Shown: positions 1 to 64,000 of the stretch, in pieces | How positions within the stretch are numbered: the first letter of the stretch is position 1 | Layout of the letters: every line of letters starts with the position of its first letter | Assembly: GCA_000004985.1 (NCBI GenBank) | Contig: GG738854.1 | Reading direction: 5' to 3' (one strand) | Source: Naegleria gruberi | Taxonomy: Eukaryota | Length of the DNA stretch: 64,000 bases | Notes under the pieces: model-generated | What the model was told of the DNA's origin: nothing | Seen by the model: only the letters and a program-made list of their open reading frames with translations | Database searches by the model: none | Made by a program: the position numbers and the translations under genes

Positions 1-23
1 ATTCTATATTAGAATCCTTACCA

Positions 24-2615
24 ATGTTAATTATTACTTTTGTGAAGGTGGTTGACATTTCTGATTGTACTGTTGAAAGATTAGGTTCTCAATGGCTTTA
101 TGTCTCTTCAACAGTTGATATAATTTTGATGCGTTTAATTGTTAATGATTGCAAATTGAAGGGCAATTTAGTCTATCTCACTTCTACAAACAAGGTTTTT
201 ATTAAGAACTCTCTTTTTAAAGACATTACTGGAACTGTGGTTAATATGGCAAATATTGTAACTTTGGAGTTGAAAAATTCGACTTTCCATTCGTGCCATA
301 GTAGAATACACGAATCGATTGTGATACTGAACACTAATGAAGTATTTTCAGCTAGTGCAACTAATGAAAAATCGATTATTTGGGGATCAAGATTTATCAA
401 GTGTTCAGGGTCCAGGGGAGGAGCAATCTTCTTGAGTTCTTTTTATAAGGTTGATATTAACAGGTGTGAATTCATAGCAAATAGTGCACCAAGTGGGAGT
501 GCAATATACTCGGATAGTAGAAGGGGAATGATTTATACAGCTACAGGGCTGGAACCTACCATCTCCATCTTTCATTCACTATTTCAAGAGAATGGAGACC
601 CAACTTTTGGGTCAACATCCTCTGGAGGAGCCATTCACGTTAAGGGAAGCATATATATTGAACAATGTACATTTATTGCCAATTATGCTGTTAAGGGTGG
701 TGTAATTTATATTGACAAATCAGATTCCACCTTTTACTTTAGTCAATACGAACAAAAGTTAGCAGTATTGGTTGCTAGAAGTGAATTTCAGAATAACACA
801 GCAAATTTTGGAGAAATTTCCTTCACTGAACTACCTGATCCATCACTAATCTATTTCAAAACCAATATTGTTGTATTTAATCCAACTTCTCTGGGATCAC
901 CTTGTACCAAGCTAATTATTGATAATACGCAATCTGAACGAGGAAATGTTTACAATGGAACATTAATGGTTTACATGGGAGAGAATGTGAATATAAACAT
1001 GATTGCTTCTAATTTATACGGATACATATTCCCAAAACCATACACAATTATTGGAATTAGGACTCCTGGATCTTCCAAGATATTTGTCAAAACATTAGAT
1101 GATGAAGATCATGTTGAAAATCAAACATTTAACAAATCCTTCTCACTCTATTCACATTATGAAATTTCCTCTCATGAAGATTTGGAGATTTTCATTTCTT
1201 ATGATAAGGTTCATATATCACTCAACTTGATTGTAACACCTTGTCCATTATTCTACAAGTGGGAATCTCCTGTTTGTGTTAATATTTTCTACTTGATTCC
1301 AACTGTTGCTTCAGTCACTTTGTTGACGATAGTTATTGGACTTGTAGCAATTGTTGCTTGTTGTATTGCAAGAAACAAGACAAAGAGATGGAATAGTCGA
1401 AAGAAGGCAGAAAGAATAATGGAACAAGCTCTACTTGATAAAAGAGTTATCTTTGAGGAAGATGAAGAGTCTAGCTCATGTAATTTGAATCGACCTTTCA
1501 TAATCTCAGCAGAAGATATTGTAATTGTAAAGAAAATTGGTGAGGGAGGTGCTGCTAATGTTTTCCTTGCTAAATGGAAAGGTCAAGAAGTTGCCATTAA
1601 AACTCTTAAAGAATGTTTCAGAGGAGACAATGAGGTTTTGGAAACAGAAGCTGCCTTGATTAGTAGTTTCCTTCATCCGAATGTGATTAGATTTTGGGGA
1701 TTTTGTGCCTCATCCTCTCAGAAATACATGGTCATGGAGTATATGAAAGGAGGAAGTTTGGAGAATCTGATTCAGAGTTGTAAAATTGGAAAGGAAAAGT
1801 TGTCCCTCTATGAAAAGCTTCAAATTCTGATTGGGGTAGCTAAAGGAATGGCTTATCTGCATGGCTTGAAACCATGTTGTGTTCACCGTGACTTGAAACC
1901 TGGAAATATTCTGTTGGATGAAAATCGAATCAGTAAGGTTGGAGATTTTGGTTTATCCAGACTCATTTCAAATACCTATCAGACCAGTTTTACAACGAAT
2001 GTGGGTACTTTATTCTATATGGCACCAGAAAACTTTTCTGATAATACCTTCTCTGAAGATTCATTGGGAATGTCTGGTTTTTCACACACAACCTACCAAA
2101 CTACAAATATGACCAACAATACTCATCATTCCATCCAATCATACTATTCAGAGACAGAGTCAGCAGTAGATCAATCGGCAACTATACAAGAATCAGAGAC
2201 CTCTGAGAAGAAACTATTGAATGCTTCAAAGGTTGATGTTTACAGTTATGCAGTGATTATGTGGTCACTCTTCTTTGAGGAAAGTCCTTATGGAAACTAC
2301 AATACTAAGAAGATGAACTTTTTTGGAGATAGTAATGATAACTTTACTAATTGTTACACTGTTTTACCATTGATTCTTCAAGGTAAGAGACCTACAGTAC
2401 CATTTAATTCTGTTGAGAAGATGAAGAGATGGCTTGATGTGTTTGTACTCCCAAAAGAATTAGGAAAGGACAGAGAACATTTATCTAAAATTGTTTTTAG
2501 ATATCTCAACATGATGAAGCTGTGTTGGCATCCACAGCCAGAAGAGCGTCCACCATTTGATCAAATAGTTCCAGAACTGGAAGATTTAGCTGAGCAACTC
2601 CAATACAATAATTGA
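24..2615 (+). CDS. Receptor-like TKL protein kinase with a Pmp-like parallel beta-helix ectodomain, one TM helix and a cytoplasmic kinase domain. Probably 5'-partial, since there is no signal peptide inside the window. Single exon here.
   Basis: Ectodomain repeats: GGAIFLSS, SGSAIYSD, GGAIHVKGS, GGVIYID with F..N spacing. TM: IPTVASVTLLTIVIGLVAIVACCIA. Kinase motifs: GEGGAANVFLAKWKGQEVAIK, HRDLKPGNILLD, DFGLSRL, GTLFYMAPE. Stop is TGA at 2613-2615. Confidence 0.85.
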   Translation: MLIITFVKVVDISDCTVERLGSQWLYVSSTVDIILMRLIVNDCKLKGNLVYLTSTNKVFIKNSLFKDITGTVVNMANIVTLELKNSTFHSCHSRIHESIVILNTNEVFSASATNEKSIIWGSRFIKCSGSRGGAIFLSSFYKVDINRCEFIANSAPSGSAIYSDSRRGMIYTATGLEPTISIFHSLFQENGDPTFGSTSSGGAIHVKGSIYIEQCTFIANYAVKGGVIYIDKSDSTFYFSQYEQKLAVLVARSEFQNNTANFGEISFTELPDPSLIYFKTNIVVFNPTSLGSPCTKLIIDNTQSERGNVYNGTLMVYMGENVNINMIASNLYGYIFPKPYTIIGIRTPGSSKIFVKTLDDEDHVENQTFNKSFSLYSHYEISSHEDLEIFISYDKVHISLNLIVTPCPLFYKWESPVCVNIFYLIPTVASVTLLTIVIGLVAIVACCIARNKTKRWNSRKKAERIMEQALLDKRVIFEEDEESSSCNLNRPFIISAEDIVIVKKIGEGGAANVFLAKWKGQEVAIKTLKECFRGDNEVLETEAALISSFLHPNVIRFWGFCASSSQKYMVMEYMKGGSLENLIQSCKIGKEKLSLYEKLQILIGVAKGMAYLHGLKPCCVHRDLKPGNILLDENRISKVGDFGLSRLISNTYQTSFTTNVGTLFYMAPENFSDNTFSEDSLGMSGFSHTTYQTTNMTNNTHHSIQSYYSETESAVDQSATIQESETSEKKLLNASKVDVYSYAVIMWSLFFEESPYGNYNTKKMNFFGDSNDNFTNCYTVLPLILQGKRPTVPFNSVEKMKRWLDVFVLPKELGKDREHLSKIVFRYLNMMKLCWHPQPEERPPFDQIVPELEDLAEQLQYNN

Positions 2616-2619
2616 CAAC

Positions 2620-3765
2620 TCAATTGAAATTCCTCCACATTCTCTCCAAGGATCGTTTTTCAATAGCATACGGAACTTCAAGAACTCCTCTCAAAATCTT
2701 TAAAATATCAAGACCCATACTGTAATGAACATAAGTTAACAATAAACTATTGATATTGCACAACTTACAATATTCCAATAATTCCTGCAATTTGGCCTAA
2801 AAGACCTTCCATCGTTGAAGTAACCATTTCAGTAATTACATTAACATTCAATGTTGAATAAGCAACTGAAATTACCACTTCATCTCCATCGAATTGAGTT
2901 AATTCCACGATGGATAACTGAGGATGCCATCTCACTGAATTAATTCCTCCTTCGGTATTTGGTTTTAGTCTATTTGTGATAACCTTTGTCAAGATGAAAT
3001 AATTGTCCACTCCAGAAATTGCATAATTGGTCTCTGCAAATACATTAGGTACTGTTCCAGTTTCGTGAAAAGAAACTTGCAAACCAAATCTTGAATCTCT
3101 ATTTTCAGGAACAAAAGGGACATGAAAATAGAATGAAATAGTTCCTGCATATCCAATATCAGTAGCTTAAATTGTGAATGAGATTTTTCCTTGCTCGTTA
3201 ATCACTTACCATTCAAAAGTGATTGGCTCACATTATTGAATACATAACAATTGAACAATTGACCATTCTGAAAAAGCACAACTCTATCATAATGAGGATC
3301 CAAATTTTCCACAATTCCCAATGTAGAATTCACTTTCGTTGCAAACTTTAACGTTAAATTACAATAATCACAATCCAACATTGCATTCCAGTTACAAACA
3401 GTAATAGCTGGAAACGGTAAAGGAACTGACTCGATAAATGTTGTGGCTGTTGTTGGATTACTAATACTCTGCACAAATTGTTCGGAAGAGTCAACAATAT
3501 ACCATATACACATTGCTGTTGCTATGAACCACCCAATGCATGTTATTGCTCTGCTCACCTTAGTGTACATCCATGTTTTCTTCTTCTTTTTCCTCCGTTC
3601 TTGAAGTGTTTGCTGTATTTGCTGAATTTGCCTCACTTGTTCCATTCTGATTTCGGAATCCTGCACTCCATCATCACACACAGGACCTACTTGAACCTGA
3701 ATCCCAGACAACGTCTCGAACGTTGTAGAATTGGAACATTTCTCCTCCTCATTGTTTGTTGCCAT
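2620..3765 (-). CDS. DEG/ENaC/ASIC-like cation channel subunit, short form of about 350 aa, in 3 exons: 3765..3210, 3165..2769, 2719..2620.
   Basis: TM1 is ITCIGWFIATAMCIWYIV, followed by the post-M1 motif FPAITVCNWN (compare ENaC FPAVTICTLN). The pre-M2/M2 region EGLLGQIAGIIGIFMGLDILKILRGVLEVPYAIEK resembles ASIC [30 protein letters not shown]. Introns are 3166..3209 (GTAAGT...TTTAAG) and 2720..2768 (GTAAGT...TTACAG). The stop at 2620-2622 lies 5 bp from the stop of the convergent kinase gene. Confidence 0.7.
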
Positions 3766-3928
3766 TTTTTTTATTAAGGTTTTTGCATTTCCTTTAGCAG
3801 CTTTTTTAGTAGGTTTGGAAAGTTCATTGTCGGAATTGGTTATTGATTCAATAGTGATTGCAAGATGCTATTTTCTTATATTTGACTTGAAAGATTTGGT
3901 TGATATCTATTTCAATATTTGAGATGGT

Positions 3929-4948
3929 TAATTAAAGTTATCCCAAACTCTTCGTATTGACCGATGTTTCACAGAATAGGGAATTACAAGAATTCCTCTT
4001 AGAAATTTCAATACATCCAATCCCATACTATCAACAAGCAAAAATTACAAAGCCAACTCTTAATAATAAACTTACAAAATTCCAACCATGCCAGCAATTT
4101 GCCCTAACAACCTTCAACGAAGTTGTGTAAATTTCTGAAATTTGTCTCAAATTCATAGAAGCATAAGCTACCGAAATAACAATGATATCATCATGTGTAT
4201 CGGTGAGTTCTATAAAGGACAATACTGATTCCCAACGAACCGAATGTAAGCCATCTTCTTTCGTTGGTTTCAATCTTGTGGTTAACACTTTTGTAACAGA
4301 AAAGAAATTGTCTACATTTGGAATGGCAAAGTTTGTCTCTGAAAAAACATTTGGCACAGTTCCAATCTCATGAAATGAAATTTGCAGACCGAATCTTCCA
4401 TCCAAACTCTGGGGCACGAGAGGGAGCTTAAAGTAGAATGTTAAAGTTCCAGAATATCCAACATCCTTTGCTGTTTCGAATGAGAATTATCCGCATAAAT
4501 TCAAATACGAACCTTCAACAGGATTCATCGACCTATTATTAAATACTAAACATTGAAATGGCTGTTCGTGCTGAACTACCACCTTACTATCATATTCCAT
4601 TGTGTAATTCTCCACAAAACCAGTTTCACTATTCACTCTCGTCAAGTGTTCCAAAGAAAGGGAGCAAAACTCACAATCATGCAAAGCATTCCAATTACAA
4701 ACAGTCATTGCAGGATAATATAAAGGAACCGAATCAACATAGGATGTTGCTGTGGTCGGATTTTCAAGTGCCGAGATGAAATTCGTTATTATATGAATAG
4801 GCAATATAAAATCCACAAACTCCCATCGCCACAATCCATCCAGCCATTGTGATTAATTCTCCAAAGTGAGGCAATCTGATACTCCAGTTTTTCCTTAATT
4901 GTGTCCATTTACTTTTATTAAGGGTGCCCTGCAAATTGGTATTATTTC
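3929..4948 (-). pseudogene. Tandem paralogue of the DEG/ENaC-like gene with the same 3-exon layout, but with apparent frameshifts. Probably a pseudogene, or an assembly indel error.
   Basis: The conserved blocks are spread over three reading frames at the 5' end: MDTIKEKLEYQIASLWRINHN, then GWIVAMGVCGFYIAYSYNNEF, then ISALENPTTATSYVDSVPLYYPAMTVCNWN. Exon 2 ends ...GAAGGTTGTTAGGGCAAATTG where the intact copy has GAAGGTCTTTTAGGCCAAATTG. That is a 1-nt deletion, which puts a TAG in the conserved frame. Exon 3 (FMGLDVLKFLRGILVIPYSVKHRSIRRVWDNFN*) is intact but out of phase with exon 2. Confidence 0.6.
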
Positions 4949-5340
4949 CTATTGTCTGATGATTAAGTTGATGATGATGATTATTATTGAATAATTTTCG
5001 TGATGATGAAGATGACGACCATGATGATGATGATTGATGATGTGATGAGGTGCCTTCTTTGGCGACCTTCCAACCTCTATATAAACACTATCTGAACTGA
5101 GAATCGACTTGTCTCTTCTTGGAAACGAAGTGTGCATTTTTTTGAGTGTTGTTAAGGGAAGTTTGAATACGGATTTGGAGTTCCATAGCCATAACTGAAA
5201 CATTGTTGTAGAAAGAAAATTCATTTCTTGGGTTATGATATATTGGTGAAGATGAATTGGAGGGTTGCTGCTTATTCCAGATGTCTACAACCAGCACACT
5301 ATGGAAAGAATATAAAAGAATAATTTTTTAAATATGCGAA

Positions 5341-5425
5341 GCTCATATAGCTCAGTGGTAGAGCATTTGTCTTATGAGAACTTAAGGTTAGCAGATGGCC
5401 GAGGGTTCGACCCCCTCTATGAGCA
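5341..5425 (+). tRNA. Intron-containing tRNA with a canonical cloverleaf. The anticodon loop is CUUAUG|A, giving anticodon UAU, which suggests tRNA-Ile(UAU). Position 37 is G, which is unusual. The intron is about 13 nt, located 3' of position 37.
   Basis: Acceptor stem GCTCATA pairs with TATGAGC, with discriminator A. D arm is GCTC-AGTGGTA-GAGC. Anticodon stem TTTGT/GCAGA has two G-U pairs. T arm is GAGGG-TTCGACC-CCCTC. The variable loop is 5 nt. There are 36 nt between the D arm and T arm where 22-23 are expected, so the extra is an intron. Confidence 0.6.
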
Positions 5426-5781
5426 GTTCAAATTTTTTGCTTTTTAGTAGTGTTAAAGATTTATTAGAAGATTTCAATTCCAATTAATTAGCTCCAATCT
5501 TTTGTAGAGAATAAGAAATCTTTACGAGGTTGTTTTTGAGAATACTTTCTCTTGACTACCATGGAATGCGAATCTCTTTGATTCCACTTCATACTGGTAA
5601 CCTGAATATTGTCCAACTTGTTTTTAAGTGGTTTGTCAGATACGTGGTGTAAATAGGGTTCGTCCTGGCCAAATGACTTTCCAGATGAAGATCTGCCAGA
5701 AGAGCTCCAAGGAGACAATTGTCCAAAACGAAAGCTTTGTAAAGAGATTAGGTTAGGTAATATAAAGCAAAAAATTTGAAC

Positions 5782-5866
5782 TGCTCATAGAGGGGGTCGA
5801 ACCCTCGGCCATCTGCTAACCTTAAGTTCTCATAAGACAAATGCTCTACCACTGAGCTATATGAGC
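5782..5866 (-). tRNA. Second, identical copy of the intron-containing tRNA (UAU anticodon), convergent with the first copy.
   Basis: This is the exact reverse complement of 5341..5425. It lies inside a perfect inverted repeat of about 140 bp. Confidence 0.6.
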
Positions 5867-6059
5867 TTCGCATATTTAAAAAATTATTCTTTTATATTCT
5901 TACCCATTCAACTTTTCTTGTCTCTTTATGGTTTGATGCTACATTTCAGAACCAACATTCATTCCTTTCTGGCCAGAATAAAAATTTAGAAAGATTATTT
6001 GATGAAATTGTTTACAAATTTAATGTAATCATCAATTTGTTCGTTTCAAAACAAAAAAA

Positions 6060-7079
6060 ATGATCAATCGCGATAATGATGAAGATAAAGTTTCTTTCAC
6101 CTTCTTTAATTTCACTCAATCCGAAGTCTGCAATCCTCTTTATGCTAAACTTCGTGAAAAACTTTCGTCCAACAAGAGCAAAACCTTCTCCATGCAATTT
6201 ACTCCCCACAAAACGATTGGCTATCAAAGGCCTATAATTACCGAGGACGGAGATGTGGAAGAAGTTTCTAATGAAGAGAACAAGTTGAAACTTCATTATC
6301 CTTCCGATATTAAAATTGCTCGCCATCATGGTTGTCTTGTAATTGCTGATGATCATAATGATAGAATAGTATTTCTCAATTTGGATAATTATCAATTGAG
6401 GACTGAATTTATTTTGGAAGAGAATGTCACTGATTTTTGGATTGAGTCTGATAGTGCTGGAAATGAATATATTTATTTTGGAGATAATGGAATTACTTTT
6501 AAATTTAATATTGCCAAATTGGTTGAACATGCACAAGTCAAGTTGAAAGATATAGAGCCTATGTGGAAGATTTCTGAAAAACTGTCTGGATCTATAATGG
6601 TAATACATGATACAAGTAGAAAGGAAAAGGTAGTATTGAGATGGAACAATGATGCACAAGGATTAAATGCTCATAGAGATTGTGATGGTTCTCTATTGGC
6701 CAAATATCCAGTCTTGTCGTTGTGTGATTCTCCTGGACTGTTTGCCATTTCAAATTCAGAATTCATTGCTCTCAATCACGAATCTAATATGGTCTTTAAA
6801 ATTACATTTACCGATGGCAAATGTGAAAACTCAGACATGTTTCAAGTACAAAATCATTGGAAACATCCACTTTCGGTTGCAAAAGAATTGAATCAACCTA
6901 GAATTTACATCTCAGATTATGGAAATAAGAGGATTGTTGTGTGGGACTTGTTGCAGGGGTGTGAAATTAAAATTCACCACGAGGAACATCTCCATCCATT
7001 TGGAATTTTCTATGACGATCAATCTGGACTACTCTATGTTGTCGATCAACAAGCTTCTATCATTCGAGTGTATCAGTAA
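6060..7079 (+). CDS. Hypothetical NHL-like beta-propeller protein.
   Basis: ATG follows an A-run (aaaaaaaATG). NHL-like blades: IYISDYGNKRIVVWD, LLYVVDQQASIIRVY, GCLVIADDHNDRIVF. Confidence 0.55.
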   Translation: MINRDNDEDKVSFTFFNFTQSEVCNPLYAKLREKLSSNKSKTFSMQFTPHKTIGYQRPIITEDGDVEEVSNEENKLKLHYPSDIKIARHHGCLVIADDHNDRIVFLNLDNYQLRTEFILEENVTDFWIESDSAGNEYIYFGDNGITFKFNIAKLVEHAQVKLKDIEPMWKISEKLSGSIMVIHDTSRKEKVVLRWNNDAQGLNAHRDCDGSLLAKYPVLSLCDSPGLFAISNSEFIALNHESNMVFKITFTDGKCENSDMFQVQNHWKHPLSVAKELNQPRIYISDYGNKRIVVWDLLQGCEIKIHHEEHLHPFGIFYDDQSGLLYVVDQQASIIRVYQ

Positions 7080-7244
7080 ATACTTTAAACCACAAGATAT
7101 TGTAAACTAGAGTCTCTCCGCATTGTAATCGAAAGATTCGTAGTAGTATTTCACCGATTGTTCCACTATGTGATCATATGATTGGTGAAACAATTTGCGT
7201 GGATAAAAATGGAGGGTGAAATTTTTATGATTGTTGAAAAAAAA

Positions 7245-9025
7245 ATGACAACAAACAATCGCACGAAAATTATTTATTGCACAACTTTGTTGGTCGTTGT
7301 GCTCTCGTTAATGATGACGGTTGGAGTGCAAGGAGCCGATGATTTATTTCTCGTTGTTCGTCCATCATCATCTTCCCCAATGAAGAGAAGTTTGGATTCA
7401 TTTTACATGTTGCCAAAGGCTAAAATTAATCTTCTCGGAGGAGATGAAGTACATGCTCATGTACACTATGATGAGACAACTAACAAGACTGGGTGGGCCT
7501 TGTTGAGTCTTACAACAAATCCTGATGAAACAGATGCTGATCAAGCTTTTGCTGCTGGTTTTGTTGAAGGTATGTTGTTGGTAAAATGGAATTCATCAAT
7601 ATTCATGGAAATCATTTGAATGCACAGGTTATGTAACTGCCAATTTAATGGAAACCTATTGGCCTGGATTTAACAATGCAAGCTATACTCCAAGTTTGGA
7701 TCCTCAACTCAATCAATTTTTGGATGACAATTTACGTTTCATGAGAAGAAAAATTGCTGAATCTAGAAATGGAAATACCAATGAAAAACTTTATTGGACT
7801 CATGTAGGTTTGGTTTTGGATCAAGTTGAAGGTCTCTATGCTGGCTATTTAAAAAAAATGGCTGAACAATTCAAAACACCAACATTGACACTTCTAGAAA
7901 TGCTCAAATTCCAAGTAGCTGCTGACACTGATGACTTGTATTCCAAGTGGCAACCAACAAATTTTGACAATATGAGCAAGGAAGAAATTGAAAAATATAC
8001 ACTCCTTCACACAAGATGCACTGCATTCATCAAGTATAGTGAAGACAAGAAGAATCTTTTCCTTACTCATGCCACCTGGGCTCCTTATCAATACATGTTG
8101 AGAATTTACAAACATTACAGAATTAATTTTAAGGATACACCTGCCAAGTTGGTCAGCTTTTCTTCATCACCTGGATGGTTGGCTAGTGGTGATGATTTCT
8201 ACATTACTAGTGCTGGACTTATTGTTACTGAAACAACAAACTCCATCTATAATCAAACATTGTACAATTATGTTACATCAGAAACTGTATTATATTGGAT
8301 GAGAAATATTGTTGCAAACAGATTAGCCAACTCTGCCAAAGAATGGACTGAACTCTTTGCCAAATATAATAGGTATGTATTTTTAACAAAATGAATGTTA
8401 AATCCAGAACCACTATAGTGGCACTTATAACAATCAATGGATGATTATTGACACTAAGAAATTTGTACCAGGAGCTGATAAATCAGATCCAGAATTATTC
8501 TATATTTTGGAACAAATTCCAGGAGATTGTATGAGTGCTTCAATGAGTCACATTCTCGATGAAAGATATTGGCCATCATTCAATCTTCCTTACTTCTCAT
8601 ATATTTTTAATGTTAGTGGATATCCAGAAAAATTGAAAAAGTATGGAGACTTTTTCAGTTATGACAAGTGTCCTAGAGCTAAGATTTTCAAACGTGATGC
8701 ACCTTCAGTCAATACCATTGAGGATGTCAAGAAATTGATCAGATATAATGACTATCAACATGATCCACTTTCATTAGGAGATGCATGCCATCAAATTGCA
8801 TCCAGATGTGATTTGAATCCTGGAGGCTCAGCATTTGGTGCTATTGATGCTAAAGTTACTGACATTGCCTTTGCTAGAAGAAACTTTGCTTTTGCTCAAT
8901 CTGGACCAACTCACGACCAAGAACCAGTATTCAAGTGGAATAATGTTAATAGCCCAGCTAATCCACATCCTGGACAACCTGTTGAATTTGATTTTAATTG
9001 GGTATCTATGGCTCCAATATATTAA
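7245..9025 (+). CDS. Phospholipase B-like (PLBD-family) secreted protein in 3 exons: 7245..7569, 7628..8372, 8419..9025.
   Basis: Signal peptide MTTNNRTKIIYCTTLLVVVLSLMMTVGVQG. Introns are 7570..7627 (GTATGT...CACAG) and 8373..8418 (GTATGT...TATAG). Splicing restores the conserved FAAGFVEGYVTANLMETYWP and AKYNSGTYNNQWMIIDTKKF blocks. Confidence 0.8.
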
Positions 9026-9135
9026 TTTTATAATATTGAGCTCAAGAGAGAACGATTTGAATTTCCCTTATATTATTAGTAATAAATTTAAAATATAAAA
9101 AAATGCAGAGACTTTAGGTACAAATTCTTGAAAAA

Positions 9136-10326
9136 ATGAGTGAATTGAAAACCATCAAAGATCTGCGTTCCAATTTCACAGCCATCAAAAAGATTGTTCA
9201 GGATGGCGTTGCACAGGAACCTAATTCAAACACTTTAGGCACAATTATACGCTTGTTACAAAAGTATGAATATGATCCGAAAGAATTTTTTGGTACGGAG
9301 AAAGGCATTGATGAATATTCAATGTTGGAATTAAATATTTGTGATGACAGTAGTGAACAGAATATTTGTATGAAAACGATACTGTTGATTAATTCGTTTT
9401 GGTTATTGGAGGTGAAACTTGCTGCTAAGAATGCAAAAGAGTTTCGGCTATTTTTTAATTGCATTGAAAAGAAGGTTTTAACAAAGTTTTTTGATTGCCT
9501 GCAACGAATTTATAGAGAATCAAATGAAGGAGAGCTTAAAGAGTTCACAAGTGGAATGGAAAGTTTGGAGAAATGGCAACAGTTCATTTTACATTTGTAC
9601 ATGTGTATGAATAGTGACATTTATACTGGCGCTAATTCCCTAAATAATATAATGACATCACGTCCAACTATATTATTATCATTAGTGCTTTATCAACATT
9701 TTTCTGAAAAGAAGGAAAAATTCTTGAATGAGAATCCTGGAAAATCATTCAATTTGACAATAACTGAAAATTATCTCCTTTCTACTGCAATTCTTATTTC
9801 TGATGATTATGACCTCGACGAGATGAGTTCAGAATTAAAGCTTACCATGGACCACATTTCAAAAGTGTACATTGAATATTTATACAATTTGGTAGGGTTG
9901 ACCTTTGAACAAGATACTCCAAATCTAGTATCGCTTGGTATTGTTTCTGTGGCCCAACTATCAATACGTAATTGTGATTTTGTTCAAAGATTAATCAAAG
10001 ATGATTACAGAATTATACAAAATACAGAAAATTCAGTTATTATCACAGAAGATTTCATTAGTGAGAAAGTTCCAGACATCCAAAATAAGAAACGAAACCG
10101 TGGCGAAAGTGCTTTGGCGGTCAAAATTAAGCTGTTAACTCTAATTGATATTTTGCTAGATGCTGATTTTGAAGATTTCAATGAAAATCAAAAGGTAGAG
10201 TTTTGTCTGTACTTTAAAGAGTTGATTATTGAATCCCTTAATGATGAAATGATTAATGAGTCGGGAAGTTTAGTCGGTAAACAAGCTGTTGCCACAGCCA
10301 TTAGATCTATCTCAGTTGTTACTTAG
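9136..10326 (+). CDS. Hypothetical protein. It may be the 5' part of one larger gene continuing in the 10384..11712 ORF, because the two are in the same frame and separated only by one TAG.
   Basis: A 396-codon ORF with an ATG after an A-run. There is no recognisable domain. Confidence 0.5.
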   Translation: MSELKTIKDLRSNFTAIKKIVQDGVAQEPNSNTLGTIIRLLQKYEYDPKEFFGTEKGIDEYSMLELNICDDSSEQNICMKTILLINSFWLLEVKLAAKNAKEFRLFFNCIEKKVLTKFFDCLQRIYRESNEGELKEFTSGMESLEKWQQFILHLYMCMNSDIYTGANSLNNIMTSRPTILLSLVLYQHFSEKKEKFLNENPGKSFNLTITENYLLSTAILISDDYDLDEMSSELKLTMDHISKVYIEYLYNLVGLTFEQDTPNLVSLGIVSVAQLSIRNCDFVQRLIKDDYRIIQNTENSVIITEDFISEKVPDIQNKKRNRGESALAVKIKLLTLIDILLDADFEDFNENQKVEFCLYFKELIIESLNDEMINESGSLVGKQAVATAIRSISVVT

Positions 10327-10383
10327 ACTGAGGGTACTATAGATCTTTTATCAGACAATTTTAGGGAATACCTATTTAATATT

Positions 10384-11712
10384 TTGTTCTGGTGTAAGCG
10401 ATTGCTATTTTCCAAAAATAGTACAATTAGAGCAAGAACTTTCCGTTCCCTTTCGGATTTTTTCACTAAAACTAGTTATTATTCTGACGATTTGATGGAG
10501 GCAATTATCAAATCACATGAATTGAATTTAGAGGAGGTACCAGATTATTTTGACATGTTGAGAGGAATTGCCAAAATTATGACAAACGTAAAAATTGGTG
10601 AATCTGTTGCGGAAAGCTTCAAATCCTTAATATTTACCTTATTTGAAAACATTTGTGTGGAAAATTTTTTGGTCAGTTTAAAAAAAACAAATGACGAAAG
10701 GAAGAAAATGCACTATATGAACATTGACAAATTCTTTCGTATGATAGAGGTTACGTATCTCATGATGGTAAATGATATTGACCTATTAGAAAGATTGCTT
10801 GTATTCATTGAAAAACAGACAGAGGTTATGAAGTGCACTTTATCAAGTGACCTTCTTCCATCATTTGCCTTGACCCTTAAAGAAATTATCAAATCAACTG
10901 ATAGAAATACTCTATTGGAGGTGTTTGACCAGCTAGAATATTATCCATTCTTGGTCAATTTTATTTCATTTTACTTTGCTAATGGTGACGCAGATCCAAA
11001 CTTTGAAATGAGTCCAATATTCACATTGTTGGGATGCTTTAGCGATTCCACGATACTGCACACCCATTTTTCCTTTGTTTCTGAGGTACTTGGCGAAGAT
11101 CAAGATTATATCTATGATTTCTTATTGCCAATTATAATCCGTAATGCCATTCTACCAAAATCTGCTTTGGAAACTACTGACCCAGACCAAGCAATATTCT
11201 TTGTAGAAAAGATCAAAGAAGTTCATTATGCACTGAGCAGAATAGTGAGCAATGATATTTTAATTAATGGAGGAGTAATCTCTTCTATGATATTGCAACA
11301 AACTATTGGTCCAATAACTAGTAATGCAACACAACTCAAAGCATTCGATAATCTGGTTGAATCGGATTTACTAAACAAGTACATGGAGAACATGTTCTTT
11401 ACCATGCTTGCTTGTGGAAAGGAGACACTGAAACAGTTCCCCCAACTTGCCAAAATTCTTTCCCATCTGTATGATACTACATATTCAAAGGAATTTCCTG
11501 ATAGTGAGCAATTCTTATTTTCCTCCTTTTTGGAATTAATGGAATACGCAATTGATAATGAAGTTTTAAAAGTTGGATATAATGAATGTGAATGGATGGA
11601 AAATGCTGAAGTAAATATCATTCCCAAATGTAAATCATCTCTGAGATCTCAATGTAAAAGAGTCATTATGAAGATATTGATAGAACTTAAATACGAAGAA
11701 GATAGTGATTGA
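10384..11712 (+). CDS. Hypothetical protein. It is either a continuation of the upstream ORF or an independent gene whose first ATG lies near 10495.
   Basis: Open frame of 442 codons. The first in-frame ATG is 37 codons downstream of the ORF-track start. The 56 codons between the upstream TAG and that ATG contain no stop, which is unlikely by chance at this AT content. Confidence 0.45.
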   Translation: MFWCKRLLFSKNSTIRARTFRSLSDFFTKTSYYSDDLMEAIIKSHELNLEEVPDYFDMLRGIAKIMTNVKIGESVAESFKSLIFTLFENICVENFLVSLKKTNDERKKMHYMNIDKFFRMIEVTYLMMVNDIDLLERLLVFIEKQTEVMKCTLSSDLLPSFALTLKEIIKSTDRNTLLEVFDQLEYYPFLVNFISFYFANGDADPNFEMSPIFTLLGCFSDSTILHTHFSFVSEVLGEDQDYIYDFLLPIIIRNAILPKSALETTDPDQAIFFVEKIKEVHYALSRIVSNDILINGGVISSMILQQTIGPITSNATQLKAFDNLVESDLLNKYMENMFFTMLACGKETLKQFPQLAKILSHLYDTTYSKEFPDSEQFLFSSFLELMEYAIDNEVLKVGYNECEWMENAEVNIIPKCKSSLRSQCKRVIMKILIELKYEEDSD

Positions 11713-12028
11713 TTCTTCTTTTCAAAAAACTATTTAGCAATCTTTTTCATATTAAATCGCTATTGCCTTTTTATGAGATATCAACAAGCAGTCTATTTAT
11801 TACTTGATTTTGTAAAGTTTTTTCTTTTCCTATCATCTTTCTGCTCAAAAAAAATCCACTTTAACTCTTGTTAATTCCATTGGTGAGTAGTGTCGATAGA
11901 TCTGTAAGCGTTTTGGCTCATTAACCTTTTCGTGAGTATCCCCGCCTTAGTTACAATCGCTTTTCCATCGAACCAGTAATCTCCAGTCTGCACTTGAAGA
12001 ACCAAAGTCACGTTGATCTCAAAAAAAA

Positions 12029-14281
12029 ATGTTTAGTAACTGCCATCATCATGATGATGCTGAACGTGTAGTAATTATATTGGACGATCATGACAAATTT
12101 ATGGAACAATTATTGAATAGCAAATATAAACAAGAACGAAATTTATCATGCTACAAACAAATATTAAAATATTTAACTAATACGAGAGGTTTAATATTAA
12201 AGTATTATGAATTACCTGTTATATTACGAAGAGATCGGAGATTCATCACTGAAATTGCACAAACTTTTGAATTTTACCAACAATTACCTGAAGAATTTAA
12301 ATCCGATAAACAAGTAATGCTAAATTGTTTTAAAAAGAAAGTATTTAATGGAAGTGATATTAAGAGTGGATATATTCCCTCTAATTTAATGAATGATAGG
12401 AAATTTATATTGGAATTAATTGAAGGAAATCCAACATGTCTCTATTTAGTACCGAAAGAAAGAGAATTCGTGTTGGCAGCAATGAAACACGATATTATAT
12501 ATTTGGGATTTCTCCCAGGAAGTGAAAAGAAGAATGAATCATACATGTGGGAATTGTTTTTGAAAAATTGGGAAAATTTAAGATTTGCAAGTGGTGAATT
12601 ACTAAATAATCCATCATTTGCTATAAAAGTAAGAAAGCATGATACCAATACTTTCAACTATTATTGTGGACGGCCACATTTGGCGGTTCATGCAAGGGAT
12701 AAATTTCGAAATAATAGAGAATATGTGCTTTTTGCTATTTTACATGGAAAAGCTGATTTTACAATGATAAAAAAGGTATTTCAAGCGGATTTGGAAATTA
12801 AAATGGCAAATAATATTAAAACTGATGCCTCCTTATGGAAATTAAAGGAAGAATGGGCAAATGACAAGGAAATGATTTTGAAATATGTCAAACATAATTC
12901 AAATATATTGAAATTTATTAATTTGGAATTACTACAGGATTATGAATTTAATATTAAATTAATTTACAAAAATATTGAAAGTATTCAATTTATTAATGAA
13001 TGCAATACTAATTTTAAACAATTATTTACACAATCAGATAAAACTGAATTAATTTCTAGATATTTAAGCAACAAAAAATTTAACATTAATTCCAAAATTA
13101 TAAATCCAACTAATATTAGAGCATTTGGTTCCAAAATTAATTATATACATTTTATAGAGGAATATTTAAATGAAAACGATTTAATTTATATAACAAGTAA
13201 TATTGATGGACAAGCATGTTACGGTTTGTTAAACGTAATTTCCAATAAGAAAATTTTCAATGAATGCTTACAATTATGGAAAATAACAGTTAAAAAGCAT
13301 TATTCATGTTATGAATTATTTAATATAAAATATACCAAACAAGATATTATTGAGATAATTTCATCCATGCATGAATCTCCTTTTCCATTCCTGGCACACA
13401 TTGATAGAAATGTATTTAGCTCTGAGAGTGAAGTTCTTCTCATTGCAATTCAAACCCATTTCAAGTGCTTTGAATTGGCAAGTAAAGAACTGAAATCTGA
13501 CTTGAATTTTATTAGAAAGTCAGTCAATTTAAATAGAAATATTATTAAAGTAATAGATTTGCAAATTGTACAAGATAATTTGGATTTATTGATTATTTAT
13601 ATAAATTATAAATTAAAAATCAATACCATGTATGGATATCAAAATAGCGCTCATGCATTAAATCCATTAATTAACATATTAGCAAAACATTTACAAAATG
13701 AGGATACAGTTTTACAATTAGTAGAAATACCCCAATTTGTAAATTTATTTTATGGCCATATAGATATTAATTTAAGATCAAGTGAGGAATTCTGTTTAAA
13801 AATATTAAAAACAGATTTGAATAATGCCACTAAAATTCCAAATTTAATTAAATATAGAAATTTCATAATTGAATTTCTAAAAGAGGGAAAATCCATTACA
13901 TTCATTCCTAAAATATTCGAACAGGATGAGGAATTTTTACATTTATTTTTTAAAAACTGGAATCGTACGGAATACCTTCCAATATTACCAGCGGATGAAA
14001 TTTTTATTGGTATTCTAATTAAGGAATTGAAAATTAACCCATCCATATATAGAAATTTTAATAATAGTGATCCGTTGAAACATAATTGGGATATATTATT
14101 GAATGTTGCCAGAGATGTAAATAGCTGTTTAGTTTTTCCCACCACAATATGGCAAGATGAGAATTTTAAATTGGAACTTGTGAAGAGAGGAATTTTTCCA
14201 CCTTCCTTTTTGAAACATTTTAATAGCATTTTGAACGATATGGATTTGATTGTAGAAAATGGTTTTTACTTGATTCAATAA
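12029..14281 (+). CDS. Asn/Ile-rich repeat protein, hypothetical. Degenerate repeats of about 35 aa resemble DUF4116-type repeats.
   Basis: A 750-codon ORF with ATG after aaaaaaaaa. Recurring blocks: DKQVMLNCFKK, EREFVLAAMKHD, NREYVLFAILHG, DKEMILKYVKHNSNILKFI. Confidence 0.45.
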   Translation: MFSNCHHHDDAERVVIILDDHDKFMEQLLNSKYKQERNLSCYKQILKYLTNTRGLILKYYELPVILRRDRRFITEIAQTFEFYQQLPEEFKSDKQVMLNCFKKKVFNGSDIKSGYIPSNLMNDRKFILELIEGNPTCLYLVPKEREFVLAAMKHDIIYLGFLPGSEKKNESYMWELFLKNWENLRFASGELLNNPSFAIKVRKHDTNTFNYYCGRPHLAVHARDKFRNNREYVLFAILHGKADFTMIKKVFQADLEIKMANNIKTDASLWKLKEEWANDKEMILKYVKHNSNILKFINLELLQDYEFNIKLIYKNIESIQFINECNTNFKQLFTQSDKTELISRYLSNKKFNINSKIINPTNIRAFGSKINYIHFIEEYLNENDLIYITSNIDGQACYGLLNVISNKKIFNECLQLWKITVKKHYSCYELFNIKYTKQDIIEIISSMHESPFPFLAHIDRNVFSSESEVLLIAIQTHFKCFELASKELKSDLNFIRKSVNLNRNIIKVIDLQIVQDNLDLLIIYINYKLKINTMYGYQNSAHALNPLINILAKHLQNEDTVLQLVEIPQFVNLFYGHIDINLRSSEEFCLKILKTDLNNATKIPNLIKYRNFIIEFLKEGKSITFIPKIFEQDEEFLHLFFKNWNRTEYLPILPADEIFIGILIKELKINPSIYRNFNNSDPLKHNWDILLNVARDVNSCLVFPTTIWQDENFKLELVKRGIFPPSFLKHFNSILNDMDLIVENGFYLIQ

Positions 14282-14943
14282 CCCTATTTATTCATCTTCA
14301 ATATACTGCTGCAAAAATAAATCAAATAAATGAAGATAAGCTTATTAAACTAGGAAGGAATACAGAATTAACCGACAAATCACTAAAGAAAGATAAACAA
14401 GCTTCATCATCAAAGAACAGTAAGGAAGAAAATCCTGAGGAAATCAATAGAAAGTGGCATTTAAATTCTAGAAGGAAAAGAAATCCACAACAGTTTAAAA
14501 CTCTTTCTCCCTAAAGAAGAAACTAAACAAATAGAGACAAACATGAAGCTTTTATCATCTGGCTCATCGACGATTATAAGTAATACATCATGTTGATTAA
14601 GAGTTTGATTATTAAAATGTCTAACAAGGTCCAAAATGTAAGATTGTGAAATTGTATTCACGTATCATAAGTAAGAAGATGTTGTCCTTTCCAATTGAAA
14701 CATTTTTTTGATAAGAAAACTATTTCTAGAATTGAAATTGCCAGAATCAATAAGGGTTCTGAAGTAAAGGTGTTAAAGAAGAGAGATTGGAGGAAACAAG
14801 TTCAATTGGAAAGAGAAAAATGTATAAATTCATGCATTTTCCTCAAATATTCTCCATTGGAAAGAAATCAATGAATTGTGAATTTAGGTAAATTCTGATA
14901 AATTTCCAAATTAAATAAAAAACTCTCAGAGTTTATATGTAAA

Positions 14944-16452
14944 TTACATAACTGGATTTGTAATGATAATGTCAATATCGAAAAGTTGATGGTTTTCTGG
15001 TGATTCATGCAAGTATGTTTTCAGTTTTGCAAGCATTTCCTTCTCACTCTTTGATGTAAATATTGGGAGATATGGTGAGCAAGCAACCATAGTATTCCAA
15101 CCTCCGCATGCAACACAAACAGCTTTCAATTGGATATTTCCCCCAGAGTTGATTTTCATAGAGTCTGGGAATAAATTCATTTCTGATAGAGTTGTTTGAG
15201 TTTTCAAAATTCCTGGTTGATTTTGTTCCTCCTTTGTACTTTGATTGAATCCACTGTGTCCAAACAAGTAAGCTTTACCTTCAGAATCAAGAGCTGCTGA
15301 GTGATAACCTCCACAACTCACTTGAACAATATTCTTGAAATTTTTGTGTTCAAATAAACGACAATCCTCAGCACCACTCTCGGATTTTCTATTGAGACAA
15401 TTATATTGATTTCTTCCGCATGAGTAGACCACCCCTTCCTGAGTAGTAAATAAGGTGTGATAGTAACCAGAGTCAGCTGTCACTACTTTGTGATTAAATC
15501 CTTCAACCTTTTTTGTTGTATGCTTTCCATTTGCTGATCCAAAAAGCATATGACCCAATTCACCACAAGCATAAACTTCTCCCTGATCAGTAATGAAAAA
15601 ACTATAGTCATAACCACCAGATGCAGAAATTAATTTAGGGATTCCAGTGATTTTAGTGATAGCTCTTCCAAAACCTTGCCCACAACAGTAGGCATTTCCA
15701 TCAAAACTTACAAAGATTGAATGATAGTAACCTGCGTGAATGGATCTGATCTTTTCAGGTATATCAATCTTGTGTGTCAAACCTTTGTATCCTTCACTCA
15801 ATTGACCATGAGAGTTATCTCCACAGCCGTACACATCACCTTCCTTGGATAAAAACAATGTAAAGTAATATCCACAAGATGCTTGAACAATAAAGTGAGG
15901 AATTAATTCAGAAAAAATTTTAAAATCTTTCAATTCACTTTCTGATCTATCAACTCCGACCTGACCATTAGAATTAGAACCACAGCCCAATGCAAATCCA
16001 TCTTCAGTAATTGCAATAGCTTCTGTATAGCCCATAACGACTGAACTAATCTTGAATGGTGATCGAATATATGCAGGATTCTCAGCATCAGAAATTGCGA
16101 TCCAATTATCACCAAGGCCTCTCATCGAACTAGTTTCACCAAAACTAAACAAAACAGCTTGGGAAGCTTCCAACAGAGAGAAGGATGTTGGTTCGGATTT
16201 ATCGTTACGATAGGCTATTCTAGCTTTTATCATTTCTTTAAATTTAGCAGTATAGAAAGTAGCCTGATCTTTACGAAACTTGGTATCTTGACTTTGATAG
16301 GAGGCATCAATGTGAGGAATACTCATACTAGGAATAATTCCAATAGCACCAAATGATTTGGATTCACCTTGAAGACCACCCGATCCATTGTTTGAAGTTT
16401 CGGTTGATGATTTTGGTTTCTTCTTGAAAATGTTGGTGACGAAAGAAAGCAT
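14944..16452 (-). CDS. RCC1-repeat (regulator of chromosome condensation-like) protein.
   Basis: Repeated RCC1 signatures: GCGSNSNGQVGV, YGCGDNSHGQLSEG, YACGELGHMLFG, YSCGRNQYNCLN, VSCGGYHSAALDSEGKAYLFGHSGFNQ. Confidence 0.8.
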   Translation of the reverse strand: MLSFVTNIFKKKPKSSTETSNNGSGGLQGESKSFGAIGIIPSMSIPHIDASYQSQDTKFRKDQATFYTAKFKEMIKARIAYRNDKSEPTSFSLLEASQAVLFSFGETSSMRGLGDNWIAISDAENPAYIRSPFKISSVVMGYTEAIAITEDGFALGCGSNSNGQVGVDRSESELKDFKIFSELIPHFIVQASCGYYFTLFLSKEGDVYGCGDNSHGQLSEGYKGLTHKIDIPEKIRSIHAGYYHSIFVSFDGNAYCCGQGFGRAITKITGIPKLISASGGYDYSFFITDQGEVYACGELGHMLFGSANGKHTTKKVEGFNHKVVTADSGYYHTLFTTQEGVVYSCGRNQYNCLNRKSESGAEDCRLFEHKNFKNIVQVSCGGYHSAALDSEGKAYLFGHSGFNQSTKEEQNQPGILKTQTTLSEMNLFPDSMKINSGGNIQLKAVCVACGGWNTMVACSPYLPIFTSKSEKEMLAKLKTYLHESPENHQLFDIDIIITNPVM

Positions 16453-17108
16453 TTTTTTTAATGTTCTTCTTGATTCGAAAGTGAAATGTGAAAGGAGAGG
16501 AGGCCTTCTTTTGAAGTTACCATTTGGAGAACATTGGAAAGTTACATAATTTCTTATGATACTCCAATAGGGTTTTAAAAATCCTATATATTACAACATT
16601 TAGTAAATAAATTATATTTAATTTCTTACCTAAATTCATTGGAATGATAGTAAGGATGAAGAAAATGAGGACGAGGAGAACATTATGATATTGTTGTTGA
16701 TGACGTTGTTGTAACATTTTTTAAGGCTATTAATATCATCATGTTCATGAACAACAGGAGAACACAACGATTAAGCGCGCCCGAGTATATTTGTGTTGAT
16801 GATATGGCTAAGGAAATAATATTTGTTCTGATGATTAATTAATTGTTATTGGTTGAGGAATTTAAACGATGGTGTGATGGTGGTAATGATATTAAATAAC
16901 TGAGTTGGTTTTGTTGAAGAGTTGATGATAGAGAGTGTGTTGTGTAAATTTGTGTGAAGAAAAGCAATCTATTCATGAAGATTTCTTCTCTGAAATGTAT
17001 TTTGAGAATTGGTATTGGTATTATTAATCCATCATGATGAGAGCCACAAGCAGTTTTCACTAATTTTTTAATTTGTTGTTTTTTGTTTAATTTTCATAAC
17101 GGAAACAA

Positions 17109-17120
17109 CCGCGCCAAAAA
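17109..17120. promoter_or_regulatory. E2F-like site CCGCGCCAAAAA (TTTGGCGCG) in the intergenic region between the RCC1 and NHL genes.
   Basis: aaCCGCGCCAAAAAAAtg. A second GC island (TAAGCGCGCCCGAG) lies at 16771-16784. Confidence 0.3.
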
Positions 17121-17503
17121 AATGTCTTCTAATTGTTAGTCGGATTTGGACAACAAGAAACAAAATCAAACGGAAGATTGTTTATTGCACATAATTTGGC
17201 TCAATGCTACCTCTATGTAGTCGGCTTTATGGATTTGATGCAAATTAAATAATTAACAAAAACACACCAAGCCTTGAAGAAATTAAATTACAATATTAAT
17301 TATTATGTTATTGGGCAATTAAGCGAAATAATGAAAGAAGAAACCACTAGAACCCTTTCACCCATTATCAATCATTATTGCAATAGGAGTCGTTTCGCTT
17401 TTATAGCAATCGCGTAATTTCTTACTTCCAACTCCTGTCAAACTAAACCCAACTCAAACACACATGTAGATCTTGAACATACCATCAGAACATTCAGCAA
17501 AAA

Positions 17504-20500
17504 ATGTATCGAATGGGTTTATTTGAATGCCTTCAGTTGTTGATTGTTTGTTGTTTGACATTGGCAATGATAAGTTGTTCTAATGCCCAGACCAGATCAG
17601 TTGATTACAAAATAACAACACTTGCTGGAGGATTGTATGGAGAAGGAGTGAGAGCAACAAATGTTGGTATTAATGGACCGTTTGGTGTTTATTCATCATC
17701 TCTTTCTGGTGGGAACGTTTATTACACAGATGTTTCATATGGGCAAGTGAGATTTGTTGATTCGAATGGAATTTCACATCTTGTTGCTGGCTCACCAACT
17801 TATCATACAGGAACAGCCACAGATAGCTTGACTTTTGCAAATGATACCTTGAACATGCCACACAGTATTTCGTTCAATTCGAATGGAGAGATGTTTATTG
17901 CAGAGTACAACGCAACAAGGATTAGAAAGGTTTATTACAATTCAACTATTGGAGATTACAGTATGATTACTGTTGCTGGAGGTGGTTCTTCTCTTAGCAG
18001 TAACATTTCAGCTCTCAATGCCAAGTTCTCTCAACCTCGATGTGTTGTTGTTTCGCCAAATAATGAAGTTTACATTTGTGATACAGGTAATTACATGATC
18101 AGAAAGATTGTGAATGGTGTTGTGTATAATATTGTTGGAAATGGACAGCAGGGATCAAGTACTGATGGCACTCTTGCTGTCAATGCCAAAGTTTCTCTGG
18201 TATTGAGTGTTGCCTTTCATCCAGTGAGTGGTGAATTGTTCTTTTCTGATTATTCCAATAATGCAATCAAGTATGTCATGAATAATGGCAGCATTTTCAC
18301 ATATGCAACATCTAGTGGCCCTTATGGAATTGCTTTCGACTCGAGTGGCGATAATTTATATGTGGCAGAGTATGGATCTAACAAGATTGTTAAATTCACT
18401 AATGGTGTTAGATCTGTAATTGTCAATACTTTGGGCACAAAAAGTTTCAGTGGAGATGGTGGTAGTTCTTTGAGTGCAACCATCAATCTTCCTGCTGGTA
18501 TTGCACTGAATGGAAATAATCTCTACTTTGCTGATACTGCCAACAATCGTATTAGAGTGGTCAATTTACAAACCAGTATTGTGAATACTATTGCAGGTGA
18601 TGGAACTGCAAGATTCCTTGGAGCTTACTCTGGATCAAGATCAGATGTTTCATTATTTAGACCAGAGACAACATTTTACAATTCACAGACTGATGAGTTG
18701 CTGGTGGCCGACACCCTCAATCATCGCGTAGTTAGAATCAACTCACTGACAAATATCAATACATCCCCAATTGAATCTATTGCTGGTTATACTGGTATTG
18801 CTAGCAATGATGTTGCAGGCAAGTTGGGAAATCAAACCTATCTCAATTATCCATACTCTGTAGCTCAATCAGAAACTAGTGGTGATGTCTATTTTGGAAC
18901 CACTAATTTTGTTTACAAATGGGGAAAGAAAGATCAAAAGATTACACTCATTGCTGGATCGAGTAGTACATTGGCAGGCGATAATTATCTTGCTGTTGGT
19001 TCACAATTATATCAACCAGCTGGTATGGCCTTTGCTTCAAATGGAGATTTATATTTTTGTGATTCTAATAATCATGCTATTAGAAAGATTGATACTCAAG
19101 GTGTGATTACAACACTAACTGGAAATGGAACAGCAGGATTCCAAGATGGTGATGCTGCAAGTGCACTTTTCAATAGTCCAGCTAGTATTGCCTTATTACC
19201 AAATGGCGATTTTCTAGTTGCTGATTTTACCAATTCTAGAATTAGAAAATATGTTGCCAGTACCAAACAAGTTGTTACTATTGCTGGTAATTCAACTCTT
19301 GGTTTCTATGGAGATAATGGACTGGCTTCAAAGGCACTTCTAAACAAACCTACAGGTGTTTTCTATAATTCCACATCAGGTGATATTTTGATTGCTGATT
19401 ATTTCAATTTCAGAATTAGAAAAATTTCCAATAATACAGGAATTATTACAACCATTGCTGGATCTGGTTCAACCAGCTACAATGGAGATGGATTGGCAGC
19501 AACATCTACAAGTATGGCTCCATACGGATTGGCAGTAAATCCAATTAGTGGGGAGCTGTTCTTTACTGATAATGCCAACTTTCTTGTTAGAAGAATTGAT
19601 GCCAGCTCTAAGGTTCACACAGTAATTGGTGTTGCTAAAAGTACAATTTTCAATGTAACCAGTTTGGCCAATTCAACTGGTTTATCTTCAATTTCGTTCT
19701 TGACATTTTCACCAAGTGGTGATCTTTATGTTTCTTGCTTTGGACAACATGTCATCAAAAAGATGAGTTATGGTAGCGATATTGTTTATAATGTAGCTGG
19801 TACAGGAAATACAGATTTGAATGGAGATGGATTGGAAGCAACATTGACCAATCTTTATCAACCAATTGCTGTAGCTTACTCTCCTACTTCCAGTGAATTA
19901 TACTTTTCTGATTATTTACATGATAGAGTGAGAAAAATAACCTCTTCAGGATTGGTTGAAACAGTTGCAGGAGGTTTAGGTGATAAGGGATTGGCTGTTA
20001 ATGCAAAAATCAGAGGTGTTTCATCAATATTACTGGTAGACAATGATTTATATATCTCTGATGCATTCAATTATAGAATTCGTAAAATTTCCCTCTCAAC
20101 TGGTATTATTGATTCCATTGTTGGAGCATCATATGCATCTATTTACAATGGAGATAACTTGGCCAATCAAACCAATATTAACTATGTATGGGATCTGAGA
20201 ATTCAAAACGGTGAACTTGTATTTGCTGACATGAACAATAACTTAATTAGGAAAACAAGTTTATCTGGTAAAGGAAAGGTAACAACCATTGCTGGTATGG
20301 GTACAAACAATGCTTCGATTATTATCGATAATGTCAAGGCAACAAGTGCCTATTTGAAAAACCCTGGTTCTGTTGCATTCTTACCAACTGGTGATATGAT
20401 TATTGCAGAGACAGAAGGTCATATCATTAGAAAGGTTGATTTGAATGGCAATATTTCACTCATTGCTGGATCATTCTTCCAACCAGGTTTCAATGGTGAC

Positions 20501-21535
20501 TTGTCAGATTCAAAGAATTCTTTATTGTATCAACCAACAGGACTTTCTATTTTACAGGATGGTAGAATCATCTTCTCAGACTTTGGAAACAATAGAGTGA
20601 GAATGTTAACACCATATTGTAAGGATGAAAAGTATTATTTGACTCAATCTTCACAAGGTATTGTCTGCAACATTACTTCATGTTATGGACTCGCCTACAA
20701 TGATGCAAAAGTTTGTTCAGGAAATGGAATTTGTTCATCATTGAATAACTGCAGCTGCTCAAGTGGATATTCTGGAAACGATTGCTCAACTGCTGATATT
20801 TGTTCTGTCTTGTCAAGCTCATATGTTTGTACAACAACGTCTCTCAACACAACTGAAACTCAAGTTACAACAGTTCAAAATGTCACTCAATTGGATTCGA
20901 AAACTATCGAGTTCTCATCTACAAGTACTGTCACTGTTTCACTGCCATCAACAATTTCACAATACTTGACAAGTGTTGATTCAACATTGAAGAATGACAC
21001 TGTTACTGTTGTCAGTTCTGTTTCATCAGCAAGCAAAGTAACAGAAACTTCTGAGGTTATTTCACCAGTCATCTCAATTGTTCTTGTCAAGTCAAGTTCT
21101 AATCAAAAAATTTCTGTCCAAAATCTCGAAGAACCAATTTCATTATATTTCAATAAGGTCAACATGACTGTTTCGAATATTGAAACCTTGAATGTAACTT
21201 GTATGTATTATGATGAAAGTGAAAAGGTATGGAAATCGGATGGGGTTGAAAGTGAAATTACAGAGATTATTCTCCACAACCTTGCTGATGGAAATGTTAC
21301 CTTGACAATTTCACTTACATGCAAGACTTTCCATTTAACTTCATTTGGAATCATTGATCAAAACTACAAGAAGGCAACTACTAACTCTAATACTGACGAT
21401 TCCACAATCTTGACAGATTACACAGTTTTAATAGGTGCCATTGTTGGTGGTGTTGGTGGATGTTGTGTTATTGCCACAATTATTACACTCATCATTGTTG
21501 TCATTATCTTTGTAAGAAGAAGAGGAAAGAAATAA
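17504..21535 (+). CDS. Large type-I membrane protein of 1343 aa: signal peptide, about 15 or more NHL repeats, an EGF-like Cys module, a Ser/Thr-rich stalk, a TM helix and a short RRRGKK tail.
   Basis: Signal peptide MYRMGLFECLQLLIVCCLTLAMISCSNA. NHL motifs: NNAIKYV, NNRIRVV, NHRVVRI, NHAIRKI, NSRIRKY, NFRIRKI, NYRIRKI, NNRVRML. EGF-like: CSGNGICSSLNNCSCSSGYSGNDCS. TM: IGAIVGGVGGCCVIATIITLIIVVIIFV. Confidence 0.85.
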   Translation: MYRMGLFECLQLLIVCCLTLAMISCSNAQTRSVDYKITTLAGGLYGEGVRATNVGINGPFGVYSSSLSGGNVYYTDVSYGQVRFVDSNGISHLVAGSPTYHTGTATDSLTFANDTLNMPHSISFNSNGEMFIAEYNATRIRKVYYNSTIGDYSMITVAGGGSSLSSNISALNAKFSQPRCVVVSPNNEVYICDTGNYMIRKIVNGVVYNIVGNGQQGSSTDGTLAVNAKVSLVLSVAFHPVSGELFFSDYSNNAIKYVMNNGSIFTYATSSGPYGIAFDSSGDNLYVAEYGSNKIVKFTNGVRSVIVNTLGTKSFSGDGGSSLSATINLPAGIALNGNNLYFADTANNRIRVVNLQTSIVNTIAGDGTARFLGAYSGSRSDVSLFRPETTFYNSQTDELLVADTLNHRVVRINSLTNINTSPIESIAGYTGIASNDVAGKLGNQTYLNYPYSVAQSETSGDVYFGTTNFVYKWGKKDQKITLIAGSSSTLAGDNYLAVGSQLYQPAGMAFASNGDLYFCDSNNHAIRKIDTQGVITTLTGNGTAGFQDGDAASALFNSPASIALLPNGDFLVADFTNSRIRKYVASTKQVVTIAGNSTLGFYGDNGLASKALLNKPTGVFYNSTSGDILIADYFNFRIRKISNNTGIITTIAGSGSTSYNGDGLAATSTSMAPYGLAVNPISGELFFTDNANFLVRRIDASSKVHTVIGVAKSTIFNVTSLANSTGLSSISFLTFSPSGDLYVSCFGQHVIKKMSYGSDIVYNVAGTGNTDLNGDGLEATLTNLYQPIAVAYSPTSSELYFSDYLHDRVRKITSSGLVETVAGGLGDKGLAVNAKIRGVSSILLVDNDLYISDAFNYRIRKISLSTGIIDSIVGASYASIYNGDNLANQTNINYVWDLRIQNGELVFADMNNNLIRKTSLSGKGKVTTIAGMGTNNASIIIDNVKATSAYLKNPGSVAFLPTGDMIIAETEGHIIRKVDLNGNISLIAGSFFQPGFNGDLSDSKNSLLYQPTGLSILQDGRIIFSDFGNNRVRMLTPYCKDEKYYLTQSSQGIVCNITSCYGLAYNDAKVCSGNGICSSLNNCSCSSGYSGNDCSTADICSVLSSSYVCTTTSLNTTETQVTTVQNVTQLDSKTIEFSSTSTVTVSLPSTISQYLTSVDSTLKNDTVTVVSSVSSASKVTETSEVISPVISIVLVKSSSNQKISVQNLEEPISLYFNKVNMTVSNIETLNVTCMYYDESEKVWKSDGVESEITEIILHNLADGNVTLTISLTCKTFHLTSFGIIDQNYKKATTNSNTDDSTILTDYTVLIGAIVGGVGGCCVIATIITLIIVVIIFVRRRGKK

Positions 21536-21595
21536 ACCAAGATAATCACTTTATATTTTACAAATCTGCTATATTGATATAATTGAAACTGTATT

Positions 21596-22525
21596 TTAAT
21601 TAATAAGTTCAATTACAGTGTTTTCTTGCAAATTCGAAACCAAAGGTTGCAAACAAACAATACATGGCAAATGATCCGATGCATTTTCCTTATACTCACT
21701 CAATACCTTACTCGAAATCAATTTAAACTGATCCTTTCTTCCAAAAATGTGATCATAACTTCCCCACAATGAAAATGGGCCTTTCAGTGGCCAATACCAA
21801 GTTGTTTGATTTTCAATAAAATCATGGAATTTCATTTCTTTGAGGAGGGAGGCATAGTTAGATTGGAATATTCCAGATTGACTTGTTTCGTTGAAATCTC
21901 CTAAAATGATGAGTGGATAGGAACATTTTTGTAATGCTTGTTTCGTATAACTCTCAACTTCATTTCGTCTTACTGAAACGGTTTGATAGAGAAAGGCACT
22001 AATATGTTGTAAATTTCCACCTTCGAATGAGAGAGGAGGTCTCAAATGTAAATTCAATACTTGATAATTAACAGAATCTTCAAGTTTCGAATTCTTTCTT
22101 GTCACAATAATATGCATGGCATCAAAATAACTTCCCTCCACATTACTACTCAACATTTCCACATCCAAATTGAGATTAGCTTTAGCCATCACTCCAGTTC
22201 CACTTGCTAAATAAACATTCGTCTTGGAATGATCCCAAACTTGATTTGGATATTGAGTAGAAAGTGTTGTACTATTCGAAACTGCAATTTCCCACCCAAC
22301 ATGAGTCTCCTGTAAACAAATCAAATCAACATTATCCACATTCTCCTTCATGGCTTGTAAAACTCGTTGACCATTATACGAAAGTGCTCCATCATAATTA
22401 ACACCACCAAAATTCACATTAAACGACATGATTCGAAGAATAGGAAGAGATTTCCGTGATTCTATTAAATCATTTAAAATAGACTGTGGGTTGCGTAATG
22501 ATGTATTGTTTGGAGGTAACGACAT
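21596..22525 (-). CDS. Endonuclease/exonuclease/phosphatase (EEP) family protein.
   Basis: N-terminal catalytic motif LICLQETHV and C-terminal SDHLP motif. ATG after an A-run. Confidence 0.7.
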   Translation of the reverse strand: MSLPPNNTSLRNPQSILNDLIESRKSLPILRIMSFNVNFGGVNYDGALSYNGQRVLQAMKENVDNVDLICLQETHVGWEIAVSNSTTLSTQYPNQVWDHSKTNVYLASGTGVMAKANLNLDVEMLSSNVEGSYFDAMHIIVTRKNSKLEDSVNYQVLNLHLRPPLSFEGGNLQHISAFLYQTVSVRRNEVESYTKQALQKCSYPLIILGDFNETSQSGIFQSNYASLLKEMKFHDFIENQTTWYWPLKGPFSLWGSYDHIFGRKDQFKLISSKVLSEYKENASDHLPCIVCLQPLVSNLQENTVIELIN

Positions 22526-22703
22526 TTTTTTTTTGTAAATTTGTGAGTGTTGAACTTTTGTTCGAAAGTAATGAATGAAAATTAGTAAAGAACTGTGAAC
22601 TTTTGATGACGTAAAAGTAATCGTTGCAAACTAAACGATTCAACTTATTATTATTCAGATATGAATCTGTACATCCAATATTATTTAGTCTTCTCTTTCT
22701 CAT

Positions 22704-24623
22704 TTACCATTTTTTACTTTCACAAATTGAATCGACAATTGGGTGAATTTGGATGAGGAATTCGCTCAATTGCTCATTAAAAGATCCACTTCGCATACTA
22801 CCCATTGCAGCAGCAATTCTGTTTTTCATGAGAGTTGGAGCGAATTCTGATGGATTCTCTAAGGCACATTCAATTGCCATCTTGAATAAGGAAAAATTCT
22901 TCTGAGTACTATCGGTATGTATAATATCCAACAAGATTCTAAAAATGTTATCCTCTGTAATTGCCAACAACTTTTTGTGAATAGCTCTCACATGCACTGG
23001 TAAGGCAATCTTGGGGGAGAATAAACTTGAGAAGCATAAGGGAGTATGAGCTGCCTCTTTGACAATGCTTGGAGATGTTGCAAGATTTTCATACTCTTCC
23101 TCTTTCATCTCTACAAATAATGGATAGAGTGCTTCAAAAACTAACATGCAATCACTTGGTTTATAGATCCACTTTGCTTGTCTGCATGCTTCACCAACTC
23201 TTTGAATAAGGTAGAAAAGAGGATTGGAAGATTTGTAAACTATTTGGAAAATATCACAAATTGGTAAAAAGTGCCTTCTCATCTTTTTCAATGATTGCAC
23301 TATTGAATGGCTCTTCTTTTTGAAATCCGCCATTGATAAGCTGGTATCAATAAACAAGTGCACCGGAGAGAAATTCAAATAGTCACTTTTCAATTGTGAA
23401 AGAAAATTTTTGTTTTTCTGAATATCCATAATAATATCCACAATTTCAATCCTAACATTCTGTATGGAACTGATTAAAAAATCATTACTGCTACAACAAA
23501 TTTGTGTGATATTGGAGAGCTTAGAGTTCTTGGTTAAAAACTCTTTCAAAACACTTGGAGATTCGATTGATTGAAGAACCTTTGCAGAGCCAATTGGGAT
23601 TTCTTCCTCAAGATAAATAATTTTGCTAATTTGGTCTGGATCAAATCCGCATTCCTTGATATATTGGAATTTGTCTGAAATGTTAGAATAATATTTTCTA
23701 TCAGATGCTAAAAGAGGATACCTCCTTAATTGCTTTTGTAAAAACTTCAAGAATCGTCTCCATTCCACCTGTGTTGGTGCTTCATTGGAGGGCTCTTGTT
23801 GGGGCTCTTTTTTTTTCAAACGTTCTCTTTTGATCCATGGTGAGAATGCTAAACTTGGCTGTGAGAGGAACGCTTGGTAGAACCAAACTGGCTCATATCT
23901 AGATCTCAATACTGCCGAATAAACAGGTTCACTAAGAATGTATTGACTAGCTGGTAATACTTGTATCATGTTGGATGAAACTCTTGAATTGGAGAGAACA
24001 AGATCAGGATTTCTAATGCATTGATAGAGTCCTTCCCAAATCAATTTGACAACCAACAAATCATAACAATCATCTATTAAAAAGGAATAAAATGTTTTCT
24101 TTGAAACTCTAATAAGATTGTAAAATTCGCTAACAATTTCATCAATAATCAATTGTCTCATAAACAAGCTCTCTGCAAAAATAGCACGAGAGCTTGCTAA
24201 ATACTTGAATTCTCCATGCTTGGTTCCAAAGTAATGATATCCATTTGTATTTTCCTTTATCCAAGCAACAATCCTTTGATTGGAAAACAAACTATGCAAC
24301 ACTTGACTCAACACCATTGTTGACTTTCTCCTATCGTTGAAATCAATACTCGCTCCACTTGTAATCTTTTCAAAATGTGAATAAAAAGGAAAAATGTAAT
24401 CCATCACTTGTAGCAACACTTCAAAGGATAATTCATTAAAACGAGTCTTGATCTTTTTCTTGATCAGAATTGGCGTGTTTGTATTTTTCGATTTACTTTC
24501 TTTTTCATCATCGGAATTAATTTCCAATAATTCCTCATCTTTATAAAATTCATCATCACCATCATCACTACTGTAGCCTTCCAATTCTTCAAGCAAGGAG
24601 GTTGCTGATACGCCTTTCACCAT
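22704..24623 (-). CDS. Hypothetical protein of about 640 aa with an acidic N-terminal region.
   Basis: Long uninterrupted ORF. The first ATG (MVKGVSATSLLEELEGY) follows aaaaaaaa. No recognisable domain. Confidence 0.6.
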   Translation of the reverse strand: MVKGVSATSLLEELEGYSSDDGDDEFYKDEELLEINSDDEKESKSKNTNTPILIKKKIKTRFNELSFEVLLQVMDYIFPFYSHFEKITSGASIDFNDRRKSTMVLSQVLHSLFSNQRIVAWIKENTNGYHYFGTKHGEFKYLASSRAIFAESLFMRQLIIDEIVSEFYNLIRVSKKTFYSFLIDDCYDLLVVKLIWEGLYQCIRNPDLVLSNSRVSSNMIQVLPASQYILSEPVYSAVLRSRYEPVWFYQAFLSQPSLAFSPWIKRERLKKKEPQQEPSNEAPTQVEWRRFLKFLQKQLRRYPLLASDRKYYSNISDKFQYIKECGFDPDQISKIIYLEEEIPIGSAKVLQSIESPSVLKEFLTKNSKLSNITQICCSSNDFLISSIQNVRIEIVDIIMDIQKNKNFLSQLKSDYLNFSPVHLFIDTSLSMADFKKKSHSIVQSLKKMRRHFLPICDIFQIVYKSSNPLFYLIQRVGEACRQAKWIYKPSDCMLVFEALYPLFVEMKEEEYENLATSPSIVKEAAHTPLCFSSLFSPKIALPVHVRAIHKKLLAITEDNIFRILLDIIHTDSTQKNFSLFKMAIECALENPSEFAPTLMKNRIAAAMGSMRSGSFNEQLSEFLIQIHPIVDSICESKKW

Positions 24624-24708
24624 TTTTTTTAATAAATTTAAATTTGTAAAAAGATTACAAAAATTCAAGTTTGAAATTGAACTAAAAATTACTTATGTTT
24701 AGTGTGAT

Positions 24709-25533
24709 TTAGTTTATAAAGTTAAAGAAAACATCTGTATATTGGGTGTTGGCTCTCAGGTTGACAGAGATTTTCATCTTTTTCTTTTCCATCTTTTCCA
24801 AAACTTTGGAAATTACTAAATTAAATTCTTCTTGCACATCATCTTTCAATATATAATGCTTTGCATTTCGATAATTTGCCCCAAACTTCAACAATAATTC
24901 AATCATTTCTTCATCTTTAAGTTCAAATGCACGATACAAGGCAGTAATCATCGAATGATCATTAAATTGGTCAACCTTAGCCCCCTTCTCTAATAAATAT
25001 TGAGCTACATTATAATGTCCATTTTCTACAGCAACATAGAGTGGATACTTTTCACAATCATAATGCCCCCTTGATGGTATACAGTAACAATCTAGATTCA
25101 CACTAAATTTTTCAAAATACCACCAAATTATCCCAAAATATCCTTTTTGAAGTGGTTTCATGATAGGAGCAATGAATTCACCATATCTACCACCACGATT
25201 CCTTGGAGAAACAATGTCAATGTGTGGCAAGATTAATTTAACAATTTCCAAATGATTCATTTCACATGCCAAATACAGACATTCAGATAATCGCTTCTCC
25301 TTGATTTTTCCATTAAATAATTCGTCTTTATTATTCAATAATTCATCCAATAATAATTTAAATATTGATAAAAATCCATATTTCGATGCCAATTCCAGTC
25401 CAACAATTACATCTTGATGAAAATCTGACAATTTAATTGCATTCTCATGATAATCATGAATAAAATTCCAAACTCCGACACTGTCTCCTGTTGAAATAAG
25501 TTTGAAAAACTCTTCCCTTGCCAATGTTTCCAT
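24709..25533 (-). CDS. Ankyrin-repeat protein.
   Basis: ANK repeats: LYLACEMNHLEIVKLILPH, PLYVAVENGHYNVAQYLLEKGAKVDQ, ALYRAFELKDEEMIELLLKFGANY. ATG (METLAREE) after an A-run. Confidence 0.75.
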   Translation of the reverse strand: METLAREEFFKLISTGDSVGVWNFIHDYHENAIKLSDFHQDVIVGLELASKYGFLSIFKLLLDELLNNKDELFNGKIKEKRLSECLYLACEMNHLEIVKLILPHIDIVSPRNRGGRYGEFIAPIMKPLQKGYFGIIWWYFEKFSVNLDCYCIPSRGHYDCEKYPLYVAVENGHYNVAQYLLEKGAKVDQFNDHSMITALYRAFELKDEEMIELLLKFGANYRNAKHYILKDDVQEEFNLVISKVLEKMEKKKMKISVNLRANTQYTDVFFNFIN

Positions 25534-25647
25534 TTTTTTTGACAATGTTTACCAGTCTGCATATCCAACACAATGAATGTTACACTGATGTCAAAGAAGT
25601 TCAGAGGAACATACCTGTCAAATGCCTTTGACATCATCATAGACTCC

Positions 25648-26340
25648 TCTACTAGTGTTCTAGGCTACTTTTCAGGCAAAAGACATTTTAGGCTATTATT
25701 TGATGGACAAAAGTTCTTGGTGTTGCCTTGTATGTATTAATAACACCGAACAAATACACGTTCCATTATTTTCCACCATTAAGAAAAAATATTTCAGCCC
25801 AAACACACATTGGGAACACTTTGGTGATTTTCAGAGTGATTTCACCCCATGAATCCACCAAACTTTCACATCATCATCTCAACATCATCCTAATAGTATT
25901 ACTGGTAGTATTTTTTATTATTGGATTGTGATTATAAATTTGGAATTTAATTTTCACTTGGGAAAAATTCAAGTTGGTAAACCATCATCGGAACAACTTC
26001 CAACCATCATCATTGTTATTTATCATCATTATAATAGTAATATTTGTGGAAATAAATCTGATAATAGTAATATTTTAGTGAAATTCAATATTTTCACTAA
26101 AATCATCATCACTGCCAGATTCATATGGTAATTTGGAAAACTTTCAATCTAGTATTGTTCAGCATGGTCGATTCCATCAGGTAAAATCACTTCCGAACAT
26201 TTTCCTATTGGTTATCATCATGATAGGTTCATGTATATTTTCAACATGTACATGGACCATAACTCAACATGTACTTCACCAACTTGGAAAATGTCTTTCA
26301 TAACTACTATTCAAATACATAATAAACAATATATTTATTA
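25648..26340. repeat. Dispersed non-coding repeat, copy A. Identical to the sequence at 63401..64000 and related to the interior of the TIR element at 46372..47784.
   Basis: 25691..26300 matches 63401..64000 base for base (checked over several lines). It contains (CATCAT)n-like tracts. The ORFs over it (25728..25931, 25928..26131) are rejected as spurious. Confidence 0.8.
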
Positions 26341-27340
26341 TCAGTTTTTCATCATTTTGTTGTTTTACCAACTTCGGAATATTCATGATAACATATCATG
26401 ATTCATGCCAAAAGTACATAGCCAAACTTCTTGAAACATTAATAAACTGTTATTAGTATTATTGTAGATGTACCATATCAAATATTTCGTTTTATTTCGA
26501 TGAGATCATAAAGATCTTAAATTTCTCTCTAAACATGCAAGTTCTCAGCCTAACCAGATGTTCACCATGTCAAAACATCAAAATAATAAATTTCATTGTA
26601 CTTTTGTATCACACATTAATTTATTGTGTTAAATTCATTGAATTGGAGATTTTAAATTTTTAAAAACTAATCTGTGATTATTTACCAATTAAATATACTT
26701 CTTTAATACTTGATAATTCATAAAATCCTAGTAGATATTGAATAGGTTCATAAAACAAGATATTACACATAATGGCTCTAAATTCATGCTAATAGAGCTT
26801 GTTTAATGAGACTTATCATATTAATGATATTTCCTACCTTAACAGATAAGTGTTGTCTAATTGGATTCTATTTGTGCAAGGCCTAATTCCATCCCTAATA
26901 TAGCAGACTTTTAGGGATGGATAATTTTAATGGAATCTATCCTAGAAGTATTTTTCGCCTGGAAGGTTCATACCAACGAATTTAACTGCCTGGGTCTTCA
27001 TGCGAGTTTTTATCGCCTATAACAACTAGTTCGGCTTCAGACATTCTCTCCTCGGTTGTTGGTCTAAATGACTACTCAGTATATGTGTTAAATTAATTAA
27101 GGAATTGGATGAAGTATATTAAGCCAAGAAATTTCATGAACCAAACAGCTTGGGATCTCACTAACATTTAAAGTCAACCTGGAAACTTGTTCAGCCTCTC
27201 ATTAACCTCAAACCTTACTCAATGCACACAATTCACAATCGGCTGCAATTCAAGTAATACTTGTTTAGTAAAATATTAACTCCGACACTATCTCCTCTAA
27301 TCGACTACAATGTAAATTCAATGAAAAGATTGAAAAAGCT

Positions 27341-28024
27341 TTATTTCTTTCCACAGAAAGTAAACTTTCCTTTAAGACATTCTTCAAGTTTTTCCCTATC
27401 ATCATATTCAAAACTATTCTTACATGAATTATTTTCCCAAATACGTTTTTCAGCCCAAGTTCCATTACAAGAAACAGTAAAACTTTCAGATCCAACTGAA
27501 ATACAAGTATTCAAAGGAGTTCCAGAAATTGACTTGACTGAATCATCTTTACAATCACTCTTTCCATTAATAACTGAATGCTTGATAGTCCACAACATTG
27601 GTGGATAATCACCAATATTGAAGGCACCACATTCCACTCTATAAGGATGATAAGGAGCAGTAGCTTGACACTCATTGGTAGAAATTACATTATCAGCATT
27701 AGTTAAACAATGTGAACAATTGGTATTGCAGGAAGTTTTATAGATTACTCTGACCTTATCTGAAGAAATTTGAGTACAGTGAGCAATTTCATAACCATAA
27801 TTGACTGGATCACTTGTCGGAACACAGACATTAGTTTTATCGAAAGAAACTGATTCGATATTGGTGTTGTCATTACATGATTTACCTTGTGAGTAGAATC
27901 TATATTTGATGAATTGGTTTTCTTGATGAGAGTAACAGATGGCAATGGCCAAGACGGAAAGAAGCAAGAGGATTGTGTTGAATTTCATTTGTGTGTAATT
28001 TTTTTTAACAATTTTGTTTCGCAT
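27341..28024 (-). CDS. Secreted Cys-rich protein, hypothetical.
   Basis: Signal peptide MKFNTILLLLSVLAIAICYS, followed by many regularly spaced Cys residues. Confidence 0.6.
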   Translation of the reverse strand: MRNKIVKKNYTQMKFNTILLLLSVLAIAICYSHQENQFIKYRFYSQGKSCNDNTNIESVSFDKTNVCVPTSDPVNYGYEIAHCTQISSDKVRVIYKTSCNTNCSHCLTNADNVISTNECQATAPYHPYRVECGAFNIGDYPPMLWTIKHSVINGKSDCKDDSVKSISGTPLNTCISVGSESFTVSCNGTWAEKRIWENNSCKNSFEYDDREKLEECLKGKFTFCGKK

Positions 28025-28332
28025 AAACTATTGGAAATGGCATGAGCTGTTAGAACATTGCTTTTTTGATTGTAAACCTTTCCATCGTGTGTAGTGGAAA
28101 GTCAATATTCTCGGCGAACTGTTAATTATTGTGTTACTTTTTACAATTGCTCGTTTCCTAATATTCTTCACGACTTTACAAATTTTTCTTGGTAGATTAA
28201 AAAAGACTGAGATTAAAGGTATCAAATGTTTAGGTTGCACAATTATGTTCTTAGAATTAGTTTGATTTTTATTCCCTTCAGCAGTTAACATAGTCAGTTC
28301 AGGCAGCCAAAAATCCAAGATAAAATTGCAAC

Positions 28333-28405
28333 CGCCCCACGTGGGGCTCGAACCCACGACCGTTGGATTAAAAGTCCAACGCTCTACCGACTGAGCTAGC
28401 GGGGC
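28333..28405 (-). tRNA. tRNA-Lys(UUU).
   Basis: GCCCCGC-TA-GCTC-AGTCGGTA-GAGC-G-TTGGA-CTTTTAA-TCCAA-CGGTC-GTGGG-TTCGAGC-CCCAC-GTGGGGC-G. All stems pair, with one G-U pair in the acceptor stem. The ORF 28028..28423 translates this tRNA and is spurious. Confidence 0.9.
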
Positions 28406-28711
28406 TGCTCGACAATAATCCAAGGTGGGTCAATTTACAGGAATAGCTCACCAACAAAGGTCCAAGAAATGATTCTATTGAATTTTTGAATTTTTAACAT
28501 TAAAAAAATTACTATCCTCATATTACCTACAACACAACAAGAAATGTGTTACCTTAGATTATCACAATATGAATGAACTATTATTGTAAAAGAACATTAT
28601 CGAACATCCGAGCATCAAATACAGATATAAATCCTTTCTGTTCATATTCCTCCTGAGCCACAAAACATACACAAAAAAAACAAATCAACATTAGAAGGCT
28701 TTTTCATCACG

Positions 28712-30169
28712 ATGATGCAACAACAAGATACTAATTCAACAACAACAACAACAACAGAAGGAATGCTCGAGCTTCATGCAGAAGTTGATATTGTTAGAAA
28801 AGGGAGAAGATCAATTCCTTCCGAAATTTTGAGTTTAATCTTTAGTTATGCGATGGTGGATATAGTTGATGGAGAAATGATAAGAAAGGTTGGTGTATTG
28901 AGAGAGCTTGGTTCTGATTTTGTTGAGGCTATTGCAGACAATGTTAGACAATTGAATGTTGGATCCTTGTTGAGGTGTTATAAGGGAAACAAGTTGTCAG
29001 ATTATGCCTCCCACTTGTCAAGAAATATTGACAAGATTGTTCACATATTCCCAAAGCTTGAAAGATTGTTTCTTGATGGCTTGTCAGAATTGAAAGAGAA
29101 TCAATTGGAATACTTGCTAAATGAGTTGAATTTGAAGGAGATTTCAATTGTTGGATGTCCAATTAGTCAATTTAATTGTCCTGATATTGCTCAATTTGAA
29201 GTAATTACTGTTGATCAAGCTAATACAGAATTGAGATCGTCCCTATATAGACAAATATCCCTCTCCATTTACAATGGAAAGCCAAAAACTCGTGTTAAAG
29301 TGCCAGAAGGAATCAACTGCTTTCTCAAAACCCTCACTGGTACGGTATGTGAGCTAGAGCTGTCTTCAAGAGATACAGTCCATGATGTAAAAATGGTTTT
29401 CGAAGGATATTCTGGAGTTTATGCTGATAACCAACGTATGATATTTGCTGGGAAAAGATTGGCCGATGATAGGTGCTTGTACGAGTATGGTTGCACAAAT
29501 TCAGATTCAACCATTCATGTCGTATTGAGATTGTCTCAGGACTCTAATACTAAGATGCTTGACCTTCCAAATTATAACCAGATTAAATTCACTCCTCAAG
29601 AGGAATTGAAATCTTCCACTCTTTACGAACATGATGAGTTTAAAGTCTTGGAGTTGGACATTTTCAATGAGACCACGTGTGAAGTCTTAACAAAGGATAT
29701 TCTATATGAGAAAAAAGATGATTTTGACTATAACATTACCACTGTTTTGTCCAAGCCATTCAAGAGATATCTCAATACTACAGTCATTCCTTACCTTAAC
29801 AATTTGAGAAAGTTTGATAGGAAAATTCAAGAAGTGCAAGATATTTTCGTGGTTCACTACTCTCTCGAAGAGGATCAAGATTTAATCCTTCACACTGATC
29901 CTTCTTATATTACTTTGAATATTTGTGTTCATATATCGAACAATTTTACAGGAAATGAAATTGAGTTCATCACTCAAAACGAACAACAAGTGAGTGAGTT
30001 AGTGGAAAAGTGTGGATGTGGTCAGGATATTGATTCATCCATCAATTATACCTACAGAAGAGTTACACCAACAATCGGTAAAGCTTTAGTTCATCTTGGA
30101 AATCATCCTCACAAAACTCTCAACATTACCAGTGGCAATAGATTTAACATTATCTGTTGGTTGAAATAA
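28712..30169 (+). CDS. Multidomain protein: F-box-like N-terminus, a ubiquitin-like domain, and a C-terminal 2-oxoglutarate/Fe(II)-dioxygenase-like domain.
   Basis: F-box-like: IPSEILSLIFSYAMVD. Ubiquitin-like: VKVPEGINCFLKTLTGTVCELELSSRDTVHDVKMVFEGYSGVYADNQRMIFAGKRLADDRCLYEYGCTNSDSTIHVVLRL. Dioxygenase triad candidates: HTD (LILHTDPSY), a distal H (LVHLGNHPHK), and R (NRFNIICW). Confidence 0.65.
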   Translation: MMQQQDTNSTTTTTTEGMLELHAEVDIVRKGRRSIPSEILSLIFSYAMVDIVDGEMIRKVGVLRELGSDFVEAIADNVRQLNVGSLLRCYKGNKLSDYASHLSRNIDKIVHIFPKLERLFLDGLSELKENQLEYLLNELNLKEISIVGCPISQFNCPDIAQFEVITVDQANTELRSSLYRQISLSIYNGKPKTRVKVPEGINCFLKTLTGTVCELELSSRDTVHDVKMVFEGYSGVYADNQRMIFAGKRLADDRCLYEYGCTNSDSTIHVVLRLSQDSNTKMLDLPNYNQIKFTPQEELKSSTLYEHDEFKVLELDIFNETTCEVLTKDILYEKKDDFDYNITTVLSKPFKRYLNTTVIPYLNNLRKFDRKIQEVQDIFVVHYSLEEDQDLILHTDPSYITLNICVHISNNFTGNEIEFITQNEQQVSELVEKCGCGQDIDSSINYTYRRVTPTIGKALVHLGNHPHKTLNITSGNRFNIICWLK

Positions 30170-30297
30170 TTCTATTATGTACAATACATTGAATTTCAAA
30201 TGTTTTGTAATATTCCCTTAATATCTTAAAATATGCAAAAACACGTTTTTGGTTTTATTTTTAGAAAATTCACAAAACATAAAAAAATTTACACACA

Positions 30298-30707
30298 TGT
30301 TCAGCTACGTCAACGAGTTACTCTCATCAGTGGTGAATCTCTCATCAGCAGAGTCTGTTATGCCGGAATCAACTCCTGCAATCGTTAATGCAGCCAATTC
30401 ACTGATAAAAGATACCTTTGATGATGATCAAATAGAAATGGAAAGGAAGGGAAGAAGATTACAAGAGTGGACTTGTTTGCACTTGTGTAATTTTCTCTAT
30501 CGTTCGGAGAGTGGTGAAGAGTTATTGTTTGTGATTAGGAATTTAATGAAGGCTGATGTTCAGGTGAAGGAAATTTATTCAGCTATTCATGATGAAGAGG
30601 AAAAGAATAGATTGATGGATTTGGTGGGTGGAACCAGAAGTGAAATTGAATTGGTTTTGAAATTGGTAGGAAAGGAAATTGATAGAATTAATGAATTGTT
30701 ATTGTAA
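30298..30707 (+). CDS. Small hypothetical protein.
   Basis: ORF starting at ATG (MFSYVNELL). No recognisable domain. Confidence 0.4.
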
Positions 30708-30853
30708 AGTTGGTGTTTGGATTTGGAAGAGGAATGAAACTTTTAAATCAGCTCCATTACTTGGACTCAGAAATATGAAAATCAAAGATTATTGAAATGA
30801 TCTTTTAGATTTCGAATATAATTTACAAATGAAAGAAGAATTAAAACTGAACT

Positions 30854-31663
30854 TTACATCAAAATTGCTACTTCAATAATTTTATTGGGCAGCACTGAAT
30901 TGTTAGAATCCTTCTCACGTGAAATTTGAAAGAGTGCCCAACCATGTCTTGTTACAGATTGAGTTGATGCACTATTATTCGAATGTTGTTGCTGCTGTTG
31001 TTGTTGATTATTAGTTGAAATTGATTCAGAAATTGAAAGAGAATTAGTACTATTTTGATTATTATTCGCATTAGAAAGTGGTGCTGAACTAGTTGAATTA
31101 GCCACCACCGATTGACCACCATTCGTTTCATTTCCTTCAGAAACCATTGCAGAACTACCACTCTGTGATTGACTCATTGAAAAATTAATATAAACTCCAT
31201 TAGGCAAAACTGTAAATTTCAATCGATAGGCAAGTGTGAATTTGTGTGGAGTCAGAGCAGTGTACAACTCAATCGTTTGCATTAGTGTCAAATCTCTGTT
31301 CATCATATTTACAAAATGAATTTGTCCGCTCGGTGATAATTCCTTGAGTGAAAGTTTGTTTTTTGTTTTTTGTAAAAGATTTGAGATGGAGTGGGCGAAG
31401 GTTCCATTATTGACGATTTGGGACCATTTGGAAAGGTTTCTTGTTGGAAAGATGACTCTGGTTCGGCTTGTTAGTTTGGAGTTGTTATTGTTATTCACAA
31501 AAGTTATTGGAAAGGTTTCGGTTGGTGTGGAGAATGGAAGAGGCAAGTTAGATTGAATGGATGAAGTAGTGCATAAACCCTTTCGTCTAGGTTTATCAGT
31601 TTCTCGTGATTTACTGTTCAAGAATTGGGATTGCTTCTTTTCAGCATACTTTGAGAGTCTCAT
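30854..31663 (-). CDS. Low-complexity Asn/Gln/Ser-rich hypothetical protein.
   Basis: ORF with poly-Q (QQQQQQQ) and poly-N tracts. ATG after aagaATG. Confidence 0.5.
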   Translation of the reverse strand: MRLSKYAEKKQSQFLNSKSRETDKPRRKGLCTTSSIQSNLPLPFSTPTETFPITFVNNNNNSKLTSRTRVIFPTRNLSKWSQIVNNGTFAHSISNLLQKTKNKLSLKELSPSGQIHFVNMMNRDLTLMQTIELYTALTPHKFTLAYRLKFTVLPNGVYINFSMSQSQSGSSAMVSEGNETNGGQSVVANSTSSAPLSNANNNQNSTNSLSISESISTNNQQQQQQQHSNNSASTQSVTRHGWALFQISREKDSNNSVLPNKIIEVAILM

Positions 31664-32416
31664 TCTTAAAACTATTCGAAACCTAAAGATGAAGATTGCA
31701 AGTTATTGTTGTTGTATTGCTACCAAACAAGTTGGATCGTGTTGACTTGTTTTTTTTGTGTTCGACTTCTCTATCGTCTCTTATTACCCGAAAATGTAGA
31801 TTCGGTTACTAGTACACGAAACACAATAAGAAACTTAAAAAAACGATATGATGGATAGGTGTATTAGAATGAGTTTCAACTTGACATTTTGGAGCAAGAG
31901 ATTGGAGGGAAACTTACCTGCATGACTCTTTTGACAAGTGACTTTGAAAAATTTGCAGTGACAGGCAGATCAAAACGAAACCCCGAATTGGAAATTTGTA
32001 TTTTTCAAAAAATATTATAATTTTAAATAAGTTTTTGTATTAGAAATGCTGGGTAAATGTAGTGAGAGTGTTGATGAGATTCGTCCAATGTAGAATAAGT
32101 TAGACGAATGTCAGATAGATCTGGTATTAATATTATGGTTGACTGATTCGTTGCATTGCATTCGAACTGGAAAGTTAGATCAATACAACGTAACCTTGTT
32201 TTCACTAAAAAGAGATCTTGTTTTAAAAACAATGTTTCCAGTATACGAAACGTTTCTAATAAGAGATCTTGAACGAATCACTGTAAACAACATGAAAAAA
32301 TTAAGGCAAATCTACAGTTTTCATTCTAAAAATCTCTAATCAAAATGCATTCAATCAATTTCTTAAACAATTTATTAATAGTTTACAAATATAACTGGAA
32401 CTTTGAACAAAAGGTT

Positions 32417-32427
32417 TTTGGCGCGAA
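32417..32427. promoter_or_regulatory. E2F-like site TTTGGCGCGAA, 25 bp upstream of the ARH gene ATG.
   Basis: Exact match to the classic E2F palindrome core TTTGGCGCGAAA. It is an isolated GC island in an AT-rich promoter. Confidence 0.4.
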
Positions 32428-32451
32428 TTTGTCAAGTTCATCCCAAAAAAA

Positions 32452-33495
32452 ATGTTCAAACATCAAATCGAAGGAATGATGTGGTGTTTGGCTGTTGGTG
32501 ATGCCTTGGGCATTCCGTTTGAATGCAAAACTTATTCAGAGATTTTAAAAATGCGGGAAAATGCGGAGGAGAAATTGGAAAATCCATATAGGAAGTGTTG
32601 TGGCCATCCGTTCATTCCTGATGATTTTGAACCGGGAATGTATACGGATGATACACAATTGAGTTTGGCCATGTTTCGTGCATTGGAAAGGTATGGACAC
32701 AAGTTGAGTGATCAAGTAGAATTTGAGAAATCATTAATGCCCTTAATAGTTGAGGAACATGTCAAGGAATTTGAAAAATCAATTGTTGGTTGGGGAGGCA
32801 CACGTGATGCTATCAAGAGGTTACAACAGAAAACACATTCGTATAAGGATTCGGGTAATGTTGGAGCTGTTGGAAATGGAGTGATTATGAAGTTGGCTCC
32901 CCTCTTCTTGTTTTATTTCAGAGAATTGAAATTGGATGAATTGACAAGAGAGGAAGCTATAGAAAAGATTGAAAATATTTCAAATGAATGGTTGAATGAC
33001 CAAGTGACTGTAATTACAAAAATGACACATGACACTCAATCATGCATTGTAACCAGTTGCTTAATGATTAGATTTGGAATGTTAATTTTACTATATGGAA
33101 AGGAATTTATCAATTTCAAGAAGGAAATCTTTTCAAATTTATTGAAATATTGTAAAGAATTGGAAATTAATGATATAGCAAAAAGTATTACAACAAGAAT
33201 TCAAACTCTAATTGATAATTTGGATGATTTGAAAGATGACTTGACTCTTGTGAACATTACTAACGGAGGAACGTTTGAAAGTGTGAATAGCTTGATGATG
33301 GTTATTGGAATCGTCATGTCTTTGCAACCAAATCAGAAACCTTTCGAACTGATTGAAAGGGCAGCATATATTGGTGGTGATTGTGATTCTAATGCATCCA
33401 TGGTTGGTGGCTTGATTGGTTCTGTGTTTGGAAAGCAAATTATTCCAGATTCGTATATTAAGCATCTTGTTTTTGATTTTGAAATTTGTGAATAA
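32452..33495 (+). CDS. ADP-ribosylglycohydrolase (ARH) family protein.
   Basis: MMWCLAVGDALGIPFE, GMYTDDTQLSLAMFRALE, IGGDCDSNASMVGGLIGSVFG. ATG after cccaaaaaaaATG. An E2F-like site lies 25 bp upstream. Confidence 0.8.
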   Translation: MFKHQIEGMMWCLAVGDALGIPFECKTYSEILKMRENAEEKLENPYRKCCGHPFIPDDFEPGMYTDDTQLSLAMFRALERYGHKLSDQVEFEKSLMPLIVEEHVKEFEKSIVGWGGTRDAIKRLQQKTHSYKDSGNVGAVGNGVIMKLAPLFLFYFRELKLDELTREEAIEKIENISNEWLNDQVTVITKMTHDTQSCIVTSCLMIRFGMLILLYGKEFINFKKEIFSNLLKYCKELEINDIAKSITTRIQTLIDNLDDLKDDLTLVNITNGGTFESVNSLMMVIGIVMSLQPNQKPFELIERAAYIGGDCDSNASMVGGLIGSVFGKQIIPDSYIKHLVFDFEICE

Positions 33496-33600
33496 ATTAA
33501 ACTTGTCAACAAATTGTAATTCTCATCCACTTCACACATGTCTTCCTAGAATAACAGAAGTACGTTTCGCAAAGTTTAGCTATGCTTATGAAGATTAAAT

Positions 33601-36600
33601 TCAATGTAACGTGCCAGTATCACTGTTGGAATTTTGGTAATTATTAAAATTATGTAATGATTGGAGAGGAATCAATCGGGGGAGATCATCGATTTTTTGA
33701 CATTGTGATTGTAATTCTTCCAATAAATCAATAATTTCAATAAATTCAGGTCTTTGTGAGGAATCCTGAGCCCAACATCTTTCCATGATTTGAACATATG
33801 ATTCTAAAAATCCAATAATTTCACTTTTTCCAAGATTTTCGATATGTTTCTTTGTAAAATTGTGTTCAATCCACTCATCAATTTGTTTTTCACTGAATGA
33901 TTTTGCATGCAACAGTTCTGGCCTGTGTCCTTTTGCAACTCTCATCAATATTTGGAAAACAGTTGTAGAGTTATCAATTTCATTTGAAAATGGTAATATT
34001 TCATATAATAGCTCCCACATTATTACTCCAAATGAATAAACATCCACTTTTGTGCTTTTACCTTTGTGATTATCTGAAAGTAATTCCTATAAAACAAAGT
34101 TCAACAAATCTATTTTCAATAGATACTTACAGGTGCCTATTGTATTTGTTAATGAATTCACAATAAAATACTTCCAAACTTACCATATAGAGTAAAGTTC
34201 CAACATTTGAGGTCATGGTTGCTGAATTGTTTGAAACAATTTTGCTCAATCCAAAATCTCCAACTTTTGCGTTCATAATCTTGTCCAATAAAATGTTCCC
34301 TGGTTTCAAATCTCTGTAATATTTTTGTTTAGGATAGAGTAAAACTCATAACATACCTGTGAATGATTTTGTGAGGTTTGATAGAATGTAAATATATCAA
34401 TCCTTTGGTGATATCAATCAAAATTTTAAGCTTGGTCTCAAATCTCATAATTTCTCTTCCTATTCTTGAGTTATAAATTGCCTTTTCTAGACTTCCATGT
34501 TCCATATATTCAACAACCATATATTTTCCATTGGTTGTGAGCGAAACTCCATAACAACTGACAATACAGGGATGTCTCAATGAGCTCATTAACATTGCTT
34601 CATTCTCAAACTCCTCATCATTTGAATCAGTTTTCAATTGTTTGATGGCAACATCAGTTCGATTCCACTTGGCATGGTAGATCATGCCCATTGCTCCTTC
34701 ACCAACTCTTTTTAGAATATTAATTTCTGATATTGGAATAATGTATTGTTGTCGTTTTTTTTGTGAATTAAGGATTTCCTTAGTATTAGAAGAATCTATT
34801 CCACTGTTAATACTATTTGAAGATATTAGTGGGGTGAATTCACTCTCAAATATAAATTCATTATCTGTAAACTTCCTTTCAATTTCCTTTTCAGCACGTT
34901 CTTGCTTCCTCAATTTCAACAATTTTCTTGTTATGAATATTCCTGCGTATAAAACTGCTCCAAATATAATTAAGAGTGAAATGAAACCTAATATTGCAGA
35001 GGTTAAAATAATTGCTATTGGAGAATATTCACAAATATAACCATTATCAAGCTTGTTTAAAATATAACTGTTTGGGCATGGAAGTATTTTCACTTTGACA
35101 ATTTTCTCAATGTCTGGAGTTACTATGATTGATAGAGAAAATTCTTTGGATATTTGACTTGGAAATATTTGCAAGCTCACTAATATTGTACGATTGTCAA
35201 ATAGATTATTTTGAGAAACAGTTCCATCTTCAATATTCGTTGGTCGAATAATCAACATATTCGGTTCCATCAATGATGAGGCAGTTTGATTGTAAAGATC
35301 TTTCACTAATACATTCATCTTGAATGATTCTCCAGGGTATATTTCAAGTTCATTGCCATTTTCTGTATTTCTTTCAAATTGAACTTCAACAGTTTGCAAA
35401 GGTGTCGCCACATTATTGCCATAGCATAGAGCATTATTTCCAACTATTATTTCGCCATTAACGGTCAACTGAGAGTAAATGCACCCTCCAGCATAAGCTG
35501 CAAGATTATTTTCACAAATTATATTCTTAATATAGGGAGTTACCGTGTTTATCCACATGGCCCCACCATTTTTTGCCGAGTTGTCATTAAAGGTAGAGTC
35601 AGTAAAACGAATTGAGCCAAATAATTTAGTTGTTTCAACATAAATTGCTCCACCTAAATCAGCAGTGTTTTTGGTAAATTGTGAATTTCCAATGTCTAAA
35701 TCTGTTCCATAAAGATAGAGTGTAGATCCTTTGCTTCCACCTGTATTTTCAATAAATTTACAATTTGTAATGGAAAGTGAATAGGACAACATTGTTTGAT
35801 CAAAAAATTCTAATAAAGCAGTGCCTGTTGTGAGTCTATTTTCAATAAACAAGCTATTGCGTATAAGTATTGCGATAATGCTAATAGAAGGATTATCTGT
35901 AAAGGATAAAAACCTTCCCCTATTATTTGAAACTAGACAGTTATTAATTGTTAAGGAGTCAACCATTTGTAATGAAAGCAACGCATTAGAGGCTGTATTA
36001 TTTTTAAAGGAACTGTTTGAAATTAGTATTCCAGAAATGCCAATCATTTGAAAGAGCATGTAATATTCAGTGTTTTCAATAGTTACTCCATTCAATTCAA
36101 TATTATCCAATGATATGAATAAAGCATTTGATAATACAGTAGAATTGATAATTGAAACTCTATTTCCAAGATTGAATTTCGAGATGGTCAGTAAGGAGCT
36201 TAATTTTGAGGTCCAAATAGAATTACCAATAGTAAATGTCTCAAAATTATCCATGTGAAAAACTCCATTAATTCTGCAATTATTAAATAGAACTGTTTTA
36301 GAATTTTTCAAATTAATAATTACTTCCATATTAGTGTTGAAAACGAATAGGTTTAATACTCCCACAATACTGAAATAATAATAAAAATTACAATCAATAA
36401 TCTCCAATTTTCGAATTTCCGAATGCATGACGACTGCATCTCTTGTTGTGCAATTTAACAATTTGAAATGTTCAATTCCATTATATAGTAAGAATTCCCC
36501 ACCAATGAATCCAAACTCTATTGTAAATGCATCAATAATTGCGTATGCCTGTAAATTGCCACGAGTAGTGAACAATTGCTTGTCCTTTCCTTTCCATATC

Positions 36601-37040
36601 ATTTCGAATCGATTTGCGTATTTGGAAAAATCGAAATTTGTTTCATAGCTTCGCATAAGTCCATTAATTACAATCACCATTGTGAAATTATCCAATTTTT
36701 TACCTTGATTAATTATTTCTGCCAATTCATTGTTTGCTGCTTTTACAATTTGACTCGGAGAGGAACATGGTTGATGCTCATCCCTACACGTTGCATTCAA
36801 ATCATCAACATTAGGAAATTCAGAATCTAAATAATAAATAGCTGAATATGATGATGAATTAATTGTATTGTTGGCCATTACATATTGATGATGCTCTTGT
36901 TCTTGTGGTTGGAGTACTACTACTAATTCATTATTAGCTAATATCGACTCGGACTTTGTTATTATCATCATTATCATCATCATAATAATTAAAAGCCTAA
37001 TAAATCTAAGAACCTCCGAAGAGGTGGTTATCTTGTGCAT
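33601..37040 (-). CDS. Receptor-like TKL kinase with a Pmp-like beta-helix ectodomain. Exons: 37040..34357, 34313..34184, probable 6-nt micro-exon 34136..34131, and 34086..33601.
   Basis: Signal peptide MHKITTSSEVLRFIRLLIIMMMIMMIITKS. Ectodomain repeats: GGAIYVET, GGAMWINT, GGCIYSQ. TM: IAIILTSAILGFISLLIIFGAVLYAGIFI. Kinase: VGEGAMGMIYHAKW...VAIK, HR|DLKPGNILLD (intron 34314..34356, 43 nt), DFGLSKI, GTLLYM|AP|ELL, DVYSFGVIMWE. Confidence 0.8.
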
Positions 37041-37328
37041 TTTGTTTTTCAATTTTTGAATTTGATTATCCGTCGGAAGCCTTCATATTCTCTTTCTCTC
37101 TCTAGCTGTGTATTAAGATGGATTCAATAGATTGTCTGATAATTTCTTGAAGTTATCTTAAATTGTAATAGAATTTGTGCTTATTGAAATTTTTATTTTT
37201 TAATTTTATTTGATGATTCGGAAAGTTTTTTTAAAAAAAACTTGCTGCTTTAATTATTATTGAATCCTTAATTAGCCTTGAAAACTTTGAAAGTTCTCCT
37301 GTCAGAGCATGTCAACCCATCAAAAAAA

Positions 37329-37802
37329 ATGTCACAAGATAAAGAAGACTCTCTCACTGCATGGTTGAACAATATTGTTGTTGCTCTAGGTGAAGAAGAT
37401 ATAAGCAATATTAATCTTTTGCCTGTCACTGTCAGTGAGACATCAACAAACCAAACAGTTCCTGCAGGTGATAAGAAGGTTAGAAAGCGAAAGGAAACTA
37501 AACAACTACCATTCCCAAATATTCAATCAACAGACATTTCTGATGGACTTGTTTCCACTAACAGGCGAGTTTCGAATAATAACAAGTCGAGCAGCAAGGA
37601 CCAACAACAAATAGATTTGTTAAAGATTGGAAAGGGTTTCGTTCAACACACCACTTGGACTACTTCATCTGTTCTCCATGGGAAGAGAAAAGAAACTCTA
37701 GAAAATATTAGAAACTCAAAGAAGAAGAAGAAAGAAACAGTTGACCCACACGAGACGACCAAGATCTGCAATGCAAATGTGGCTCGCACATTGCATCAGT
37801 AG
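37329..37802 (+). CDS. Small basic hypothetical protein.
   Basis: ORF starting at ATG after caaaaaaaa. Lys/Ser-rich. No recognisable domain. Confidence 0.4.
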   Translation: MSQDKEDSLTAWLNNIVVALGEEDISNINLLPVTVSETSTNQTVPAGDKKVRKRKETKQLPFPNIQSTDISDGLVSTNRRVSNNNKSSSKDQQQIDLLKIGKGFVQHTTWTTSSVLHGKRKETLENIRNSKKKKKETVDPHETTKICNANVARTLHQ

Positions 37803-37914
37803 TTTGACCCACTCGTTAGCGTCTTAACTATTCCAAATTTGTAAAATTAAAGGTTTCTAATAGAAATTTATTTCAAATTTAATTTTAAAAAATATTTTGC
37901 AATTTTAAAAAAAA

Positions 37915-39213
37915 ATGAATAATAATCAAAGATTTGATGTTTTGATTCTCTCCACCATTTTTTCATTTCTTCCCGCCAAAAATTATTTACTGAAAATTTG
38001 TCTTGTTTGTCGAGATTGGAATTTTTCAAATTCTTGTAAAATTAATAATCATGAGAATAATAACGATCAGAATTATCCTCTTCCGATGGTTGCACTTGAT
38101 TTATCCAACCGTAAGATTTTTGATGAAAAATTAGTAAAATTACTTGATGAGCAATTGGATCGGTATGATTGGAGAAATTTGAGAATATTAAATTTGGAGA
38201 AGAATCTTATTGAACGTATTGGTTGTTTGATGGAGACAGGGAGATCGTTGCAATTGAGTAATTTGAGAGTTTTAAATTTGAATGAAAATCAAATTGATGA
38301 GGAGTGTAGTTTGTTGTGTTGTGGTGTGGAAAATTTTATCAATTTGAAGGAATTATATTTGAGAACGAATTTTATTAGAAATATTGTTGTGAGAACGCAA
38401 TTTCCTGCTTTGGAAACGTTGGATTTGAGTGGTAATTGTATTGGAAATCAGGGAGTTGTTTCTTTATTGAAGGATGGTCTTGAAAATTTCCCAAACTTGC
38501 GAAAATTAGTGCTTTCTAATGTGGATATGAAGAGTTTGGATCCATTGCTCATGAATTGCCACAATTGCCCAAAATTGAAATGTTTAGATTTTAGTAATAA
38601 TTTTATTTATAACTCACAAACGATTCATTATAAGCATTTTAATTTTCCATTATTGGATGAGCTATATTGCTCAGCAGTTAATTCTACAGCTCGTTTACAA
38701 GAATTAATTGTGGAAAAATCACTTGATTCCTCCCTCACAACACTTGATTTATCACAATGTTATGTTGGAGAAGTTTTTTTGAAAGCTCTTTCTTTGGGAG
38801 AATTCAAGAAATTGACTAAACTCTTACTATCTAATAATGAAATTGGAAATGAGGAAGTTCTGCTATTGGGAAAACTTGACATGCCGAATCTAGTTCATCT
38901 CAATCTTGATGATAACCTAATTGGATTGGAAGGCGCTAACATCATTTCCAATTTTACTAATTTTCCTCAATTAGAATTTCTTTCCTGTAGAAAATATCCC
39001 GCAACAAAACACAAAACATTTGAAAGTTATTCATTGAATAATTTTCTTGAGGATTGCAGGGAGGAATTGGGAGAGGAATTAGAGGAGGAAGAAGAAGATT
39101 GTGAAGAGGATTATTATGGAGGTTTACGTAATTCGAAAGGAAAGGAAATTAGTTTTGTATCGTCGTTTGTTAGCTTTACTTGGACAAAAAGTGATTATGT
39201 CTATGTCTATTAA
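37915..39213 (+). CDS. F-box-like / RNI-type leucine-rich-repeat protein.
   Basis: N-terminal FDVLILSTIFSFLPAKNYLLKICLVCRDWNF. LRRs: LRILNLEKNLIERIG, LRVLNLNENQIDEE, LETLDLSGNCIGNQGVVSL, LRKLVLSNVDMKSL. Acidic C-terminal tail. Confidence 0.75.
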   Translation: MNNNQRFDVLILSTIFSFLPAKNYLLKICLVCRDWNFSNSCKINNHENNNDQNYPLPMVALDLSNRKIFDEKLVKLLDEQLDRYDWRNLRILNLEKNLIERIGCLMETGRSLQLSNLRVLNLNENQIDEECSLLCCGVENFINLKELYLRTNFIRNIVVRTQFPALETLDLSGNCIGNQGVVSLLKDGLENFPNLRKLVLSNVDMKSLDPLLMNCHNCPKLKCLDFSNNFIYNSQTIHYKHFNFPLLDELYCSAVNSTARLQELIVEKSLDSSLTTLDLSQCYVGEVFLKALSLGEFKKLTKLLLSNNEIGNEEVLLLGKLDMPNLVHLNLDDNLIGLEGANIISNFTNFPQLEFLSCRKYPATKHKTFESYSLNNFLEDCREELGEELEEEEEDCEEDYYGGLRNSKGKEISFVSSFVSFTWTKSDYVYVY

Positions 39214-39290
39214 TGGTTTAGAATAGCAACTGACTGCTATTTTGGTTTGTTTATTCCATCAAATAAACCGACATTTGACTTTAAAAAAAA

Positions 39291-39895
39291 TGAGACAAGA
39301 CAAGATAACATTCAACCCAGATAATTATTGTCTCATCTATGAAGAGGTAATGACATGCCAAGAAACAAGAAATATCTTTAAAGAATTCTTGAAGGAAAAC
39401 ATGGCGGAAGAACCACTTCTTTATTTGGACGAATGTGAAAAGTATAAAGTGGAATATGCCAAGTTGAAAGAGAAATTTAACGGTTTATCTTTGATGGTTA
39501 AAAGAAGTAGTAGTGTAGGAAATGTTTCTGATTTGGGAAACGAGACAAGTGGCAAGGAATGGGATAAAAATCAGTTGACTAAATTATTTGTGAATTTAAA
39601 AGGAATTATTGATGAGTTTATTGTGGAAGAGGCAACTAAGGAGTTGAATTTGTCGGTTAGGAAGTGGACGATAATGGAATGGCAGATAATAGAAGCAATG
39701 ATGAACGGATTCGAACAGGATTCGTCCAATTTTGAACTTTCGAATAATTTGTATAGGAAACTGGATATTAATGTGCTGTTTGAAAAGGTAGATTTAGTGG
39801 TTATGATAGATTTGAAAATGGATCAATTTCCTCGATTTATTCGTTCAAATTTAGCTCGAAAATTTCTATTAGAAAAGGGAGAACATTTCACATGA
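39291..39895 (+). CDS. RGS-domain protein, copy 1. The ORF ends at a TGA that falls at a conserved Arg position when compared with the paralogue at about 56.7-58.3 kb. Homologous sequence continues in frame, and across a 41-nt GTATGT...TTTTAG intron, out to 40296.
   Basis: RGS block: YEEVMTCQETRNIFKEFLKENMAEEPLLYLDECEKYKVEY. Downstream of the TGA the same frame reads TVAIDISKGFKVDLRFKPKDLKDKEINDNHIYFG. That aligns with paralogue RSIAIDVSRGFHVDIRFLPKDLSKNFIYDKDIFFG. The terminal block ELNFRKCLEENCVKYPNRSWYKEWLALKQNPTQF* aligns with LKELVEENLKAHPQKSWYRDYLSLFHNKSL*. Confidence 0.6.
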
Positions 39896-40339
39896 ACTGT
39901 GGCAATCGATATTTCGAAAGGTTTCAAAGTTGATTTGAGATTTAAACCAAAAGATTTGAAAGATAAGGAAATTAATGACAATCACATTTATTTTGGTATG
40001 TTAAATTGCAAAATTTTCATTGTTAACCATTTTTAGGATTAACCATCGTTAACATTCCAATATTTTCGTCATTCTTTTACAAACAAATGGCGATGAAAAG
40101 GACGAAAAGTATAAGGAAATCAATGATGAAAGAATTGGATCGATTAACAGATTATGGACGAAAGAAAATGGATACTAGTTCATTTGTGGATGAATTGAAT
40201 TTTAGAAAGTGTTTGGAAGAAAATTGTGTGAAATATCCGAATCGATCATGGTATAAGGAGTGGCTGGCTCTAAAACAAAATCCAACTCAATTTTAAAGAA
40301 TTCCAATTTACAGAAAACTTAACATTTTGAAGTGTTATT

Positions 40340-43300
40340 TTAATTCATAAGAATGGAAGAACACTTATTGAGCTTGTCACAAATTTCTGCAAATGAAGGT
40401 CTTTCAACGTCCTTGTCCCAACATTTTGTCATTATTTCACACAACTCTTTCACAACAAGGGCAAGCTTCATCTCTGAATTACGAGAAGATCCAAAAATTC
40501 CTCCCTTCTCATTTTCCATCAAAAAGGAATTGACATATTCCTTCAATAAAGGATCCAATTGTTGATATCTTCTTGAAGATGAACTAATGTGATCACTGCC
40601 AGTACCTTGGAAGGAGAAATTCTTCTTGATTCTAAATGGAATTATTGGTCTCAATCCATTCACAATCTCTGTTGTAATTGAAATCATGTTAAAGTTAGGC
40701 AAGGTAATAGAATCAATTTGCTCAATATCAATGTTTGATTTCACGAGAGGAGAGTCATTTCTAAGTGGTTCCTTTTCCAATTCCACATCATCAATATTAC
40801 TATCTTCATCCAAATTAATTGGTTCGTAAGGTTTCACATTAATAAGATTCTTGTGCTTGACCATAAAATTCTTCATGGCTTCAAAACTTTCGGGACTGTA
40901 GGCACGTTCTTCAAAGAGCAATTCCCACATGATAATACCAAATGAGTAACTGTCACACTTTTCTGAATAGTCCTGACCTAAAATGAGCTCTGGAGGCATG
41001 TAAACTGGTGTGCCGATGGCTGATGTGAGTACACTTGCAGAGTCTTGAGTAAATTCTCTTCCTAATCCAAAATCACAAATCTTGGCAACATTATTTTCAG
41101 AGATGAGAATATTTTCAGGTTTGAGATCTCTGTGAATCAATGGTGGATCTAAACTATGCAAATATTTCATACCATACGCAACATCTAACAAGTAATTGAG
41201 CTTTGTTGCCAGGTTGAGTGGGGTCTTTTTCTTTTTCGAGTCGTGAATCTTCTTTCTCAATGTACCTCCACTCAAATATTCAATGACAATGAACCGATCA
41301 CTTGGTGTAATTGCAATTCCATAGAAAGTAACAATATTTGGGAATCTGAGAGTACTGAGAATATAAGCTTCCTTTTCAAAAGTAGAGTTGATTGTGTCTG
41401 TTTCTGCTTGATTGTCTTCATCATATTGAGTAATGTCAATATTAATTCTCTTGACAGCTACAGTGTTATTCATCCATTTAGCTAAAAATATTACTGATTC
41501 ACCACCTTGGCCAATTCTTTCAACAATTTGCAGGTCTTCAGGTTTGATAATCCAACTCTTATCTTGATTGAAGGAGCTATTTCCTGCTGTATCATCGTGC
41601 AAACTGTGTTTGGAAGAAATAAGTTGATATTGGAGTAATCTCTTGTGTAAATCTTCTTCTGCTTGTTCTCTCTTCTTTAATTCTTTGAGTTTCTTTTTGA
41701 AGAAGTACAAACATAATGTGGTTAATAAAATGATAAAGGTCAAACCAAGGGCAACAATAACACCGAGTGAAATGAGTAATGCATTTTGAACTGCTGAATT
41801 GAAAATACATGCCTGATCATCTACACTGTAATCAAAACTGAAAGGACAATTTGGTTCAAGGTTGACTGGGAAGTAAAATTGTTGAATAACATTCTTACAT
41901 TTAAAGTAAAGAATTAAGGTTTGATTGAGTTGTCCTTTCACTTGTACGTTACTGAAAATAGCTGTATCATTTGAGAAGGTTGTAGAAACGTGATTCTTGT
42001 AGTCTTCTGTGTTGTTAATATTAGTTGTGAAAACCAAATCAATATCTGCATTCTTGATGCTTTCCATTCTTTCATTGAACAAGTCAAACGAATCCAAGGT
42101 TATTTTCACAAATTGACCTGCATATAAATTAAAACCAGTGTACTTTTTCAAGAGAAGAGACTTGAATATACTAAGAGGAAAATCGTACGGAGTATCCTTT
42201 GGTTCCCATCCATTACTAGAAAGAGCAAAATACTTTGGATCAGAGGCATAATTGTCTCCATAAAGTTCAGCATAATTATCGTCAAAAAAAGCAGTCTTGA
42301 ATTGGCTGGCAATACGCATACTGGTTGTTCCTACGAGAAATACAGCACCTCCAGAGTTTTCTGCTCTATTGTGAAGGAAATTAATATTGCTAAATTGGAA
42401 TTTTGAATTTGGATAATCAATGTTATACAAGTACATTGCTCCACCATTGTCTGCCTTGTTATAGCTCAGAGTGATATTAGAAACTGTAGTAGAAACAGAT
42501 GAAGGAGTGAAGAGAATTGCACCTCCCATTCCTTCTTTCACTGGATTGTGGACAATTCTATTGTACTGAAATAAGGAATCTTGGATATTCAAATTAGTTA
42601 AACCATAGGCAAATACAGCACCTCCTCCTGGAGCTTGCTCAGAGTAGGCCTCTTCAGGTTTGTAAATAATTACATTTTGACTAAATTTAGAACTTCTCAC
42701 ATCCAATAAATCTCCTCTCGACACGTAAATTGCAGAACCACGAATACTGGCAACATTACCTTCAAAAGAGGAATCCTTCAAAATGAGCGAACTCCTTCTC
42801 TCTCCATAAATACCGCCAGCTCTTCCTTGTCGTGCTAGTCCATAGTTGAAGCTACTTCTCTCCACAAATGAGTATGTACTTGATTTGAGATAGAGAGCAC
42901 CTCCATATCCATCACAGGTACTGTTAAATAGAGTTGAATCGTTCAGGAAAAATTTTCCCTTCTCAATAAAAATAGCTCCTCCATCGTACTTGGAATAACA
43001 TTTAGAGAATGTGGAATAGGTAATACTTGAATAAGGAATATCCAAATACAAACATCCACCAGAATCTTGACTTGTTGCTGTTTCGAATTTTGAAGTTGTA
43101 ATTGATACAGATCCACTCTCAGAAGTGACATAGATAAAACCACCAAATGAAGAGAGGGCAGTATTGTAACCATCAGAAAATGTGGAGCGTACCAATGTGA
43201 AAACTCTATCAGTAACTCGTTCGCTTTGATCTGAAATGTAGATTGATCCTCCATGTCTCAAAGCAGTATTTCCCTTAAAATTACAACGTAAAACACTCAA

Positions 43301-44928
43301 CTTCAATGTGTTTGAATTAATGGCTGCTCCAAACTGGGCACTATTATTAATAAACTGTGAATCAATAACCTTCAAACTGTCTGATGCTATCTCTGAAAAT
43401 TGTTGCAAGTCCAAATAACGAACTGCAGATGCACTGCTCGTTCCCTCAAAAACACATCCAATAATGGATCCATTCCTCACATTTTGTAAGAAGAGAGCTC
43501 CACCATCATTGTCCAAAAATTTTGTACCAACCACAGATGTAGCTTGTGAATCAGCAATAGCAAGAACAGGTAACGTGCCCATATTACTATTTTCCATAAA
43601 GGCAGAGTTTGCAACCAACACAATGTAATAATTTTGAATGGAAACAAAGTGACAGGTTGTGTAACTGAATTGAACATTGGTAATAAAAGCACTAGTACCT
43701 GTCAATGACTCACTACTCTTAACTTGTAAACTTCCAGTAGCATTAAAGTTGGTATCAGAGATTTTAACTTTGGAACACGTTGCACAAGTCATGGCACCAA
43801 CACTGTAACACTGACTTCCAGTGCAATTTGTTGCAAAATTGCTCTTCTCAATTGTGAACTGTCTAGCTGTGTGTCCAAAGATGAAATAGTGTTTTGGTGA
43901 TGTGGATGTGCACTTTTGAGTTGAGGCACCAAGATCTTTACTTTCATCCAAACCAATTGTTACATAACTGGATGCAACATTGAGTGTAAAGGAAACATTT
44001 CTGAATAAAGCTTCACAATTATTATCCAATTCAAAATCAATATATGATTCAGATGGTCCTAAATTCCTCACCACTTGCAAATTTTCATAAAAACAAGTGC
44101 CACCTGAACATTCAACATAAGAATCGACCAGTTTAGAATTTCTAATGACAATATCTGGTTGCCAAGTTGCCGAAAACACATCAAACATTCGATTCAACTT
44201 GTTCATCTCCACCTCTTCAAATATAACTCTTGTTGTGTAAATACTCGAAACATAATCATTCTCTACTGCAATCACAGCATTAACATCCCAATTTACAAAG
44301 GCAATATTGGTGAATGATATTTCCATTTTGAAAGGATTGATTCGTATAAAGGGAGAATAATCAGCACATGAAATGAAAGTCTTTGACAATCCATAAAAGT
44401 TGGCAATAATCTTGCTTTGGATAGCCTCTGAATTGTTATAGTATGGCAAGTCAATTGCACAATTATTACTACCATCACTCACATCTATATTATTCAATAA
44501 ATAAATATTTAATTCTTGTTCTTCCGCTATTATTACATGATAATAATTATAATAGTATTATTAGTATTAATTTACATATGATGATGATTATTATTAATTT
44601 ACATGATGATCATTAATTTACATTGAAAATCAACAAAATTACTATTCGCATATATAAAAACAAACTACCTACCTGTACTAGTCGTATTGAACAGCACACT
44701 CCACCTCTCCAGTACATATTTTAGTGAGTTACATGGCTGAGAAGGGGTAGAACAGGGAAAGAAGTTATTGTTACTGCTGCTACTAGCCTTCGGATCAATG
44801 TAGACACTACTCATTATCTTGGCAATTGTGGTGTTGATGGTCAAAATGTTGAGAAACGATAGCACCACGAGGATAGAAATCAATCGCCACACCTCATGAT
44901 CCCTTCGGGTCATCATTGAATGTCTCAT
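40340..44928 (-). CDS. Receptor-like TKL kinase of about 1460 aa with a Pmp-like beta-helix ectodomain. Exons: 44928..44673 (signal-peptide exon) and 44484..40340.
   Basis: Exon 1: MRHSMMTRRDHEVWRLISILVVLSFLNILTI...NTTST. The 188-nt intron is 44485..44672 (GTAGGT...ATATAG). Ectodomain repeats: GGALFLQNVRNGS, HGGSIYISD, DGGAIFIEKG, YGGALYLKSS, GGGAVFAYG, GGAILFTPS, NGGAMYLYN, SGGAVFLVG. TM: ALLISLGVIVALGLTFIILLTTLCLYFF. Kinase: IGQGGESVIFLAKW...VAVK, HRDLKPENILIS, DFGLGREF, GTPVYMPPE. Confidence 0.85.
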
Positions 44929-45126
44929 CCACACAAACTATGGTAATTGTTGGAGTTGGAGGAGGTTTTTTATTCTTCTTGCGTACGATATTATCATTAC
45001 GATGACCAAGTAGTAACATCCACTCAATATTGGAAGTAAACATTGACATGTGAAAATACATTTGATACTTGTCAGCAATATTGAAAATTGCATTGTAATA
45101 GGTATTATGAATATTTACATAATAAT

Positions 45127-46206
45127 TTAATGCTTGTCTGTGATGAGATAGGATAATTGGAGAGCTTCGTTCTCTGTTAAAATTCCATCACCATCCAAAT
45201 CGTAAGGTGAGAGAACTCCCTTGCAAATGTGGTAATGTGTCTCCACTTCAGAGACTTGTATTTTACCTTCCACTTTCAATTGTTCAATTGATTTTCTGAC
45301 TCTCTTTTTCCATTCTTCCAATTCATGCAAATCTTCAATATTAGGAATGCTTAGCATTTGGTATTGATTCATTTTGGAGAAACCAGTTTCTGTTTTCTCA
45401 TGTCTGAACTTTTCCAAATCTGCTAAAAAATCCTTCTTCACCATTGATATGGGTGGAGATTCTACATTATCAATATAATTGCTCAATTTTGGAATTACAT
45501 CCTTCTTCCACTGATCAACTGACTTGTTCATTACTTCTTCGTATAATTGTTTGAAAATCCAAGCTTTGATATTTTGTCGAACAAGGTATTGAGGGTGAAT
45601 TAATAAATCAAAAACAGTTTCCAAATCCAACTTGTTGAGATAAACTGCTGCATAGGCAACACAAGCTCTATTACTCAGAAGTGAGTCCTTTGTTTCTATA
45701 TTTATGAGATTTCTCAAGAGTGGTTTAATTTCCTTATCTATCACAACAGTTTGACATCCTACACAAGCACTTAATTTCAAGGCATAATTTGGTGTATCAA
45801 TTGAACTGTTTGGCAATTTAAGGGCTCTTTTGATCATATCTGCTCTCATTGTTTCCGAAAGAATAACAAACGGATTCATCAGTAAATTACAAAGAGATTG
45901 GAAAGGATAAAATTCATTATCAGAAGATTCTGGCAATTTTCTAGTTCCTCTCAAATCAGCAGATATAAACCCGTGATCTATTATTTGCTTGAAAATATCC
46001 TCATGGTCTTGTAACGTTTCCTTCGTTAATCCTCTCCTCAACTTTTGCATATTATCAACATCTCTTGCCCTCAAAAATCCCATAACACTCTCCTCACAAC
46101 CACTTCCAAGATCCGACAAGTTTGCTCCCGAAGAAAACATTGATAAGGAATCACTCACCGACGATGATGACGTTAAGTGTTCGCTGTTATTGTTATTGTT
46201 GCTCAT
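45127..46206 (-). CDS. Hypothetical protein with a C-terminal EF-hand.
   Basis: Canonical EF loop DLDGDGILTENE near the C-terminus. Poly-N N-terminus. ATG at 46206. Confidence 0.6.
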   Translation of the reverse strand: MSNNNNNSEHLTSSSSVSDSLSMFSSGANLSDLGSGCEESVMGFLRARDVDNMQKLRRGLTKETLQDHEDIFKQIIDHGFISADLRGTRKLPESSDNEFYPFQSLCNLLMNPFVILSETMRADMIKRALKLPNSSIDTPNYALKLSACVGCQTVVIDKEIKPLLRNLINIETKDSLLSNRACVAYAAVYLNKLDLETVFDLLIHPQYLVRQNIKAWIFKQLYEEVMNKSVDQWKKDVIPKLSNYIDNVESPPISMVKKDFLADLEKFRHEKTETGFSKMNQYQMLSIPNIEDLHELEEWKKRVRKSIEQLKVEGKIQVSEVETHYHICKGVLSPYDLDGDGILTENEALQLSYLITDKH

Positions 46207-46301
46207 TACTATAGTAAATAGATATCTATTGGTTATAAGGGCGAAGCGTTGGGTTTTTTTTTAAAGTTTTTTTATGATACTTTTTAATTGTACAGAAAAA
46301 A

Positions 46302-46313
46302 GGCGCCAAATTT
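46302..46313. promoter_or_regulatory. E2F-like site GGCGCCAAATTT (TTTGGCGCC), about 100 bp upstream of the EF-hand gene at 46206 (minus strand).
   Basis: aaaaaGGCGCCAAAtttc is a GC island in an AT-rich intergenic region. Confidence 0.3.
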
Positions 46314-46371
46314 CAATGCCAATTTTGTAGGTTGCCATAAATCCAATAAAATTCATGGAATTAAAGAAATT

Positions 46372-47784
46372 AGTGTGGCCGGAAAGATTTCTGGCTGGGG
46401 TATTCTAGGAAAGAGTTTCTTAAAGAAATCTTTCCTGGAAAATCCAGTAAGCAACATAAAAATGGAAGCAATGCTTCCTTAATAGTTTTGAGTCCGAAGC
46501 TAATTGCACAGTTTTGAGCCTCAAAGACATCAAAAGAATATTCACAGCAAACTCAACAAAGAAGTACCTTGCATTCATAAAAAATATCAATTTTATGAGT
46601 AGCTTATTTTCGGAGTGGTTCTTCATCTTCCCACTCCAAGAATTGAACCTCATCATCTATACATCATCAATATAATAGTAATAATAGTAGTTTTATGTGG
46701 AAGTTTATCGTTATGGAATTAGATAGTAATTTTGATATTGGAAAAATTCAAGTTGGTGAATCATCATCAGAACACACACCAACCATCATCATTAATTTTT
46801 ACCATCATTATAACAATAGTATTTGTAGACTTTAATTTGAGAATAGTATTATTTTGACAAAAGTTAATTTTTCACTAAATTGGCCAATATCTTCCGATGT
46901 ACTGGACCATTATCAGAAATTCAAATGTGGGATTATTTGTAATAGTATATAGCAATACATATTCGAGTTTCATAGATTGGAATTTTGTTTTCATCAAGAT
47001 AGGTACATGTATATATTCAAAATAATATTGACCATATTTCAACATGTACTTCATCATCAACCAAACTTTCTTCGAATAGTACCATTCAAATACTTCATCA
47101 ACAACACTCCGAATAATAGTTTTTGGATATTTGGAGTTTTCACCTTGTTGGTGGTGTATTCATCATTCACCATATATTTTCATCATGATGATTGAATTTC
47201 AACAACATAGTATCATTAGTAGGGATGTCTAATATCACCATCAAGAGAGTTGGAATTTTTCCACTTAGTATTCATAGAGTTGTGGAATTTTCACTTCATC
47301 ATATCTTTTATCATCAATATCATCAGCAAGTCCACTTCCGATCATTAAGGTAAATATCTTAATGGTCATCATCATCACACCATCAATAAAATTCACTAAT
47401 GGTGAATTTTCCAACAAGGTAAATTTCAAGGTCGTAAATCTTGCTGATTTTCCACCTTGAATTATTTCAATAATTAAATAAAATTATATTTTTATTATTA
47501 GCATTGTGTTTTCTTGTAGCAACATCTGTTTTATGTATTCTCCACTTGATTTCATCAAATAAAATAGTAAATTAGAACATGATGTCTTTTCCTAATATCA
47601 TTGGTTTGCTGCTTCAGAACAAAAAATTACAAATTAAGGTGGATTCTTCACATACAGTCACTTTTGCCATTATGGTAACAACTCAAATAAGGATGAATCA
47701 ATATTGTTTACTGGAATTTCCAGGAAACTTTTTTCAGCGAAACTCTTTCCTGGAAAGACCAGAGGAAAAATCTTTCCGGCTACA
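46372..47784. mobile_element. Non-autonomous DNA-transposon-like element of 1413 bp, with terminal inverted repeats of about 72 bp and a 5-bp target-site duplication ATTAG.
   Basis: Left end: TGTGGCCGGAAAGATTTCTGGCTGGGG...AAAGAGTTTCTTAAAGAAATCTTTCCTGGAAAATCCAG. Reverse complement of right end: tGTAGCCGGAAAGATTTTTCCTCTGG...AAAGAGTTTCGCTGAAAAAAGTTTCCTGGAAATTCCAG. These are about 75% identical. Flanking ATTAG sits at 46367-46371 and 47785-47789. The interior (about 46690..47100) is about 75% similar to the 25900..26330 and 63600..64000 repeat. There is no long ORF. Confidence 0.7.
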
Positions 47785-47919
47785 ATTAGGAAAGATTACA
47801 ATTTGTGAATTTTGAAAGTGTGAAAAGAGCAACTTAATGGTCAACCAAGAATGAGGAACTGGCTGCCAAGATCGGTCACATGTCAATAACTTGAATCATG
47901 CAAAAAACATTAAAAAAAA

Positions 47920-48561
47920 ATGAGAATTAGACCATCTCACTTTCGTCGTTTATTCCCAGACGAATGTTCTATTCGAATGGTCGCTTTTTTTCTTCTCCTA
48001 ATCATTAGCATTATCCTTTGCATTGCTTGCCTTATCGGAACGATTATTACCTATTCCCTCTATCAAGGAGAGGATCCAAAATATTGGACACTTGACCGTG
48101 ATCCATTTACGATGGTTTTTGCACATACAAATTCATGTTATGTGAAAGACGTTGTTTGTTCGAGGAGATATTGTGATATATATATGGAATTTCCACTTCT
48201 TACTAGTATTGTCTTTTGGAATTATTCGTCATTGGCTAAAGTTTCACCTGGTGTAGTTTATGATATTTCGAATAGTTTTGATTATGCCAAAATATCTCCA
48301 AATATTACACTAGAAAAGAATATATTGTATGGAACAGCAAGAACTTCGGATCAATTTACAAGTATGCTTGGAAAAACTATTACATGTTTTACAGATTATT
48401 CTGAAAAGGTATACATTAGTCCAATAATTCCAGCCAGTAATGTAAATTATGAATTAGGAAATGCTGGGCTAGCTACTGCAATTTGTAGTGGAATATTCTT
48501 TTTGACTTCATTAGGAATGGTGTTTATTTACTTTTTTTGTGGTTGGCTTTATAAAACCTAG
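47920..48561 (+). CDS. Small membrane protein with N- and C-terminal TM helices, hypothetical.
   Basis: ATG after taaaaaaaaa. TM1: VAFFLLLIISIILCIACLIGTIITY. TM2: AICSGIFFLTSLGMVFIYFFCGWLY. Confidence 0.55.
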   Translation: MRIRPSHFRRLFPDECSIRMVAFFLLLIISIILCIACLIGTIITYSLYQGEDPKYWTLDRDPFTMVFAHTNSCYVKDVVCSRRYCDIYMEFPLLTSIVFWNYSSLAKVSPGVVYDISNSFDYAKISPNITLEKNILYGTARTSDQFTSMLGKTITCFTDYSEKVYISPIIPASNVNYELGNAGLATAICSGIFFLTSLGMVFIYFFCGWLYKT

Positions 48562-48678
48562 TTTCATAATTTTCAATTCGGTACCAAGAGCTTGGGATAG
48601 ACAAGCTTATCGAATCATCTCAGAAATACGAGAAGTTCCAAAAAAAGATAATTCGACAGAATAATACCAAGTAGTATT

Positions 48679-50863
48679 TTATTTCTTCTTTGGTATTTCA
48701 CCATTAGATGAGGAAGTTCTCTTTCTCTTCTTTTCATAGGTTGAGTTATTCGTTTCAGTAGTGCTTAGTTTTGATTCATTTTTTTCTGGATTGGAAACAG
48801 TATCACGTATGGAAGGAAAGAAATATGATCTGTAATCTTGTGTATCGACTATATCTGTAATGCCAAGTAATGCCAAGCATTCTCTTGTGGTAGGTCTTTT
48901 CTTTCTTTCTATGGCCACCATTTGTTTAAGCATGTCAAATAGCATACTACCCTTATTGGGCTCTAGCTCGTGGCATTTGATTGAAATTGTTTGCCATATT
49001 TCATCAGCAGTATTTTCCAACCGTTTCTTATCTATATCATTTTCTAATATCAATTCAATAAAAACTAAACCAAGAGAGTAGATATCAGTTTTTGGATGAA
49101 TAAAGTTTTTCCCTGTGGATTCCTTTTCAGGAGCATTGTAAGAAGAGGTTCCAGCAGTTGACTGTATCCACAAGTTTACGAATTTGCAAGTATCTCCATC
49201 TTCAATGTCAAAACGCTTGGCTAGTTCAAAATCAATGAATTTACAAAAAACGTTTGGGCCTTTTTTTTGGTCGACATTTGTTTCCTTAATAACTGTCGAT
49301 TTTAAATGATCCTCTTCTAATATTATAATATTACTAGGTTTAATGTCATTGTGTATTATCTTTCTTGAGTGAATGTGGTCAATTTCAAGCAGCAGTTGAG
49401 AAATAATGTGCAATTTTTCTTGGTGTGATCGTTTGTTAACAGTATTGAGCTCGGTTCCTGCAATTGATATCTCGATATGTTCTTTACAAACTACATCATT
49501 CACAGTTACTCTGTCATGAAGAAGAAATATATTTCCAATATCAATCCATTCTGGTTTTTCCGAAAGGAAAATCTTTACAAACACTGGTTGAGAGGAATGA
49601 TCAAGCACACCATAGAACATGTCTTTGGTAGCAGTACCTCTTCCTTGACCAGTACTTATCTCGAAAAGATACTCCTGAAGTGTGATAGTTGTTGTAAGCA
49701 CTGTGTCTAATGATGTCGTGAGATGAATCACCAACTTATCACCCTGTGAAATATCAGATCCACTTTCAATAGAACTTTCCATTCTCTTTCTTCCCATAGA
49801 CTCTTTGGTAATTGTGTCGATAAGAATGTTCTCTTCAAAATTAGCTTGTCTACTTGCCTCTAGTAAGAATGAAATAAATGTGTCAAGTAATTGTTTCTCC
49901 TCTGTCGTTGAAGGGTCAAGTGGAAACATCCCAACATTAAATAATTGATATTTGTATCTTTTCTTGATACGTGAAGTTTGTGGAACAAAAGCTTTAATTC
50001 CCAGCACACGAATAAACCTCTTCTCTGTCAGTAATCCATAAGTAACCAGTTTGTCGATTTGGATTGCATGTTTTTCAGAGGGCTTTATGTTTTTAAGTAA
50101 GGTGCCATGAACCATTCTTATTAGAGCCACTACCTTCAAGAAATCAGGGTGAGCAGTCTCGAAGTCTACCTTGTCCTCATGCCCAAACTTTAGACGATTG
50201 AAAGGAACGTCTTTCTCATTCTTTAATTCTAATCCGGAAAAATTATCAGGTGAAATAGTGCCCTGCAGTAAGTTTGCTACTTCCTTGCTGAGATATCTCG
50301 AGTTTTTTATCAAATTGCTGATAGAAACATTTCTAAATTGTTCTGAGCTCTATAATGTTTGGTTAAAAAACTTACTCATTAATTTTGAAGCCGTAGAGAG
50401 TAGGTAGTTGTAATAGTTTGTGGTATTTGGTGTTATTGGTATGAAACATTTCCTCTCCCAAAGAATGCATTTTGGTTGGGTGTAAGCAATCGGATAAAAG
50501 TTGAAAAGCTGCACTCAAATCTATCAAGTTGAAAACATCGACAACATGCCCAAATTTTTCAATGACCAAACGATAATGTGTGGAAATGGCTTCATTGTCC
50601 TGTTTGAGATTGTCAATGAGGCAGAACAATTGTTCTATGAAATTTCGAAAGTCGGTTATCACAGATACTTTTTGTATTGCAGCATGGAGGTTGTGATCCA
50701 AATGATGATGACGATCTGAAAGCCAAGTTACTTGCAATAAATCCTCTGCAATACAGAGTTTGTGGTTGAATTCTTCGGAGCCTTCTCTCCAGATATCTTT
50801 GCGAAGATCGAGGTTCTTTTTCTTGTGGAGTTCCTCAAGCTTTTCATCAAAGGATTTTGTCAT
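48679..50863 (-). CDS. Divergent cytoplasmic protein kinase with a non-kinase N-terminal region of about 400 aa. Two exons: 50863..50376 and 50332..48679.
   Basis: The 43-nt intron 50333..50375 (GTAAGT...AATTTAG) joins ...LYGFKINE to NVSISNLIKNSRYL in frame. The kinase core is atypical: HNDIKPSNIIIL (HND not HRD), DFELAKRF (DFE not DFG), SYNAPE. There is no clear GxGxxG. ATG after aaaaaaaa. An E2F-like site lies about 20 bp upstream. Confidence 0.6.
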
Positions 50864-50883
50864 TTTTTTTATCAGGCAATTTA

Positions 50884-50893
50884 AGCGCGAAAT
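50884..50893. promoter_or_regulatory. E2F-like site AGCGCGAAAT (TTTCGCGC on the other strand), about 20-30 bp upstream of the ATG of the 50863 minus-strand kinase gene.
   Basis: ttaAGCGCGAAAtttag lies immediately 5' of the ATG. Confidence 0.35.
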
Positions 50894-51071
50894 TTAGTCA
50901 AATACATTAAGGCAAGACTTGTACCAATATACAATGTACTTACATTGACTCGTTTCGAACGAAATGAAGAATACTGACATGACGATGGCAGATTACTATA
51001 ATTATGGCTTGTTATGCGTTACAAATCCTTCAGAAAGATATTCCTTACTTTATTTGAATAAATAATTAATT

Positions 51072-52537
51072 TCAATAATCTTGCTGGGCAAGGAGAATGA
51101 TAACTTGAGAGGCAAGGGACATGTCATGAAGTGAAACGAATTCGCTCTGTGAAAATGTAAACTTGAATGAAAAATTCAGTAAAAACTTACAGTTGAGTGG
51201 AAATTGTGGCCACCTGCGAAAATGTTAGCAGTTGGAAGACCCATCCAACTCAATTGAGAACCGTCAGTTCCTCCTCTAATAGAAACTTGCTTAACTTCCT
51301 CAATATTCAATTCCTTATAGGTTTCGATAATGCTCTTTTCCAAGTATGGATACTTGTCAATGATTTGTCTCATATTTCTGTATTGCTTGGTGAAAGTTGT
51401 TTCGATGGTTGCATTTTGATGTTCAGATTGAAGTTTGGCAACAATTTCCTTGATAATTTTTTGATAATTTTCCAAACCTTCATCATCAAAAGCTCTCAAT
51501 AAACATCTAATAGTTGACTTGTCAACATTTCCATTAAAATCCATACAGTGAATGAATCCTTGTCTGTCCTTGCTTACTTCTGGTGTTAAAACTTGATCAT
51601 TTGAAAATATCAAATCCAAAAATTTAGAAGCGACTTTGAGAGAGTTGACCATTCTACCATATGAATATCCTGGGTGAATGTTAAATCCTTTGAAAACCAA
51701 GGTAACAAGATCAGCACTGAAAGATTCAATATTATAGGTTCCAACTTCAGCTCCATCAGCAGTAAAAGCAACATCAGCACCAAACTTGGTTAAATTGAAA
51801 TAGTGTGGTCCTCTTCCAATTTCCTCATCAATAGTAAAAGCAATCTTAATATCACCATGTTTAATACTTGGATTATTCACTAAATATTCAACAGCAACCA
51901 TCATTTCAGCAACTCCTGATTTGTCATCCGATCCCAACAATGTTTCTCCACTGGCAGTCACAATATCATGTCCAATCATTTTAGCAAGCGATTTTCCATC
52001 AATTGCATACTCTACAATTGTTTTTCCATTCACAACCAAATCATTGCCGTCCTTATAATTTCTATGAACAATTGGCTTGACATTTGCTCCACTAAGCTCT
52101 GTAGCAGTGTCCATATGTGCCAAAAATCCAATATTTGTCTTTCTTTCGACATTTCCTGGCAAGACAGCATATACATTTCCATATTGATCCATTTCAGCTT
52201 GCAAATTCAAAGCTTTCAACTCATCAAGTAAAACCCGTGCAAAAATTAATTGTTTTTCAGTGCTCGGAACAGAAGCAGAAAGTGCATCACTCTGTGTATC
52301 AAATGTTACATAGTGCAGGAAACGTTCTTCCAATCGTTTTCTCATCCAATCTTGTTCCGTGATGGAAAATTTGGAATTTTCATAAATTAATTTTTTAATA
52401 TTTGATGGTGATGATTGTTCTCCGTTGAGTCCGATCTGGATGGATTCTTCCTGTGTTGCTGCGATGACGGAATAAGAAGCAAGCAACAAGAGGAGAAGCA
52501 AGGGAATAAATTGTTTCATTTTTTTTGTAATCAACAT
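51072..52537 (-). CDS. Peptidase T-like (M20B tripeptide aminopeptidase) with an N-terminal signal peptide. Two exons: 52537..51191 and 51146..51072.
   Basis: Signal-like MKQFIPLLLLLLLASYSVIAA. M20 motifs: LAHMDTATE, GSDDKSGVAEMM, IDEEIGRGPHYF, GGTDGSQLSWMGLP, GGHNFHST. The 44-nt intron 51147..51190 (GTAAGT...TTTCACAG) joins HNFHST to SEFVSLHDMSLASQVIILLAQQDY*, which is a typical PepT C-terminus. An alternative start is the ATG at 52519. Confidence 0.75.
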
Positions 52538-52712
52538 TTATACCAGTTTACAATATAAACTCAACTCTGATTCTACTCTTGGTGTTGTTCCAATCAATTA
52601 AGAATAAGGGAACAGAGAACATCAGTTGTTTTTTGAGTTTTTGATATTCGAAAGATCAAATACTTTAGATATCTAAAGGAATAGACTTAAATGCAAATGA
52701 TAGAAGACGGAT

Positions 52713-55700
52713 TTACATGAAAAGTGGGCTATCATCACATAATCTGGCAATTTCATACAAATGTTGGATAATTTCCTCAAAGCTTGGTCTTTCATTTGGG
52801 AGCTGATGCCAACACTGTTGCACTAGTTTGATATACTTGGAAACACCTTCAACAAATAGATTGCTGTTCTCATTATTGATTGGTTGAATAAATAATCTTG
52901 TCCATTCCTTCAATTGTTCATCATTTGAGAAGGGAATGTTTGGTCTTTTTCCTCTCACTATCTGGGTAATAACTGTTAGACTGTTACAATCTGACATCTC
53001 TGTAAAATAGTTCATCTTTTTGTGATTGTGAGTCGTATAAGGAACTTCTTCAAAAAAGAGTGACCACATAATAATTCCAAACGAATAGACATCAATCTTG
53101 GATGCATTCTTGATTCTTTCCTCTTTTGATAAGGAAGATCCTCCAAATGTACCTGATCCAATTGATGAATTACTATTCATATTTGAATTGGAATAATGGA
53201 TGGAGTCGGTAGCGTTTGAGAATCCAGAGAACTGTTCATTTTCAAAAAGCTCAGAATTATTAGAAACTCCAGAATCAAAATTCTCTGGAAATATTTGTTT
53301 AACACAGTGAAACTAGAATAAAACTTACCTGGAGGGCAATATAGAAGTGTACCAATGTTCAATGTCATACTAGTTTCAAACATGTTATTTCCAACAATTC
53401 TTGAAAGTCCAAAATCACAAATCTTTACACAATTTTTATCATCAAGAAGTACGTTTGCAATTTGAATGCCAGAATTCAATAAATTGTAATATAAATTACA
53501 TACCTGGTTTCAAATCACGATGACAAATCATATTTGGTTTAAGTGAATGCAAATAGGACATTCCTCTACTCACTCCCATCAAAATATCCAATTTCTGTTT
53601 CATAGTCAACTTTTGGCGACCAACTTTGCATTCACTGATTAGTTTTTCCAAACTACCTCCTTTCATGAATTCAATCACCATATATTTCTGGTTCTTGTTT
53701 GGAACACAAAAACCGTACATTGTAACTATTTCATCTTAAGTTATTTGAAACATAGGGGAATATTACATACCAATATTAGGATGTCTCAAACTAATTAAAA
53801 GTGCTCCTTCTCGTTCAAAAACATCTTCGTCATCTTGGTCCTTGATTGATTTAATTGCTACTTCAATTCCTTTCCATAATCCTTGATAAATCATTGATTG
53901 ACCTCCTTCTCCAATACGTTTCTGAATTGTAATATCCTCGGTTGGAATAATAAATGACGCCTTACTGTTAGGTCTATCCTCAGACTCTTCGAAAATAATC
54001 TTCTTATCAAGTAATACCCTTTCCATTTCAGATTCAGCTCTGGTTCGTTTTCTCAGTAGCTTTGATTTGTATCTAGCAACACAAAGTCCAATTAATCCAA
54101 TACAAGTGGTAATCAATGTCACTGCTGCTAAGCTTGTGACTAGAGGGAGAATGTAAAAAATGTTCACACAACCTGGTGCCTCATATCTATAGAAAGAAGG
54201 GCAAGAATCGAGAATAATATCCACCGTATAAGTTACTCTCTCATAGGTTACTGAAAGCTGCACACTTCTTGCTTCCTTGACTTCAGAATTTGAATACAAG
54301 CTAAAAGGCAGCCTGAAATCAGTATTGTTTGAGGAATCTGTCTTTAAAAACAGACTAGAATCACTAACTTGAAGAGTAATTGGAACCTTAGGTGTTTCAA
54401 TTAATCTTCCAAAAATGTTTCTTGCCTCAATCTCAATAATAAATTTTTGCCCCAAATAGGCTTTTTGAGTACCATTATAAACCGTGTGAGGATTGACATC
54501 AAGCTCAATAACTTTGTACTCAAATTCAAAACAAGGAGAGGAAATAGAGTCGTCATTGTCATAATAGTATTCTTCATTGATATAAATGGACCTATTACTG
54601 AGCACTTCTGAGTATCCAATTTTTCCATATTTTGCAGTGTTTGCATAAAAGACATTACTTGGAGTAATCGTGACCCGTATCTCTTTTGGTGCTTCCCCAA
54701 AGAAAATTACACCTCCCTTCTTTGCTATGTTTCGTTCAAAGTAACTTGTACTTATTTCAGAACTTCCTGTTACATAGAGTGCACCTCCTATGGTGTTTTC
54801 ATTTCCATTTCCAATAAATTTCGAGCCATCCACAGATAACACGTTTATATCGTATTTCGCACGAGACCTATATTCATAAAATATCGCTGAGCCCTTTGGA
54901 GCAACGTTATTGTAAAACTCACAATTCTTGACATGAAAAATAGCACTTGATTCAATATAAATTGATGATGTAGTGCAATTTAAAAATCTGGAATTTTGCA
55001 CAGTAGAAGATTTTTCGAAATAGTCATTGGATGGAATAATAGTATCATACGAAATTACATAATATATTGCTCCATTATAAGCATTTGGTTTCACATTAAT
55101 AAATTCTGAATGATCAACAAGGAAATAATGAATATCTTGCATGTGTAAACAAGTTGCAGAAATGTTGTTACATGACAGGTTTGTAATTTGTAACTCTTTG
55201 CATGTACTGATAAATATCATACTGCCTTGTGTGTTACTGTCATAGACTCTAACATTGTCAATCACTAGTTTGACGATAGAGGATACAAATAGCCAATTGG
55301 TTCCCATTGAAATGTTACTGTTAGTTATGTATGCGTCAATGGAATATCCAATATATAATACAGGATATCCTATTGCAAACGTTCCAATATAATCAATATT
55401 GTCAATAATTATTTCATTAGATTCAATGATTGAAAGTATAGAATCATCTCCAGTATCACACTCAAGTATTTTAACATCATCTACCCTTTCAATGAAGAGT
55501 TTGGCTTTCAGAGCAGAGTTTGTAATTTGCAAAATTCTTGAATTTCCTATAAAAGTATCCCCTCTGATTGTCACATGATCAAGCTCAATAATATCATAGT
55601 TAGCCATTCTCAAGTTTGTATCTGATATATCAACTTGTTGAAATATTGATACAGTTCCTTTTCTTGGTGAAAGAACCATTTGATTATTATATGTAAATTC

Positions 55701-56264
55701 ACCAAATTTCAAAAGTGATGCACTGAATTTACAATTTGTAAATGTTGCTTTGGGTGCACTCGTCAACGACATAGCAACATTGGTAAATCCAATATCTTGT
55801 GCCTCCACTGAAATGATGTTATTTTGATCAGTAAGAAGAGTTTGCCTTCCAACATGACAAACAATTGAGGCCATACCAGAATTCAATCCATTCTCAAATC
55901 TAACTCGATAACTAAAACCAGTTCTCTTATAAAAAGAAGGAACCTGACATTGATTCTCTGCTTGAATCCTAAAAACCACCGAGATAATAGTCTCTCCAAA
56001 CATCATTGTTTTTACCATATTATTCAAATGATTAACAGCACTACTCATATAATTACACAAATACTTTCCAGCACCTCCGGTACATGATGAACTAAATATC
56101 GAACTGATTGTATACTGATAACTCCTTTCCGAAACTCCAAGTACCAAATTATTATTTTCATTAATTATATTAGTACACAATAAAACAACAATGATCATCA
56201 AGTAATAAATTATTCTTGATGAACCCGAAGCGACTCTCCTTCTTGTATTCGTCATCACCATCAT
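52713..56264 (-). CDS. Receptor-like TKL kinase with a Pmp-like beta-helix ectodomain. Exons: 56264..53771, 53725..53504, about 53457..53329, and 53285..52713. The exon 2 to exon 3 junction is non-canonical.
   Basis: Signal anchor MMVMTNTRRRVASGSSRIIYYLMIIVVLLCTNII. Ectodomain repeats: NGAIYYVIS, KGSAIFYEY, GGALYVTGS, KGGVIFFGE. TM: LPLVTSLAAVTLITTCIGLIGLCVA. Kinase: IGEGGQSMIYQGLWKGIEVAIK, HPNI|VTMYGFC (45-nt intron 53726..53770), HRDLKP|ANVLLDD, DFGLSRI, LLYCPPG|ENF (43-nt intron 53286..53328), DVYSFGIIMW. Confidence 0.7.
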
Positions 56265-56707
56265 CGTGTGTCTAGCTTCTTTAAATTTGATGACGGTTGT
56301 GTTGTGGTCAATGAATTGCCGGCATAAAATCTTTGTGAGATTCAAAGACCAAAATTATTTGTGAGATGCAAACACAATTTTTTTCTTCTTGAAAAGAGTG
56401 GAAAATGCGTTGTGAATCTTAATTACGGTTAGACTAATAAGGGGAAATTTTCCGTATTTGGTCCCTTAATAGAATTTATTTTTTGAAAAAGATGGAAGTT
56501 TATTTTAGAAAATGATAAGAAAGGGGTTTTGAAATGTCAATGAAGGGTCATGACAGTATTGAGATAACAGTGGACAGAATCTGTCATCGAATTGACACCT
56601 GGCAGTTTGTTTGAAATGAACAGAGATAAACAAACGGTAAAAAAATGCCTCTCCTTAACAGCTCAACTAAAGATAATGACCTGCAAGCTTCCAGAAATTC
56701 AAAAGCA

Positions 56708-58302
56708 GTTAAAAACGACGTACCGAAACATCACCAACTATCATTAATCAAGGAATCAATAACAGCAATGGGGAATTAGTTTTCAATAATGGACGAAACA
56801 GACACTTTACTGCCAATAATTACAAAGTTCTCTATGAAGAGTTGATGAACAACCCAAAAGGAAGAGAAATCTTTCAGAAATATCTGAAAAATGAAGCATG
56901 TAGCGAAGAGCCAATTCTTTTCCTTAATGAAATGGATGAATTACGAGTCTAATATAACAAGATTAATAATTCGAATGAAATTTCATTGAAATTATGGAAG
57001 AAATATTTGGAGAAATTGTTTCGTATGGTTGAGAAATTCATCAGAGAGAAGAGTAATACTGAATTAAATCTTCAAGAAGCTCAACAGGAAAAATTATTGA
57101 GGAAAATTGATGAAGAAATTGCACCGCAATTTTCAAGAATATTTCTTTGTAATAATGGAGGAAAGAAAGTTTCGTCTCCTTCCTCGCCCTCTTCGCCAAC
57201 AAGTTCAAAAAGCTCCAAGTCAACCGAAAGCTATGAATCTTTCAGTAACCAATCTGTTGAATCAATAATAGAACAAGAATTGCAGAGCTATCTCAATATT
57301 GTCGATCCAGATGTATTATTTAATGAAATTGTCATATCAGTGAATGTTGATTTAAAGCTGGATCAATTTCCACGATTTTCCAGAAGTAAATTTCTCCTTG
57401 ATTTCCTTAACAAGCAAGGTGAAGCTTTCACCAGATCCATAGCCATCGATGTGTCCAGAGGATTTCACGTGGACATTCGATTTCTCCCAAAAGATTTATC
57501 CAAAAACTTTATCTACGACAAGGACATTTTCTTTGGATTTAGTTTAATTGAAGATTCACCAGATTGGCAAGTCATTCCTTGCTCTGCCATGTCAAACCAA
57601 GCTCAACTCTACCACTCCAACACATCCTACATATTTGGAAATAATGCAACTGGTATGAAACTCTACAAGATGGTCACAATTCTGCCCTACAAACTGGAAG
57701 ATGTCTTTTCAGCATTTTGTTTCATTCAAGGTGAAGACACTGGAGATCGATTGACTGAAAATCGAATCATTGGATCAAATGCTCCCAAACAGGCCATGTC
57801 CATGACTGGAGTGGATGAGAAGACTAATCCACTTGCCATTCGATATGTCACTTCATCATTGAAATTGTTACTTCCTGGACTAAAGGAAAGAGAATTTCCA
57901 AGAAGTTTAACTTGTGTCTATGATTGTGGATTGGATGCTTATATTAATGTTGGACACACGAGTCGTTATTCATTTCATGATGTGTCGAAAGAGAGAGTGG
58001 AGATGGATATGTTCTTTGTAAATATCATGTATCGAATAGGAGATTCGACAAGATTCGTATATGTTATTTACAGTGATGCACATACGCCCAAGGTATTGGA
58101 TTCGATGTTTGCAAAGGCTCATTGGAAACAACGTTGTGTGAGATTGGAACAAACATTCTTTCAATTATTACAAACTCACCAAACAAGTGAACTTTCAGAT
58201 AATTTTAAACTAAAAGAACTAGTTGAAGAAAACCTGAAAGCACATCCTCAAAAATCATGGTACAGAGATTATCTGAGTTTGTTTCATAATAAATCTCTCT
58301 AA
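56708..58302 (+). CDS. RGS-domain protein, copy 2, larger paralogue. There is an in-frame TAA at 56950-56952 at a conserved Glu position, and no in-frame ATG upstream of the RGS block. Possibly a pseudogene, or the 5' exon structure is unresolved.
   Basis: Frame-C translation ...NNYKVLYEELMNNPKGREIFQKYLKNEACSEEPILFLNEMDELRV*YNKINN aligns with copy 1 ...DNYCLIYEEVMTCQETRNIFKEFLKENMAEEPLLYLDECEKYKVEYAKLKE. Specifically GTC TAA TAT AAC AAG aligns with GTG GAA TAT GCC AAG. Downstream, 438 codons are open to 58302. Confidence 0.55.
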
Positions 58303-58511
58303 TTTTTAAATAACTCAGCTCCGAAAGACCTTGTTTATATGTATTCGAAAGTTAACAGATGTAAATAAGGAAGTTTTTACTAATTTAACAAAATAAATAG
58401 CCTCTTTGAAAGATTCACCTTACAATCTCCTTCCTTTTGTAAATAGCATTGGACAAATAGTCGGTGATGAAGTATGCTGATGTCAACTGTTAAAACATCA
58501 TAAAAAACAAA

Positions 58512-59633
58512 ATGACTTCTATCATCACCAACCAAACCTATGTCATTACTGCAACAACTGCTGATAGTGTTGCAAACCTTGTTGTTGATAGTGTAACTTT
58601 GATGGCAACAGCTCTCGTGATTATTCCAACACTCATTGTTTATTTCAAGAGAGATTCGTATTTGATTTTTAAAAGTCTAGTAGAAACTTGCAATTCGAAC
58701 ATGCATGCACCAGATCCCAGAACCAAATCAAAAGGTTTCTTCTTTTGCTTGATGAATAGTTTAGTTTTATTTCTGATATATCGAGTACTCATCGAAGGAC
58801 TCACAATCGCTCAGCACACTCAAGAATTACGAAAGAATGTCGAAACCTTTGTATTATTATTGAATATAAGAAGAATTTTAGATTACATTGGCATGTATTG
58901 GTTCTTAACCTTATTCACATTCATCATCCCAATTTGGATGAAAGTTTGCATTACATGGATTTCCACACAACGAAACCGAAAAATCATGAAAATTACAATT
59001 GGAATTCTTCTCATTCTTGTCAATGTGTTGGGATTCTGTGGTTTCTTACCAGTTACTGTCTTGTCAATTATTAGTGCAATTGATACAAATTTTGAGAGTA
59101 ATGATTTATTGAGAAAGATTTTAACTTATGGAATTGGAACACCACTTGTTGGTATTTCAACTGCAATTGTTTTCTTTTTGAGTATTGGAGTGGTGGTAAT
59201 GATTGTTATCATGTTGAGAGATGCTTCAAAGAAACAACCTGATAATAGTGAGCAATATCACATTCAAAGACAAGCTATTGTCAAATTGACTGTTGGAGTT
59301 ATTGTTTTGGCAGCTGCTGTCTTGATTGAAACAATTGGAGTTGCTGTGAATGGAGCTAATGTTCCAAATTATATTGTATTTCCATTGGCTAAGGGAATTC
59401 CATATGTTTTCTTTGCATTGTGTGTGGATTTAATATTTTGGCCATTTCCTCTGCCAATTCTGAGTCAACCAGTGCAATTTGTCATGCAAGAATTGAAGTT
59501 TTCCACCATTGTTAATTTACCATCAATAGAAAAGAAGAAGAAATTGGAGCAACAAGCAACACTCAGTAATCAATCCGCTAATCCTGAGACTAAACATGAG
59601 GAAATTCAATTGGAAGATCAATCAAATGTTTAA
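58512..59633 (+). CDS. Seven-transmembrane receptor-like protein (putative GPCR-like).
   Basis: Seven hydrophobic helices: LMATALVIIPTLIVYF, FFFCLMNSLVLFLIYRVLIEGL, YWFLTLFTFIIPIWMKVCITWI, ITIGILLILVNVLGFCGFLPVTVLSIISAI, IGTPLVGISTAIVFFLSIGVVVMIVIML, IVKLTVGVIVLAAAVLIETIGVAV, PYVFFALCVDLIFWPFPLPIL. Extracellular N-terminus and charged C-terminal tail. ATG after aaaaaacaaaATG. Confidence 0.65.
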   Translation: MTSIITNQTYVITATTADSVANLVVDSVTLMATALVIIPTLIVYFKRDSYLIFKSLVETCNSNMHAPDPRTKSKGFFFCLMNSLVLFLIYRVLIEGLTIAQHTQELRKNVETFVLLLNIRRILDYIGMYWFLTLFTFIIPIWMKVCITWISTQRNRKIMKITIGILLILVNVLGFCGFLPVTVLSIISAIDTNFESNDLLRKILTYGIGTPLVGISTAIVFFLSIGVVVMIVIMLRDASKKQPDNSEQYHIQRQAIVKLTVGVIVLAAAVLIETIGVAVNGANVPNYIVFPLAKGIPYVFFALCVDLIFWPFPLPILSQPVQFVMQELKFSTIVNLPSIEKKKKLEQQATLSNQSANPETKHEEIQLEDQSNV

Positions 59634-59982
59634 TTATTTCTCTGATATTAGAAAGTGTTTTAAATTATTTGAATGAATTCCCTTACTGGGCCATCACTTG
59701 AAACCAACTTTTGTGAACTTGAAGATTTCTTCCCTCCTATCCTCTGATTTCACAGAACATTGTAAATCAAAACAATAAATCATGTTTGTTTGCCAATGTT
59801 AACAAAAATTACTTCCTCTTGTTCGTGTAACCAACTAAAATGCAAACTCTTTAGCATGTAGGATCATCGTCAAAATAATTCTCCTCCCGCATATTTTGTG
59901 AACTTGAAAAAATAATTATTATTTTAAAAAAATTCTCAAAGGCTTCCCTGCAGGGTTTTATTATTTACTCATCATCTCCATA

Positions 59983-61028
59983 ATGTCGCAGAGATATTGT
60001 GTTCAACAAGCCTTGTTGTTGGTGCTGCTTGCTTGTTGTAGTGTTGTACTTGCTCAAAAATCGTACACTATCAATTCTATTAATTCTGTAGTTTATGTAT
60101 CATCGGGAAGTTGTGATGTGTCGGTTGTTGAGACTTATGTTTATGACTTTTTAGGATCTTATTCGACTGTTGCTAGAGCTATTCCATATACTATTGCTGC
60201 ATCATCTGCATTTCAAACTAGCTCATTGAAGGTTGATGTTTTAACTCCTGGATATTCCGTTTCAAAGTATACTAGTGATCAACAAGATGCCAAGTTTATT
60301 GTGGTAAATATTAGTCCTTCTACTCCTTCTGGTACCTCTACTAGAATGAGTATTCGTTATTCTTATTCTCTTACTGGACCTATTCGTCAATCAGGTGTAA
60401 GTATTACTATTATTTCACATTATTTCAACATGTTAATTTGTCATCTTGTGAAATAATTTCATTAAAATTCATCATCATATGGATATTGAACAATAATTGG
60501 AAATATCAATAACAGGGAAATAATCAAGTCACCTACTATTACAAGGAAGGAACTGAAATCAACAACTTGAATGCCACCTTCACCTTTGATTCATCAATTG
60601 ATTTGAAGGGAAGTTTAGTACCATCTGTTGGAGGTGTTGTAGTTGGAAATTCTGTCAACTTCCAAAAGATATCAATCTTCTCAAACACTGCCTTCCAACC
60701 ATCAGTTTCATTCAACACAATTTCTGGTCAGTTCAACAAGTGTAGTGGTCCTTCGTCTTCTGACCTTTTAACTATTATAGTTGTTGTGGTTGTCGTTGCT
60801 GTGTGTATTTGCATTTCCATCGTTTGTAGTATTCTTGGTTTCTTTAGAAGAGCTGTTAGTAATACTTTAGGATTTACAAGATGGGGAGGTTCTTCATCCT
60901 ATGGTTATGTTTCCAATGATTATGGACATCACCATCATCATTACCATTCTGGAGGTCATCATTCATACAGTGGTGGTGGAAGTAGTAGTCGTGGTAGTAT
61001 GACAGGCACCAGTGGTTTTGCTAATTAA
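59983..61028 (+). CDS. Type-I membrane protein with a His/Gly/Ser-rich cytoplasmic tail. Two exons: 59983..60396 and 60516..61028.
   Basis: Signal peptide MSQRYCVQQALLLVLLACCSVVLA. The 119-nt intron 60397..60515 (GTAAGT...AACAG) joins ...GPIRQSG to GNNQVTYYYKEGTE in frame. TM: LLTIIVVVVVVAVCICISIVCSILGFF. Tail: GHHHHHYHSGGHHSYSGGGSSS. Confidence 0.65.
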
Positions 61029-61270
61029 AATTGAAATAATTATCATCCAAACTTTTAGGTGCTCTTTTTTACCGTTACATTCTTTTAAAAAAAAATAGAA
61101 AATGGCATCATGTTGGATGAGTAGGAAGAGTAGTATAGTAGGTTGTGAACAAAATTATTGTTTTATTCATTGTTCAAATACTGTTGTTATTATTATTGGG
61201 AAAGCAAAATTGGGAGAACTCTTCTAGATTACAAGGTATCGGGAATTAGTACTAATTCTATTATAGCAAA

Positions 61271-61951
61271 TTACAATAGATTACTAATCTTGACTCTATC
61301 AAAACGTTTGGCTATTAGCGAAATGTCTTCATTGGAATATTTGGTTATCAGGTTTGGATAATTCAATACAAAATCAACAGCCAAATCGATTGCTCTTGAA
61401 TTTTCCTTATTGGAACTTGACTTTTGGTTTAACAGAGATTGAATTCTTCTATATGGCCAACGTTCAATATTGAGTCTAGTCTTGATTCTTTTGAGTTTGC
61501 TCTTGGAACACCCTAAACGCTTTGCAGCTTCATTCTCTGGAAGGAAAAAGTGCTTTTTAATATCATCATAACAAATGTAACTCTTTTGATTGGAACTAGT
61601 TCTATTGCATCGAATGATTTGAGATTGGTGTGAGGTTGTAAACTTATTCTTCAAGTCTACTGATCTCATTCTTGACTTGCTATTGCATTCTTCTTCATTG
61701 GAACTTGAAGAAGATGTATTATCATCAAGAATGACTGTTTTACGAGTACGTTTGCTACTTCTTTTCAGTATCGAACCATTTTCATCAGAGTTTTGGCTTG
61801 ATGCTGATGTATAGTCTGGAGCAATTGGAATACGAGTGGATGTTTTTACATTGGATAACGAACAATCAGAATATTCCAAATCACTAGTATTGGATCTATC
61901 TCTCTTCATACTGATTGGATGTATTGTCACTACTGAGTTTAAGGTGAGCAT
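61271..61951 (-). CDS. RWP-RK domain transcription-factor-like protein.
   Basis: Ser-rich N-terminal region, then ICYDDIKKHFFLPENEAAKRLGCSKSKLKRIKTRLNIERWPYRRIQSL, which contains the RWPxRK signature. Confidence 0.75.
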   Translation of the reverse strand: MLTLNSVVTIHPISMKRDRSNTSDLEYSDCSLSNVKTSTRIPIAPDYTSASSQNSDENGSILKRSSKRTRKTVILDDNTSSSSSNEEECNSKSRMRSVDLKNKFTTSHQSQIIRCNRTSSNQKSYICYDDIKKHFFLPENEAAKRLGCSKSKLKRIKTRLNIERWPYRRIQSLLNQKSSSNKENSRAIDLAVDFVLNYPNLITKYSNEDISLIAKRFDRVKISNLL

Positions 61952-63302
61952 GTTGTTATAGTTCTTCTTAATAATAGGGATGAAAATGTTTTTCTATTGG
62001 AAAGAGTTTGATCTTGGCAGGACGAATATCGTGGAGGTGGTTAATAATTATTATATTGGACGAGTTCGTGGAATGGTGTTGAGATCAGAGTAATATACAC
62101 AAGAGAGAGAGAGGAGGAATTAAAGTTGTTTTTTTTGAATGTGCTACTTTATCTCAGTAAGGGTGAGTGTTTAAATTGTGAGGAGGATTACACTGAATGA
62201 TTCGCTTAAATGCAACAACAAACTGCTTACTTGTCTCAATTATCAAGAGAGGTACCACCTAAAAGTACGTTCAAGGAATTGGAGTTAACAGGAGCGCGAG
62301 ATTTGAGTGCAAAAATCTAGCGCTACTGTGTTTTACTGTAATTTTGCACCATTTACTTTGTTTTACAGCGCTTAATTTGTGCATTCAAAATGCTAGAAAT
62401 GATTGTGTCATTGAGTAATGAGTCCAAACGGTTTATTTCAACGGTTAGAGTGGTGGTGTCAAACGAAAATATTATGTGGAGAATCTTCAAACGAAAACAT
62501 TACTTGGAAGAATGATGATATGTAGGACAATCATGATAAGTATTAATGAGTTTTGCAAATAATTGAGTAATGGCTCAATTCTTTGCTCAACTAACGCAAC
62601 AATTAATGGCTTGGTTGTTGAACAAACTCAGGAACACAAGGAACAAGATTATTGGAAGGTTAACTTTATACACTGAGATCTTGCGTTGGAGTTTTTGCAC
62701 CAATTTGTTGCCATTACGGTCGCATATTTTCCATTATTTCACTAGGTGAATCTATTAAGCACACAAAAGATTTTTCACACAATGAAAATTTATCAACATA
62801 TCAAATGAATGAGACAAATACCGTGAGTGGAATCATCAGCTTAATAGTTACAGAAGATTGGACAATTTATTTCTTTGGAAACAAGTGGCTTGGTAATGAA
62901 GTTGGGACAAGATGAAGAAAATTCACCTCAAAAACAAATTTTCCTCATCTGACCGATCTGTAAGGATCAAATGTAATAGGACTATTCCACAAGTTCATCA
63001 TTATCTCCCTCAAGAGCTCTTCAACTGGTCCTTCAGGTACTGGTGTTGTTCCTTCTGATCCTTCTGCTACCATTGCAGAGAAGGGTAAGATAATTTCCTA
63101 TTGTTCTGTCTTTGAGCTTTAGATTTCTTGGTGTTGGATTTGCCATTACGTTGTGGTCTCGAACGTTTTTGAATGGAGGTGAAAGTTTGATGAGTTTGAT
63201 GAGTTGTAGTATGAGCGATCATACAGAGGATGAAGAATTTGAATGAACAACAATAACATGCAGATTATCCAGAAGAATATTGCTTTGCGATGAAGCATCT
63301 TG

Positions 63303-64000
63303 TTCTAGGCTACTTTTTTCGCCTGAAAAACAGGCAAAAAATATTTAGGCCAAAAAAAATAGCCTAAAATGTCTAGGCGCAAAATAGTAGGGTGCTTATT
63401 TGATGGACAAAAGTTCTTGGTGTTGCCTTGTATGTATTAATAACACCGAACAAATACACGTTCCATTATTTTCCACCATTAAGAAAAAATATTTCAGCCC
63501 AAACACACATTGGGAACACTTTGGTGATTTTCAGAGTGATTTCACCCCATGAATCCACCAAACTTTCACATCATCATCTCAACATCATCCTAATAGTATT
63601 ACTGGTAGTATTTTTTATTATTGGATTGTGATTATAAATTTGGAATTTAATTTTCACTTGGGAAAAATTCAAGTTGGTAAACCATCATCGGAACAACTTC
63701 CAACCATCATCATTGTTATTTATCATCATTATAATAGTAATATTTGTGGAAATAAATCTGATAATAGTAATATTTTAGTGAAATTCAATATTTTCACTAA
63801 AATCATCATCACTGCCAGATTCATATGGTAATTTGGAAAACTTTCAATCTAGTATTGTTCAGCATGGTCGATTCCATCAGGTAAAATCACTTCCGAACAT
63901 TTTCCTATTGGTTATCATCATGATAGGTTCATGTATATTTTCAACATGTACATGGACCATAACTCAACATGTACTTCACCAACTTGGAAAATGTCTTTCA
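63303..64000. repeat. Dispersed repeat, copy B. It runs to the window end and is identical to copy A from 63401 onward. Its 5' boundary shares gttctaggctactttt with copy A but then carries an extra 55-bp insertion.
   Basis: Base-for-base identity of 63401..64000 with 25691..26290. The ORFs over it (63428..63631, 63628..63831) are spurious duplicates of those in copy A. Confidence 0.8.

What the first reader, a model, noticed from the sequence alone, without database searches (positions are those of the whole stretch)
24..56264. Dispersed family of four receptor kinases with chlamydial-Pmp-like beta-helix ectodomains
Four non-tandem genes share one architecture: 24..2615 (+), 33601..37040 (-), 40340..44928 (-) and 52713..56264 (-). 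Each has a signal peptide, then 400-900 aa of degenerate GGA[IVLM][YF]/FxxN repeats (parallel beta-helix, polymorphic-membrane-protein type), then a single TM helix, then a TKL-type kinase (HRDLKPxNIL, DFGL). The ectodomains are highly divergent while the kinase cores are conserved, which suggests a rapidly evolving surface-sensing or recognition family. Intron positions differ between members: two are intronless in the kinase domain, and two are split at HR|DL, KP|xN and the APE site. Four members in 64 kb implies a large genomic expansion. It is the nearest thing to a 'system' in this window.
Basis: partly seen in the sequence, partly recalled or inferred. Interest (0 to 1): 0.75.

Follow-up and report, generated by a model that had tools for sequence, protein, structure and literature searches.

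The report
Naegleria receptor kinases with beta-helix ectodomains
Four genes in this stretch of the amoeba Naegleria gruberi encode membrane receptor kinases whose outer part is a bacterial-adhesin-like beta-helix, a sensor design I found in databases but in no paper I could search.

Summary
The window is Naegleria gruberi DNA: two of the four genes match RefSeq proteins at 100% identity, XP_002680386.1 and XP_002680385.1.

All four genes encode the same single-pass protein. It has an N-terminal hydrophobic leader, a right-handed parallel beta-helix ectodomain, and a family-specific stalk of about 170 aa ending in CPxx[YF]...C. Then come one TM helix, a conserved juxtamembrane motif and a TKL-group kinase with every catalytic motif intact.

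- **Pmp-type repeats:** They are real but few, 2-5 FxxN/GGA-type pairs per protein against about 0.05 expected. Curated Pmp models pass only for genes 3 and 1. A profile built from all four retrieves strong Chlam_PMP proteins.
- **Not chlamydial Pmps:** There is no middle domain and no autotransporter barrel.

- Gene 1 is cut by the window edge, so no signal peptide is visible.
- Gene 2's APE site holds a 6-nt microexon.
- Gene 4's second intron lacks an AG acceptor, so it may be a pseudogene.

"Rapid evolution" and "large expansion" remain untested. The paralogs are old: ectodomains 27-29% identical, kinases 45-51%. Relatives occur in Willaertia, N. lovaniensis and environmental contigs. Verdict: an undescribed variant of protist receptor kinases, of moderate interest.

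The parts
1..2615 (+). g1: receptor kinase gene, 5'-truncated by the window edge. The ORF listed from ATG 24 is open to base 3. It covers 423 aa of ectodomain, the TM and the kinase in a single exon.
   Evidence: No identical or near-identical protein came back from the protein collection.
411..719 (+). g1 zone of Pmp-type FxxN / G[GS]x[ILV] rungs (aa 130-232)
   Evidence: Chlam_PMP scores 20.6 bits, exactly at the cut-off. TIGR01376 scores 16.8 against a cut-off of 15.
789..1292 (+). g1 membrane-proximal stalk, ending in CPLFY...C
   Evidence: alignment A1
1293..1379 (+). g1 TM helix (aa 424-452)
1521..2588 (+). g1 TKL kinase domain with a low-complexity insert after APE; it has VAIK, HRDLKPGN, DFG and APE
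33601..37040 (-). g2: complete gene of 4 exons, 1101 aa. It corresponds to XP_002680385.1 / D2V6W1 (NAEGRDRAFT_64576), whose annotated model starts at an internal Met, my aa 417.
36951..37040 (-). g2 signal-peptide-like leader, MHKITTSSEVLRFIRLLIIMMMIMMIITKS
   Evidence: hydrophobicity only; no signal-peptide predictor was available
35466..35756 (-). g2 Pmp-type rung zone (aa 429-525)
   Evidence: Chlam_PMP scores 16.3 bits, below the cut-off.
35025..35459 (-). g2 stalk, from YGNNVATPLQT to CPNSY...C
34926..35024 (-). g2 TM helix
34131..34136 (-). g2 6-nt microexon GCACCT (Ala-Pro of the APE motif). The flanking introns are 34137-34183 and 34087-34130. A further intron at 34314-34356 splits HR|D.
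   Evidence: The RefSeq protein contains the same YMAPELL junction.
40340..44928 (-). g3: complete gene of 2 exons, 1480 aa, with a 146-nt intron at 44527-44672. It corresponds to XP_002680386.1 / D2V6W5, annotated from an internal Met (1328 aa) and so lacking the leader.
42284..43600 (-). g3 Pmp-type rung zone (aa 395-833), with 7 GGA[ILVM] and 17 FxxN in the whole ectodomain
41786..42280 (-). g3 stalk; the fold is unresolved, with pLDDT below 50
41696..41785 (-). g3 TM helix
40358..41530 (-). g3 kinase domain with inserts; it has VAVK, HRDLKPEN, DFG and PPE
52713..56264 (-). g4: gene of 4 exons, 1138 aa, and the closest paralog of g1. Its introns are 53726-53770, 53458-53503 and 53285-53328.
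53458..53503 (-). g4 intron 2, GTATGT...AAATTG. It has no AG acceptor, and retaining it gives KPGM-stop. It is either a non-canonical splice or a disabling mutation.
54630..54917 (-). g4 Pmp-type rung zone (aa 450-545), with 3 motif pairs
54072..54152 (-). g4 TM helix
52746..53930 (-). g4 kinase domain; it has VAIK, HRDLKPAN, DFG and PPE

Best explanation
These are four old paralogs of a heterolobosean family of type I, single-pass receptor Ser/Thr kinases of the TKL group.

From outside to inside, each protein has:
- a cleavable or anchoring leader;
- a long right-handed parallel beta-helix, whose C-terminal rungs carry the FxxN / GGA[ILV] signature of Pmp-type repeats;
- a family-specific stalk of about 170 aa that opens with a conserved Gly (YG in g2-g4 and Willaertia, FG in g1; followed by A[ST] in g2, g3 and Willaertia) and ends in CPxx[YF]...C;
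- one TM helix;
- a basic stop-transfer stretch and a conserved juxtamembrane motif, AExxMExxLLDK+xIFE;
- an active-looking kinase.

**Likely mechanism (inferred).** The extended beta-helix face binds a polymeric or repetitive extracellular ligand. The most plausible ligand is a glycan or surface polymer of bacterial prey, of the substratum or of other amoebae. Ligand-driven clustering would bring the kinase domains together for trans-phosphorylation of their Ser/Thr-rich activation loops. That would start a cytoplasmic response such as feeding, motility, adhesion or differentiation.

**Shown here:** gene structures, topology features, fold, repeat type, intact catalytic motifs, common descent of the whole architecture, and presence in other Heterolobosea.

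**Inferred:** surface location, ligand class and activation by clustering.
For: **Architecture and topology**
- Ectodomain, TM and kinase lie in one ORF.
- There is a single TM with 7-8 K/R just after it.

**Kinase**
- Pfam scores the two single-ORF kinase domains (g1, g3) at 157-167 bits.
- All catalytic motifs are present.
- The nearest solved kinases are CTR1, TAK1, RIPK and MLT.

**Fold**
- The AF2 models have confident all-beta cores.
- All top Foldseek hits are beta-helices.

**Repeat type**
- Motif pairs are far above shuffle expectation.
- Chlam_PMP and TIGR01376 pass their cut-offs for g3 and g1.
- The family profile retrieves strong PF02415 proteins.
- It also retrieves, as the only solved structure, Rhombotarget A.

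**Common descent**
- Residues in the stalk (C, P), the juxtamembrane (A, E, I) and the kinase are invariant across the four genes plus Willaertia.
- The kinase domains group together in a neighbour-joining tree.

**Relatives with the same architecture**
- Willaertia magna KAL9648292.1 has PF13229, PF02415 and a kinase.
- Environmental protein P0309 has rungs, stalk, TM, juxtamembrane motif and kinase.
- A Naegleria lovaniensis fragment carries the juxtamembrane motif.
Against: - There are no expression, localisation or binding data.
- Signal peptides were judged by hydrophobicity only.
- g1's N-terminus is outside the window.
- g2 and g4 fail the curated Pmp cut-offs.
- AF2 mean pLDDT is only 56-59, and the stalk and N-terminal thirds are unreliable.
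- g4's intron 2 lacks an AG acceptor, so g4 may be non-functional.
- The beta-helix fold is also typical of polysaccharide lyases and hydrolases, so a catalytic ectodomain is not excluded.
Confidence: 0.8

Rival explanations
1. They are adhesion molecules first and signalling molecules second. The beta-helix would act as an adhesin, as in chlamydial and trichomonad Pmps, PfbA or EtpA. The kinase would merely report or regulate attachment and phagocytosis, rather than sense a soluble or diffusible cue.
For: - Structural neighbours include the adhesins PfbA, Vag8 and EtpA.
- Pmp repeats mediate adhesion in Chlamydia, and trichomonad Pmps raise adherence (PMC2997323 abstract as listed; PMC6701047).
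Against: - Nothing in the sequence separates adhesion from sensing.
- The kinase and juxtamembrane region are the best-conserved parts, which argues that signalling output is central.
Confidence: 0.3
2. The ectodomain is an enzyme, such as a polysaccharide lyase, hydrolase or epimerase, tethered to the membrane. The kinase would be regulated by substrate turnover.
Against: - No enzyme family scores in Pfam or NCBIfam for any ectodomain.
- Sequence identity to the enzymes is 8-14%.
- The only sequence-level relatives are non-enzymatic Pmp-repeat proteins and Rhombotarget A.
Confidence: 0.08
3. One or more members are decaying pseudogenes. The apparent 'family in a cluster' would then be a relic rather than a working system.
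For: - g4 intron 2 has no AG acceptor, and retaining it truncates the kinase after KPG.
- g1 returned no annotated protein.
- The RefSeq models of g2 and g3 are N-terminally truncated.
Against: - All four keep long open frames of 860-1385 codons without internal stops.
- All catalytic motifs are intact.
- Six of the seven introns are canonical.
- The GT...TG junction restores exactly HRDLKPANVLLDD.
Confidence: 0.15

Closest known systems
Trichomonad Pmp-like surface proteins (TvPmp; Handrich et al. 2019, PMC6701047)
   Same: They are eukaryotic proteins with N-terminal FxxN / GGA[ILV] repeats. The chlamydial middle and autotransporter domains are replaced by a short conserved motif after the repeats (ATPITK) and a single C-terminal TM. 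g2 has VATPLQT at the equivalent place.
   Different: Trichomonad proteins end in a short cytoplasmic tail with endocytic motifs. The Naegleria proteins instead carry a 400-450 aa cytoplasmic part with a TKL kinase. I could not align a Trichomonas sequence here, so the ATP-motif resemblance is a lead only.
Chlamydial polymorphic membrane proteins (Pmp; PF02415 repeats, type Va autotransporters; PMC10715098, PMC11166332)
   Same: The FxxN and GGA[ILV] tetrapeptides are paired within the rungs of a predicted beta-helix. Both are surface-exposed.
   Different: The Naegleria proteins have no Pmp middle domain and no autotransporter beta-barrel. They have far fewer canonical motifs (2-7). They are anchored by an alpha-helical TM in a eukaryotic membrane and are coupled to a kinase.
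Entamoeba histolytica transmembrane kinases (EhTMKs; PMC2880585) and other protist TMKs (PMC10463195)
   Same: They are families of single-pass receptor kinases in an amoeboid protist, with a variable ectodomain on a conserved Ser/Thr/Tyr-type kinase. Individual members are often truncated or poorly annotated.
   Different: EhTMK ectodomains are Cys-rich (CXXC/CXC-type) by my recollection, not beta-helices. In the cross-kingdom TMK survey, word searches found neither Naegleria nor any Pmp, beta-helix or pectin-lyase domain.
Plant receptor-like kinases (RLK/Pelle) and Raf-like TKL kinases such as CTR1
   Same: They share the TKL-group kinase fold. CTR1 is the best solved match. The overall logic is also the same: ectodomain, then TM, then juxtamembrane, then kinase.
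   Different: The window kinases group apart from plant RLKs in a crude neighbour-joining tree. To my knowledge no plant RLK uses a parallel beta-helix ectodomain.
Rhombotarget A (RbtA, TIGR04212; PDB 9cdu/9cdv)
   Different: It is a bacterial secreted or anchored protein with no kinase, and the similarity is limited to about 85 residues.

Membership tests
Eukaryotic protein kinase, TKL group | Pfam protein kinase domain above its cut-off | tested here: met
   For the ORFs scanned, PF07714/PF00069 score 82-167 bits for g1-g3. g4's first exon holds only the start of the domain, and PF07714 scores 20.0 bits there, below the 23.1 cut-off. The spliced g4 kinase was not rescanned; it aligns to g1's kinase at E=8e-107.
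Eukaryotic protein kinase, TKL group | Catalytic residues: VAIK Lys, HRD Asp, the Asn of KPxN, DFG Asp and the APE motif | tested here: met
   All are present in all four spliced proteins. HRDLKPxN is the Ser/Thr-type catalytic loop.
Eukaryotic protein kinase, TKL group | Closest characterised kinases belong to the TKL group | tested here: met
   The g2 kinase best matches CTR1 (6e-41), TAK1, RIPK4/2, MLT/ZAK and B-Raf. Formal kinome-HMM classification was not run.
Type I single-pass receptor kinase | N-terminal signal peptide | tested here: inconclusive
   g2, g3 and g4 start with a basic stretch followed by 15-20 hydrophobic residues. No predictor was available. g1's N-terminus is outside the window.
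Type I single-pass receptor kinase | Exactly one TM helix between ectodomain and kinase, with the cytoplasmic side positive | tested here: met
   There is one 19-mer hydrophobic peak per protein beyond the leader. The 18 residues after it contain 7-8 K/R.
Type I single-pass receptor kinase | Plasma-membrane location and ligand-dependent activation | not testable with these tools
   This needs tagging and biochemistry.
Right-handed parallel beta-helix (pectin-lyase-like fold) | Three-dimensional fold match to solved beta-helices | tested here: met
Pmp-type repeat proteins (Pfam PF02415 / TIGR01376) | Curated repeat model at or above its cut-off | tested here: inconclusive
   PF02415 scores 28.3 for g3 (pass), 20.6 for g1 (exactly at the cut-off), 16.3 for g2 (fail) and nothing for g4. 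TIGR01376 scores 16.8 for g1 and 16.4 for g3 (both pass), 13.8 for g2 (fail) and nothing for g4.
Pmp-type repeat proteins (Pfam PF02415 / TIGR01376) | Repeated paired FxxN and GGA[ILV] tetrapeptides | tested here: met
   There are 2-5 pairs per ectodomain against 0.02-0.08 in shuffles. The family profile recovers proteins that score 128-307 bits on PF02415.
Chlamydial Pmp autotransporters (the family proper) | Pmp middle domain and a C-terminal autotransporter beta-barrel (PF03797) | tested here: not met
   No such Pfam hit appears in any of the four genes at E<=0.1. The C-terminal part is stalk, then TM, then kinase.
Trichomonad Pmp-like surface proteins | Pmp repeats, then an ATPITK-type motif, then a TM, then a short tail with endocytic motifs | tested here: not met
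   The repeats and TM are present, and g2 has VATPLQT after the repeats. The tail, however, is a 400-450 aa kinase-bearing region. No Trichomonas sequence was aligned.

The most novel reading that the evidence does not exclude
Heterolobosean amoebae independently invented a class of pattern-recognition receptor kinases. They would have done so by fusing a bacterial-type Pmp beta-helix adhesin module to a TKL kinase. The module might have come by horizontal transfer from amoeba-associated bacteria such as Chlamydiae. The resulting family would let Naegleria discriminate bacterial prey, surfaces or kin, a Discoba counterpart of plant RLKs and Entamoeba TMKs built on an ectodomain fold not used by any described receptor kinase.
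Probability: 0.25. Interest if true: 0.65.

Novelty: new variant of a known kind. Interest (0 to 1): 0.45.

Why it matters
Receptor kinases are thought to have arisen several times, by joining a conserved kinase to lineage-specific sensor domains. The known protist examples come mainly from Amoebozoa, oomycetes, algae and holozoans.

A Discoba family built on a Pmp-type beta-helix would add an independent origin and a new ectodomain fold to that picture. It would also give a concrete handle on an open question: how free-living Naegleria, and by extension the pathogen N. fowleri, senses bacteria, surfaces or host tissue.

It also shows that the public gene models for two of the four members (g2, g3) are N-terminally truncated and a third (g1) returned no annotated protein. 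That hides their receptor nature from automated surveys.

Tried and rejected
1. **Counting the family genome-wide.** None of these routes gave a count.
   - The exhaustive profile search returned 83,190 hits. Its top 150 were giant Pmp-repeat proteins that matched only the repeat part of the profile.
   - The word-indexed searches were swamped by low-complexity or generic kinase hits. They even missed sequences that were in the query alignment.
   - No collection here holds the N. gruberi genome, and the AlphaFold-database libraries were unavailable.
2. **dN/dS of ectodomain against kinase.** This was rejected as not computable. The closest pairs are 27-29% and 45-51% identical at protein level, which is far beyond synonymous saturation.
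3. **Looking up the genomic context of XP_002680386.1.** It is not on record.
4. **Literature.** Ten full-text searches turned up no paper that links Naegleria or Heterolobosea to Pmp repeats or to receptor kinases of this type, and none that cites the two accessions. The terms covered Naegleria with Pmp, polymorphic membrane, receptor kinase, TKL, kinome, beta-helix, Acrasis and the accession numbers. The 2010 genome paper is not held.
5. **A possible analog outside Heterolobosea.** The MMETSP transcript P0010 has GGA-type repeats, a TM and a kinase. Its ectodomain gives only a weak profile match (hhalign probability 16%, E 0.0016) and no Pfam beta-helix hit, so I do not count it.
6. **A fifth member in the window.** None was found by tblastn.
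7. **N-glycosylation sequon density as a topology test.** It is uninformative in this Asn-rich proteome.
Full report
**Source and context**

The window is AT-rich (GC about 0.34) and gene-dense, with short GT...AG introns. The g3 ectodomain is 100% identical to NCBI XP_002680386.1 / EFC47642.1 / D2V6W5, 'serine/threonine protein kinase [Naegleria gruberi]', which lies on a 665,159-bp contig. g2 is 100% identical to XP_002680385.1 / D2V6W1 (NAEGRDRAFT_64576). The window is therefore N. gruberi NEG-M nuclear DNA. Neighbouring genes fit that origin: DUF4116, RWP-RK, RCC1, phospholipase B and an NHL/EGF surface protein.

**Gene models**

- g1 is one ORF, 24-2615 (+). Its frame is open to base 3, and it aligns to g4 only from g4 residue 320. 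About 300 N-terminal residues, including any leader, therefore lie outside the window.
- g2 has three introns. One splits HR|D. The other two flank a 6-nt microexon, GCACCT, that supplies the Ala-Pro of APE. The RefSeq protein contains the same YMAPELL junction.
- g3 has one 146-nt intron after a first exon that encodes a leader.
- g4 has three introns, at NI|V, KP|AN and PP|E. The second reads GTATGT...AAATTG and has no AG before the next exon. Splicing there restores HRDLKPANVLLDD exactly. Retention gives a stop after KPG.
- The RefSeq models of g2 and g3 begin at internal methionines, my residues 417 and 153. They lack the leader and, for g2, 416 aa of ectodomain.
- g1 gave no identical or near-identical protein in the collection.

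**Architecture**

- Each protein has one strongly hydrophobic segment between ectodomain and kinase. It is followed by 7-8 Lys/Arg in 18 residues, which is type I topology.
- g2-g4 begin with basic-then-hydrophobic leaders.
- All four keep VA[IV]K, HRDLKPxN, DFG and [AP]PE.
- Pfam kinase scores reach 167 bits.
- The nearest solved kinases are CTR1, TAK1, RIPK2/4, MLT/ZAK and B-Raf, which places them in the TKL group.
- g1, g3 and g4 carry low-complexity inserts after APE.
- Ectodomain, TM and kinase N-lobe always lie in one exon, so the combination is not an annotation artefact.

**Ectodomain fold**

| Gene | Model | Mean pLDDT | pTM | Confident region (pLDDT) |
|---|---|---|---|---|
| g3 | aa 87-999 | 58.8 | 0.60 | about 370 residues (70-96) |
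| g4 | aa 40-705 | 56.1 | 0.60 | about 260 residues (70-93) |

- In both models the confident region is all short beta-strands.
- Foldseek E-values were weak (best 2.7e-3), but nearly all top hits were right-handed beta-helices.
- The fold is thus confirmed, including for g4, the member that fails the Pmp sequence models.
- The N-terminal thirds and the stalk are low-confidence, so their folds are unresolved.

**Repeat type**

| Gene | PF02415 bits (cut-off 20.6) | TIGR01376 bits (cut-off 15) | FxxN...G[GS]x[ILVM] pairs |
|---|---|---|---|
| g1 | 20.6 | 16.8 | 3 |
| g2 | 16.3 | 13.8 | 2 |
| g3 | 28.3 | 16.4 | 5 |
| g4 | no hit | no hit | 3 |

- g4 scores 25.0 on PF13229 (Beta_helix) against a cut-off of 25.9.
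- The motif pairs compare with 0.02-0.08 expected from shuffles.
- The pairs are confined to about 100 aa in g1, g2 and g4 and about 440 aa in g3.
- A profile of the rung-plus-stalk regions of the four genes and the Willaertia homolog found 83,190 proteins at E<=1e-3 among 1.84 billion representatives. The matches fall on the rung part of the profile.
- Four sampled hits from that search (P0079, P0104, P0112, P0137) score 128-307 bits on PF02415. P0033, a hit, scores 139 bits.
- Rhombotarget A is the only solved structure hit by sequence.
- The rungs are therefore Pmp-type. Nothing resembling the Pmp middle domain or the autotransporter barrel is present.

**Family-specific parts**

- After the last rung, all members share a conserved Gly (YG in g2-g4 and Willaertia, FG in g1; A[ST] follows in g2, g3 and Willaertia), then a segment of about 170 aa with a conserved G..F.I....D.F pattern, then CPxx[YF]...C directly before the TM.
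- After the TM they share AExxMExxLLDK+xIFE and FIIPxEDIxIxKxIGEGG.
- Only Willaertia magna KAL9648292.1 and g3's own RefSeq entry matched the whole rung-plus-stalk profile.
- An environmental protein, P0309 (801 aa), has rungs, stalk, TM, juxtamembrane motif and kinase.
- A Naegleria lovaniensis fragment carries the juxtamembrane motif.
- In a neighbour-joining tree without support values, the four kinases cluster with these relatives. They sit apart from plant RLKs, Raf-like kinases and animal TKLs, and apart from the other kinase in the window.
- The whole architecture is therefore inherited, not assembled four times.

**Divergence**

| Pair | Ectodomain | Kinase |
|---|---|---|
| g1-g4 | 29% over 415 aa (E 7e-49) | 45% |
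| g2-P0309 | 27% | 51% |
| Other pairs | E 1e-3 to 5e-8 | 27-50% |

They show ancient paralogs, not a recent burst. The faster ectodomain is what any receptor kinase shows. The closest pair, g1 and g4, lies 50 kb apart on opposite strands. g2 and g3 are 3.3 kb apart, with an LRR gene between them. Four members in 56 kb suggests old local duplication, but the genome-wide size of the family could not be measured.

**Interpretation**

The best reading is a family of type I TKL receptor kinases with a Pmp-type beta-helix sensor. Beta-helix surfaces typically bind extended polymers, as in glycan-active enzymes, phage tailspikes and bacterial adhesins. I therefore infer that the ligand is a repetitive surface polymer of prey bacteria, substratum or other cells, and that activation is by clustering. 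None of that is shown here. Three rivals remain open:
- an adhesion-first role;
- an enzymatic ectodomain, for which there is no sequence support;
- partial pseudogenisation, raised by g4's acceptor site.

**Comparison with known systems**

- The closest described relatives of the ectodomain in eukaryotes are the trichomonad Pmp-like proteins. These also replaced the autotransporter with a short motif and a TM, but they end in a short endocytic tail.
- The closest analogs in logic are the Entamoeba TMKs and the plant RLKs.
- Word searches of the 2023 cross-kingdom survey of transmembrane kinases found neither Naegleria nor any Pmp, beta-helix or pectin-lyase domain.
- Ten literature searches found no description of this family.
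- The genes themselves have been public since 2010, and automated Pfam tagging already marks g3 with PF02415.
- I therefore rate it as a new variant of a known kind, of moderate interest.

Noticed in passing
window 34131-34136 (-): A 6-nt microexon (GCACCT, Ala-Pro) sits between introns of 47 and 44 nt inside the kinase APE motif of g2. The RefSeq protein has the same junction.
   Followed up: yes
window 53458-53503 (-): g4 intron 2 begins GTATGT but ends ...AAATTG, with no AG acceptor. It could be a non-canonical splice, an assembly error or a disabling mutation. Retention truncates the kinase.
   Followed up: partly
window 33601-37040 (-) and 40340-44928 (-): The RefSeq models XP_002680385.1 (685 aa) and XP_002680386.1 (1328 aa) start at internal Met codons. 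They omit the leader peptides and 416 aa and 152 aa of ectodomain respectively, although for g2 the missing part is in the same open frame.
   Followed up: yes
window 1-2615 (+): g1 gave no identical or near-identical protein in the 5.8-billion-cluster collection. It may be unannotated in the public N. gruberi gene set. Its 5' end lies beyond the window.
   Followed up: partly
window 5341-5425 (+) and 5782-5866 (-): Two identical 85-nt tRNA genes sit in inverted orientation 356 nt apart. Each scores 61.4 bits on Rfam tRNA, and the perfect inverted repeat extends 35 nt outward and 18 nt inward. ARAGORN could not assign the anticodon. The loop reads CTTATGA followed by extra bases, so this is probably an intron-containing tRNA-Ile(UAU).
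   Followed up: partly
window 17504-21535 (+): This 1343-aa ORF has a leader, many NHL repeats (teneurin-like), an EGF-like domain and a C-terminal TM at aa 1308-1340. It is another large type I surface protein, 12 kb from g2.
   Followed up: partly
window 12029-14281 (+): This 750-aa ORF has several DUF4116 repeats and lies in the most AT-rich part of the window (GC 0.26 for 12-14 kb).
   Followed up: no
window 48679-50313 (-): A fifth kinase ORF (544 aa) has only the C-terminal two-thirds of a kinase domain in the ORF. It is unrelated to the receptor family and is the outgroup in the neighbour-joining tree. Upstream exons are likely.
   Followed up: partly
window 37915-39213 (+): A leucine-rich-repeat protein gene (432 aa) lies on the opposite strand between g2 and g3.
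   Followed up: no
protein P0010 (MMETSP transcript, not in the window): A marine-eukaryote transcript shows GGA-type repeats, one TM and a TKL-like kinase. It might be an analogous architecture outside Heterolobosea, but the profile match is weak (hhalign probability 16%).
   Followed up: partly

What the first reader, a model, noticed from the sequence alone, without database searches (positions are those of the whole stretch)
2620..4948. Tandem DEG/ENaC-like channel genes in a protist, one intact and one decayed; the intact copy's 3' end abuts a convergent kinase gene
Gene A (2620..3765) has TM1, the FPAITVCNWN post-M1 motif, a compact Cys-containing ectodomain, and an ASIC-like pre-M2/M2 (LLGQIAGIIGIFMGLDIL...EVPYAIEK). 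Gene B, immediately downstream, has the same 3-exon plan but needs two +1 shifts in exon 1 and a 1-nt deletion at the end of exon 2. So it is a decaying duplicate, or an assembly with indel errors. DEG/ENaC channels outside animals are rare and have been reported in only a few protists, so an intact short-form member is of interest. Gene A's stop at 2620 lies 5 bp from the stop (2615) of the convergent kinase gene, so the 3' UTRs must overlap.
Basis: partly seen in the sequence, partly recalled or inferred. Interest (0 to 1): 0.65.

Follow-up and report, generated by a model that had tools for sequence, protein, structure and literature searches.

The report
Two minimal ENaC-like channel genes, Naegleria
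The window (Naegleria gruberi) carries two adjacent genes for a stripped-down, about 350-residue relative of animal ENaC/ASIC ion channels; one is intact and one is broken by frameshifts, the public annotation wrongly fuses them, and their family links ENaC/ASIC channels to the proton-activated chloride channel PAC by sequence.

Summary
On the minus strand, gene A (3765..2620, three exons, GT-AG introns of 44 and 49 nt) encodes a 350-aa protein. It passes Pfam ASC/PF00858 (45.8 bits, cut-off 23.6). Gene B (about 5137/5087..3928) lies upstream of A on the same strand and has the same intron positions. It is interrupted by one extra base at 4778 and one at 4111, and has no in-frame ATG before TM1.

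The organism is Naegleria gruberi. The public model XP_002680378.1 (492 aa) is a chimera of B and A that lacks the end of M2. A and B are sister paralogues: 52% identical, dN/dS about 0.25. B was therefore constrained for most of its history and is most likely a recent pseudogene.

N. gruberi has at least 9 such loci. The family has 215 cluster representatives across protists and metagenomes, so it is not rare.

Profile comparison joins the family to long DEG/ENaC (99.6%) and to PAC (92%). Long DEG/ENaC against PAC gives 1.7%.

The parts
3210..3765 (-). Gene A exon 1 (ATG 3765). Encodes a disordered, Lys-rich N-terminus, TM1 (coding 3493-3549), the post-M1 motif FPAITVCNWN (3385-3414), CDYC and the first beta strands.
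   Evidence: The ORF starts at the first ATG after an upstream stop.
3166..3209 (-). Gene A intron 1, 44 nt, GTAAGT..AG, phase 1.
   Evidence: Removing it restores the frame and continuity with orthologues (..LLN|ATDIGYAG..).
2769..3165 (-). Gene A exon 2. Encodes the beta core (GYAGTIS, RDSRFGLQVSFHETGTVPNVFAETNYA, VVISVAY) and the pre-M2 LLGQIAGIIGI.
2720..2768 (-). Gene A intron 2, 49 nt, GTAAGT..AG, phase 2. It has an in-frame TAA at the donor, which is where the public model stops.
2620..2719 (-). Gene A exon 3. Encodes the lower M2 (MGLDILKILRGVLEV; GLD at 2707-2715) and the conserved C-terminus PYAIEKRSLERMWRNFN. Stop TGA at 2622-2620.
4779..5087 (-). Gene B exon 1, first reading frame. 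Encodes a His/Asn-rich N-terminus and TM1 (ITMAGWIVAMGVCGFYIAYSYNNEF). No ATG in this frame before TM1.
4778..4778 (-). Gene B frame break 1. One extra base (C) sits between ..NNEF and ISALENPTTAT..
4513..4777 (-). Gene B exon 1, second reading frame (ISALENPTTATSYVDSVPLYYPAMTVCNWN ... NPVE).
4471..4512 (-). Gene B intron 1, 42 nt, GTTCGT..AG. Same position and phase as in A.
4112..4470 (-). Gene B exon 2 up to ..TTSLK.
4111..4111 (-). Gene B frame break 2. One extra base, or a 2-nt deletion relative to A, immediately before LLGQIAGMVGI.
4076..4110 (-). Gene B end of exon 2 (LLGQIAGMVGI + TT).
4028..4075 (-). Gene B intron 2, 48 nt, GTAAGT..AG. Same position and phase as in A.
3928..4027 (-). 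Gene B exon 3 (MGLDVLKFLRGILVIPYSVKHRSIRRVWDNFN). Stop TAA at 3930-3928.
5018..5137 (-). Candidate 5' ORF of gene B (MHTSFPRR..HHHHG), in a different frame from TM1. It overlaps a (CAT)n/(TGA)n microsatellite at 5001-5048. It would join the TM1 frame only by a further frameshift or by a speculative 71-nt GTCGTC..AG intron (5019-4949).
   Evidence: the intron is inference only
24..2615 (+). Convergent neighbour: an 863-aa single-exon receptor-type kinase (beta-helix/PMP-like ectodomain, TM, PK_Tyr_Ser-Thr domain). Its stop TGA at 2613-2615 lies 4 bp from gene A's stop.

Best explanation
The region holds a head-to-tail pair of paralogous genes on the minus strand of Naegleria gruberi. They encode 'core-only' members of the DEG/ENaC (Pfam ASC) superfamily.

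Gene A is intact and encodes 350 aa. It has a disordered cytosolic N-terminus ending in a Lys run, then TM1, then an ectodomain of about 200 residues, then pre-M2/M2, then a short conserved cytosolic tail ending W..FN. The ectodomain is N-glycosylatable and consists only of the palm/beta-ball beta core. There is no finger, thumb or knuckle, and only 4 ectodomain Cys.

By homology and fold, it most likely assembles as a trimer with M2 lining a central pore and works as a non-voltage-gated ion channel of the amoeba's surface membrane. This step is inferred.

Its pore signature differs from animal channels. G-L-D replaces G-A-S. K and R occupy the positions of the ASIC pore-lining Thr and Glu. 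The HG gating motif is absent. Na+ selectivity, amiloride block and the gating stimulus therefore cannot be transferred from animal channels. My guess is a cation or poorly selective channel that senses ions, pH or osmotic state; an anion channel is possible.

Gene B is the sister duplicate. It evolved under purifying selection for most of its history and was recently inactivated: two 1-nt frame breaks and loss of an in-frame start. The public gene model XP_002680378.1 is an artefactual fusion of B and A.
For: Gene model and family:
- Gene A splices in frame and passes Pfam ASC at 45.8 bits against a cut-off of 23.6. Repaired B scores E 2.4e-9.
- Proteins of 348-384 aa in N. lovaniensis and N. 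fowleri and in a Logan assembly share the same C-terminus.
- The public 492-aa model maps to B 4708-4067, then A 3696-3208, then A 3166-2768, and ends in intron 2.

Fold:
- AF2 model of orthologue P0002 (about 49-54% identical to A) from a 39-sequence alignment: pLDDT 83.2. It shows TM1, 11 beta strands, no ectodomain helices except one 4-residue turn, then TM2.
- Foldseek: ASIC 1e-13, PAC 5e-13.
- hhalign of the family against long DEG/ENaC: 99.65%, E 4.9e-25, with the two large insertions present only in the long forms.

Pore signature: G 38/39, D 31/39 and K(+3) 31/39 across the family. These align to the G-A-S..T..E of ASIC5.

Gene B:
- A and B are sisters with bootstrap 99-100%; B's branch is about 25% longer.
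- dN 0.42, dS 1.6, ratio about 0.25.
- B changes 3 of 36 family-invariant residues, all conservatively, and has 15 mismatches at >=80%-conserved columns against 7 for A.
- Frame breaks are at 4778 and 4111.
- Twenty uninterrupted ORFs of >=300 aa, about 36.5 kb in total, lie in the same 64-kb window. This argues against a high indel error rate in the assembly.
Against: - No expression, localisation or electrophysiology data exist for any member. Channel function, trimeric state and membrane are inferred from homology.
- The structure model is of an orthologue, not of gene A itself.
- The pore carries D, K and R rings unlike any characterised DEG/ENaC, so it may not conduct the way those channels do.
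- B retains nearly all conserved residues, intact splice sites and a low dN/dS. That fits a functional gene with sequencing or haplotype errors as well as it fits a very young pseudogene.
- The ORF-continuity argument is biased, because only unbroken ORFs are counted.
Confidence: 0.8

Rival explanations
1. Gene B is a functional paralogue. The frame breaks would be sequencing or assembly errors, or belong to one haplotype of a polyploid strain. A and B could then be co-expressed subunits of a heteromeric channel.
For: - dN/dS is about 0.25.
- Only conservative changes occur at invariant positions.
- Both introns keep GT-AG and their positions.
- Adjacent pairs of divergent paralogues recur: NAEGRDRAFT_64420/64421, 64710/64711, the environmental contig L001 (tandem) and L003 (head-to-head). 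This fits paired subunits.
- The N-terminal problem lies in an indel-prone (CAT)n repeat.
Against: - There are two independent single-base breaks within 670 nt, plus no in-frame ATG.
- About 36.5 kb of long ORFs in the same window are unbroken.
- Neither break lies in a long homopolymer.
- No intact B-like sequence was found in the protein collections or in the JGI metagenome contigs.
Confidence: 0.25
2. The single 492-aa public model is right: one gene spans B and A and yields a tandem-domain protein.
For: It is the deposited annotation (XP_002680378.1 / NAEGRDRAFT_64560).
Against: - The model starts inside the post-M1 motif of B (MTVCNWN), so it has no TM1 there.
- It reads through B's frameshift into out-of-frame residues (VVRANCWHGWNF).
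- It skips B's exon 3 and A's first 24 codons.
- It stops at the TAA of A's intron-2 donor, so it lacks the lower M2 and the conserved C-terminus.
- All orthologues are single-unit proteins of 313-398 aa that end ..FN.
Confidence: 0.02
3. The Naegleria genes came from animals by lateral transfer rather than from an ancient eukaryotic family. Studer et al. 2011 raised this alternative (content from my memory of the abstract).
For: DEG/ENaC genes are patchy outside Metazoa (PMC10507113).
Against: - The short-form family is large and diverse: 215 representatives at 50% identity.
- It is multigenic in Naegleria and contains introns.
- It occurs in Heterolobosea, in an amoebozoan transcriptome and in many environmental samples.
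- It is architecturally distinct from every animal form: no HG motif, no finger, thumb or knuckle, and GxD in place of GAS.
- It sits between DEG/ENaC and PAC in profile space.
Confidence: 0.05
4. The proteins keep the fold but are not ion channels, for example a surface receptor or adhesion protein. Alternatively they are anion channels like PAC rather than cation channels.
For: - The HG motif and the G/S-x-S filter are missing.
- K and R replace the ASIC pore-lining T and E.
- The D-x-x-K motif aligns with PAC's (E/D)-F-A-K in TM2.
Against: - The pre-M2/M2 segment is the most conserved part of the family (G 38/39, D 31/39, K 31/39). That is expected of a pore, not of a mere membrane anchor.
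- Every characterised protein with this fold (ASIC, ENaC, FaNaC, PAC) is a trimeric channel (one search hit list).
- In the hhalign alignment, PAC's anion-selectivity lysine has no counterpart in the family. The identity of that lysine as K319 is from my knowledge.
Confidence: 0.2

Closest known systems
Metazoan DEG/ENaC channels (ASIC1, ENaC alpha/beta/gamma, FaNaC, BASIC/ASIC5); Pfam ASC PF00858
   Same: - Two-TM topology.
- Post-M1 FPAxTxCN motif.
- Pre-M2 LLGxxxGxxG with a small residue at the degenerin position.
- Pfam hit above threshold.
- hhalign 99.65%.
   Different: - About 350 aa against 450-700 aa.
- No HG motif before TM1.
- No finger, thumb or knuckle, and none of the thumb's Cys-rich region: 4 ectodomain Cys in gene A.
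- G-L-D instead of G-A-S / G-S-S.
- K and R where ASIC has pore-lining T and E.
- A conserved C-terminal W..FN end.
Proton-activated chloride channel PAC / TMEM206 (Pfam PF15122)
   Same: - Same size class (350 aa).
- A bare beta domain of about 12 strands between two TM helices. PMC7904269 describes this as the core common to PAC, ASIC and ENaC.
- hhalign 92.1%, E 6e-7, over 251 columns from TM1 to TM2.
- HMM hit E 8.6e-11 on TM1 and the HPxxSVSY region.
- D-x-x-K in TM2 aligns with PAC (E/D)-F-A-K.
   Different: - No hit to the TMEM206 Pfam model; all 39 members hit ASC instead.
- The FPAVTICN and LLGDxAG motifs are of the ASIC type.
- The model shows no helix-turn-helix insertion.
- The family has nothing aligned to PAC's selectivity lysine.
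Deg/ENaC homologues reported from other unicellular eukaryotes (Cafeteria, Tunicaraptor, Symbiodinium; Elkhatib et al. 2023, PMC10507113) and the N. gruberi ENaC/degenerin gene of Studer et al. 2011
   Same: They are non-metazoan members of the same superfamily. The Naegleria locus is presumably among those seen in 2011.
   Different: - The 2023 paper reports that the heterokont and filasterean sequences cluster with the metazoan ASIC and ENaC sub-clusters. It does not mention Naegleria or a short form.
- I could not read the 2011 paper, so I cannot say which gene model it used or whether the short architecture was noted.

Membership tests
DEG/ENaC (Pfam ASC, PF00858) | Significant match to the family profile above the curated threshold | tested here: met
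   - Gene A scores 45.8 bits, E 6e-12, against a cut-off of 23.6.
- Repaired B scores 37.2 bits.
- All 39 short-form relatives match.
- hhalign against long HG/Cys-rich DEG/ENaC gives 99.65%.
DEG/ENaC (Pfam ASC, PF00858) | Two TM helices flanking an extracellular loop, with cytosolic N- and C-termini | tested here: met
   - The model of the orthologue has helices 78-110 and 314-349 flanking a beta domain.
- Gene A has TM1 at 73-91 and M2 at about 307-333.
- A KKKKK run precedes TM1.
- Four N-x-S/T sequons lie in the loop.
- The topology itself is inferred.
DEG/ENaC (Pfam ASC, PF00858) | Post-M1 motif FPAVTxCN | tested here: met
   The motif is FPAITVCN in A and YPAMTVCN in B. It aligns to FPAVTFCN of ASIC5.
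DEG/ENaC (Pfam ASC, PF00858) | Palm and beta-ball beta-core fold | tested here: met
DEG/ENaC (Pfam ASC, PF00858) | Conserved His-Gly (HG) gating motif before TM1 | tested here: not met
   The consensus of long forms shows TIHGxP. Gene A has ..KKKKKTWMYTKVSRAITC.., and no short-form member aligned has HG there.
DEG/ENaC (Pfam ASC, PF00858) | Peripheral finger, thumb and knuckle domains with conserved Cys-rich regions | tested here: not met
   - The ectodomain has no helices apart from one 4-residue turn.
- hhalign shows the finger and thumb regions as insertions present only in the long forms.
- Gene A has 4 ectodomain Cys; the long-form alignment has about 10 invariant Cys.
DEG/ENaC (Pfam ASC, PF00858) | G/S-x-S selectivity-filter motif in M2 | tested here: not met
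   The motif is G-L-D in both A and B. Across the family, D occupies that position in 31/39 members and S in 1/39. It aligns to the G-A-S of ASIC5.
DEG/ENaC (Pfam ASC, PF00858) | Pre-M2 LLxxxGGxxGL with a small residue at the degenerin position | tested here: met
   LLGQIAGIIGIF in A aligns with LLADLGGQLGLF of ASIC5. Which residue is the degenerin position is from my knowledge.
DEG/ENaC (Pfam ASC, PF00858) | Trimeric, amiloride-sensitive, Na+-preferring channel activity | not testable with these tools
   This needs expression and electrophysiology, or a multimer structure.
PAC / TMEM206 (PF15122) | Match to the family profile | tested here: not met
   No PF15122 hit for gene A at E<=10, nor for any of the 39 relatives at E<=1.
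PAC / TMEM206 (PF15122) | Superfamily-level homology (profile-profile and fold) | tested here: met
   - hhalign 92.1%, E 6.1e-7, over 251 columns.
- HMM hits to PAC chains at E 8.6e-11.
- Control: long DEG/ENaC against PAC gives 1.7%.
PAC / TMEM206 (PF15122) | TM2 lysine that confers anion selectivity | tested here: not met
   In the hhalign alignment the PAC 'LFK' lysine faces a gap or Met in the short-form family. The role of that lysine is from my knowledge.
Processed or unprocessed pseudogene (gene B) | Frame disruption inside conserved coding sequence | tested here: met
   Extra bases at 4778 and 4111, and no in-frame ATG before TM1.
Processed or unprocessed pseudogene (gene B) | Relaxed selection (dN/dS near 1, loss of invariant residues) | tested here: not met
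   dN/dS is about 0.25 against A. Three of 36 invariant positions are changed, all conservatively. This fits only a recent inactivation.
Processed or unprocessed pseudogene (gene B) | Disruptions confirmed in independent reads; no intact transcript | not testable with these tools
   No read or RNA-seq data were available. No second copy of the locus was found.

The most novel reading that the evidence does not exclude
Genes A and B belong to a large, undescribed protist branch of 'core-only' channels: two TM helices plus the bare palm/beta-ball, with pore signature G-[LI]-D-x-x-K. This branch is the missing sequence link between the DEG/ENaC family and the proton-activated chloride channel PAC/TMEM206. 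If so, the resemblance of PAC to ASIC/ENaC reflects divergence from a common, pre-metazoan minimal trimeric channel. Published work calls it 'structural convergence' without discernible sequence homology. On this reading, animal DEG/ENaCs arose by inserting finger and thumb domains into such a core.
Probability: 0.5. Interest if true: 0.75.

Novelty: new variant of a known kind. Interest (0 to 1): 0.5.

Why it matters
1. The public N. gruberi model for this locus is a chimera. It lacks a proper TM1 at its start and a complete M2, so any comparative or functional work based on it would be misled. The corrected 350-aa protein is directly clonable.

2. A natural channel reduced to the beta core and two helices is a minimal scaffold. 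It could show which parts of DEG/ENaC gating and selectivity reside in the core and which in the animal-specific finger and thumb.

3. The D/K(/R) pore signature predicts a selectivity different from Na+-selective animal channels, and this can be tested.

4. The family gives a statistically supported intermediate between DEG/ENaC and PAC. This bears on the open question of whether these cation and anion channels are homologous, and on whether DEG/ENaC originated before animals.

5. N. fowleri, the brain-eating amoeba, has orthologues (P0005). These are surface-exposed proteins with no close human counterpart.

Tried and rejected
I used orthologue P0002 as the first row and gave the window's exons as separate rows.
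- A first AF2 run with an 11-row alignment gave pLDDT 52 and was discarded.
- The search for homologous proteins missed most paralogues. It returned 6 hits with gene A and 12 with a profile. The exhaustive HMM search was needed.
- Searching JGI metagenome contigs for close relatives of B found none.
- An exact look-up of A's exon-1 ORF in other assemblies found none.
- The afdb50 fold library was unavailable.
- Studer et al. 2011 could not be read.
- A hypothetical 71-nt intron (5019-4949, GTCGTC..AG) would join ATG 5137 to B's TM1 frame. I did not adopt it: the donor is weak, the sequence is a coding-like CAT repeat, A has no counterpart, and the chance of a compatible frame is 1 in 3.
- Programmed +1 frameshifting in B is rejected. 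It would need two separate sites; the second (AAG-G) offers no re-pairing; and neither site has a stop or a rare codon in the A site.
- An 8-nt 'intron' at 4111 is too short to be real.
- Intron positions in N. lovaniensis P0004 differ from those in A and B, so they could not be used to validate A's junctions. Continuity of homology across the junctions was used instead.
Full report
**What is in the sequence**

Both genes lie on the minus strand. Gene A starts at the ATG at 3765, which is the first start codon after an upstream stop. It has three exons: 3765-3210, 3165-2769 and 2719-2620. The two introns are 44 and 49 nt and both run GTAAGT..AG. Removing them gives an uninterrupted 350-codon reading frame that ends at TGA 2622-2620.

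The convergent + strand ORF 24..2615 encodes an 863-aa receptor-type kinase. It has a beta-helix/PMP-like ectodomain, a TM segment and a PK_Tyr_Ser-Thr domain at E 6e-49. Its stop codon (2613-2615) is 4 bp from gene A's stop. Any ordinary 3' UTR on either transcript would therefore run into the other gene. This is inference; there are no transcript data.

**Identity of gene A**

Gene A passes the Pfam ASC (PF00858) gathering threshold: 45.8 bits against 23.6, E 6e-12. It also matches the pre-M2/M2 of solved ASIC1 chains and of a thermoreceptor DEG/ENaC.

A database search shows that the window is Naegleria gruberi. The deposited protein for this locus is XP_002680378.1 / EFC47634.1 / NAEGRDRAFT_64560, 492 aa. 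It is a chimera, built as follows:
- It begins at the Met inside gene B's post-M1 motif (MTVCNWN).
- It runs through B's exons 1-2 and reads through B's second frameshift into VVRANCWHGWNF.
- It jumps from about 4067 to 3696, inside gene A.
- It stops at the TAA that forms part of A's intron-2 donor, ending ..IAGIIGIL.

The chimera therefore lacks the lower half of M2 and the conserved C-terminus. In contrast, N. lovaniensis (348 and 384 aa), N. fowleri (350 aa) and a Logan assembly (360 aa) encode single-unit proteins. These are collinear with my gene A model across both splice junctions and end ..PYA..KS.R.IW.NFN.

**Gene B**

B has introns at the same two positions and phases as A: 4512-4471 (GTTCGT..AG) and 4075-4028 (GTAAGT..AG). 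Its stop is TAA 3930-3928.

Its coding sequence is broken twice:
- One extra base at 4778, between TM1 (..CGFYIAYSYNNEF) and ISALENPTTAT.
- One extra base at 4111 (or a 2-nt deletion relative to A), immediately before LLGQIAGMVGI.

In addition, the TM1 frame is open from 5087 but contains no ATG before TM1. The nearest ATG (5137) is in another frame, and a (CAT)n microsatellite at 5001-5048 lies between them.

After repair, B still hits ASC at E 2.4e-9. A and B are 52% identical over 300 residues. They are each other's closest relatives (NJ bootstrap 99-100%), and B's branch is about 25% longer. Nei-Gojobori estimates are dN 0.42 and dS 1.6 (saturated), a ratio of about 0.25. B changes only 3 of 36 positions that are invariant in ten relatives, all conservatively. 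At columns conserved at >=80%, B has 15 mismatches against 7 for A.

B was therefore a constrained, functional gene for nearly all of the time since the duplication. The disruptions are recent, or they are errors.

I favour a real, young pseudogene at about 0.7. There are two independent indels within 670 nt plus a start-codon problem. The same 64-kb window holds twenty unbroken ORFs of >=300 aa, about 36.5 kb in total. Neither indel lies in a long homopolymer.

I could not find a second copy of the locus to settle the question.

**The family is large, not rare**

An exhaustive profile search of 1.84 billion representative proteins gave 215 hits at E<1e-3, 95 at E<1e-10 and 45 at E<1e-30. Most of the strong hits are 300-400 aa and cover the whole profile. 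Proteins of 450-700 aa matched only the TM1/post-M1 and pre-M2/M2 regions, at E 1e-8 to 1e-5.

N. gruberi alone has at least nine loci:
- A and B.
- NAEGRDRAFT_66414.
- 64420 and 64421, adjacent to each other.
- 62132.
- 81362, a 1563-aa model that looks like another fusion.
- 64710 and 64711, adjacent to each other.

Only A and B lie in this window.

Members also occur in Willaertia magna, in the amoebozoan Ceratiomyxa fruticulosa, and in TARA, JGI, ENA and Logan environmental assemblies. Adjacent pairs recur: a tandem pair on JGI contig L001 and a head-to-head pair on ENA contig L003. The N. lovaniensis orthologue P0004 stands alone.

**Architecture**

With a 39-sequence alignment, AlphaFold2 gave a confident model of orthologue P0002: mean pLDDT 83.2, with the core above 90. 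The model runs as follows:
- A disordered N-terminus.
- A long TM1 helix.
- Eleven beta strands, with no ectodomain helix other than one four-residue turn.
- A long TM2 helix.
- A short C-terminal helix.

Profile-profile alignment to long, HG-motif-bearing, Cys-rich DEG/ENaC proteins gives 99.65% (E 4.9e-25) over 273 columns. The long forms carry two big insertions, corresponding to the finger and to the Cys-rich thumb.

The Naegleria proteins are thus the palm/beta-ball core plus the two helices. Deng et al. call this the common core of PAC, ASIC and ENaC (PMC7904269).

**Pore and gating residues**

The pre-M2 and upper M2 are of the ASIC type: LLGQIAGIIGIF in gene A against LLADLGGQLGLF in ASIC5.

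The filter is not. G-A-S is replaced by G-L-D. Three and six residues further on, where ASIC5 has T and E, gene A has K and R.

Across 39 diverse family members these positions are conserved as follows: G in 38, D in 31 (E in 2), K(+3) in 31 and R(+6) in 18.

The HG motif before TM1, which is visible in the consensus of the long forms (TIHGxP), is absent.

Properties of animal channels that depend on these residues (Na+ selectivity, amiloride block, HG-dependent gating) should therefore not be assumed. The strong conservation of this segment argues that it is a functional pore. A ring of Asp with a ring of Lys one helical turn below could set a different selectivity, or could act as a salt-bridged gate. 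This last point is speculation.

**A link to PAC/TMEM206**

The family HMM hits PAC chains at E 8.6e-11, over TM1 and the following strand: family ..sPstsvsyee..efP against PAC ..HPVMSVSYKEV..DAP, with bias 0.0.

I built a 13-species vertebrate PAC alignment and compared profiles, with these results:

| Comparison | Probability | E-value | Columns |
|---|---|---|---|
| Short forms vs PAC | 92.1% | 6.1e-7 | 251, from TM1 to the end of TM2 |
| Short forms vs long DEG/ENaC | 99.65% | 4.9e-25 | 273 |
| Long DEG/ENaC vs PAC (control) | 1.7% | 0.029 | 26 |

In the short-form/PAC alignment, G-L-D-x-x-K falls on PAC A-A-(E/D)-F-A-K. No short form hits the TMEM206 Pfam model, and all of them hit ASC.

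The short forms are thus members of the ASC family that act as an intermediate sequence between two families. [quoted passage not shown]

This goes beyond the finding I was given. It rests on modest alignments (39, 19 and 13 rows), so I rate it at about 0.5.

**What was already known**

From my memory of its abstract, Studer et al. 2011 (Physiol Genomics 43:844, PMID 21558422) reported an ENaC/degenerin gene in N. gruberi. They discussed vertical inheritance against lateral transfer. The reference is confirmed to exist, but the paper is not held.

Elkhatib et al. 2023 (PMC10507113) report Deg/ENaC homologues in heterokonts and in Tunicaraptor, and do not mention Naegleria. A 2013 survey states that pathogenic protozoa lack DEG/ENaC (PMC3681921).

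In the held library I found no description of the following:
- the short core-only architecture;
- the G-x-D..K signature;
- the multigene family in Naegleria;
- the chimeric model at this locus;
- a sequence link to PAC.

Absence from that library is not proof of novelty.

**Verdict**

The tandem pair with one decayed copy is ordinary genome biology.

What lifts the interest is that these genes are representatives of a minimal variant of the DEG/ENaC fold. That variant is widespread in protists, has a distinctive pore, and may bridge to PAC. The public model of this locus also needs correcting.

Noticed in passing
window 5303-5449 (+) and 5758-5904 (-): There are two identical tRNA-Ile(UAU) genes (5341-5425 + and 5782-5866 -). 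Each has a 13-nt intron after the anticodon. They are convergently oriented inside a 147-nt inverted repeat that is 98% complementary, with 308 nt between the arms, about 200 nt upstream of gene B. ARAGORN in default mode called them 'tRNA-???'; intron mode resolves them.
   Followed up: partly
window 24-2615 (+): This is an 863-aa single-exon receptor-type kinase. It has an N-terminal right-handed beta-helix / Chlamydia-PMP-like repeat ectodomain, one TM segment and a cytosolic Tyr/Ser-Thr kinase domain. It converges on gene A with 4 bp between the stop codons.
   Followed up: partly
window 17504-21535 (+); protein P0012 (XP_002672040.1, 1563 aa): The N-terminal 670 residues of the N. gruberi model P0012 match, repeatedly, the 1343-aa ORF at 17.5-21.5 kb of this window at 25-29% identity. 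P0012's C-terminal 250 residues are a short-form ASC unit. P0012 is therefore probably another fused gene model, with a repeat protein joined to a separate channel gene.
   Followed up: no
N. gruberi loci NAEGRDRAFT_64420/64421 and 64710/64711; L001 3674-6147; L003 415-3249: Short-form ASC genes repeatedly occur as adjacent pairs of divergent paralogues. There are two more pairs in N. gruberi, a tandem pair on a JGI metagenome contig and a head-to-head pair 100 bp apart on an ENA contig. This may hint at co-regulated heteromeric subunits.
   Followed up: partly
alignments A3, A5, A6 (family level, not window coordinates): The short-form family profile aligns with vertebrate PAC/TMEM206 at 92% hhalign probability across the full length. 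Long DEG/ENaC proteins do not (1.7%). The family is thus an intermediate-sequence bridge between two channel families that the literature regards as unrelated in sequence.
   Followed up: yes
window 5001-5048: An imperfect (CAT)n/(TGA)n trinucleotide repeat has 16 copies, 78% matches and 8% indels. It would encode a His-rich stretch in gene B's putative N-terminus. It is a likely hotspot for the frame problem at B's 5' end.
   Followed up: partly
window 2623-2673 (gene A C-terminus) and family alignment: The extreme C-terminus is strongly conserved across the family. Proteins end ..W/Y..FN or ..FNG right at the stop codon. This suggests a C-terminal recognition motif for trafficking or scaffolding, with no counterpart that I know of in animal DEG/ENaC.
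   Followed up: no
L002 8001-9294 (N. lovaniensis P0004 gene): This orthologous-family gene has three introns at positions different from the two shared by A and B. Only the last is near A's intron 2, offset by about one codon. Intron turnover in this family therefore appears to be fast.
   Followed up: partly
window 28333-28405 (-): A tRNA-Lys(UUU) gene.
   Followed up: no

What the first reader, a model, noticed from the sequence alone, without database searches (positions are those of the whole stretch)
5307..5896. Convergent pair of identical intron-containing tRNA(UAU) genes in a perfect 140-bp inverted repeat
The two copies are 100% identical, including about 35 bp of 5' flank with a TATAAAAG box, and face each other across a 307-bp spacer. 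Perfect identity implies a very recent duplication or ongoing gene conversion. The tRNA has a short intron 3' of the anticodon, as expected for eukaryotic tRNA-Ile(UAU), but G at position 37 where tRNAs that read A-starting codons normally have A. Inverted tRNA pairs can also be recombinogenic or fragile sites.
Basis: seen in the sequence. Interest (0 to 1): 0.5.

Follow-up and report, generated by a model that had tools for sequence, protein, structure and literature searches.

The report
Inverted pair of identical tRNA-Ile genes
Two identical, facing copies of an intron-containing isoleucine tRNA gene lie between two protein genes in the amoeba Naegleria gruberi; this is an ordinary local gene duplication, and its one odd base (G next to the anticodon) also occurs in many virus-encoded tRNAs of the same type.

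Summary
The window is Naegleria gruberi nuclear DNA. A perfect 138-nt inverted repeat (5306-5443 / 5764-5901), extendable to 147 nt at 98%, holds two convergent, identical tRNA genes (5341-5425 +, 5782-5866 -). Rfam scores each at 61.4 bits. ARAGORN in intron mode calls both tRNA-Ile(UAU), with a 13-nt intron at the canonical 37/38 site and the loop CUUAUG|A, so position 37 is G.

Each arm spans a complete Pol III unit: TATAAAAG at -30, A and B boxes, and a T6 terminator at +8. The spacer holds nothing recognisable, and nothing points to a mobile element.

Same-isotype pairs with the first gene on + and the second on - are already counted for this genome: 4 seen against 0.51 expected. G37 beside UAU breaks the A37/t6A rule but is not unique. 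With the same D arm, 46 viral contigs carry it, against 2 for UUU and 1 for CAU. Eight giant-virus-like metagenome contigs share the whole anticodon arm.

Verdict: an ordinary duplicated tRNA gene pair of low interest. The G37 class of tRNA-Ile(UAU) is a modest side lead. Recent duplication and gene conversion cannot be told apart here.

The parts
5306..5443 (+). Left arm of the perfect inverted repeat: 35-nt 5' flank, tRNA gene, 18-nt 3' flank
   Evidence: Base-by-base complementarity check; repeat finder; self-BLAST
5764..5901 (-). Right arm of the perfect inverted repeat, an exact reverse complement of the left arm
5341..5425 (+). tRNA-Ile(UAU) gene, left copy, 85 nt with intron and 72 nt spliced
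   Evidence: Rfam RF00005 61.4 bits; ARAGORN -i tRNA-Ile(tat) i(37,13)
5782..5866 (-). tRNA-Ile(UAU) gene, right copy, identical to the left copy
5377..5389 (+). 13-nt intron AGAACUUAAGGUU at the canonical 37/38 position. Its UAAG pairs with C32-A35 of the anticodon loop. The anticodon is 5373-5375 and G37 is 5376.
   Evidence: ARAGORN; cloverleaf-constrained fold
5818..5830 (-). Intron of the right copy. The anticodon is 5832-5834 and G37 is 5831 (C on the + strand).
   Evidence: Coordinates mirrored through p+q=11207 and read
5311..5318 (+). TATAAAAG at -30 to -23 of the left gene, a putative upstream Pol III promoter element
   Evidence: Read in sequence; function inferred. The tRNA-Lys at 28333-28405 has no such box.
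5889..5896 (-). TATAAAAG at -30 to -23 of the right gene
   Evidence: Mirror of 5311-5318 inside the perfect repeat
5433..5438 (+). T6 run 8 nt after the 3' end of the left tRNA, a putative Pol III terminator
   Evidence: Read in sequence; function inferred from the known T-run termination of Pol III
5769..5774 (-). T6 run after the right tRNA (A6 on the + strand)
   Evidence: inside the perfect repeat
5444..5763 (.). 320-nt unique, asymmetric spacer between the perfect arms, with no recognisable gene or RNA
   Evidence: No Rfam match better than E=2.6 inside the spacer (snoZ119, 18.4 bits against a gathering score of 70). The 76-aa ORF has no Pfam hit. There is no second copy in the window.

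Best explanation
These are two functional nuclear genes for the minor isoleucine tRNA (anticodon UAU, reading AUA) of Naegleria gruberi, produced by a short local inverted duplication. Each copy is a self-contained RNA polymerase III unit with a TATA-like box at -30, internal A and B boxes, and a T6 terminator 8 nt downstream. Each primary transcript carries a 13-nt intron at the canonical 37/38 site. The intron pairs with the anticodon loop and leaves the 3' splice site in a bulge, which is the substrate form for the eukaryotic tRNA splicing endonuclease. By analogy with yeast, the intron probably also directs pseudouridine formation in the anticodon (inferred). The spliced 72-nt tRNA has the loop CUUAUGA, so position 37 is G. 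It therefore cannot carry t6A37 and would most likely be m1G37 (inferred). The two copies are identical either because the duplication is recent or because conversion between the arms homogenises them. The inverted arrangement itself probably has no function beyond doubling gene dosage.
For: Organism: the flanking ORF is 100% identical to an NCBI Naegleria gruberi protein.

tRNA: Rfam scores it at 61.4 bits against a gathering score of 29, over the full-length model. ARAGORN calls tRNA-Ile(tat) with a 13-nt intron. The sequence carries the expected conserved positions: U8, A14, G18-G19, U33, G53-T54-T55-C56, A58, C61, the G15-C48 pair and A73.

Pre-tRNA: the constrained fold gives a 4-bp anticodon-intron helix (C32-A35 with UAAG), a loop containing the 5' splice site, and a 4-nt bulge containing the 3' splice site.

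Demand: ATA makes up 18% of Ile codons, 15.9 per 1000, in 20 long ORFs of the window.

Unit boundaries: identity runs from 5 nt upstream of the TATA box to 5 nt beyond the T6 run, then falls to background.

Arrangement: N. gruberi has 924 tDNAs and 4 same-isotype pairs within 1 kb with the first gene on + and the second on -, against 0.51 expected (PMC2888827 supplementary file 2).

G37: it is a recurrent trait of UAU tRNAs, so it is not evidence of a pseudogene.

Intron role in yeast: the intron is needed for pseudouridine-34 in tRNA-Ile(UAU) (PMC6582322).
Against: There is no expression, splicing, charging or modification data. I could not read any other N. gruberi tRNA-Ile(UAU) locus or any orthologue from another Naegleria species, so conservation of G37, of the intron and of the pair within the genus is unknown. 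The unconstrained minimum-free-energy fold does not recover the anticodon stem, although that is common for pre-tRNAs. G37 removes the near-universal t6A37 of tRNAs that read ANN codons, so reduced or altered decoding cannot be excluded. The only other tRNA gene in the window (Lys) has no TATA box, so a promoter role for TATAAAAG is unproven.
Confidence: 0.82

Rival explanations
1. The identity is kept by ongoing gene conversion between the two arms of an older duplication, not by recency.
For: The repeat extends 3 + 6 nt beyond the perfect core, with 3 mismatches in those 9 edge positions and 0 in the 138 core positions. About 66 of the core positions (intron and flanks) should be weakly constrained. 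Six matches out of 9 at a background of about 0.25 has p of roughly 0.01. Identity ends almost exactly at the limits of the transcription unit.
Against: The repeat extension stops on matches by design, so the edge matches may be chance in AT-rich DNA. Arms of 138 nt are short for efficient conversion. No second strain or species was available to show concerted evolution.
Confidence: 0.4
2. The inverted duplication is an assembly or cloning artefact.
For: No reads could be examined here. Palindromic artefacts do occur in some library types.
Against: The repeat lies inside a 665-kb scaffold, between unique and different flanks. It encloses a unique, asymmetric 320-nt spacer. Artefactual fold-backs usually have no spacer and run to a contig end. 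The whole structure is about 600 nt, which a single Sanger read can span; that this genome was Sanger-sequenced is my own knowledge and was not checked here. A survey of the same assembly found 4 such pairs.
Confidence: 0.03
3. The structure is a mobile element, either a MITE-like element whose terminal inverted repeats are tRNA-derived or two insertions of a tRNA-derived SINE.
For: Inverted ends around a short internal region resemble MITE architecture. N. gruberi has an unusually large tDNA complement (924).
Against: There is no target-site duplication at either candidate boundary; the left flank reads ...cactat/gga and the right flank acc/cattc. Neither the arms nor the spacer has another copy in 64 kb. 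The tRNA is intact and high-scoring with its own terminator, not a decayed SINE head.
Confidence: 0.04
4. The tRNA is not a normal isoleucine decoder. G37 marks a pseudogene, a tRNA with altered identity or decoding, or a tRNA-like RNA with another role. Alternatively, the inverted repeat is transcribed as a hairpin that yields small RNAs.
For: G37 next to U36 breaks the A37/t6A rule. With the same D arm, this loop occurs in only 6 stretches among 185,579 prokaryotic species genomes. Bermudez-Santana et al. speculate that anti-parallel tRNA pairs could seed small RNAs.
Against: Reported eukaryotic IleRS identity elements are N34, A35 and U36, not position 37 (PMC9976931). The same loop with the same U31.G39 closing pair is kept in many independent giant-virus and phage tRNAs, which argues for a working tRNA. 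Each gene has a T6 terminator, and further T-runs in the spacer would stop Pol III before the antisense copy.
Confidence: 0.08

Closest known systems
Eukaryotic nuclear tRNA-Ile(UAU) genes with a canonical anticodon-loop intron (yeast tI(UAU), human tRNA-Ile-TAT)
   Same: Anticodon UAU, intron at the 37/38 site, intron pairing with the anticodon, discriminator A73, class I cloverleaf, and Pol III A and B boxes with a T-run terminator. In yeast the intron directs pseudouridine-34 formation (PMC6582322).
   Different: Position 37 is G, not A, so t6A37 is impossible. The intron is only 13 nt; about 60 nt in yeast and about 20 nt in human are figures from my own knowledge. The anticodon stem has G30-C40 and U31.G39, not the U30.G40 listed for yeast tRNA-Ile.
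Same-isotype tDNA pairs within 1 kb in eukaryotic genomes (Bermudez-Santana et al. 2010, BMC Genomics 11:270)
   Same: The two tRNA genes share one anticodon, lie 356 nt apart, and have the first on + and the second on -. The survey lists 4 such pairs in N. gruberi (0.51 expected), and similar pairs in Drosophila, Caenorhabditis and fungi. It attributes pairs to local DNA duplication.
   Different: The survey gives counts only. It does not describe this locus, its perfect identity, or the extent of its flanks.
Virus-encoded tRNA(UAU) genes with G37 (giant-virus MAGs and phage contigs in IMG/VR and JGI metagenomes)
   Same: The loop CUUAUGA with G30-C40 and U31.G39 is shared. Eight metagenome tRNAs have a D arm and anticodon arm identical to the spliced Naegleria tRNA over 35 nt. 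Some giant-virus copies (L002, L006, L017, L026) also carry an intron after G37.
   Different: The acceptor stem, variable loop and T arm differ. Most viral copies have no intron. They sit in viral tRNA clusters, often next to Arg(UCU) or Lys(UUU), and not in an inverted pair.

Membership tests
tRNA (Rfam RF00005) | Covariance-model score above the gathering threshold over the full model | tested here: met
   61.4 bits against a gathering score of 29, model positions 1-71, both copies
Eukaryotic intron-containing pre-tRNA | A single intron at the canonical 37/38 site (one nucleotide 3' of the anticodon) | tested here: met
   ARAGORN -i places a 13-nt intron between ttatg and agcag. Enumerating every other 13-nt excision gives loops with U at position 37 or without U33 (my own reading).
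Eukaryotic intron-containing pre-tRNA | An anticodon-intron helix with the 3' splice site in a bulge closed by a pair between position 32 and the intron | tested here: met
   The constrained fold pairs C32-A35 with the intron's UAAG and leaves the bulge GUU|A. C32 can alternatively pair with the G at -3. Cleavage itself is not testable here.
tRNA-Ile(UAU), the AUA decoder | Anticodon U34 A35 U36 | tested here: met
   TAT at 5373-5375
tRNA-Ile(UAU), the AUA decoder | A37 (t6A37), as in tRNAs that read ANN codons | tested here: not met
   Position 37 is G (5376). Position 37 is not among the reported eukaryotic IleRS identity elements, so membership by anticodon stands, but this is a variant.
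tRNA-Ile(UAU), the AUA decoder | Charged with isoleucine, and body sequence matching the Ile isotype | not testable with these tools
   No tRNAscan-SE isotype models and no experimental data are available here. A73 and C4-G69 are present.
RNA polymerase III type 2 gene | Internal A box and B box, and a downstream T-run terminator | tested here: met
   TAGCTCAGTGG at 5348-5358, GGTTCGACCCC at 5404-5414 and T6 at 5433-5438, all read. Transcription was not tested.
MITE or other transposable element with terminal inverted repeats | Target-site duplication and multiple genomic copies | tested here: not met
   No direct repeat at the ends and no other copy in 64 kb. Genome-wide copy number was not testable.

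The most novel reading that the evidence does not exclude
Naegleria's tRNA-Ile(UAU) belongs to a conserved and so far undescribed class of AUA decoders defined by G37, G30-C40 and U31.G39. The class is shared with many giant viruses and phages but is nearly absent from cellular prokaryotes. In this class, replacing t6A37 with G37 (probably m1G37 in eukaryotes) tunes decoding, for example by limiting U34.G misreading of AUG, or protects the loop from anticodon nucleases.
Probability: 0.3. Interest if true: 0.45.

Novelty: new member of a known kind. Interest (0 to 1): 0.22.

Why it matters
As a genome feature it matters little. Duplicated tRNA genes in inverted orientation are common in eukaryotes and have already been counted for this genome. 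The useful residue is the G37 trait. Nearly all tRNAs that read A-starting codons carry t6A at A37. Here a eukaryotic AUA decoder, and a sizeable set of viral ones, have G instead. The bias is strong: with the same D arm, 46 viral contigs have UAU plus G37, against 2 for UUU and 1 for CAU. If mature Naegleria tRNA-Ile(UAU) works with G37 or m1G37, it is a natural test case for how t6A-independent AUA decoding keeps AUA and AUG apart. It might also hint at where giant-virus tRNA-Ile genes come from.

Tried and rejected
1. I looked for the orthologous locus in relatives. The flanking ORF 6060-7079 has no homologue other than itself and is not on record for contig look-up. The phospholipase-B neighbour led to a related heterolobosean-like contig (L175/L176, 63-75% nt identity in that gene only). 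That contig has no shared neighbours and no tRNA, so it gave no comparative information.

2. I searched for spurious ORF translations of homologous tRNA loci, using the 41-aa ORF over the right copy. No candidates were found.

3. I searched the literature for G37 in tRNA-Ile(UAU), and searched for the anticodon-arm sequence as a text string. Nothing relevant turned up.

4. The Dictyostelium and Naegleria genome papers are not held.

5. I checked the spacer for a hidden gene or RNA. There is no credible Rfam match and no Pfam hit.

6. I rejected the MITE reading, because there is no target-site duplication and no other copy.

7. I rejected alternative anticodons by enumerating every possible 13-nt excision. 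Only UAU with G37 gives a loop with U33 and a purine at position 37.

8. The bacterial promoter and terminator scan is irrelevant for a eukaryote and found nothing.

Full report
**What is there.** The window is nuclear DNA of the amoeboflagellate Naegleria gruberi. The ORF at 6060-7079 is 100% identical to an NCBI 'predicted protein [Naegleria gruberi]' on a 665-kb contig. The window has about 33% G+C and carries intron-split eukaryotic genes.

At the reported place there is a real inverted repeat. The longest perfect run is 138 nt, 5306-5443 against 5764-5901. With three edge mismatches (5305, 5444, 5447) it extends to 147 nt at 98%, 5303-5449 / 5758-5904. Outside the arms, complementary positions match at only about 20-25%, so the boundaries are sharp.

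The spacer is 320 nt between the perfect arms and 308 nt between the extended arms, and the right arm ends at 5901. The observation itself is confirmed.

**The genes.** Each arm contains a tRNA gene: 5341-5425 on + and 5782-5866 on -, so they are convergent. Rfam's tRNA model scores each at 61.4 bits against a gathering score of 29, over the full model with a 16-nt insertion in the anticodon loop.

The default ARAGORN run could not name the anticodon. With intron search on, it calls both copies tRNA-Ile(tat) with a 13-nt intron, AGAACUUAAGGUU (5377-5389), between 'ttatg' and 'agcag'. I enumerated every other way of removing 13 contiguous bases from the 20-nt loop-plus-intron. Each alternative gives a loop with U at position 37 or without U33. 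The mature loop is therefore CUUAUGA, with anticodon UAU, G37 and A38.

The rest of the molecule is canonical. It has U8, A14, G18-G19, the G15-C48 pair, G53-T54-T55-C56, A58, C61 and discriminator A73 (read). With the cloverleaf imposed, the pre-tRNA folds into the usual eukaryotic splicing substrate:
- C32-A35 pair with UAAG of the intron.
- The 5' splice site lies in the terminal loop.
- The 3' splice site lies in a 4-nt bulge.

The unconstrained fold misses the anticodon stem. That is common for pre-tRNAs and I do not weigh it.

**The unit that is repeated.** The perfect repeat starts 5 nt upstream of TATAAAAG (5311-5318, -30 to -23). It ends 5 nt beyond a T6 run (5433-5438, +8 to +13). 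Between them lie an A box (TAGCTCAGTGG) and a B box (GGTTCGACCCC). What is duplicated is therefore one complete Pol III transcription unit and almost nothing else.

The promoter role of the TATA box is inferred. The only other tRNA gene in the window, Lys(UUU) at 28333-28405, has no such box.

**Surroundings.** The pair lies in an intergenic region of about 830 nt. On the left is a minus-strand ORF ending at 5224, upstream of tandem ASC/ENaC-like paralogues. On the right is the plus-strand 339-aa ORF starting at 6060.

The 320-nt spacer has no credible Rfam match (best E 2.6). Its 76-aa ORF has no Pfam hit, and it has no second copy in the window. There is no target-site duplication at the ends of the repeat, so I reject a MITE-like element.

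**How ordinary is the arrangement?** Bermudez-Santana et al. (PMC2888827) surveyed this same assembly and found 924 tDNAs. Twelve same-isotype pairs lie within 1 kb:
- 8 are parallel.
- 4 have the first gene on + and the second on -, which is the arrangement here.
- 0 have the opposite orientation.
- 0.51 are expected for each anti-parallel class.

Similar pairs are common in Drosophila, Caenorhabditis and fungi, and the authors attribute them to local duplication. This locus, with 356 nt between the genes, should be one of those four. As a kind of feature it is already known.

**Recent duplication or conversion?** I could not decide. For conversion of an older duplicate: the 9 edge positions hold 3 mismatches while the 138 core positions hold none, even though about 66 of the core positions (intron and flanks) should be weakly constrained. 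The identity also stops at the limits of the functional unit. Against it, the edge matches (6 of 9, p about 0.01 at a background of 0.25) may be chance, because the extension algorithm stops on matches. No relative was available for comparison.

My attempts to find an orthologous locus failed. The flanking ORF has no homologue and no contig record. The phospholipase-B neighbour led only to a non-syntenic contig without tRNAs.

**G37.** It is not a singularity, though. I scanned IMG/VR for the same D arm followed by six free bases and a chosen loop start.

| Loop start (anticodon, position 37) | Viral contigs |
|---|---|
| CTTATG (UAU, G37) | 46 |
| CTTTTG (UUU, G37) | 2 |
| CTCATG (CAU, G37) | 1 |

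G37 is therefore specifically frequent in UAU tRNAs. ARAGORN of the 47 matches in those 46 contigs tRNA-Ile(tat). In 185,579 prokaryotic species genomes the CTTATG pattern occurs only 6 times, all in MAGs.

A metagenome scan with the Naegleria D arm plus the 5' anticodon stem, left open at position 37, returned 8 contigs. All 8 have G37 and the 3' stem GCAGA, with the same two G.U pairs as Naegleria. Their D arm and anticodon arm are identical to the spliced Naegleria tRNA over 35 nt. These contigs look like giant viruses: L169 encodes two NCLDV-type capsid proteins, L167 encodes a topoisomerase II, and several carry tRNA clusters.

Four other viral tRNAs (L002, L006, L017, L026) combine G37 with an intron just after it. 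All 13 aligned members keep G30-C40 and U31.G39. Among viral tRNAs with G30-U31, G37 outnumbers A37 by 26 to 9.

G37 is therefore a stable trait of a class of UAU tRNAs and not a sign of decay. Reported eukaryotic IleRS identity elements are N34, A35 and U36 (PMC9976931), so isoleucine charging remains the expectation. Whether G37 is typical of eukaryotic tRNA-Ile(UAU) outside opisthokonts could not be tested with these collections.

**Function.** ATA makes up 18% of isoleucine codons (15.9 per 1000) in the window's long ORFs, so a dedicated AUA decoder in several copies is plausible. In yeast the tRNA-Ile(UAU) intron is required for pseudouridine-34 and prevents an aberrant ncm5U34 (PMC6582322). 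The Naegleria intron pairs with the same anticodon bases, so a similar role is a reasonable inference, but it is not shown.

**Fragility and hairpin RNA.** Nothing supports either. The arms are short and the spacer is about 320 nt, which disfavours cruciform extrusion (my own knowledge of work on inverted-repeat instability in yeast). Each gene also ends in a T6 terminator, and further T-runs in the spacer would stop Pol III before it reaches the antisense copy. An assembly artefact is unlikely. The repeat is internal to a long scaffold, encloses a unique asymmetric spacer and has different unique flanks.

**Verdict.** This is an ordinary, almost certainly functional, duplicated tRNA-Ile(UAU) gene pair in N. 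gruberi. It is a new member of a known kind and of low interest. The G37 / U31.G39 class of AUA decoders, shared with many viral tRNAs, is the one lead worth a follow-up.

Noticed in passing
L009, L010, L027, L030, L036, L038, L042, L043 (IMG/VR contigs; e.g. L009 7380-7500): A tRNA(UAU, G37) 5' half is followed within 5-45 nt by a second 5' half with anticodon UUU, a 10-20-nt insert, and a single 3' half that can pair with both 5' halves. It looks like two phage tRNAs (Ile-UAU and Lys-UUU) sharing one 3' half, or a Lys 5' half nested in a long intron of the Ile tRNA.
   Followed up: no
L167-L174 (JGI freshwater metagenome contigs), L021, L034: Giant-virus-like contigs carry intronless tRNA-Ile(UAU) genes whose D arm and anticodon arm, including two G.U pairs and G37, are identical to the spliced Naegleria tRNA. 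They often sit next to tRNA-Arg(UCU) genes with introns.
   Followed up: partly
window 2765-3765 and 4031-4834 (minus strand): There are two tandem, intron-split paralogues with a weak match to the amiloride-sensitive sodium channel family. PF00858 gives E 1.2e-4, just under the gathering score. They lie directly upstream of the tRNA pair.
   Followed up: no
window 28333-28405 (minus strand): A tRNA-Lys(UUU) gene has no intron, has A37, and has no TATA box at -30, unlike the Ile(UAU) pair. Upstream TATA elements are therefore not universal in N. gruberi tRNA genes.
   Followed up: partly
window 5426-5433 and 5774-5781: Directly after each tRNA 3' end, the sequence GTTCAAAT weakly resembles a second B-box core (GTTCGAAT). 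It overlaps the start of the T6 terminator.
   Followed up: no
L025, L029, L035, L045, L181: ARAGORN calls some of the tRNAs with the loop region CACGCTTATGTAGTG as tRNA-Stop(tta) (3 such calls). These are possible suppressor tRNAs in phage contigs and in a Lachnoclostridium MAG.
   Followed up: no

What the first reader, a model, noticed from the sequence alone, without database searches (positions are those of the whole stretch)
10300..10500. A single in-frame TAG separates two long ORFs that are co-linear in the same frame
ORFs 9136..10326 and 10384..11712 are in the same frame. Between the TAG at 10324-10326 and the first downstream ATG near 10495 there are 56 stop-free codons, about 1% likely by chance at this AT content. 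This suggests one roughly 850-aa gene with an internal stop. Together with the TGA and TAA cases in the two RGS genes, all three stop codons occur once each as in-frame interruptions in this window, and none has a canonical GT-AG intron that could remove it. Stop codons are otherwise absent from ORFs of more than 1300 codons, so a reassigned genetic code is unlikely. Pseudogenes, assembly errors or occasional readthrough are the alternatives.
Basis: inference. Interest (0 to 1): 0.5.

Follow-up and report, generated by a model that had tools for sequence, protein, structure and literature searches.

The report
Nonsense-mutated gene hidden by fake intron
The in-frame TAG is a single-base change (Leu TTG to TAG) that cuts in two what was one ~858-codon Naegleria gruberi gene for a helical-repeat protein. 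This is ordinary gene decay, which the public annotation hides inside an invented intron. It is not a recoding signal.

Summary
One TAG (10324-10326) separates 402 and 461 stop-free codons in the same frame.

The window is Naegleria gruberi NEG-M. The locus is annotated as NAEGRDRAFT_47133 (790 aa). That model skips the TAG with a 204-nt "intron" (10195-10398).

The intron is not credible:
- It has a GTAGAG donor and an AAG acceptor and is 3-4 times the length of real introns here.
- Its codons match paralogues at about 50% identity on both sides of the TAG.

Four full-length N. gruberi paralogues (788-894 aa) align across both ORFs in one stretch, so this was a single ancestral gene.

A 98.6%-identical environmental relative has TTG (Leu) at the TAG site, and paralogues also have Leu there. 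The same relative carries its own TAA at codon 90, where the window has TTA.

Between the two strains the upstream ORF evolves neutrally (pN/pS 0.95). The downstream ORF is constrained (pN/pS 0.08; Fisher p = 0.011).

Best reading: a lineage-specific nonsense mutation in a decaying member of a Naegleria-specific HEAT-like solenoid family. The C-terminal part may still be functional on its own. The main rival is a base error in the reference. I found no sign of readthrough or recoding. Interest is low.

The parts
9136..10323 (+). Upstream ORF, codons 1-396: the N-terminal half of the ancestral gene. It now ends at the TAG and is evolving neutrally.
   Evidence: ORF. It aligns with the N-halves of paralogues P0002, P0004 and P0005 from residue 3-4 on. 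Compared with the relative there are 4 synonymous, 14 nonsynonymous and 1 nonsense difference, pN/pS 0.95. NEG-M has derived residues at family-conserved positions: Y109C and C/aromatic322R.
10324..10326 (+). In-frame TAG, a nonsense codon derived from TTG (Leu) by T to A at 10325.
   Evidence: The relative's contig L002 has TTG here within a gap-free 2499-nt alignment at 98.56% identity. Paralogues P0002 and P0003 have Leu in this column. In the AF2 model it lies in a loop between helices 379-393 and 407-423.
10327..10494 (+). The 56 stop-free codons between the TAG and the first ATG. This is conserved coding sequence, not a spacer or 5' UTR.
   Evidence: BLASTP against P0002 residues 424-466: 22/43 identical, E = 1e-10. 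The motif CK.L.FS.N...R......L..FF.K..Y.SDDL is shared by the paralogues. The codon score is best in the gene frame.
10495..10497 (+). First ATG downstream of the TAG (Met434). It is a candidate internal start if the C-terminal part is expressed alone (inference).
   Evidence: Sequence. The gene model of paralogue P0006 (455 aa) begins at the equivalent of query residue 442.
10327..11712 (+). Downstream ORF, codons 398-858 plus TGA: the C-terminal half, still under purifying selection.
   Evidence: 7 synonymous and 2 nonsynonymous differences from the relative, pN/pS 0.08, binomial p = 4e-4 against neutrality. The last 315 codons are 100% identical in protein to P0001 from contig L001. This is the best-predicted part of the solenoid, pLDDT 80-90.
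10195..10398 (+). The 204-nt 'intron' of the public gene model NAEGRDRAFT_47133 (EFC47510.1, 790 aa). I judge it an annotation device to skip the TAG, not a real intron.
   Evidence: P0008 equals the window translation minus codons 354-421. The donor is GTAGAG and the acceptor AAG. Validated introns here are 58 and 46 nt with GTATGT...YAG. No GTAAGT or GTATGT occurs on the + strand between 8373 and 15013. GC is 0.338, against 0.327 for the exons. The skipped codons match P0002 at 49% (E = 2e-8) and 51% (E = 1e-10).
9403..9405 (+). Codon 90: TTA (Leu) in the window, TAA in the environmental relative. This is an independent nonsense change in the same gene.
   Evidence: The gene caller split L002 at this point into 89 aa and 450 aa.
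10761..10763 (+). Point where the relative's two contigs stop being collinear with the window. L002 ends at 10761 and the homology of L001 starts at 10763.
   Evidence: L001 has 839 unrelated bases upstream, and a TGA two codons before the ATG of a stand-alone 315-codon ORF.

Best explanation
The two ORFs are the halves of one ancestral gene of about 858 codons in Naegleria gruberi NEG-M, annotated as NAEGRDRAFT_47133. It encodes an all-alpha, HEAT-like solenoid protein from a small Naegleria-specific paralogous family.

Shown:
- In this assembly a single T-to-A change at 10325 turned a Leu codon (TTG) into TAG.
- No credible intron removes the TAG. The public model's 204-nt intron (10195-10398) is a gene-prediction device.
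- Both flanks of the TAG are collinear with the paralogues.
- The substitution pattern differs between the two halves. The part upstream of the TAG has drifted neutrally since this strain and its closest known relative diverged. The part downstream has kept its protein sequence.
- The relative has acquired its own TAA at codon 90.

Inferred:
- Translation from ATG 9136 stops at the TAG and gives a 396-aa fragment.
- The mutation is real rather than a base-calling error.
- The full-length gene is dead or dying.
- The C-terminal module is probably still made on its own, from an internal transcript or start (first ATG at 10495).
For: One ancestral gene:
- The HMMER search of 1.84 billion representatives found only N. 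gruberi proteins. Four are full length and each aligns across both ORFs in one stretch: P0002 (883 aa, query 3-823), P0003 (788 aa), P0004 (894 aa, query 4-858) and P0005 (847 aa).
- The flanks of the TAG match P0002 collinearly: residues 374-410 at 49% (E = 2e-8) and residues 424-466 at 51% (E = 1e-10) (alignment).
- The AF2 model is a continuous helical solenoid across residue 397, with confident helices on both sides. Foldseek finds HEAT solenoids such as transportin and importin-beta at TM 0.45-0.5.

Point mutation:
- Contig L002 is 98.56% identical and gap-free over window 8263-10761, and it has TTG at the site. Paralogues have Leu there.

Not an intron:
- The annotated intron has non-consensus splice sites and length compared with two introns validated by a continuous PF04916 match.
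- The 12-nt GTTGTTACTTAG loses its AG in the relative, yet the frame stays open there.
- The other in-frame GT-AG candidates would delete the conserved motif AV.TAI.SIS.

Relaxed constraint upstream:
- 14 nonsynonymous to 4 synonymous differences. The nonsynonymous fraction is 0.78, against 0.79 expected under neutrality.
- Two nonsense differences were seen, against 1.1-1.7 expected under neutrality.
- Downstream the counts are 2 nonsynonymous to 7 synonymous (p = 4e-4 against neutrality). Fisher test, upstream against downstream: p = 0.011.
- The neighbouring phospholipase B exon has 3 synonymous and 0 nonsynonymous differences.
- Among paralogues the N- and C-halves are equally conserved (0.37 and 0.33 identity to P0002), so the relaxation is recent.
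- NEG-M itself carries derived residues at family-conserved positions (C109, R322).
Against: - There is only one relative, known from two short metagenome contigs. The substitution counts are small (27 in the gene).
- I could not inspect reads, so a base error at 10325 in the reference is not excluded.
- No RNA or protein data were available. Splicing of 10195-10398, internal initiation and readthrough are therefore untested.
- Divergence in the upstream ORF (1.6%) is lower than in the flanking non-coding DNA (10 differences in about 205 nt). Complete neutrality is therefore not proven.
- The downstream comparison joins two contigs (L002 and L001) that are not collinear with the window at 10762. 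L001 could be a second copy.
Confidence: 0.72

Rival explanations
1. Base-calling or assembly error. The true NEG-M codon is TTG, and the gene is an intact 858-codon ORF.
For: The only other sequence of this locus has TTG, and Leu is the family residue. One wrong base is enough. The long open frame on both sides and the constrained C-half fit an intact gene.
Against: The upstream half shows a neutral substitution pattern and NEG-M-derived changes at conserved positions. The relative has an independent TAA in the same gene, so disabling changes are tolerated here. From general knowledge, finished Sanger assemblies have low per-base error rates, so an error that creates a stop in a given gene is a priori rare. 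I did not test this here.
Confidence: 0.17
2. The annotated in-frame 204-nt intron (10195-10398) is really spliced out and gives the 790-aa protein EFC47510.1.
For: It has GT...AG ends and a length divisible by 3, and it is the deposited gene model.
Against: The donor is GTAGAG and the acceptor AAG. Every clear intron in the window has GTAAGT or GTATGT and YAG, with lengths of 41-65 nt. Its GC content is not lower than that of the exons. It is stop-free apart from the one TAG. It encodes segments that are 49-51% identical to paralogue P0002, including confidently predicted helices 361-393 and 407-423 of the solenoid. The relative would not need the intron.
Confidence: 0.05
3. Programmed stop-codon readthrough or local recoding. 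The TAG is decoded, for example as Leu, to give the full-length protein.
For: The downstream ORF is under purifying selection. Both nonsense codons in the two strains sit where the other strain has Leu (TTG/TAG, TTA/TAA). TAG ends no other long ORF in the window.
Against: The stop is not conserved in the closest relative. The upstream half evolves neutrally, so a full-length product is not being selected. The base after the stop is A, and there is no CAR-YYA type context. From general knowledge, a purine at +4 favours termination. There is no unusual RNA structure 3' of the stop (z = -0.26). No suppressor tRNA is in the window, only tRNA-Ile(UAU) x2 and tRNA-Lys(UUU). No other ORF of at least 300 codons contains an in-frame TAG.
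Confidence: 0.03
4. These have always been two separate adjacent genes that happen to share a frame.
For: One paralogue is annotated as two adjacent genes, NAEGRDRAFT_66983 (197 aa, N part) and 66984 (455 aa, C part).
Against: Four paralogues are single proteins spanning both halves. There is no intergenic spacer. The 56 codons before the first ATG are conserved coding sequence. The relative has one open frame through the site. True intergenic DNA nearby is 22% GC, against 27-43% here.
Confidence: 0.02

Closest known systems
Unitary pseudogene or polymorphic null allele created by a premature stop codon
   Same: A single disabling nonsense substitution in an otherwise full-length ORF. Intact paralogues exist. 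A close relative has a sense codon at the site. Constraint is relaxed (pN/pS about 1), and a second, independent nonsense mutation occurs in the relative.
   Different: Only the part upstream of the stop shows relaxed constraint. The 461 codons downstream are still conserved at the protein level, which a fully dead gene should not show.
Gene truncation or fission, with the C-terminal module surviving as its own gene
   Same: The C-terminal ORF is conserved. In the relative's contig L001 its last 315 codons form a stand-alone ORF behind unrelated DNA. A paralogue is annotated as separate N- and C-terminal genes.
   Different: There is no evidence here for an internal promoter, transcript start or protein product. 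The contig L001 junction could come from a second copy or from the assembly.
Annotation-introduced introns that bridge in-frame stops in ab initio eukaryotic gene models
   Same: The deposited 790-aa model differs from the genomic ORF only by an in-frame, 204-nt, GT-AG 'intron' that contains the stop.
   Different: Nothing differs in kind. This is a specific documented instance.
HEAT/ARM alpha-solenoids of the karyopherin-beta size class (transportin, importin-beta)
   Same: The predicted fold is about 40 helices in an extended solenoid of about 850 aa. Foldseek TM is 0.45-0.5 to transportin and importin-beta.
   Different: Identity is 10-12%. There is no Pfam hit and no PDB sequence hit, even with a family profile. 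The family is found only in N. gruberi. No functional inference is justified.
Programmed stop-codon readthrough (for example UAG-CAR-YYA or UGA-CUAG contexts)
   Same: An in-frame stop is followed by a long, conserved, in-frame ORF.
   Different: The stop is not conserved, the context is unfavourable, there is no 3' structure, and the upstream part is not under selection.

Membership tests
Spliceosomal intron (as in the public gene model, 10195-10398) | Donor and acceptor match the local consensus (GTAAGT or GTATGT ... YAG) | tested here: not met
   The donor is GTAGAG and the acceptor is AAG. The validated PLB introns are GTATGT...CAG and GTATGT...TAG. There is no consensus donor hexamer on the + strand between 8373 and 15013.
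Spliceosomal intron (as in the public gene model, 10195-10398) | Length within the local distribution | tested here: not met
   204 nt, against 46 and 58 nt for the validated introns and 41-65 nt for the other clear GTA[AT]GT introns.
Spliceosomal intron (as in the public gene model, 10195-10398) | The sequence is non-coding, with no protein-level conservation | tested here: not met
   The skipped codons match P0002 at 49% (E = 2e-8) and 51% (E = 1e-10). The codon score is positive in frame.
Spliceosomal intron (as in the public gene model, 10195-10398) | Spliced junction observed in RNA | not testable with these tools
   No transcript data were available.
Programmed stop-codon readthrough | The stop codon is conserved in relatives | tested here: not met
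   The relative has TTG. Paralogues have Leu, Lys or Ile.
Programmed stop-codon readthrough | A readthrough-promoting 3' context or RNA structure | tested here: not met
   The context is TAG-ACT-GAG. The 100 nt from the stop fold no better than shuffled sequence (z = -0.26).
Programmed stop-codon readthrough | Purifying selection on both sides of the stop | tested here: not met
   pN/pS is 0.08 downstream but 0.95 upstream.
Reassigned genetic code (TAG as a sense codon) | In-frame TAG recurs in other genes | tested here: not met
   Apart from this TAG, the only single-stop junctions between same-frame runs of at least 100 codons are two much shorter ones (121-228 codons a side; the TAG one, minus-strand 28030, looks like chance). 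ORFs of 1343 and 1385 codons contain no stop.
Reassigned genetic code (TAG as a sense codon) | A cognate suppressor tRNA is present | not testable with these tools
   None is in the window. The rest of the genome was not available.
Pseudogene (disabled copy of a protein-coding gene) | A disabling lesion relative to intact homologues | tested here: met
   TAG at codon 397, against a continuous ORF in four paralogues and in the relative.
Pseudogene (disabled copy of a protein-coding gene) | Neutral evolution (dN/dS about 1) over the whole former CDS | tested here: inconclusive
   Met for codons 1-396 (0.95). Not met for codons 398-858 (0.08). The counts are small.
Pseudogene (disabled copy of a protein-coding gene) | The lesion is real in the organism and not a sequencing error | not testable with these tools
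   No reads were available.
HEAT/ARM-repeat alpha-solenoid | Tandem helical-hairpin solenoid fold | tested here: met
   The AF2 model is all-alpha with about 40 helices and pLDDT 80-90 over residues 330-855. The top Foldseek hits are HEAT solenoids.
HEAT/ARM-repeat alpha-solenoid | Sequence match to a curated HEAT, ARM or karyopherin family | tested here: not met
   No Pfam hit for either half or for paralogues P0002 and P0004. No PDB sequence hit with the protein or with the family profile.

The most novel reading that the evidence does not exclude
Gene fission caught in progress. After independent nonsense mutations in two N. gruberi lineages (TAG at codon 397 here, TAA at codon 90 in the relative), the N-terminal half of this HEAT-like solenoid gene decays neutrally. 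The C-terminal module of 315-425 aa survives as an independently expressed, selected protein. In the relative it sits behind unrelated upstream DNA as a stand-alone ORF. The more exotic reading is that UAR at former Leu positions is read through or decoded. It is not strictly excluded, but I put it at about 3% or less.
Probability: 0.35. Interest if true: 0.35.

Novelty: new member of a known kind. Interest (0 to 1): 0.2.

Why it matters
- It removes a candidate for stop-codon recoding in Naegleria. The TAG is a strain-specific Leu-to-stop substitution.
- It shows that the reference protein EFC47510.1 / XP_002680254.1 (790 aa) is probably an artefact, because its intron deletes 67 conserved residues. 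Models like this can hide pseudogenes in protist proteomes.
- It defines a previously undescribed Naegleria-only family of about 850-aa HEAT-like solenoid proteins (at least 6 loci in NEG-M). At least one member, and perhaps two, is breaking up.
- It offers a small natural example of differential decay of the two halves of a gene.

Tried and rejected
- **Pfam.** Scans of both halves and of two paralogues found nothing.
- **PDB sequence search.** Neither the joined protein nor the family profile found anything meaningful.
- **The search for homologous proteins.** The C-half found only the identical cluster.
- **The look-up of encoding contigs.** There is no record for the window ORFs, P0008 or P0006. 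I therefore could not read the DNA of the split paralogue NAEGRDRAFT_66983/66984. The PLB exon look-up returned only L002 again.
- **JGI metagenome scans.** A protein query and a 31-mer across the site found no further relatives.
- **Literature.** The genome paper (PMID 20211133) is not held. PRJEB11402 is not mentioned in any held paper. I found no paper on in-frame stops in Naegleria.
- **Fold library.** AFDB50 was unavailable.
- **Introns considered and rejected.** The in-frame GT-AG candidates 10277-10342, 10277-10354, 10268-10342, 10288-10326 and 10273-10326 would delete the conserved AV.TAI.SIS motif. The 12-nt GTTGTTACTTAG and a GC-AG candidate (10297-10326) are far below local intron size. 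The relative lacks the AG but keeps the frame.
- **Suppressor tRNA.** The two odd ARAGORN 'tRNA-???' calls turned out to be intron-containing tRNA-Ile(UAU).
- **Readthrough structure.** None was found.
Full report
**1. The observation**

In the frame of ATG 9136 the window has 402 stop-free codons, then TAG at 10324-10326, then 461 stop-free codons to TGA 11710-11712. The first ATG after the TAG is at 10495, 56 codons downstream. From base composition a 56-codon stop-free run has probability 0.0135. Empirically, 3.1% of all stop-to-stop runs in the six frames are that long. A codon-usage log-odds score trained on the other long ORFs stays highest in the gene frame through 10276-10515. The window has only two other places where a single stop separates two same-frame runs of at least 100 codons, and both are much shorter.

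**2. Where the window comes from**

The window is a gene-dense, 33% GC eukaryotic sequence with short introns. The neighbouring phospholipase B gene gives a continuous PF04916 match (positions 2-487 of 487, 541.6 bits) once two introns are removed. These introns are 58 nt (7570-7627) and 46 nt (8373-8418), and both are GTATGT...YAG. The other clear introns in the window also have GTAAGT or GTATGT donors and are 41-65 nt long.

An exhaustive HMMER search with the joined 858-aa translation (X at the stop) found seven proteins. Exact look-up shows that six are Naegleria gruberi proteins. The seventh, P0001, is a metagenome protein whose 90% cluster also holds P0008 = EFC47510.1 / XP_002680254.1 / NAEGRDRAFT_47133 (790 aa). 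P0008 is identical to the window translation except for one internal deletion. The window is therefore N. gruberi NEG-M, and the locus is an annotated 'predicted protein'.

**3. One ancestral gene**

Four paralogues are full length and align with the query in a single stretch that covers both ORFs:
- P0002, 883 aa, query 3-823, 37% identity
- P0003, 788 aa, query 100-844
- P0004, 894 aa, query 4-858
- P0005, 847 aa, query 4-849

In the multiple alignment (A1) the sequence on both sides of the stop is conserved:
- Before the stop: FK.LI.E.L...ESG.L.....I.TAI..IS.
- After the stop: CK.L.FS.N...R......L..FF.K..Y.SDDL..II.SHE.

The second motif lies entirely within the 56 codons that precede the first ATG. 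Pairwise BLASTP confirms this. The 43 codons before the TAG match P0002 residues 374-410 (18/37 identical, E = 2e-8). The 56 codons after it match P0002 residues 424-466 (22/43 identical, E = 1e-10). The two matches are collinear. 'Two independent genes' is refuted.

An AlphaFold2 model built on A1 (mean pLDDT 68; 80-90 over residues 330-855) is an uninterrupted all-alpha solenoid. Residue 397 sits in a loop between helices 379-393 and 407-423. Foldseek against the PDB returns generic HEAT solenoids: transportin and importin-beta at TM 0.45-0.5, and SF3B1, all at 10-12% identity. Pfam and PDB sequence searches find nothing. The family is a Naegleria-specific HEAT-like solenoid of unknown function.

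**4. No intron removes the stop**

The public model removes codons 354-421 as an intron at 10195-10398. That 'intron' has these properties:
- It is 204 nt long and in frame.
- Its donor is GTAGAG and its acceptor AAG.
- Its GC content (0.338) is not lower than that of the exons (0.327).
- It is stop-free except for the one TAG.
- It encodes the conserved segments described above.

It looks like a device used by a gene predictor to step over a stop. There is no GTAAGT or GTATGT on the + strand anywhere between 8373 and 15013.

Other in-frame GT...AG pairs that I read from the sequence (10277-10342, 10277-10354, 10268-10342, 10288-10326, 10273-10326) would delete the conserved AV.TAI.SIS motif. 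The 12-nt GTTGTTACTTAG is far below local intron size. Its AG is absent in the relative, where the frame nevertheless stays open.

**5. What the codon was**

The metagenome assembly ERZ929261 (run ERR1078381) holds two contigs from a close relative.
- L002 (2499 nt) aligns to window 8263-10761 without a single gap at 98.56% identity. At the TAG site it reads TTG.
- In A1 the X column holds Leu in P0002 and P0003, the two paralogues most similar to the query by HMMER score, and Lys and Ile in the other two.

The TAG is therefore one T-to-A step from an ancestral Leu codon.

**6. The gene is decaying, unevenly**

L002 has its own in-frame TAA at codon 90, where the window has TTA.

Codon-by-codon comparison of the window with L002 and L001:

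| Region | Synonymous | Nonsynonymous | Nonsense | pN/pS |
|---|---|---|---|---|
| Codons 1-396 | 4 | 14 | 1 | 0.95 |
| Codons 398-858 | 7 | 2 | 0 | 0.08 |
| Adjacent PLB exon | 3 | 0 | 0 | 0.00 |

- For codons 1-396 the nonsynonymous fraction is 0.78, against 0.79 expected with no selection.
- For codons 398-858 the binomial test against neutrality gives p = 4e-4.
- The Fisher test between the two halves gives p = 0.011.
- With 67 'nonsense sites' upstream and a pS of 0.017-0.025, neutrality predicts 1.1-1.7 nonsense differences. Two are seen, one in each strain.

Among paralogues the N- and C-halves are equally conserved (for example 0.37 and 0.33 identity to P0002). The N-half is therefore not intrinsically unconstrained.

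Polarising with the paralogues suggests derived changes at conserved positions in both lineages:
- NEG-M: Y109C, C/aromatic322R and the stop at 397.
- The relative: E366G, I499M and the stop at 90.

**7. The C-terminal part**

L001 (1987 nt) matches window 10763-11712 at 99.7%, with 3 differences, all synonymous. Its first 839 nt are unrelated to the window. There is a TGA two codons before the ATG of a stand-alone 315-codon ORF, and a 104-nt insertion directly after the stop codon. L002 ends at 10761, exactly where the L001 homology begins. I cannot tell whether this is a rearranged locus, a second copy or an assembly effect.

A further paralogue is annotated as two adjacent genes: NAEGRDRAFT_66983 (197 aa, N part) and 66984 (455 aa, starting at the equivalent of residue 442). 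Together with the low pN/pS downstream, this suggests that the C-terminal module can function, and is still made, on its own. That step is inference. No transcript or protein data were available.

**8. Readthrough and recoding**

I found nothing that supports these.
- The stop is not conserved in the relative.
- The upstream half is not under selection.
- The context is TAG-A. From general knowledge, a purine at +4 favours termination, and the known UAG-CAR-YYA motif is absent.
- The 100 nt from the stop fold no better than shuffled sequence (z = -0.26).
- The window's tRNAs are two intron-containing tRNA-Ile(UAU) and one tRNA-Lys(UUU).
- Apart from this TAG, only two much shorter same-frame single-stop junctions exist in the window.

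**9. Verdict**

Best explanation (about 0.72): a lineage-specific nonsense mutation (TTG to TAG) in a former single gene. The N-terminal half is now neutral, and the C-terminal half is still constrained and possibly expressed alone.

Rivals:
- A base error in the reference: about 0.17.
- The annotated intron is real: about 0.05.
- Readthrough or recoding: about 0.03.
- Two original genes: about 0.02.

This is an ordinary kind of event. Its practical lessons are that the deposited 790-aa protein is probably wrong, and that the window offers no evidence for unusual decoding. Literature context: Naegleria is described as mainly a heterozygous diploid (PMC9928731), so a heterozygous null allele is a realistic variant of the main explanation.

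Noticed in passing
window 5306-5449 and 5758-5901 (tRNAs at 5341-5425 + and 5782-5866 -): Two identical tRNA genes lie in a 144-nt inverted repeat (98.6% identity). ARAGORN calls them 'tRNA-???'. Rfam scores them as tRNA at 61 bits. Read by hand, they are tRNA-Ile(UAU) with a 13-nt intron after position 37. They are not suppressors.
   Followed up: yes
window 25696-26300 and 63396-64000: An exact 605-nt direct repeat (100% identity) runs to the end of the window. It could be a segmental duplication or an assembly duplicate. Its extent beyond the window is unknown.
   Followed up: no
L001 1-839 and 1790-1893; window 10761-10763 and 11712: The relative's contig carries the last 315 codons of the gene behind 839 nt of unrelated DNA. 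That DNA includes the 5' end of a divergent His/Ser-rich ORF on the other strand. The contig also has a 104-nt insertion immediately after the stop codon. L002 ends exactly where the L001 homology starts.
   Followed up: partly
window 9403-9405 (L002 1141-1143): The environmental relative has TAA where NEG-M has TTA (codon 90 of the same gene). Both nonsense codons in the two strains are T-to-A changes at the second position of Leu codons.
   Followed up: yes
proteins P0007 and P0006 (NAEGRDRAFT_66983 / 66984, same 820-kb scaffold): Another member of the family is annotated as two adjacent genes covering only the N part (197 aa) and the C part (455 aa). It may be a second broken paralogue. Its DNA could not be fetched.
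   Followed up: partly
window 4487-4489, minus strand (genes at about 4031-4834 and 2620-3765, minus strand): Two tandem paralogous multi-exon genes lie here. In the downstream copy an exon ends with GTAAGT (3209). At the equivalent place the upstream copy has GATAAT and an in-frame TAA, which suggests a degenerate donor or a pseudogene.
   Followed up: partly
window 28028-28030, minus strand: A TAG separates 133 and 228 stop-free codons in the same frame. The downstream ORF begins just after it with a signal-peptide-like start (MKFNTILLLLSVLAIA...). The upstream run is therefore probably chance.
   Followed up: partly
window 37915-39895 (+): An LRR plus RGS-domain gene is split into two ORFs in different frames at 39211-39242. 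There is no GTAAGT or GTATGT donor nearby, and I did not resolve how the two parts are joined.
   Followed up: no
whole window: Stop-free runs of at least 300 codons end with TAA 16 times, TGA twice and TAG once. The single TAG is the one studied here. This is a strong TAA preference.
   Followed up: partly
window 12029-14281 (+): A 750-aa ORF with five DUF4116 repeats lies in the most AT-rich stretch of the window (GC 0.258 over 12001-14000). The exact protein is not on record in the assembly collection.
   Followed up: no
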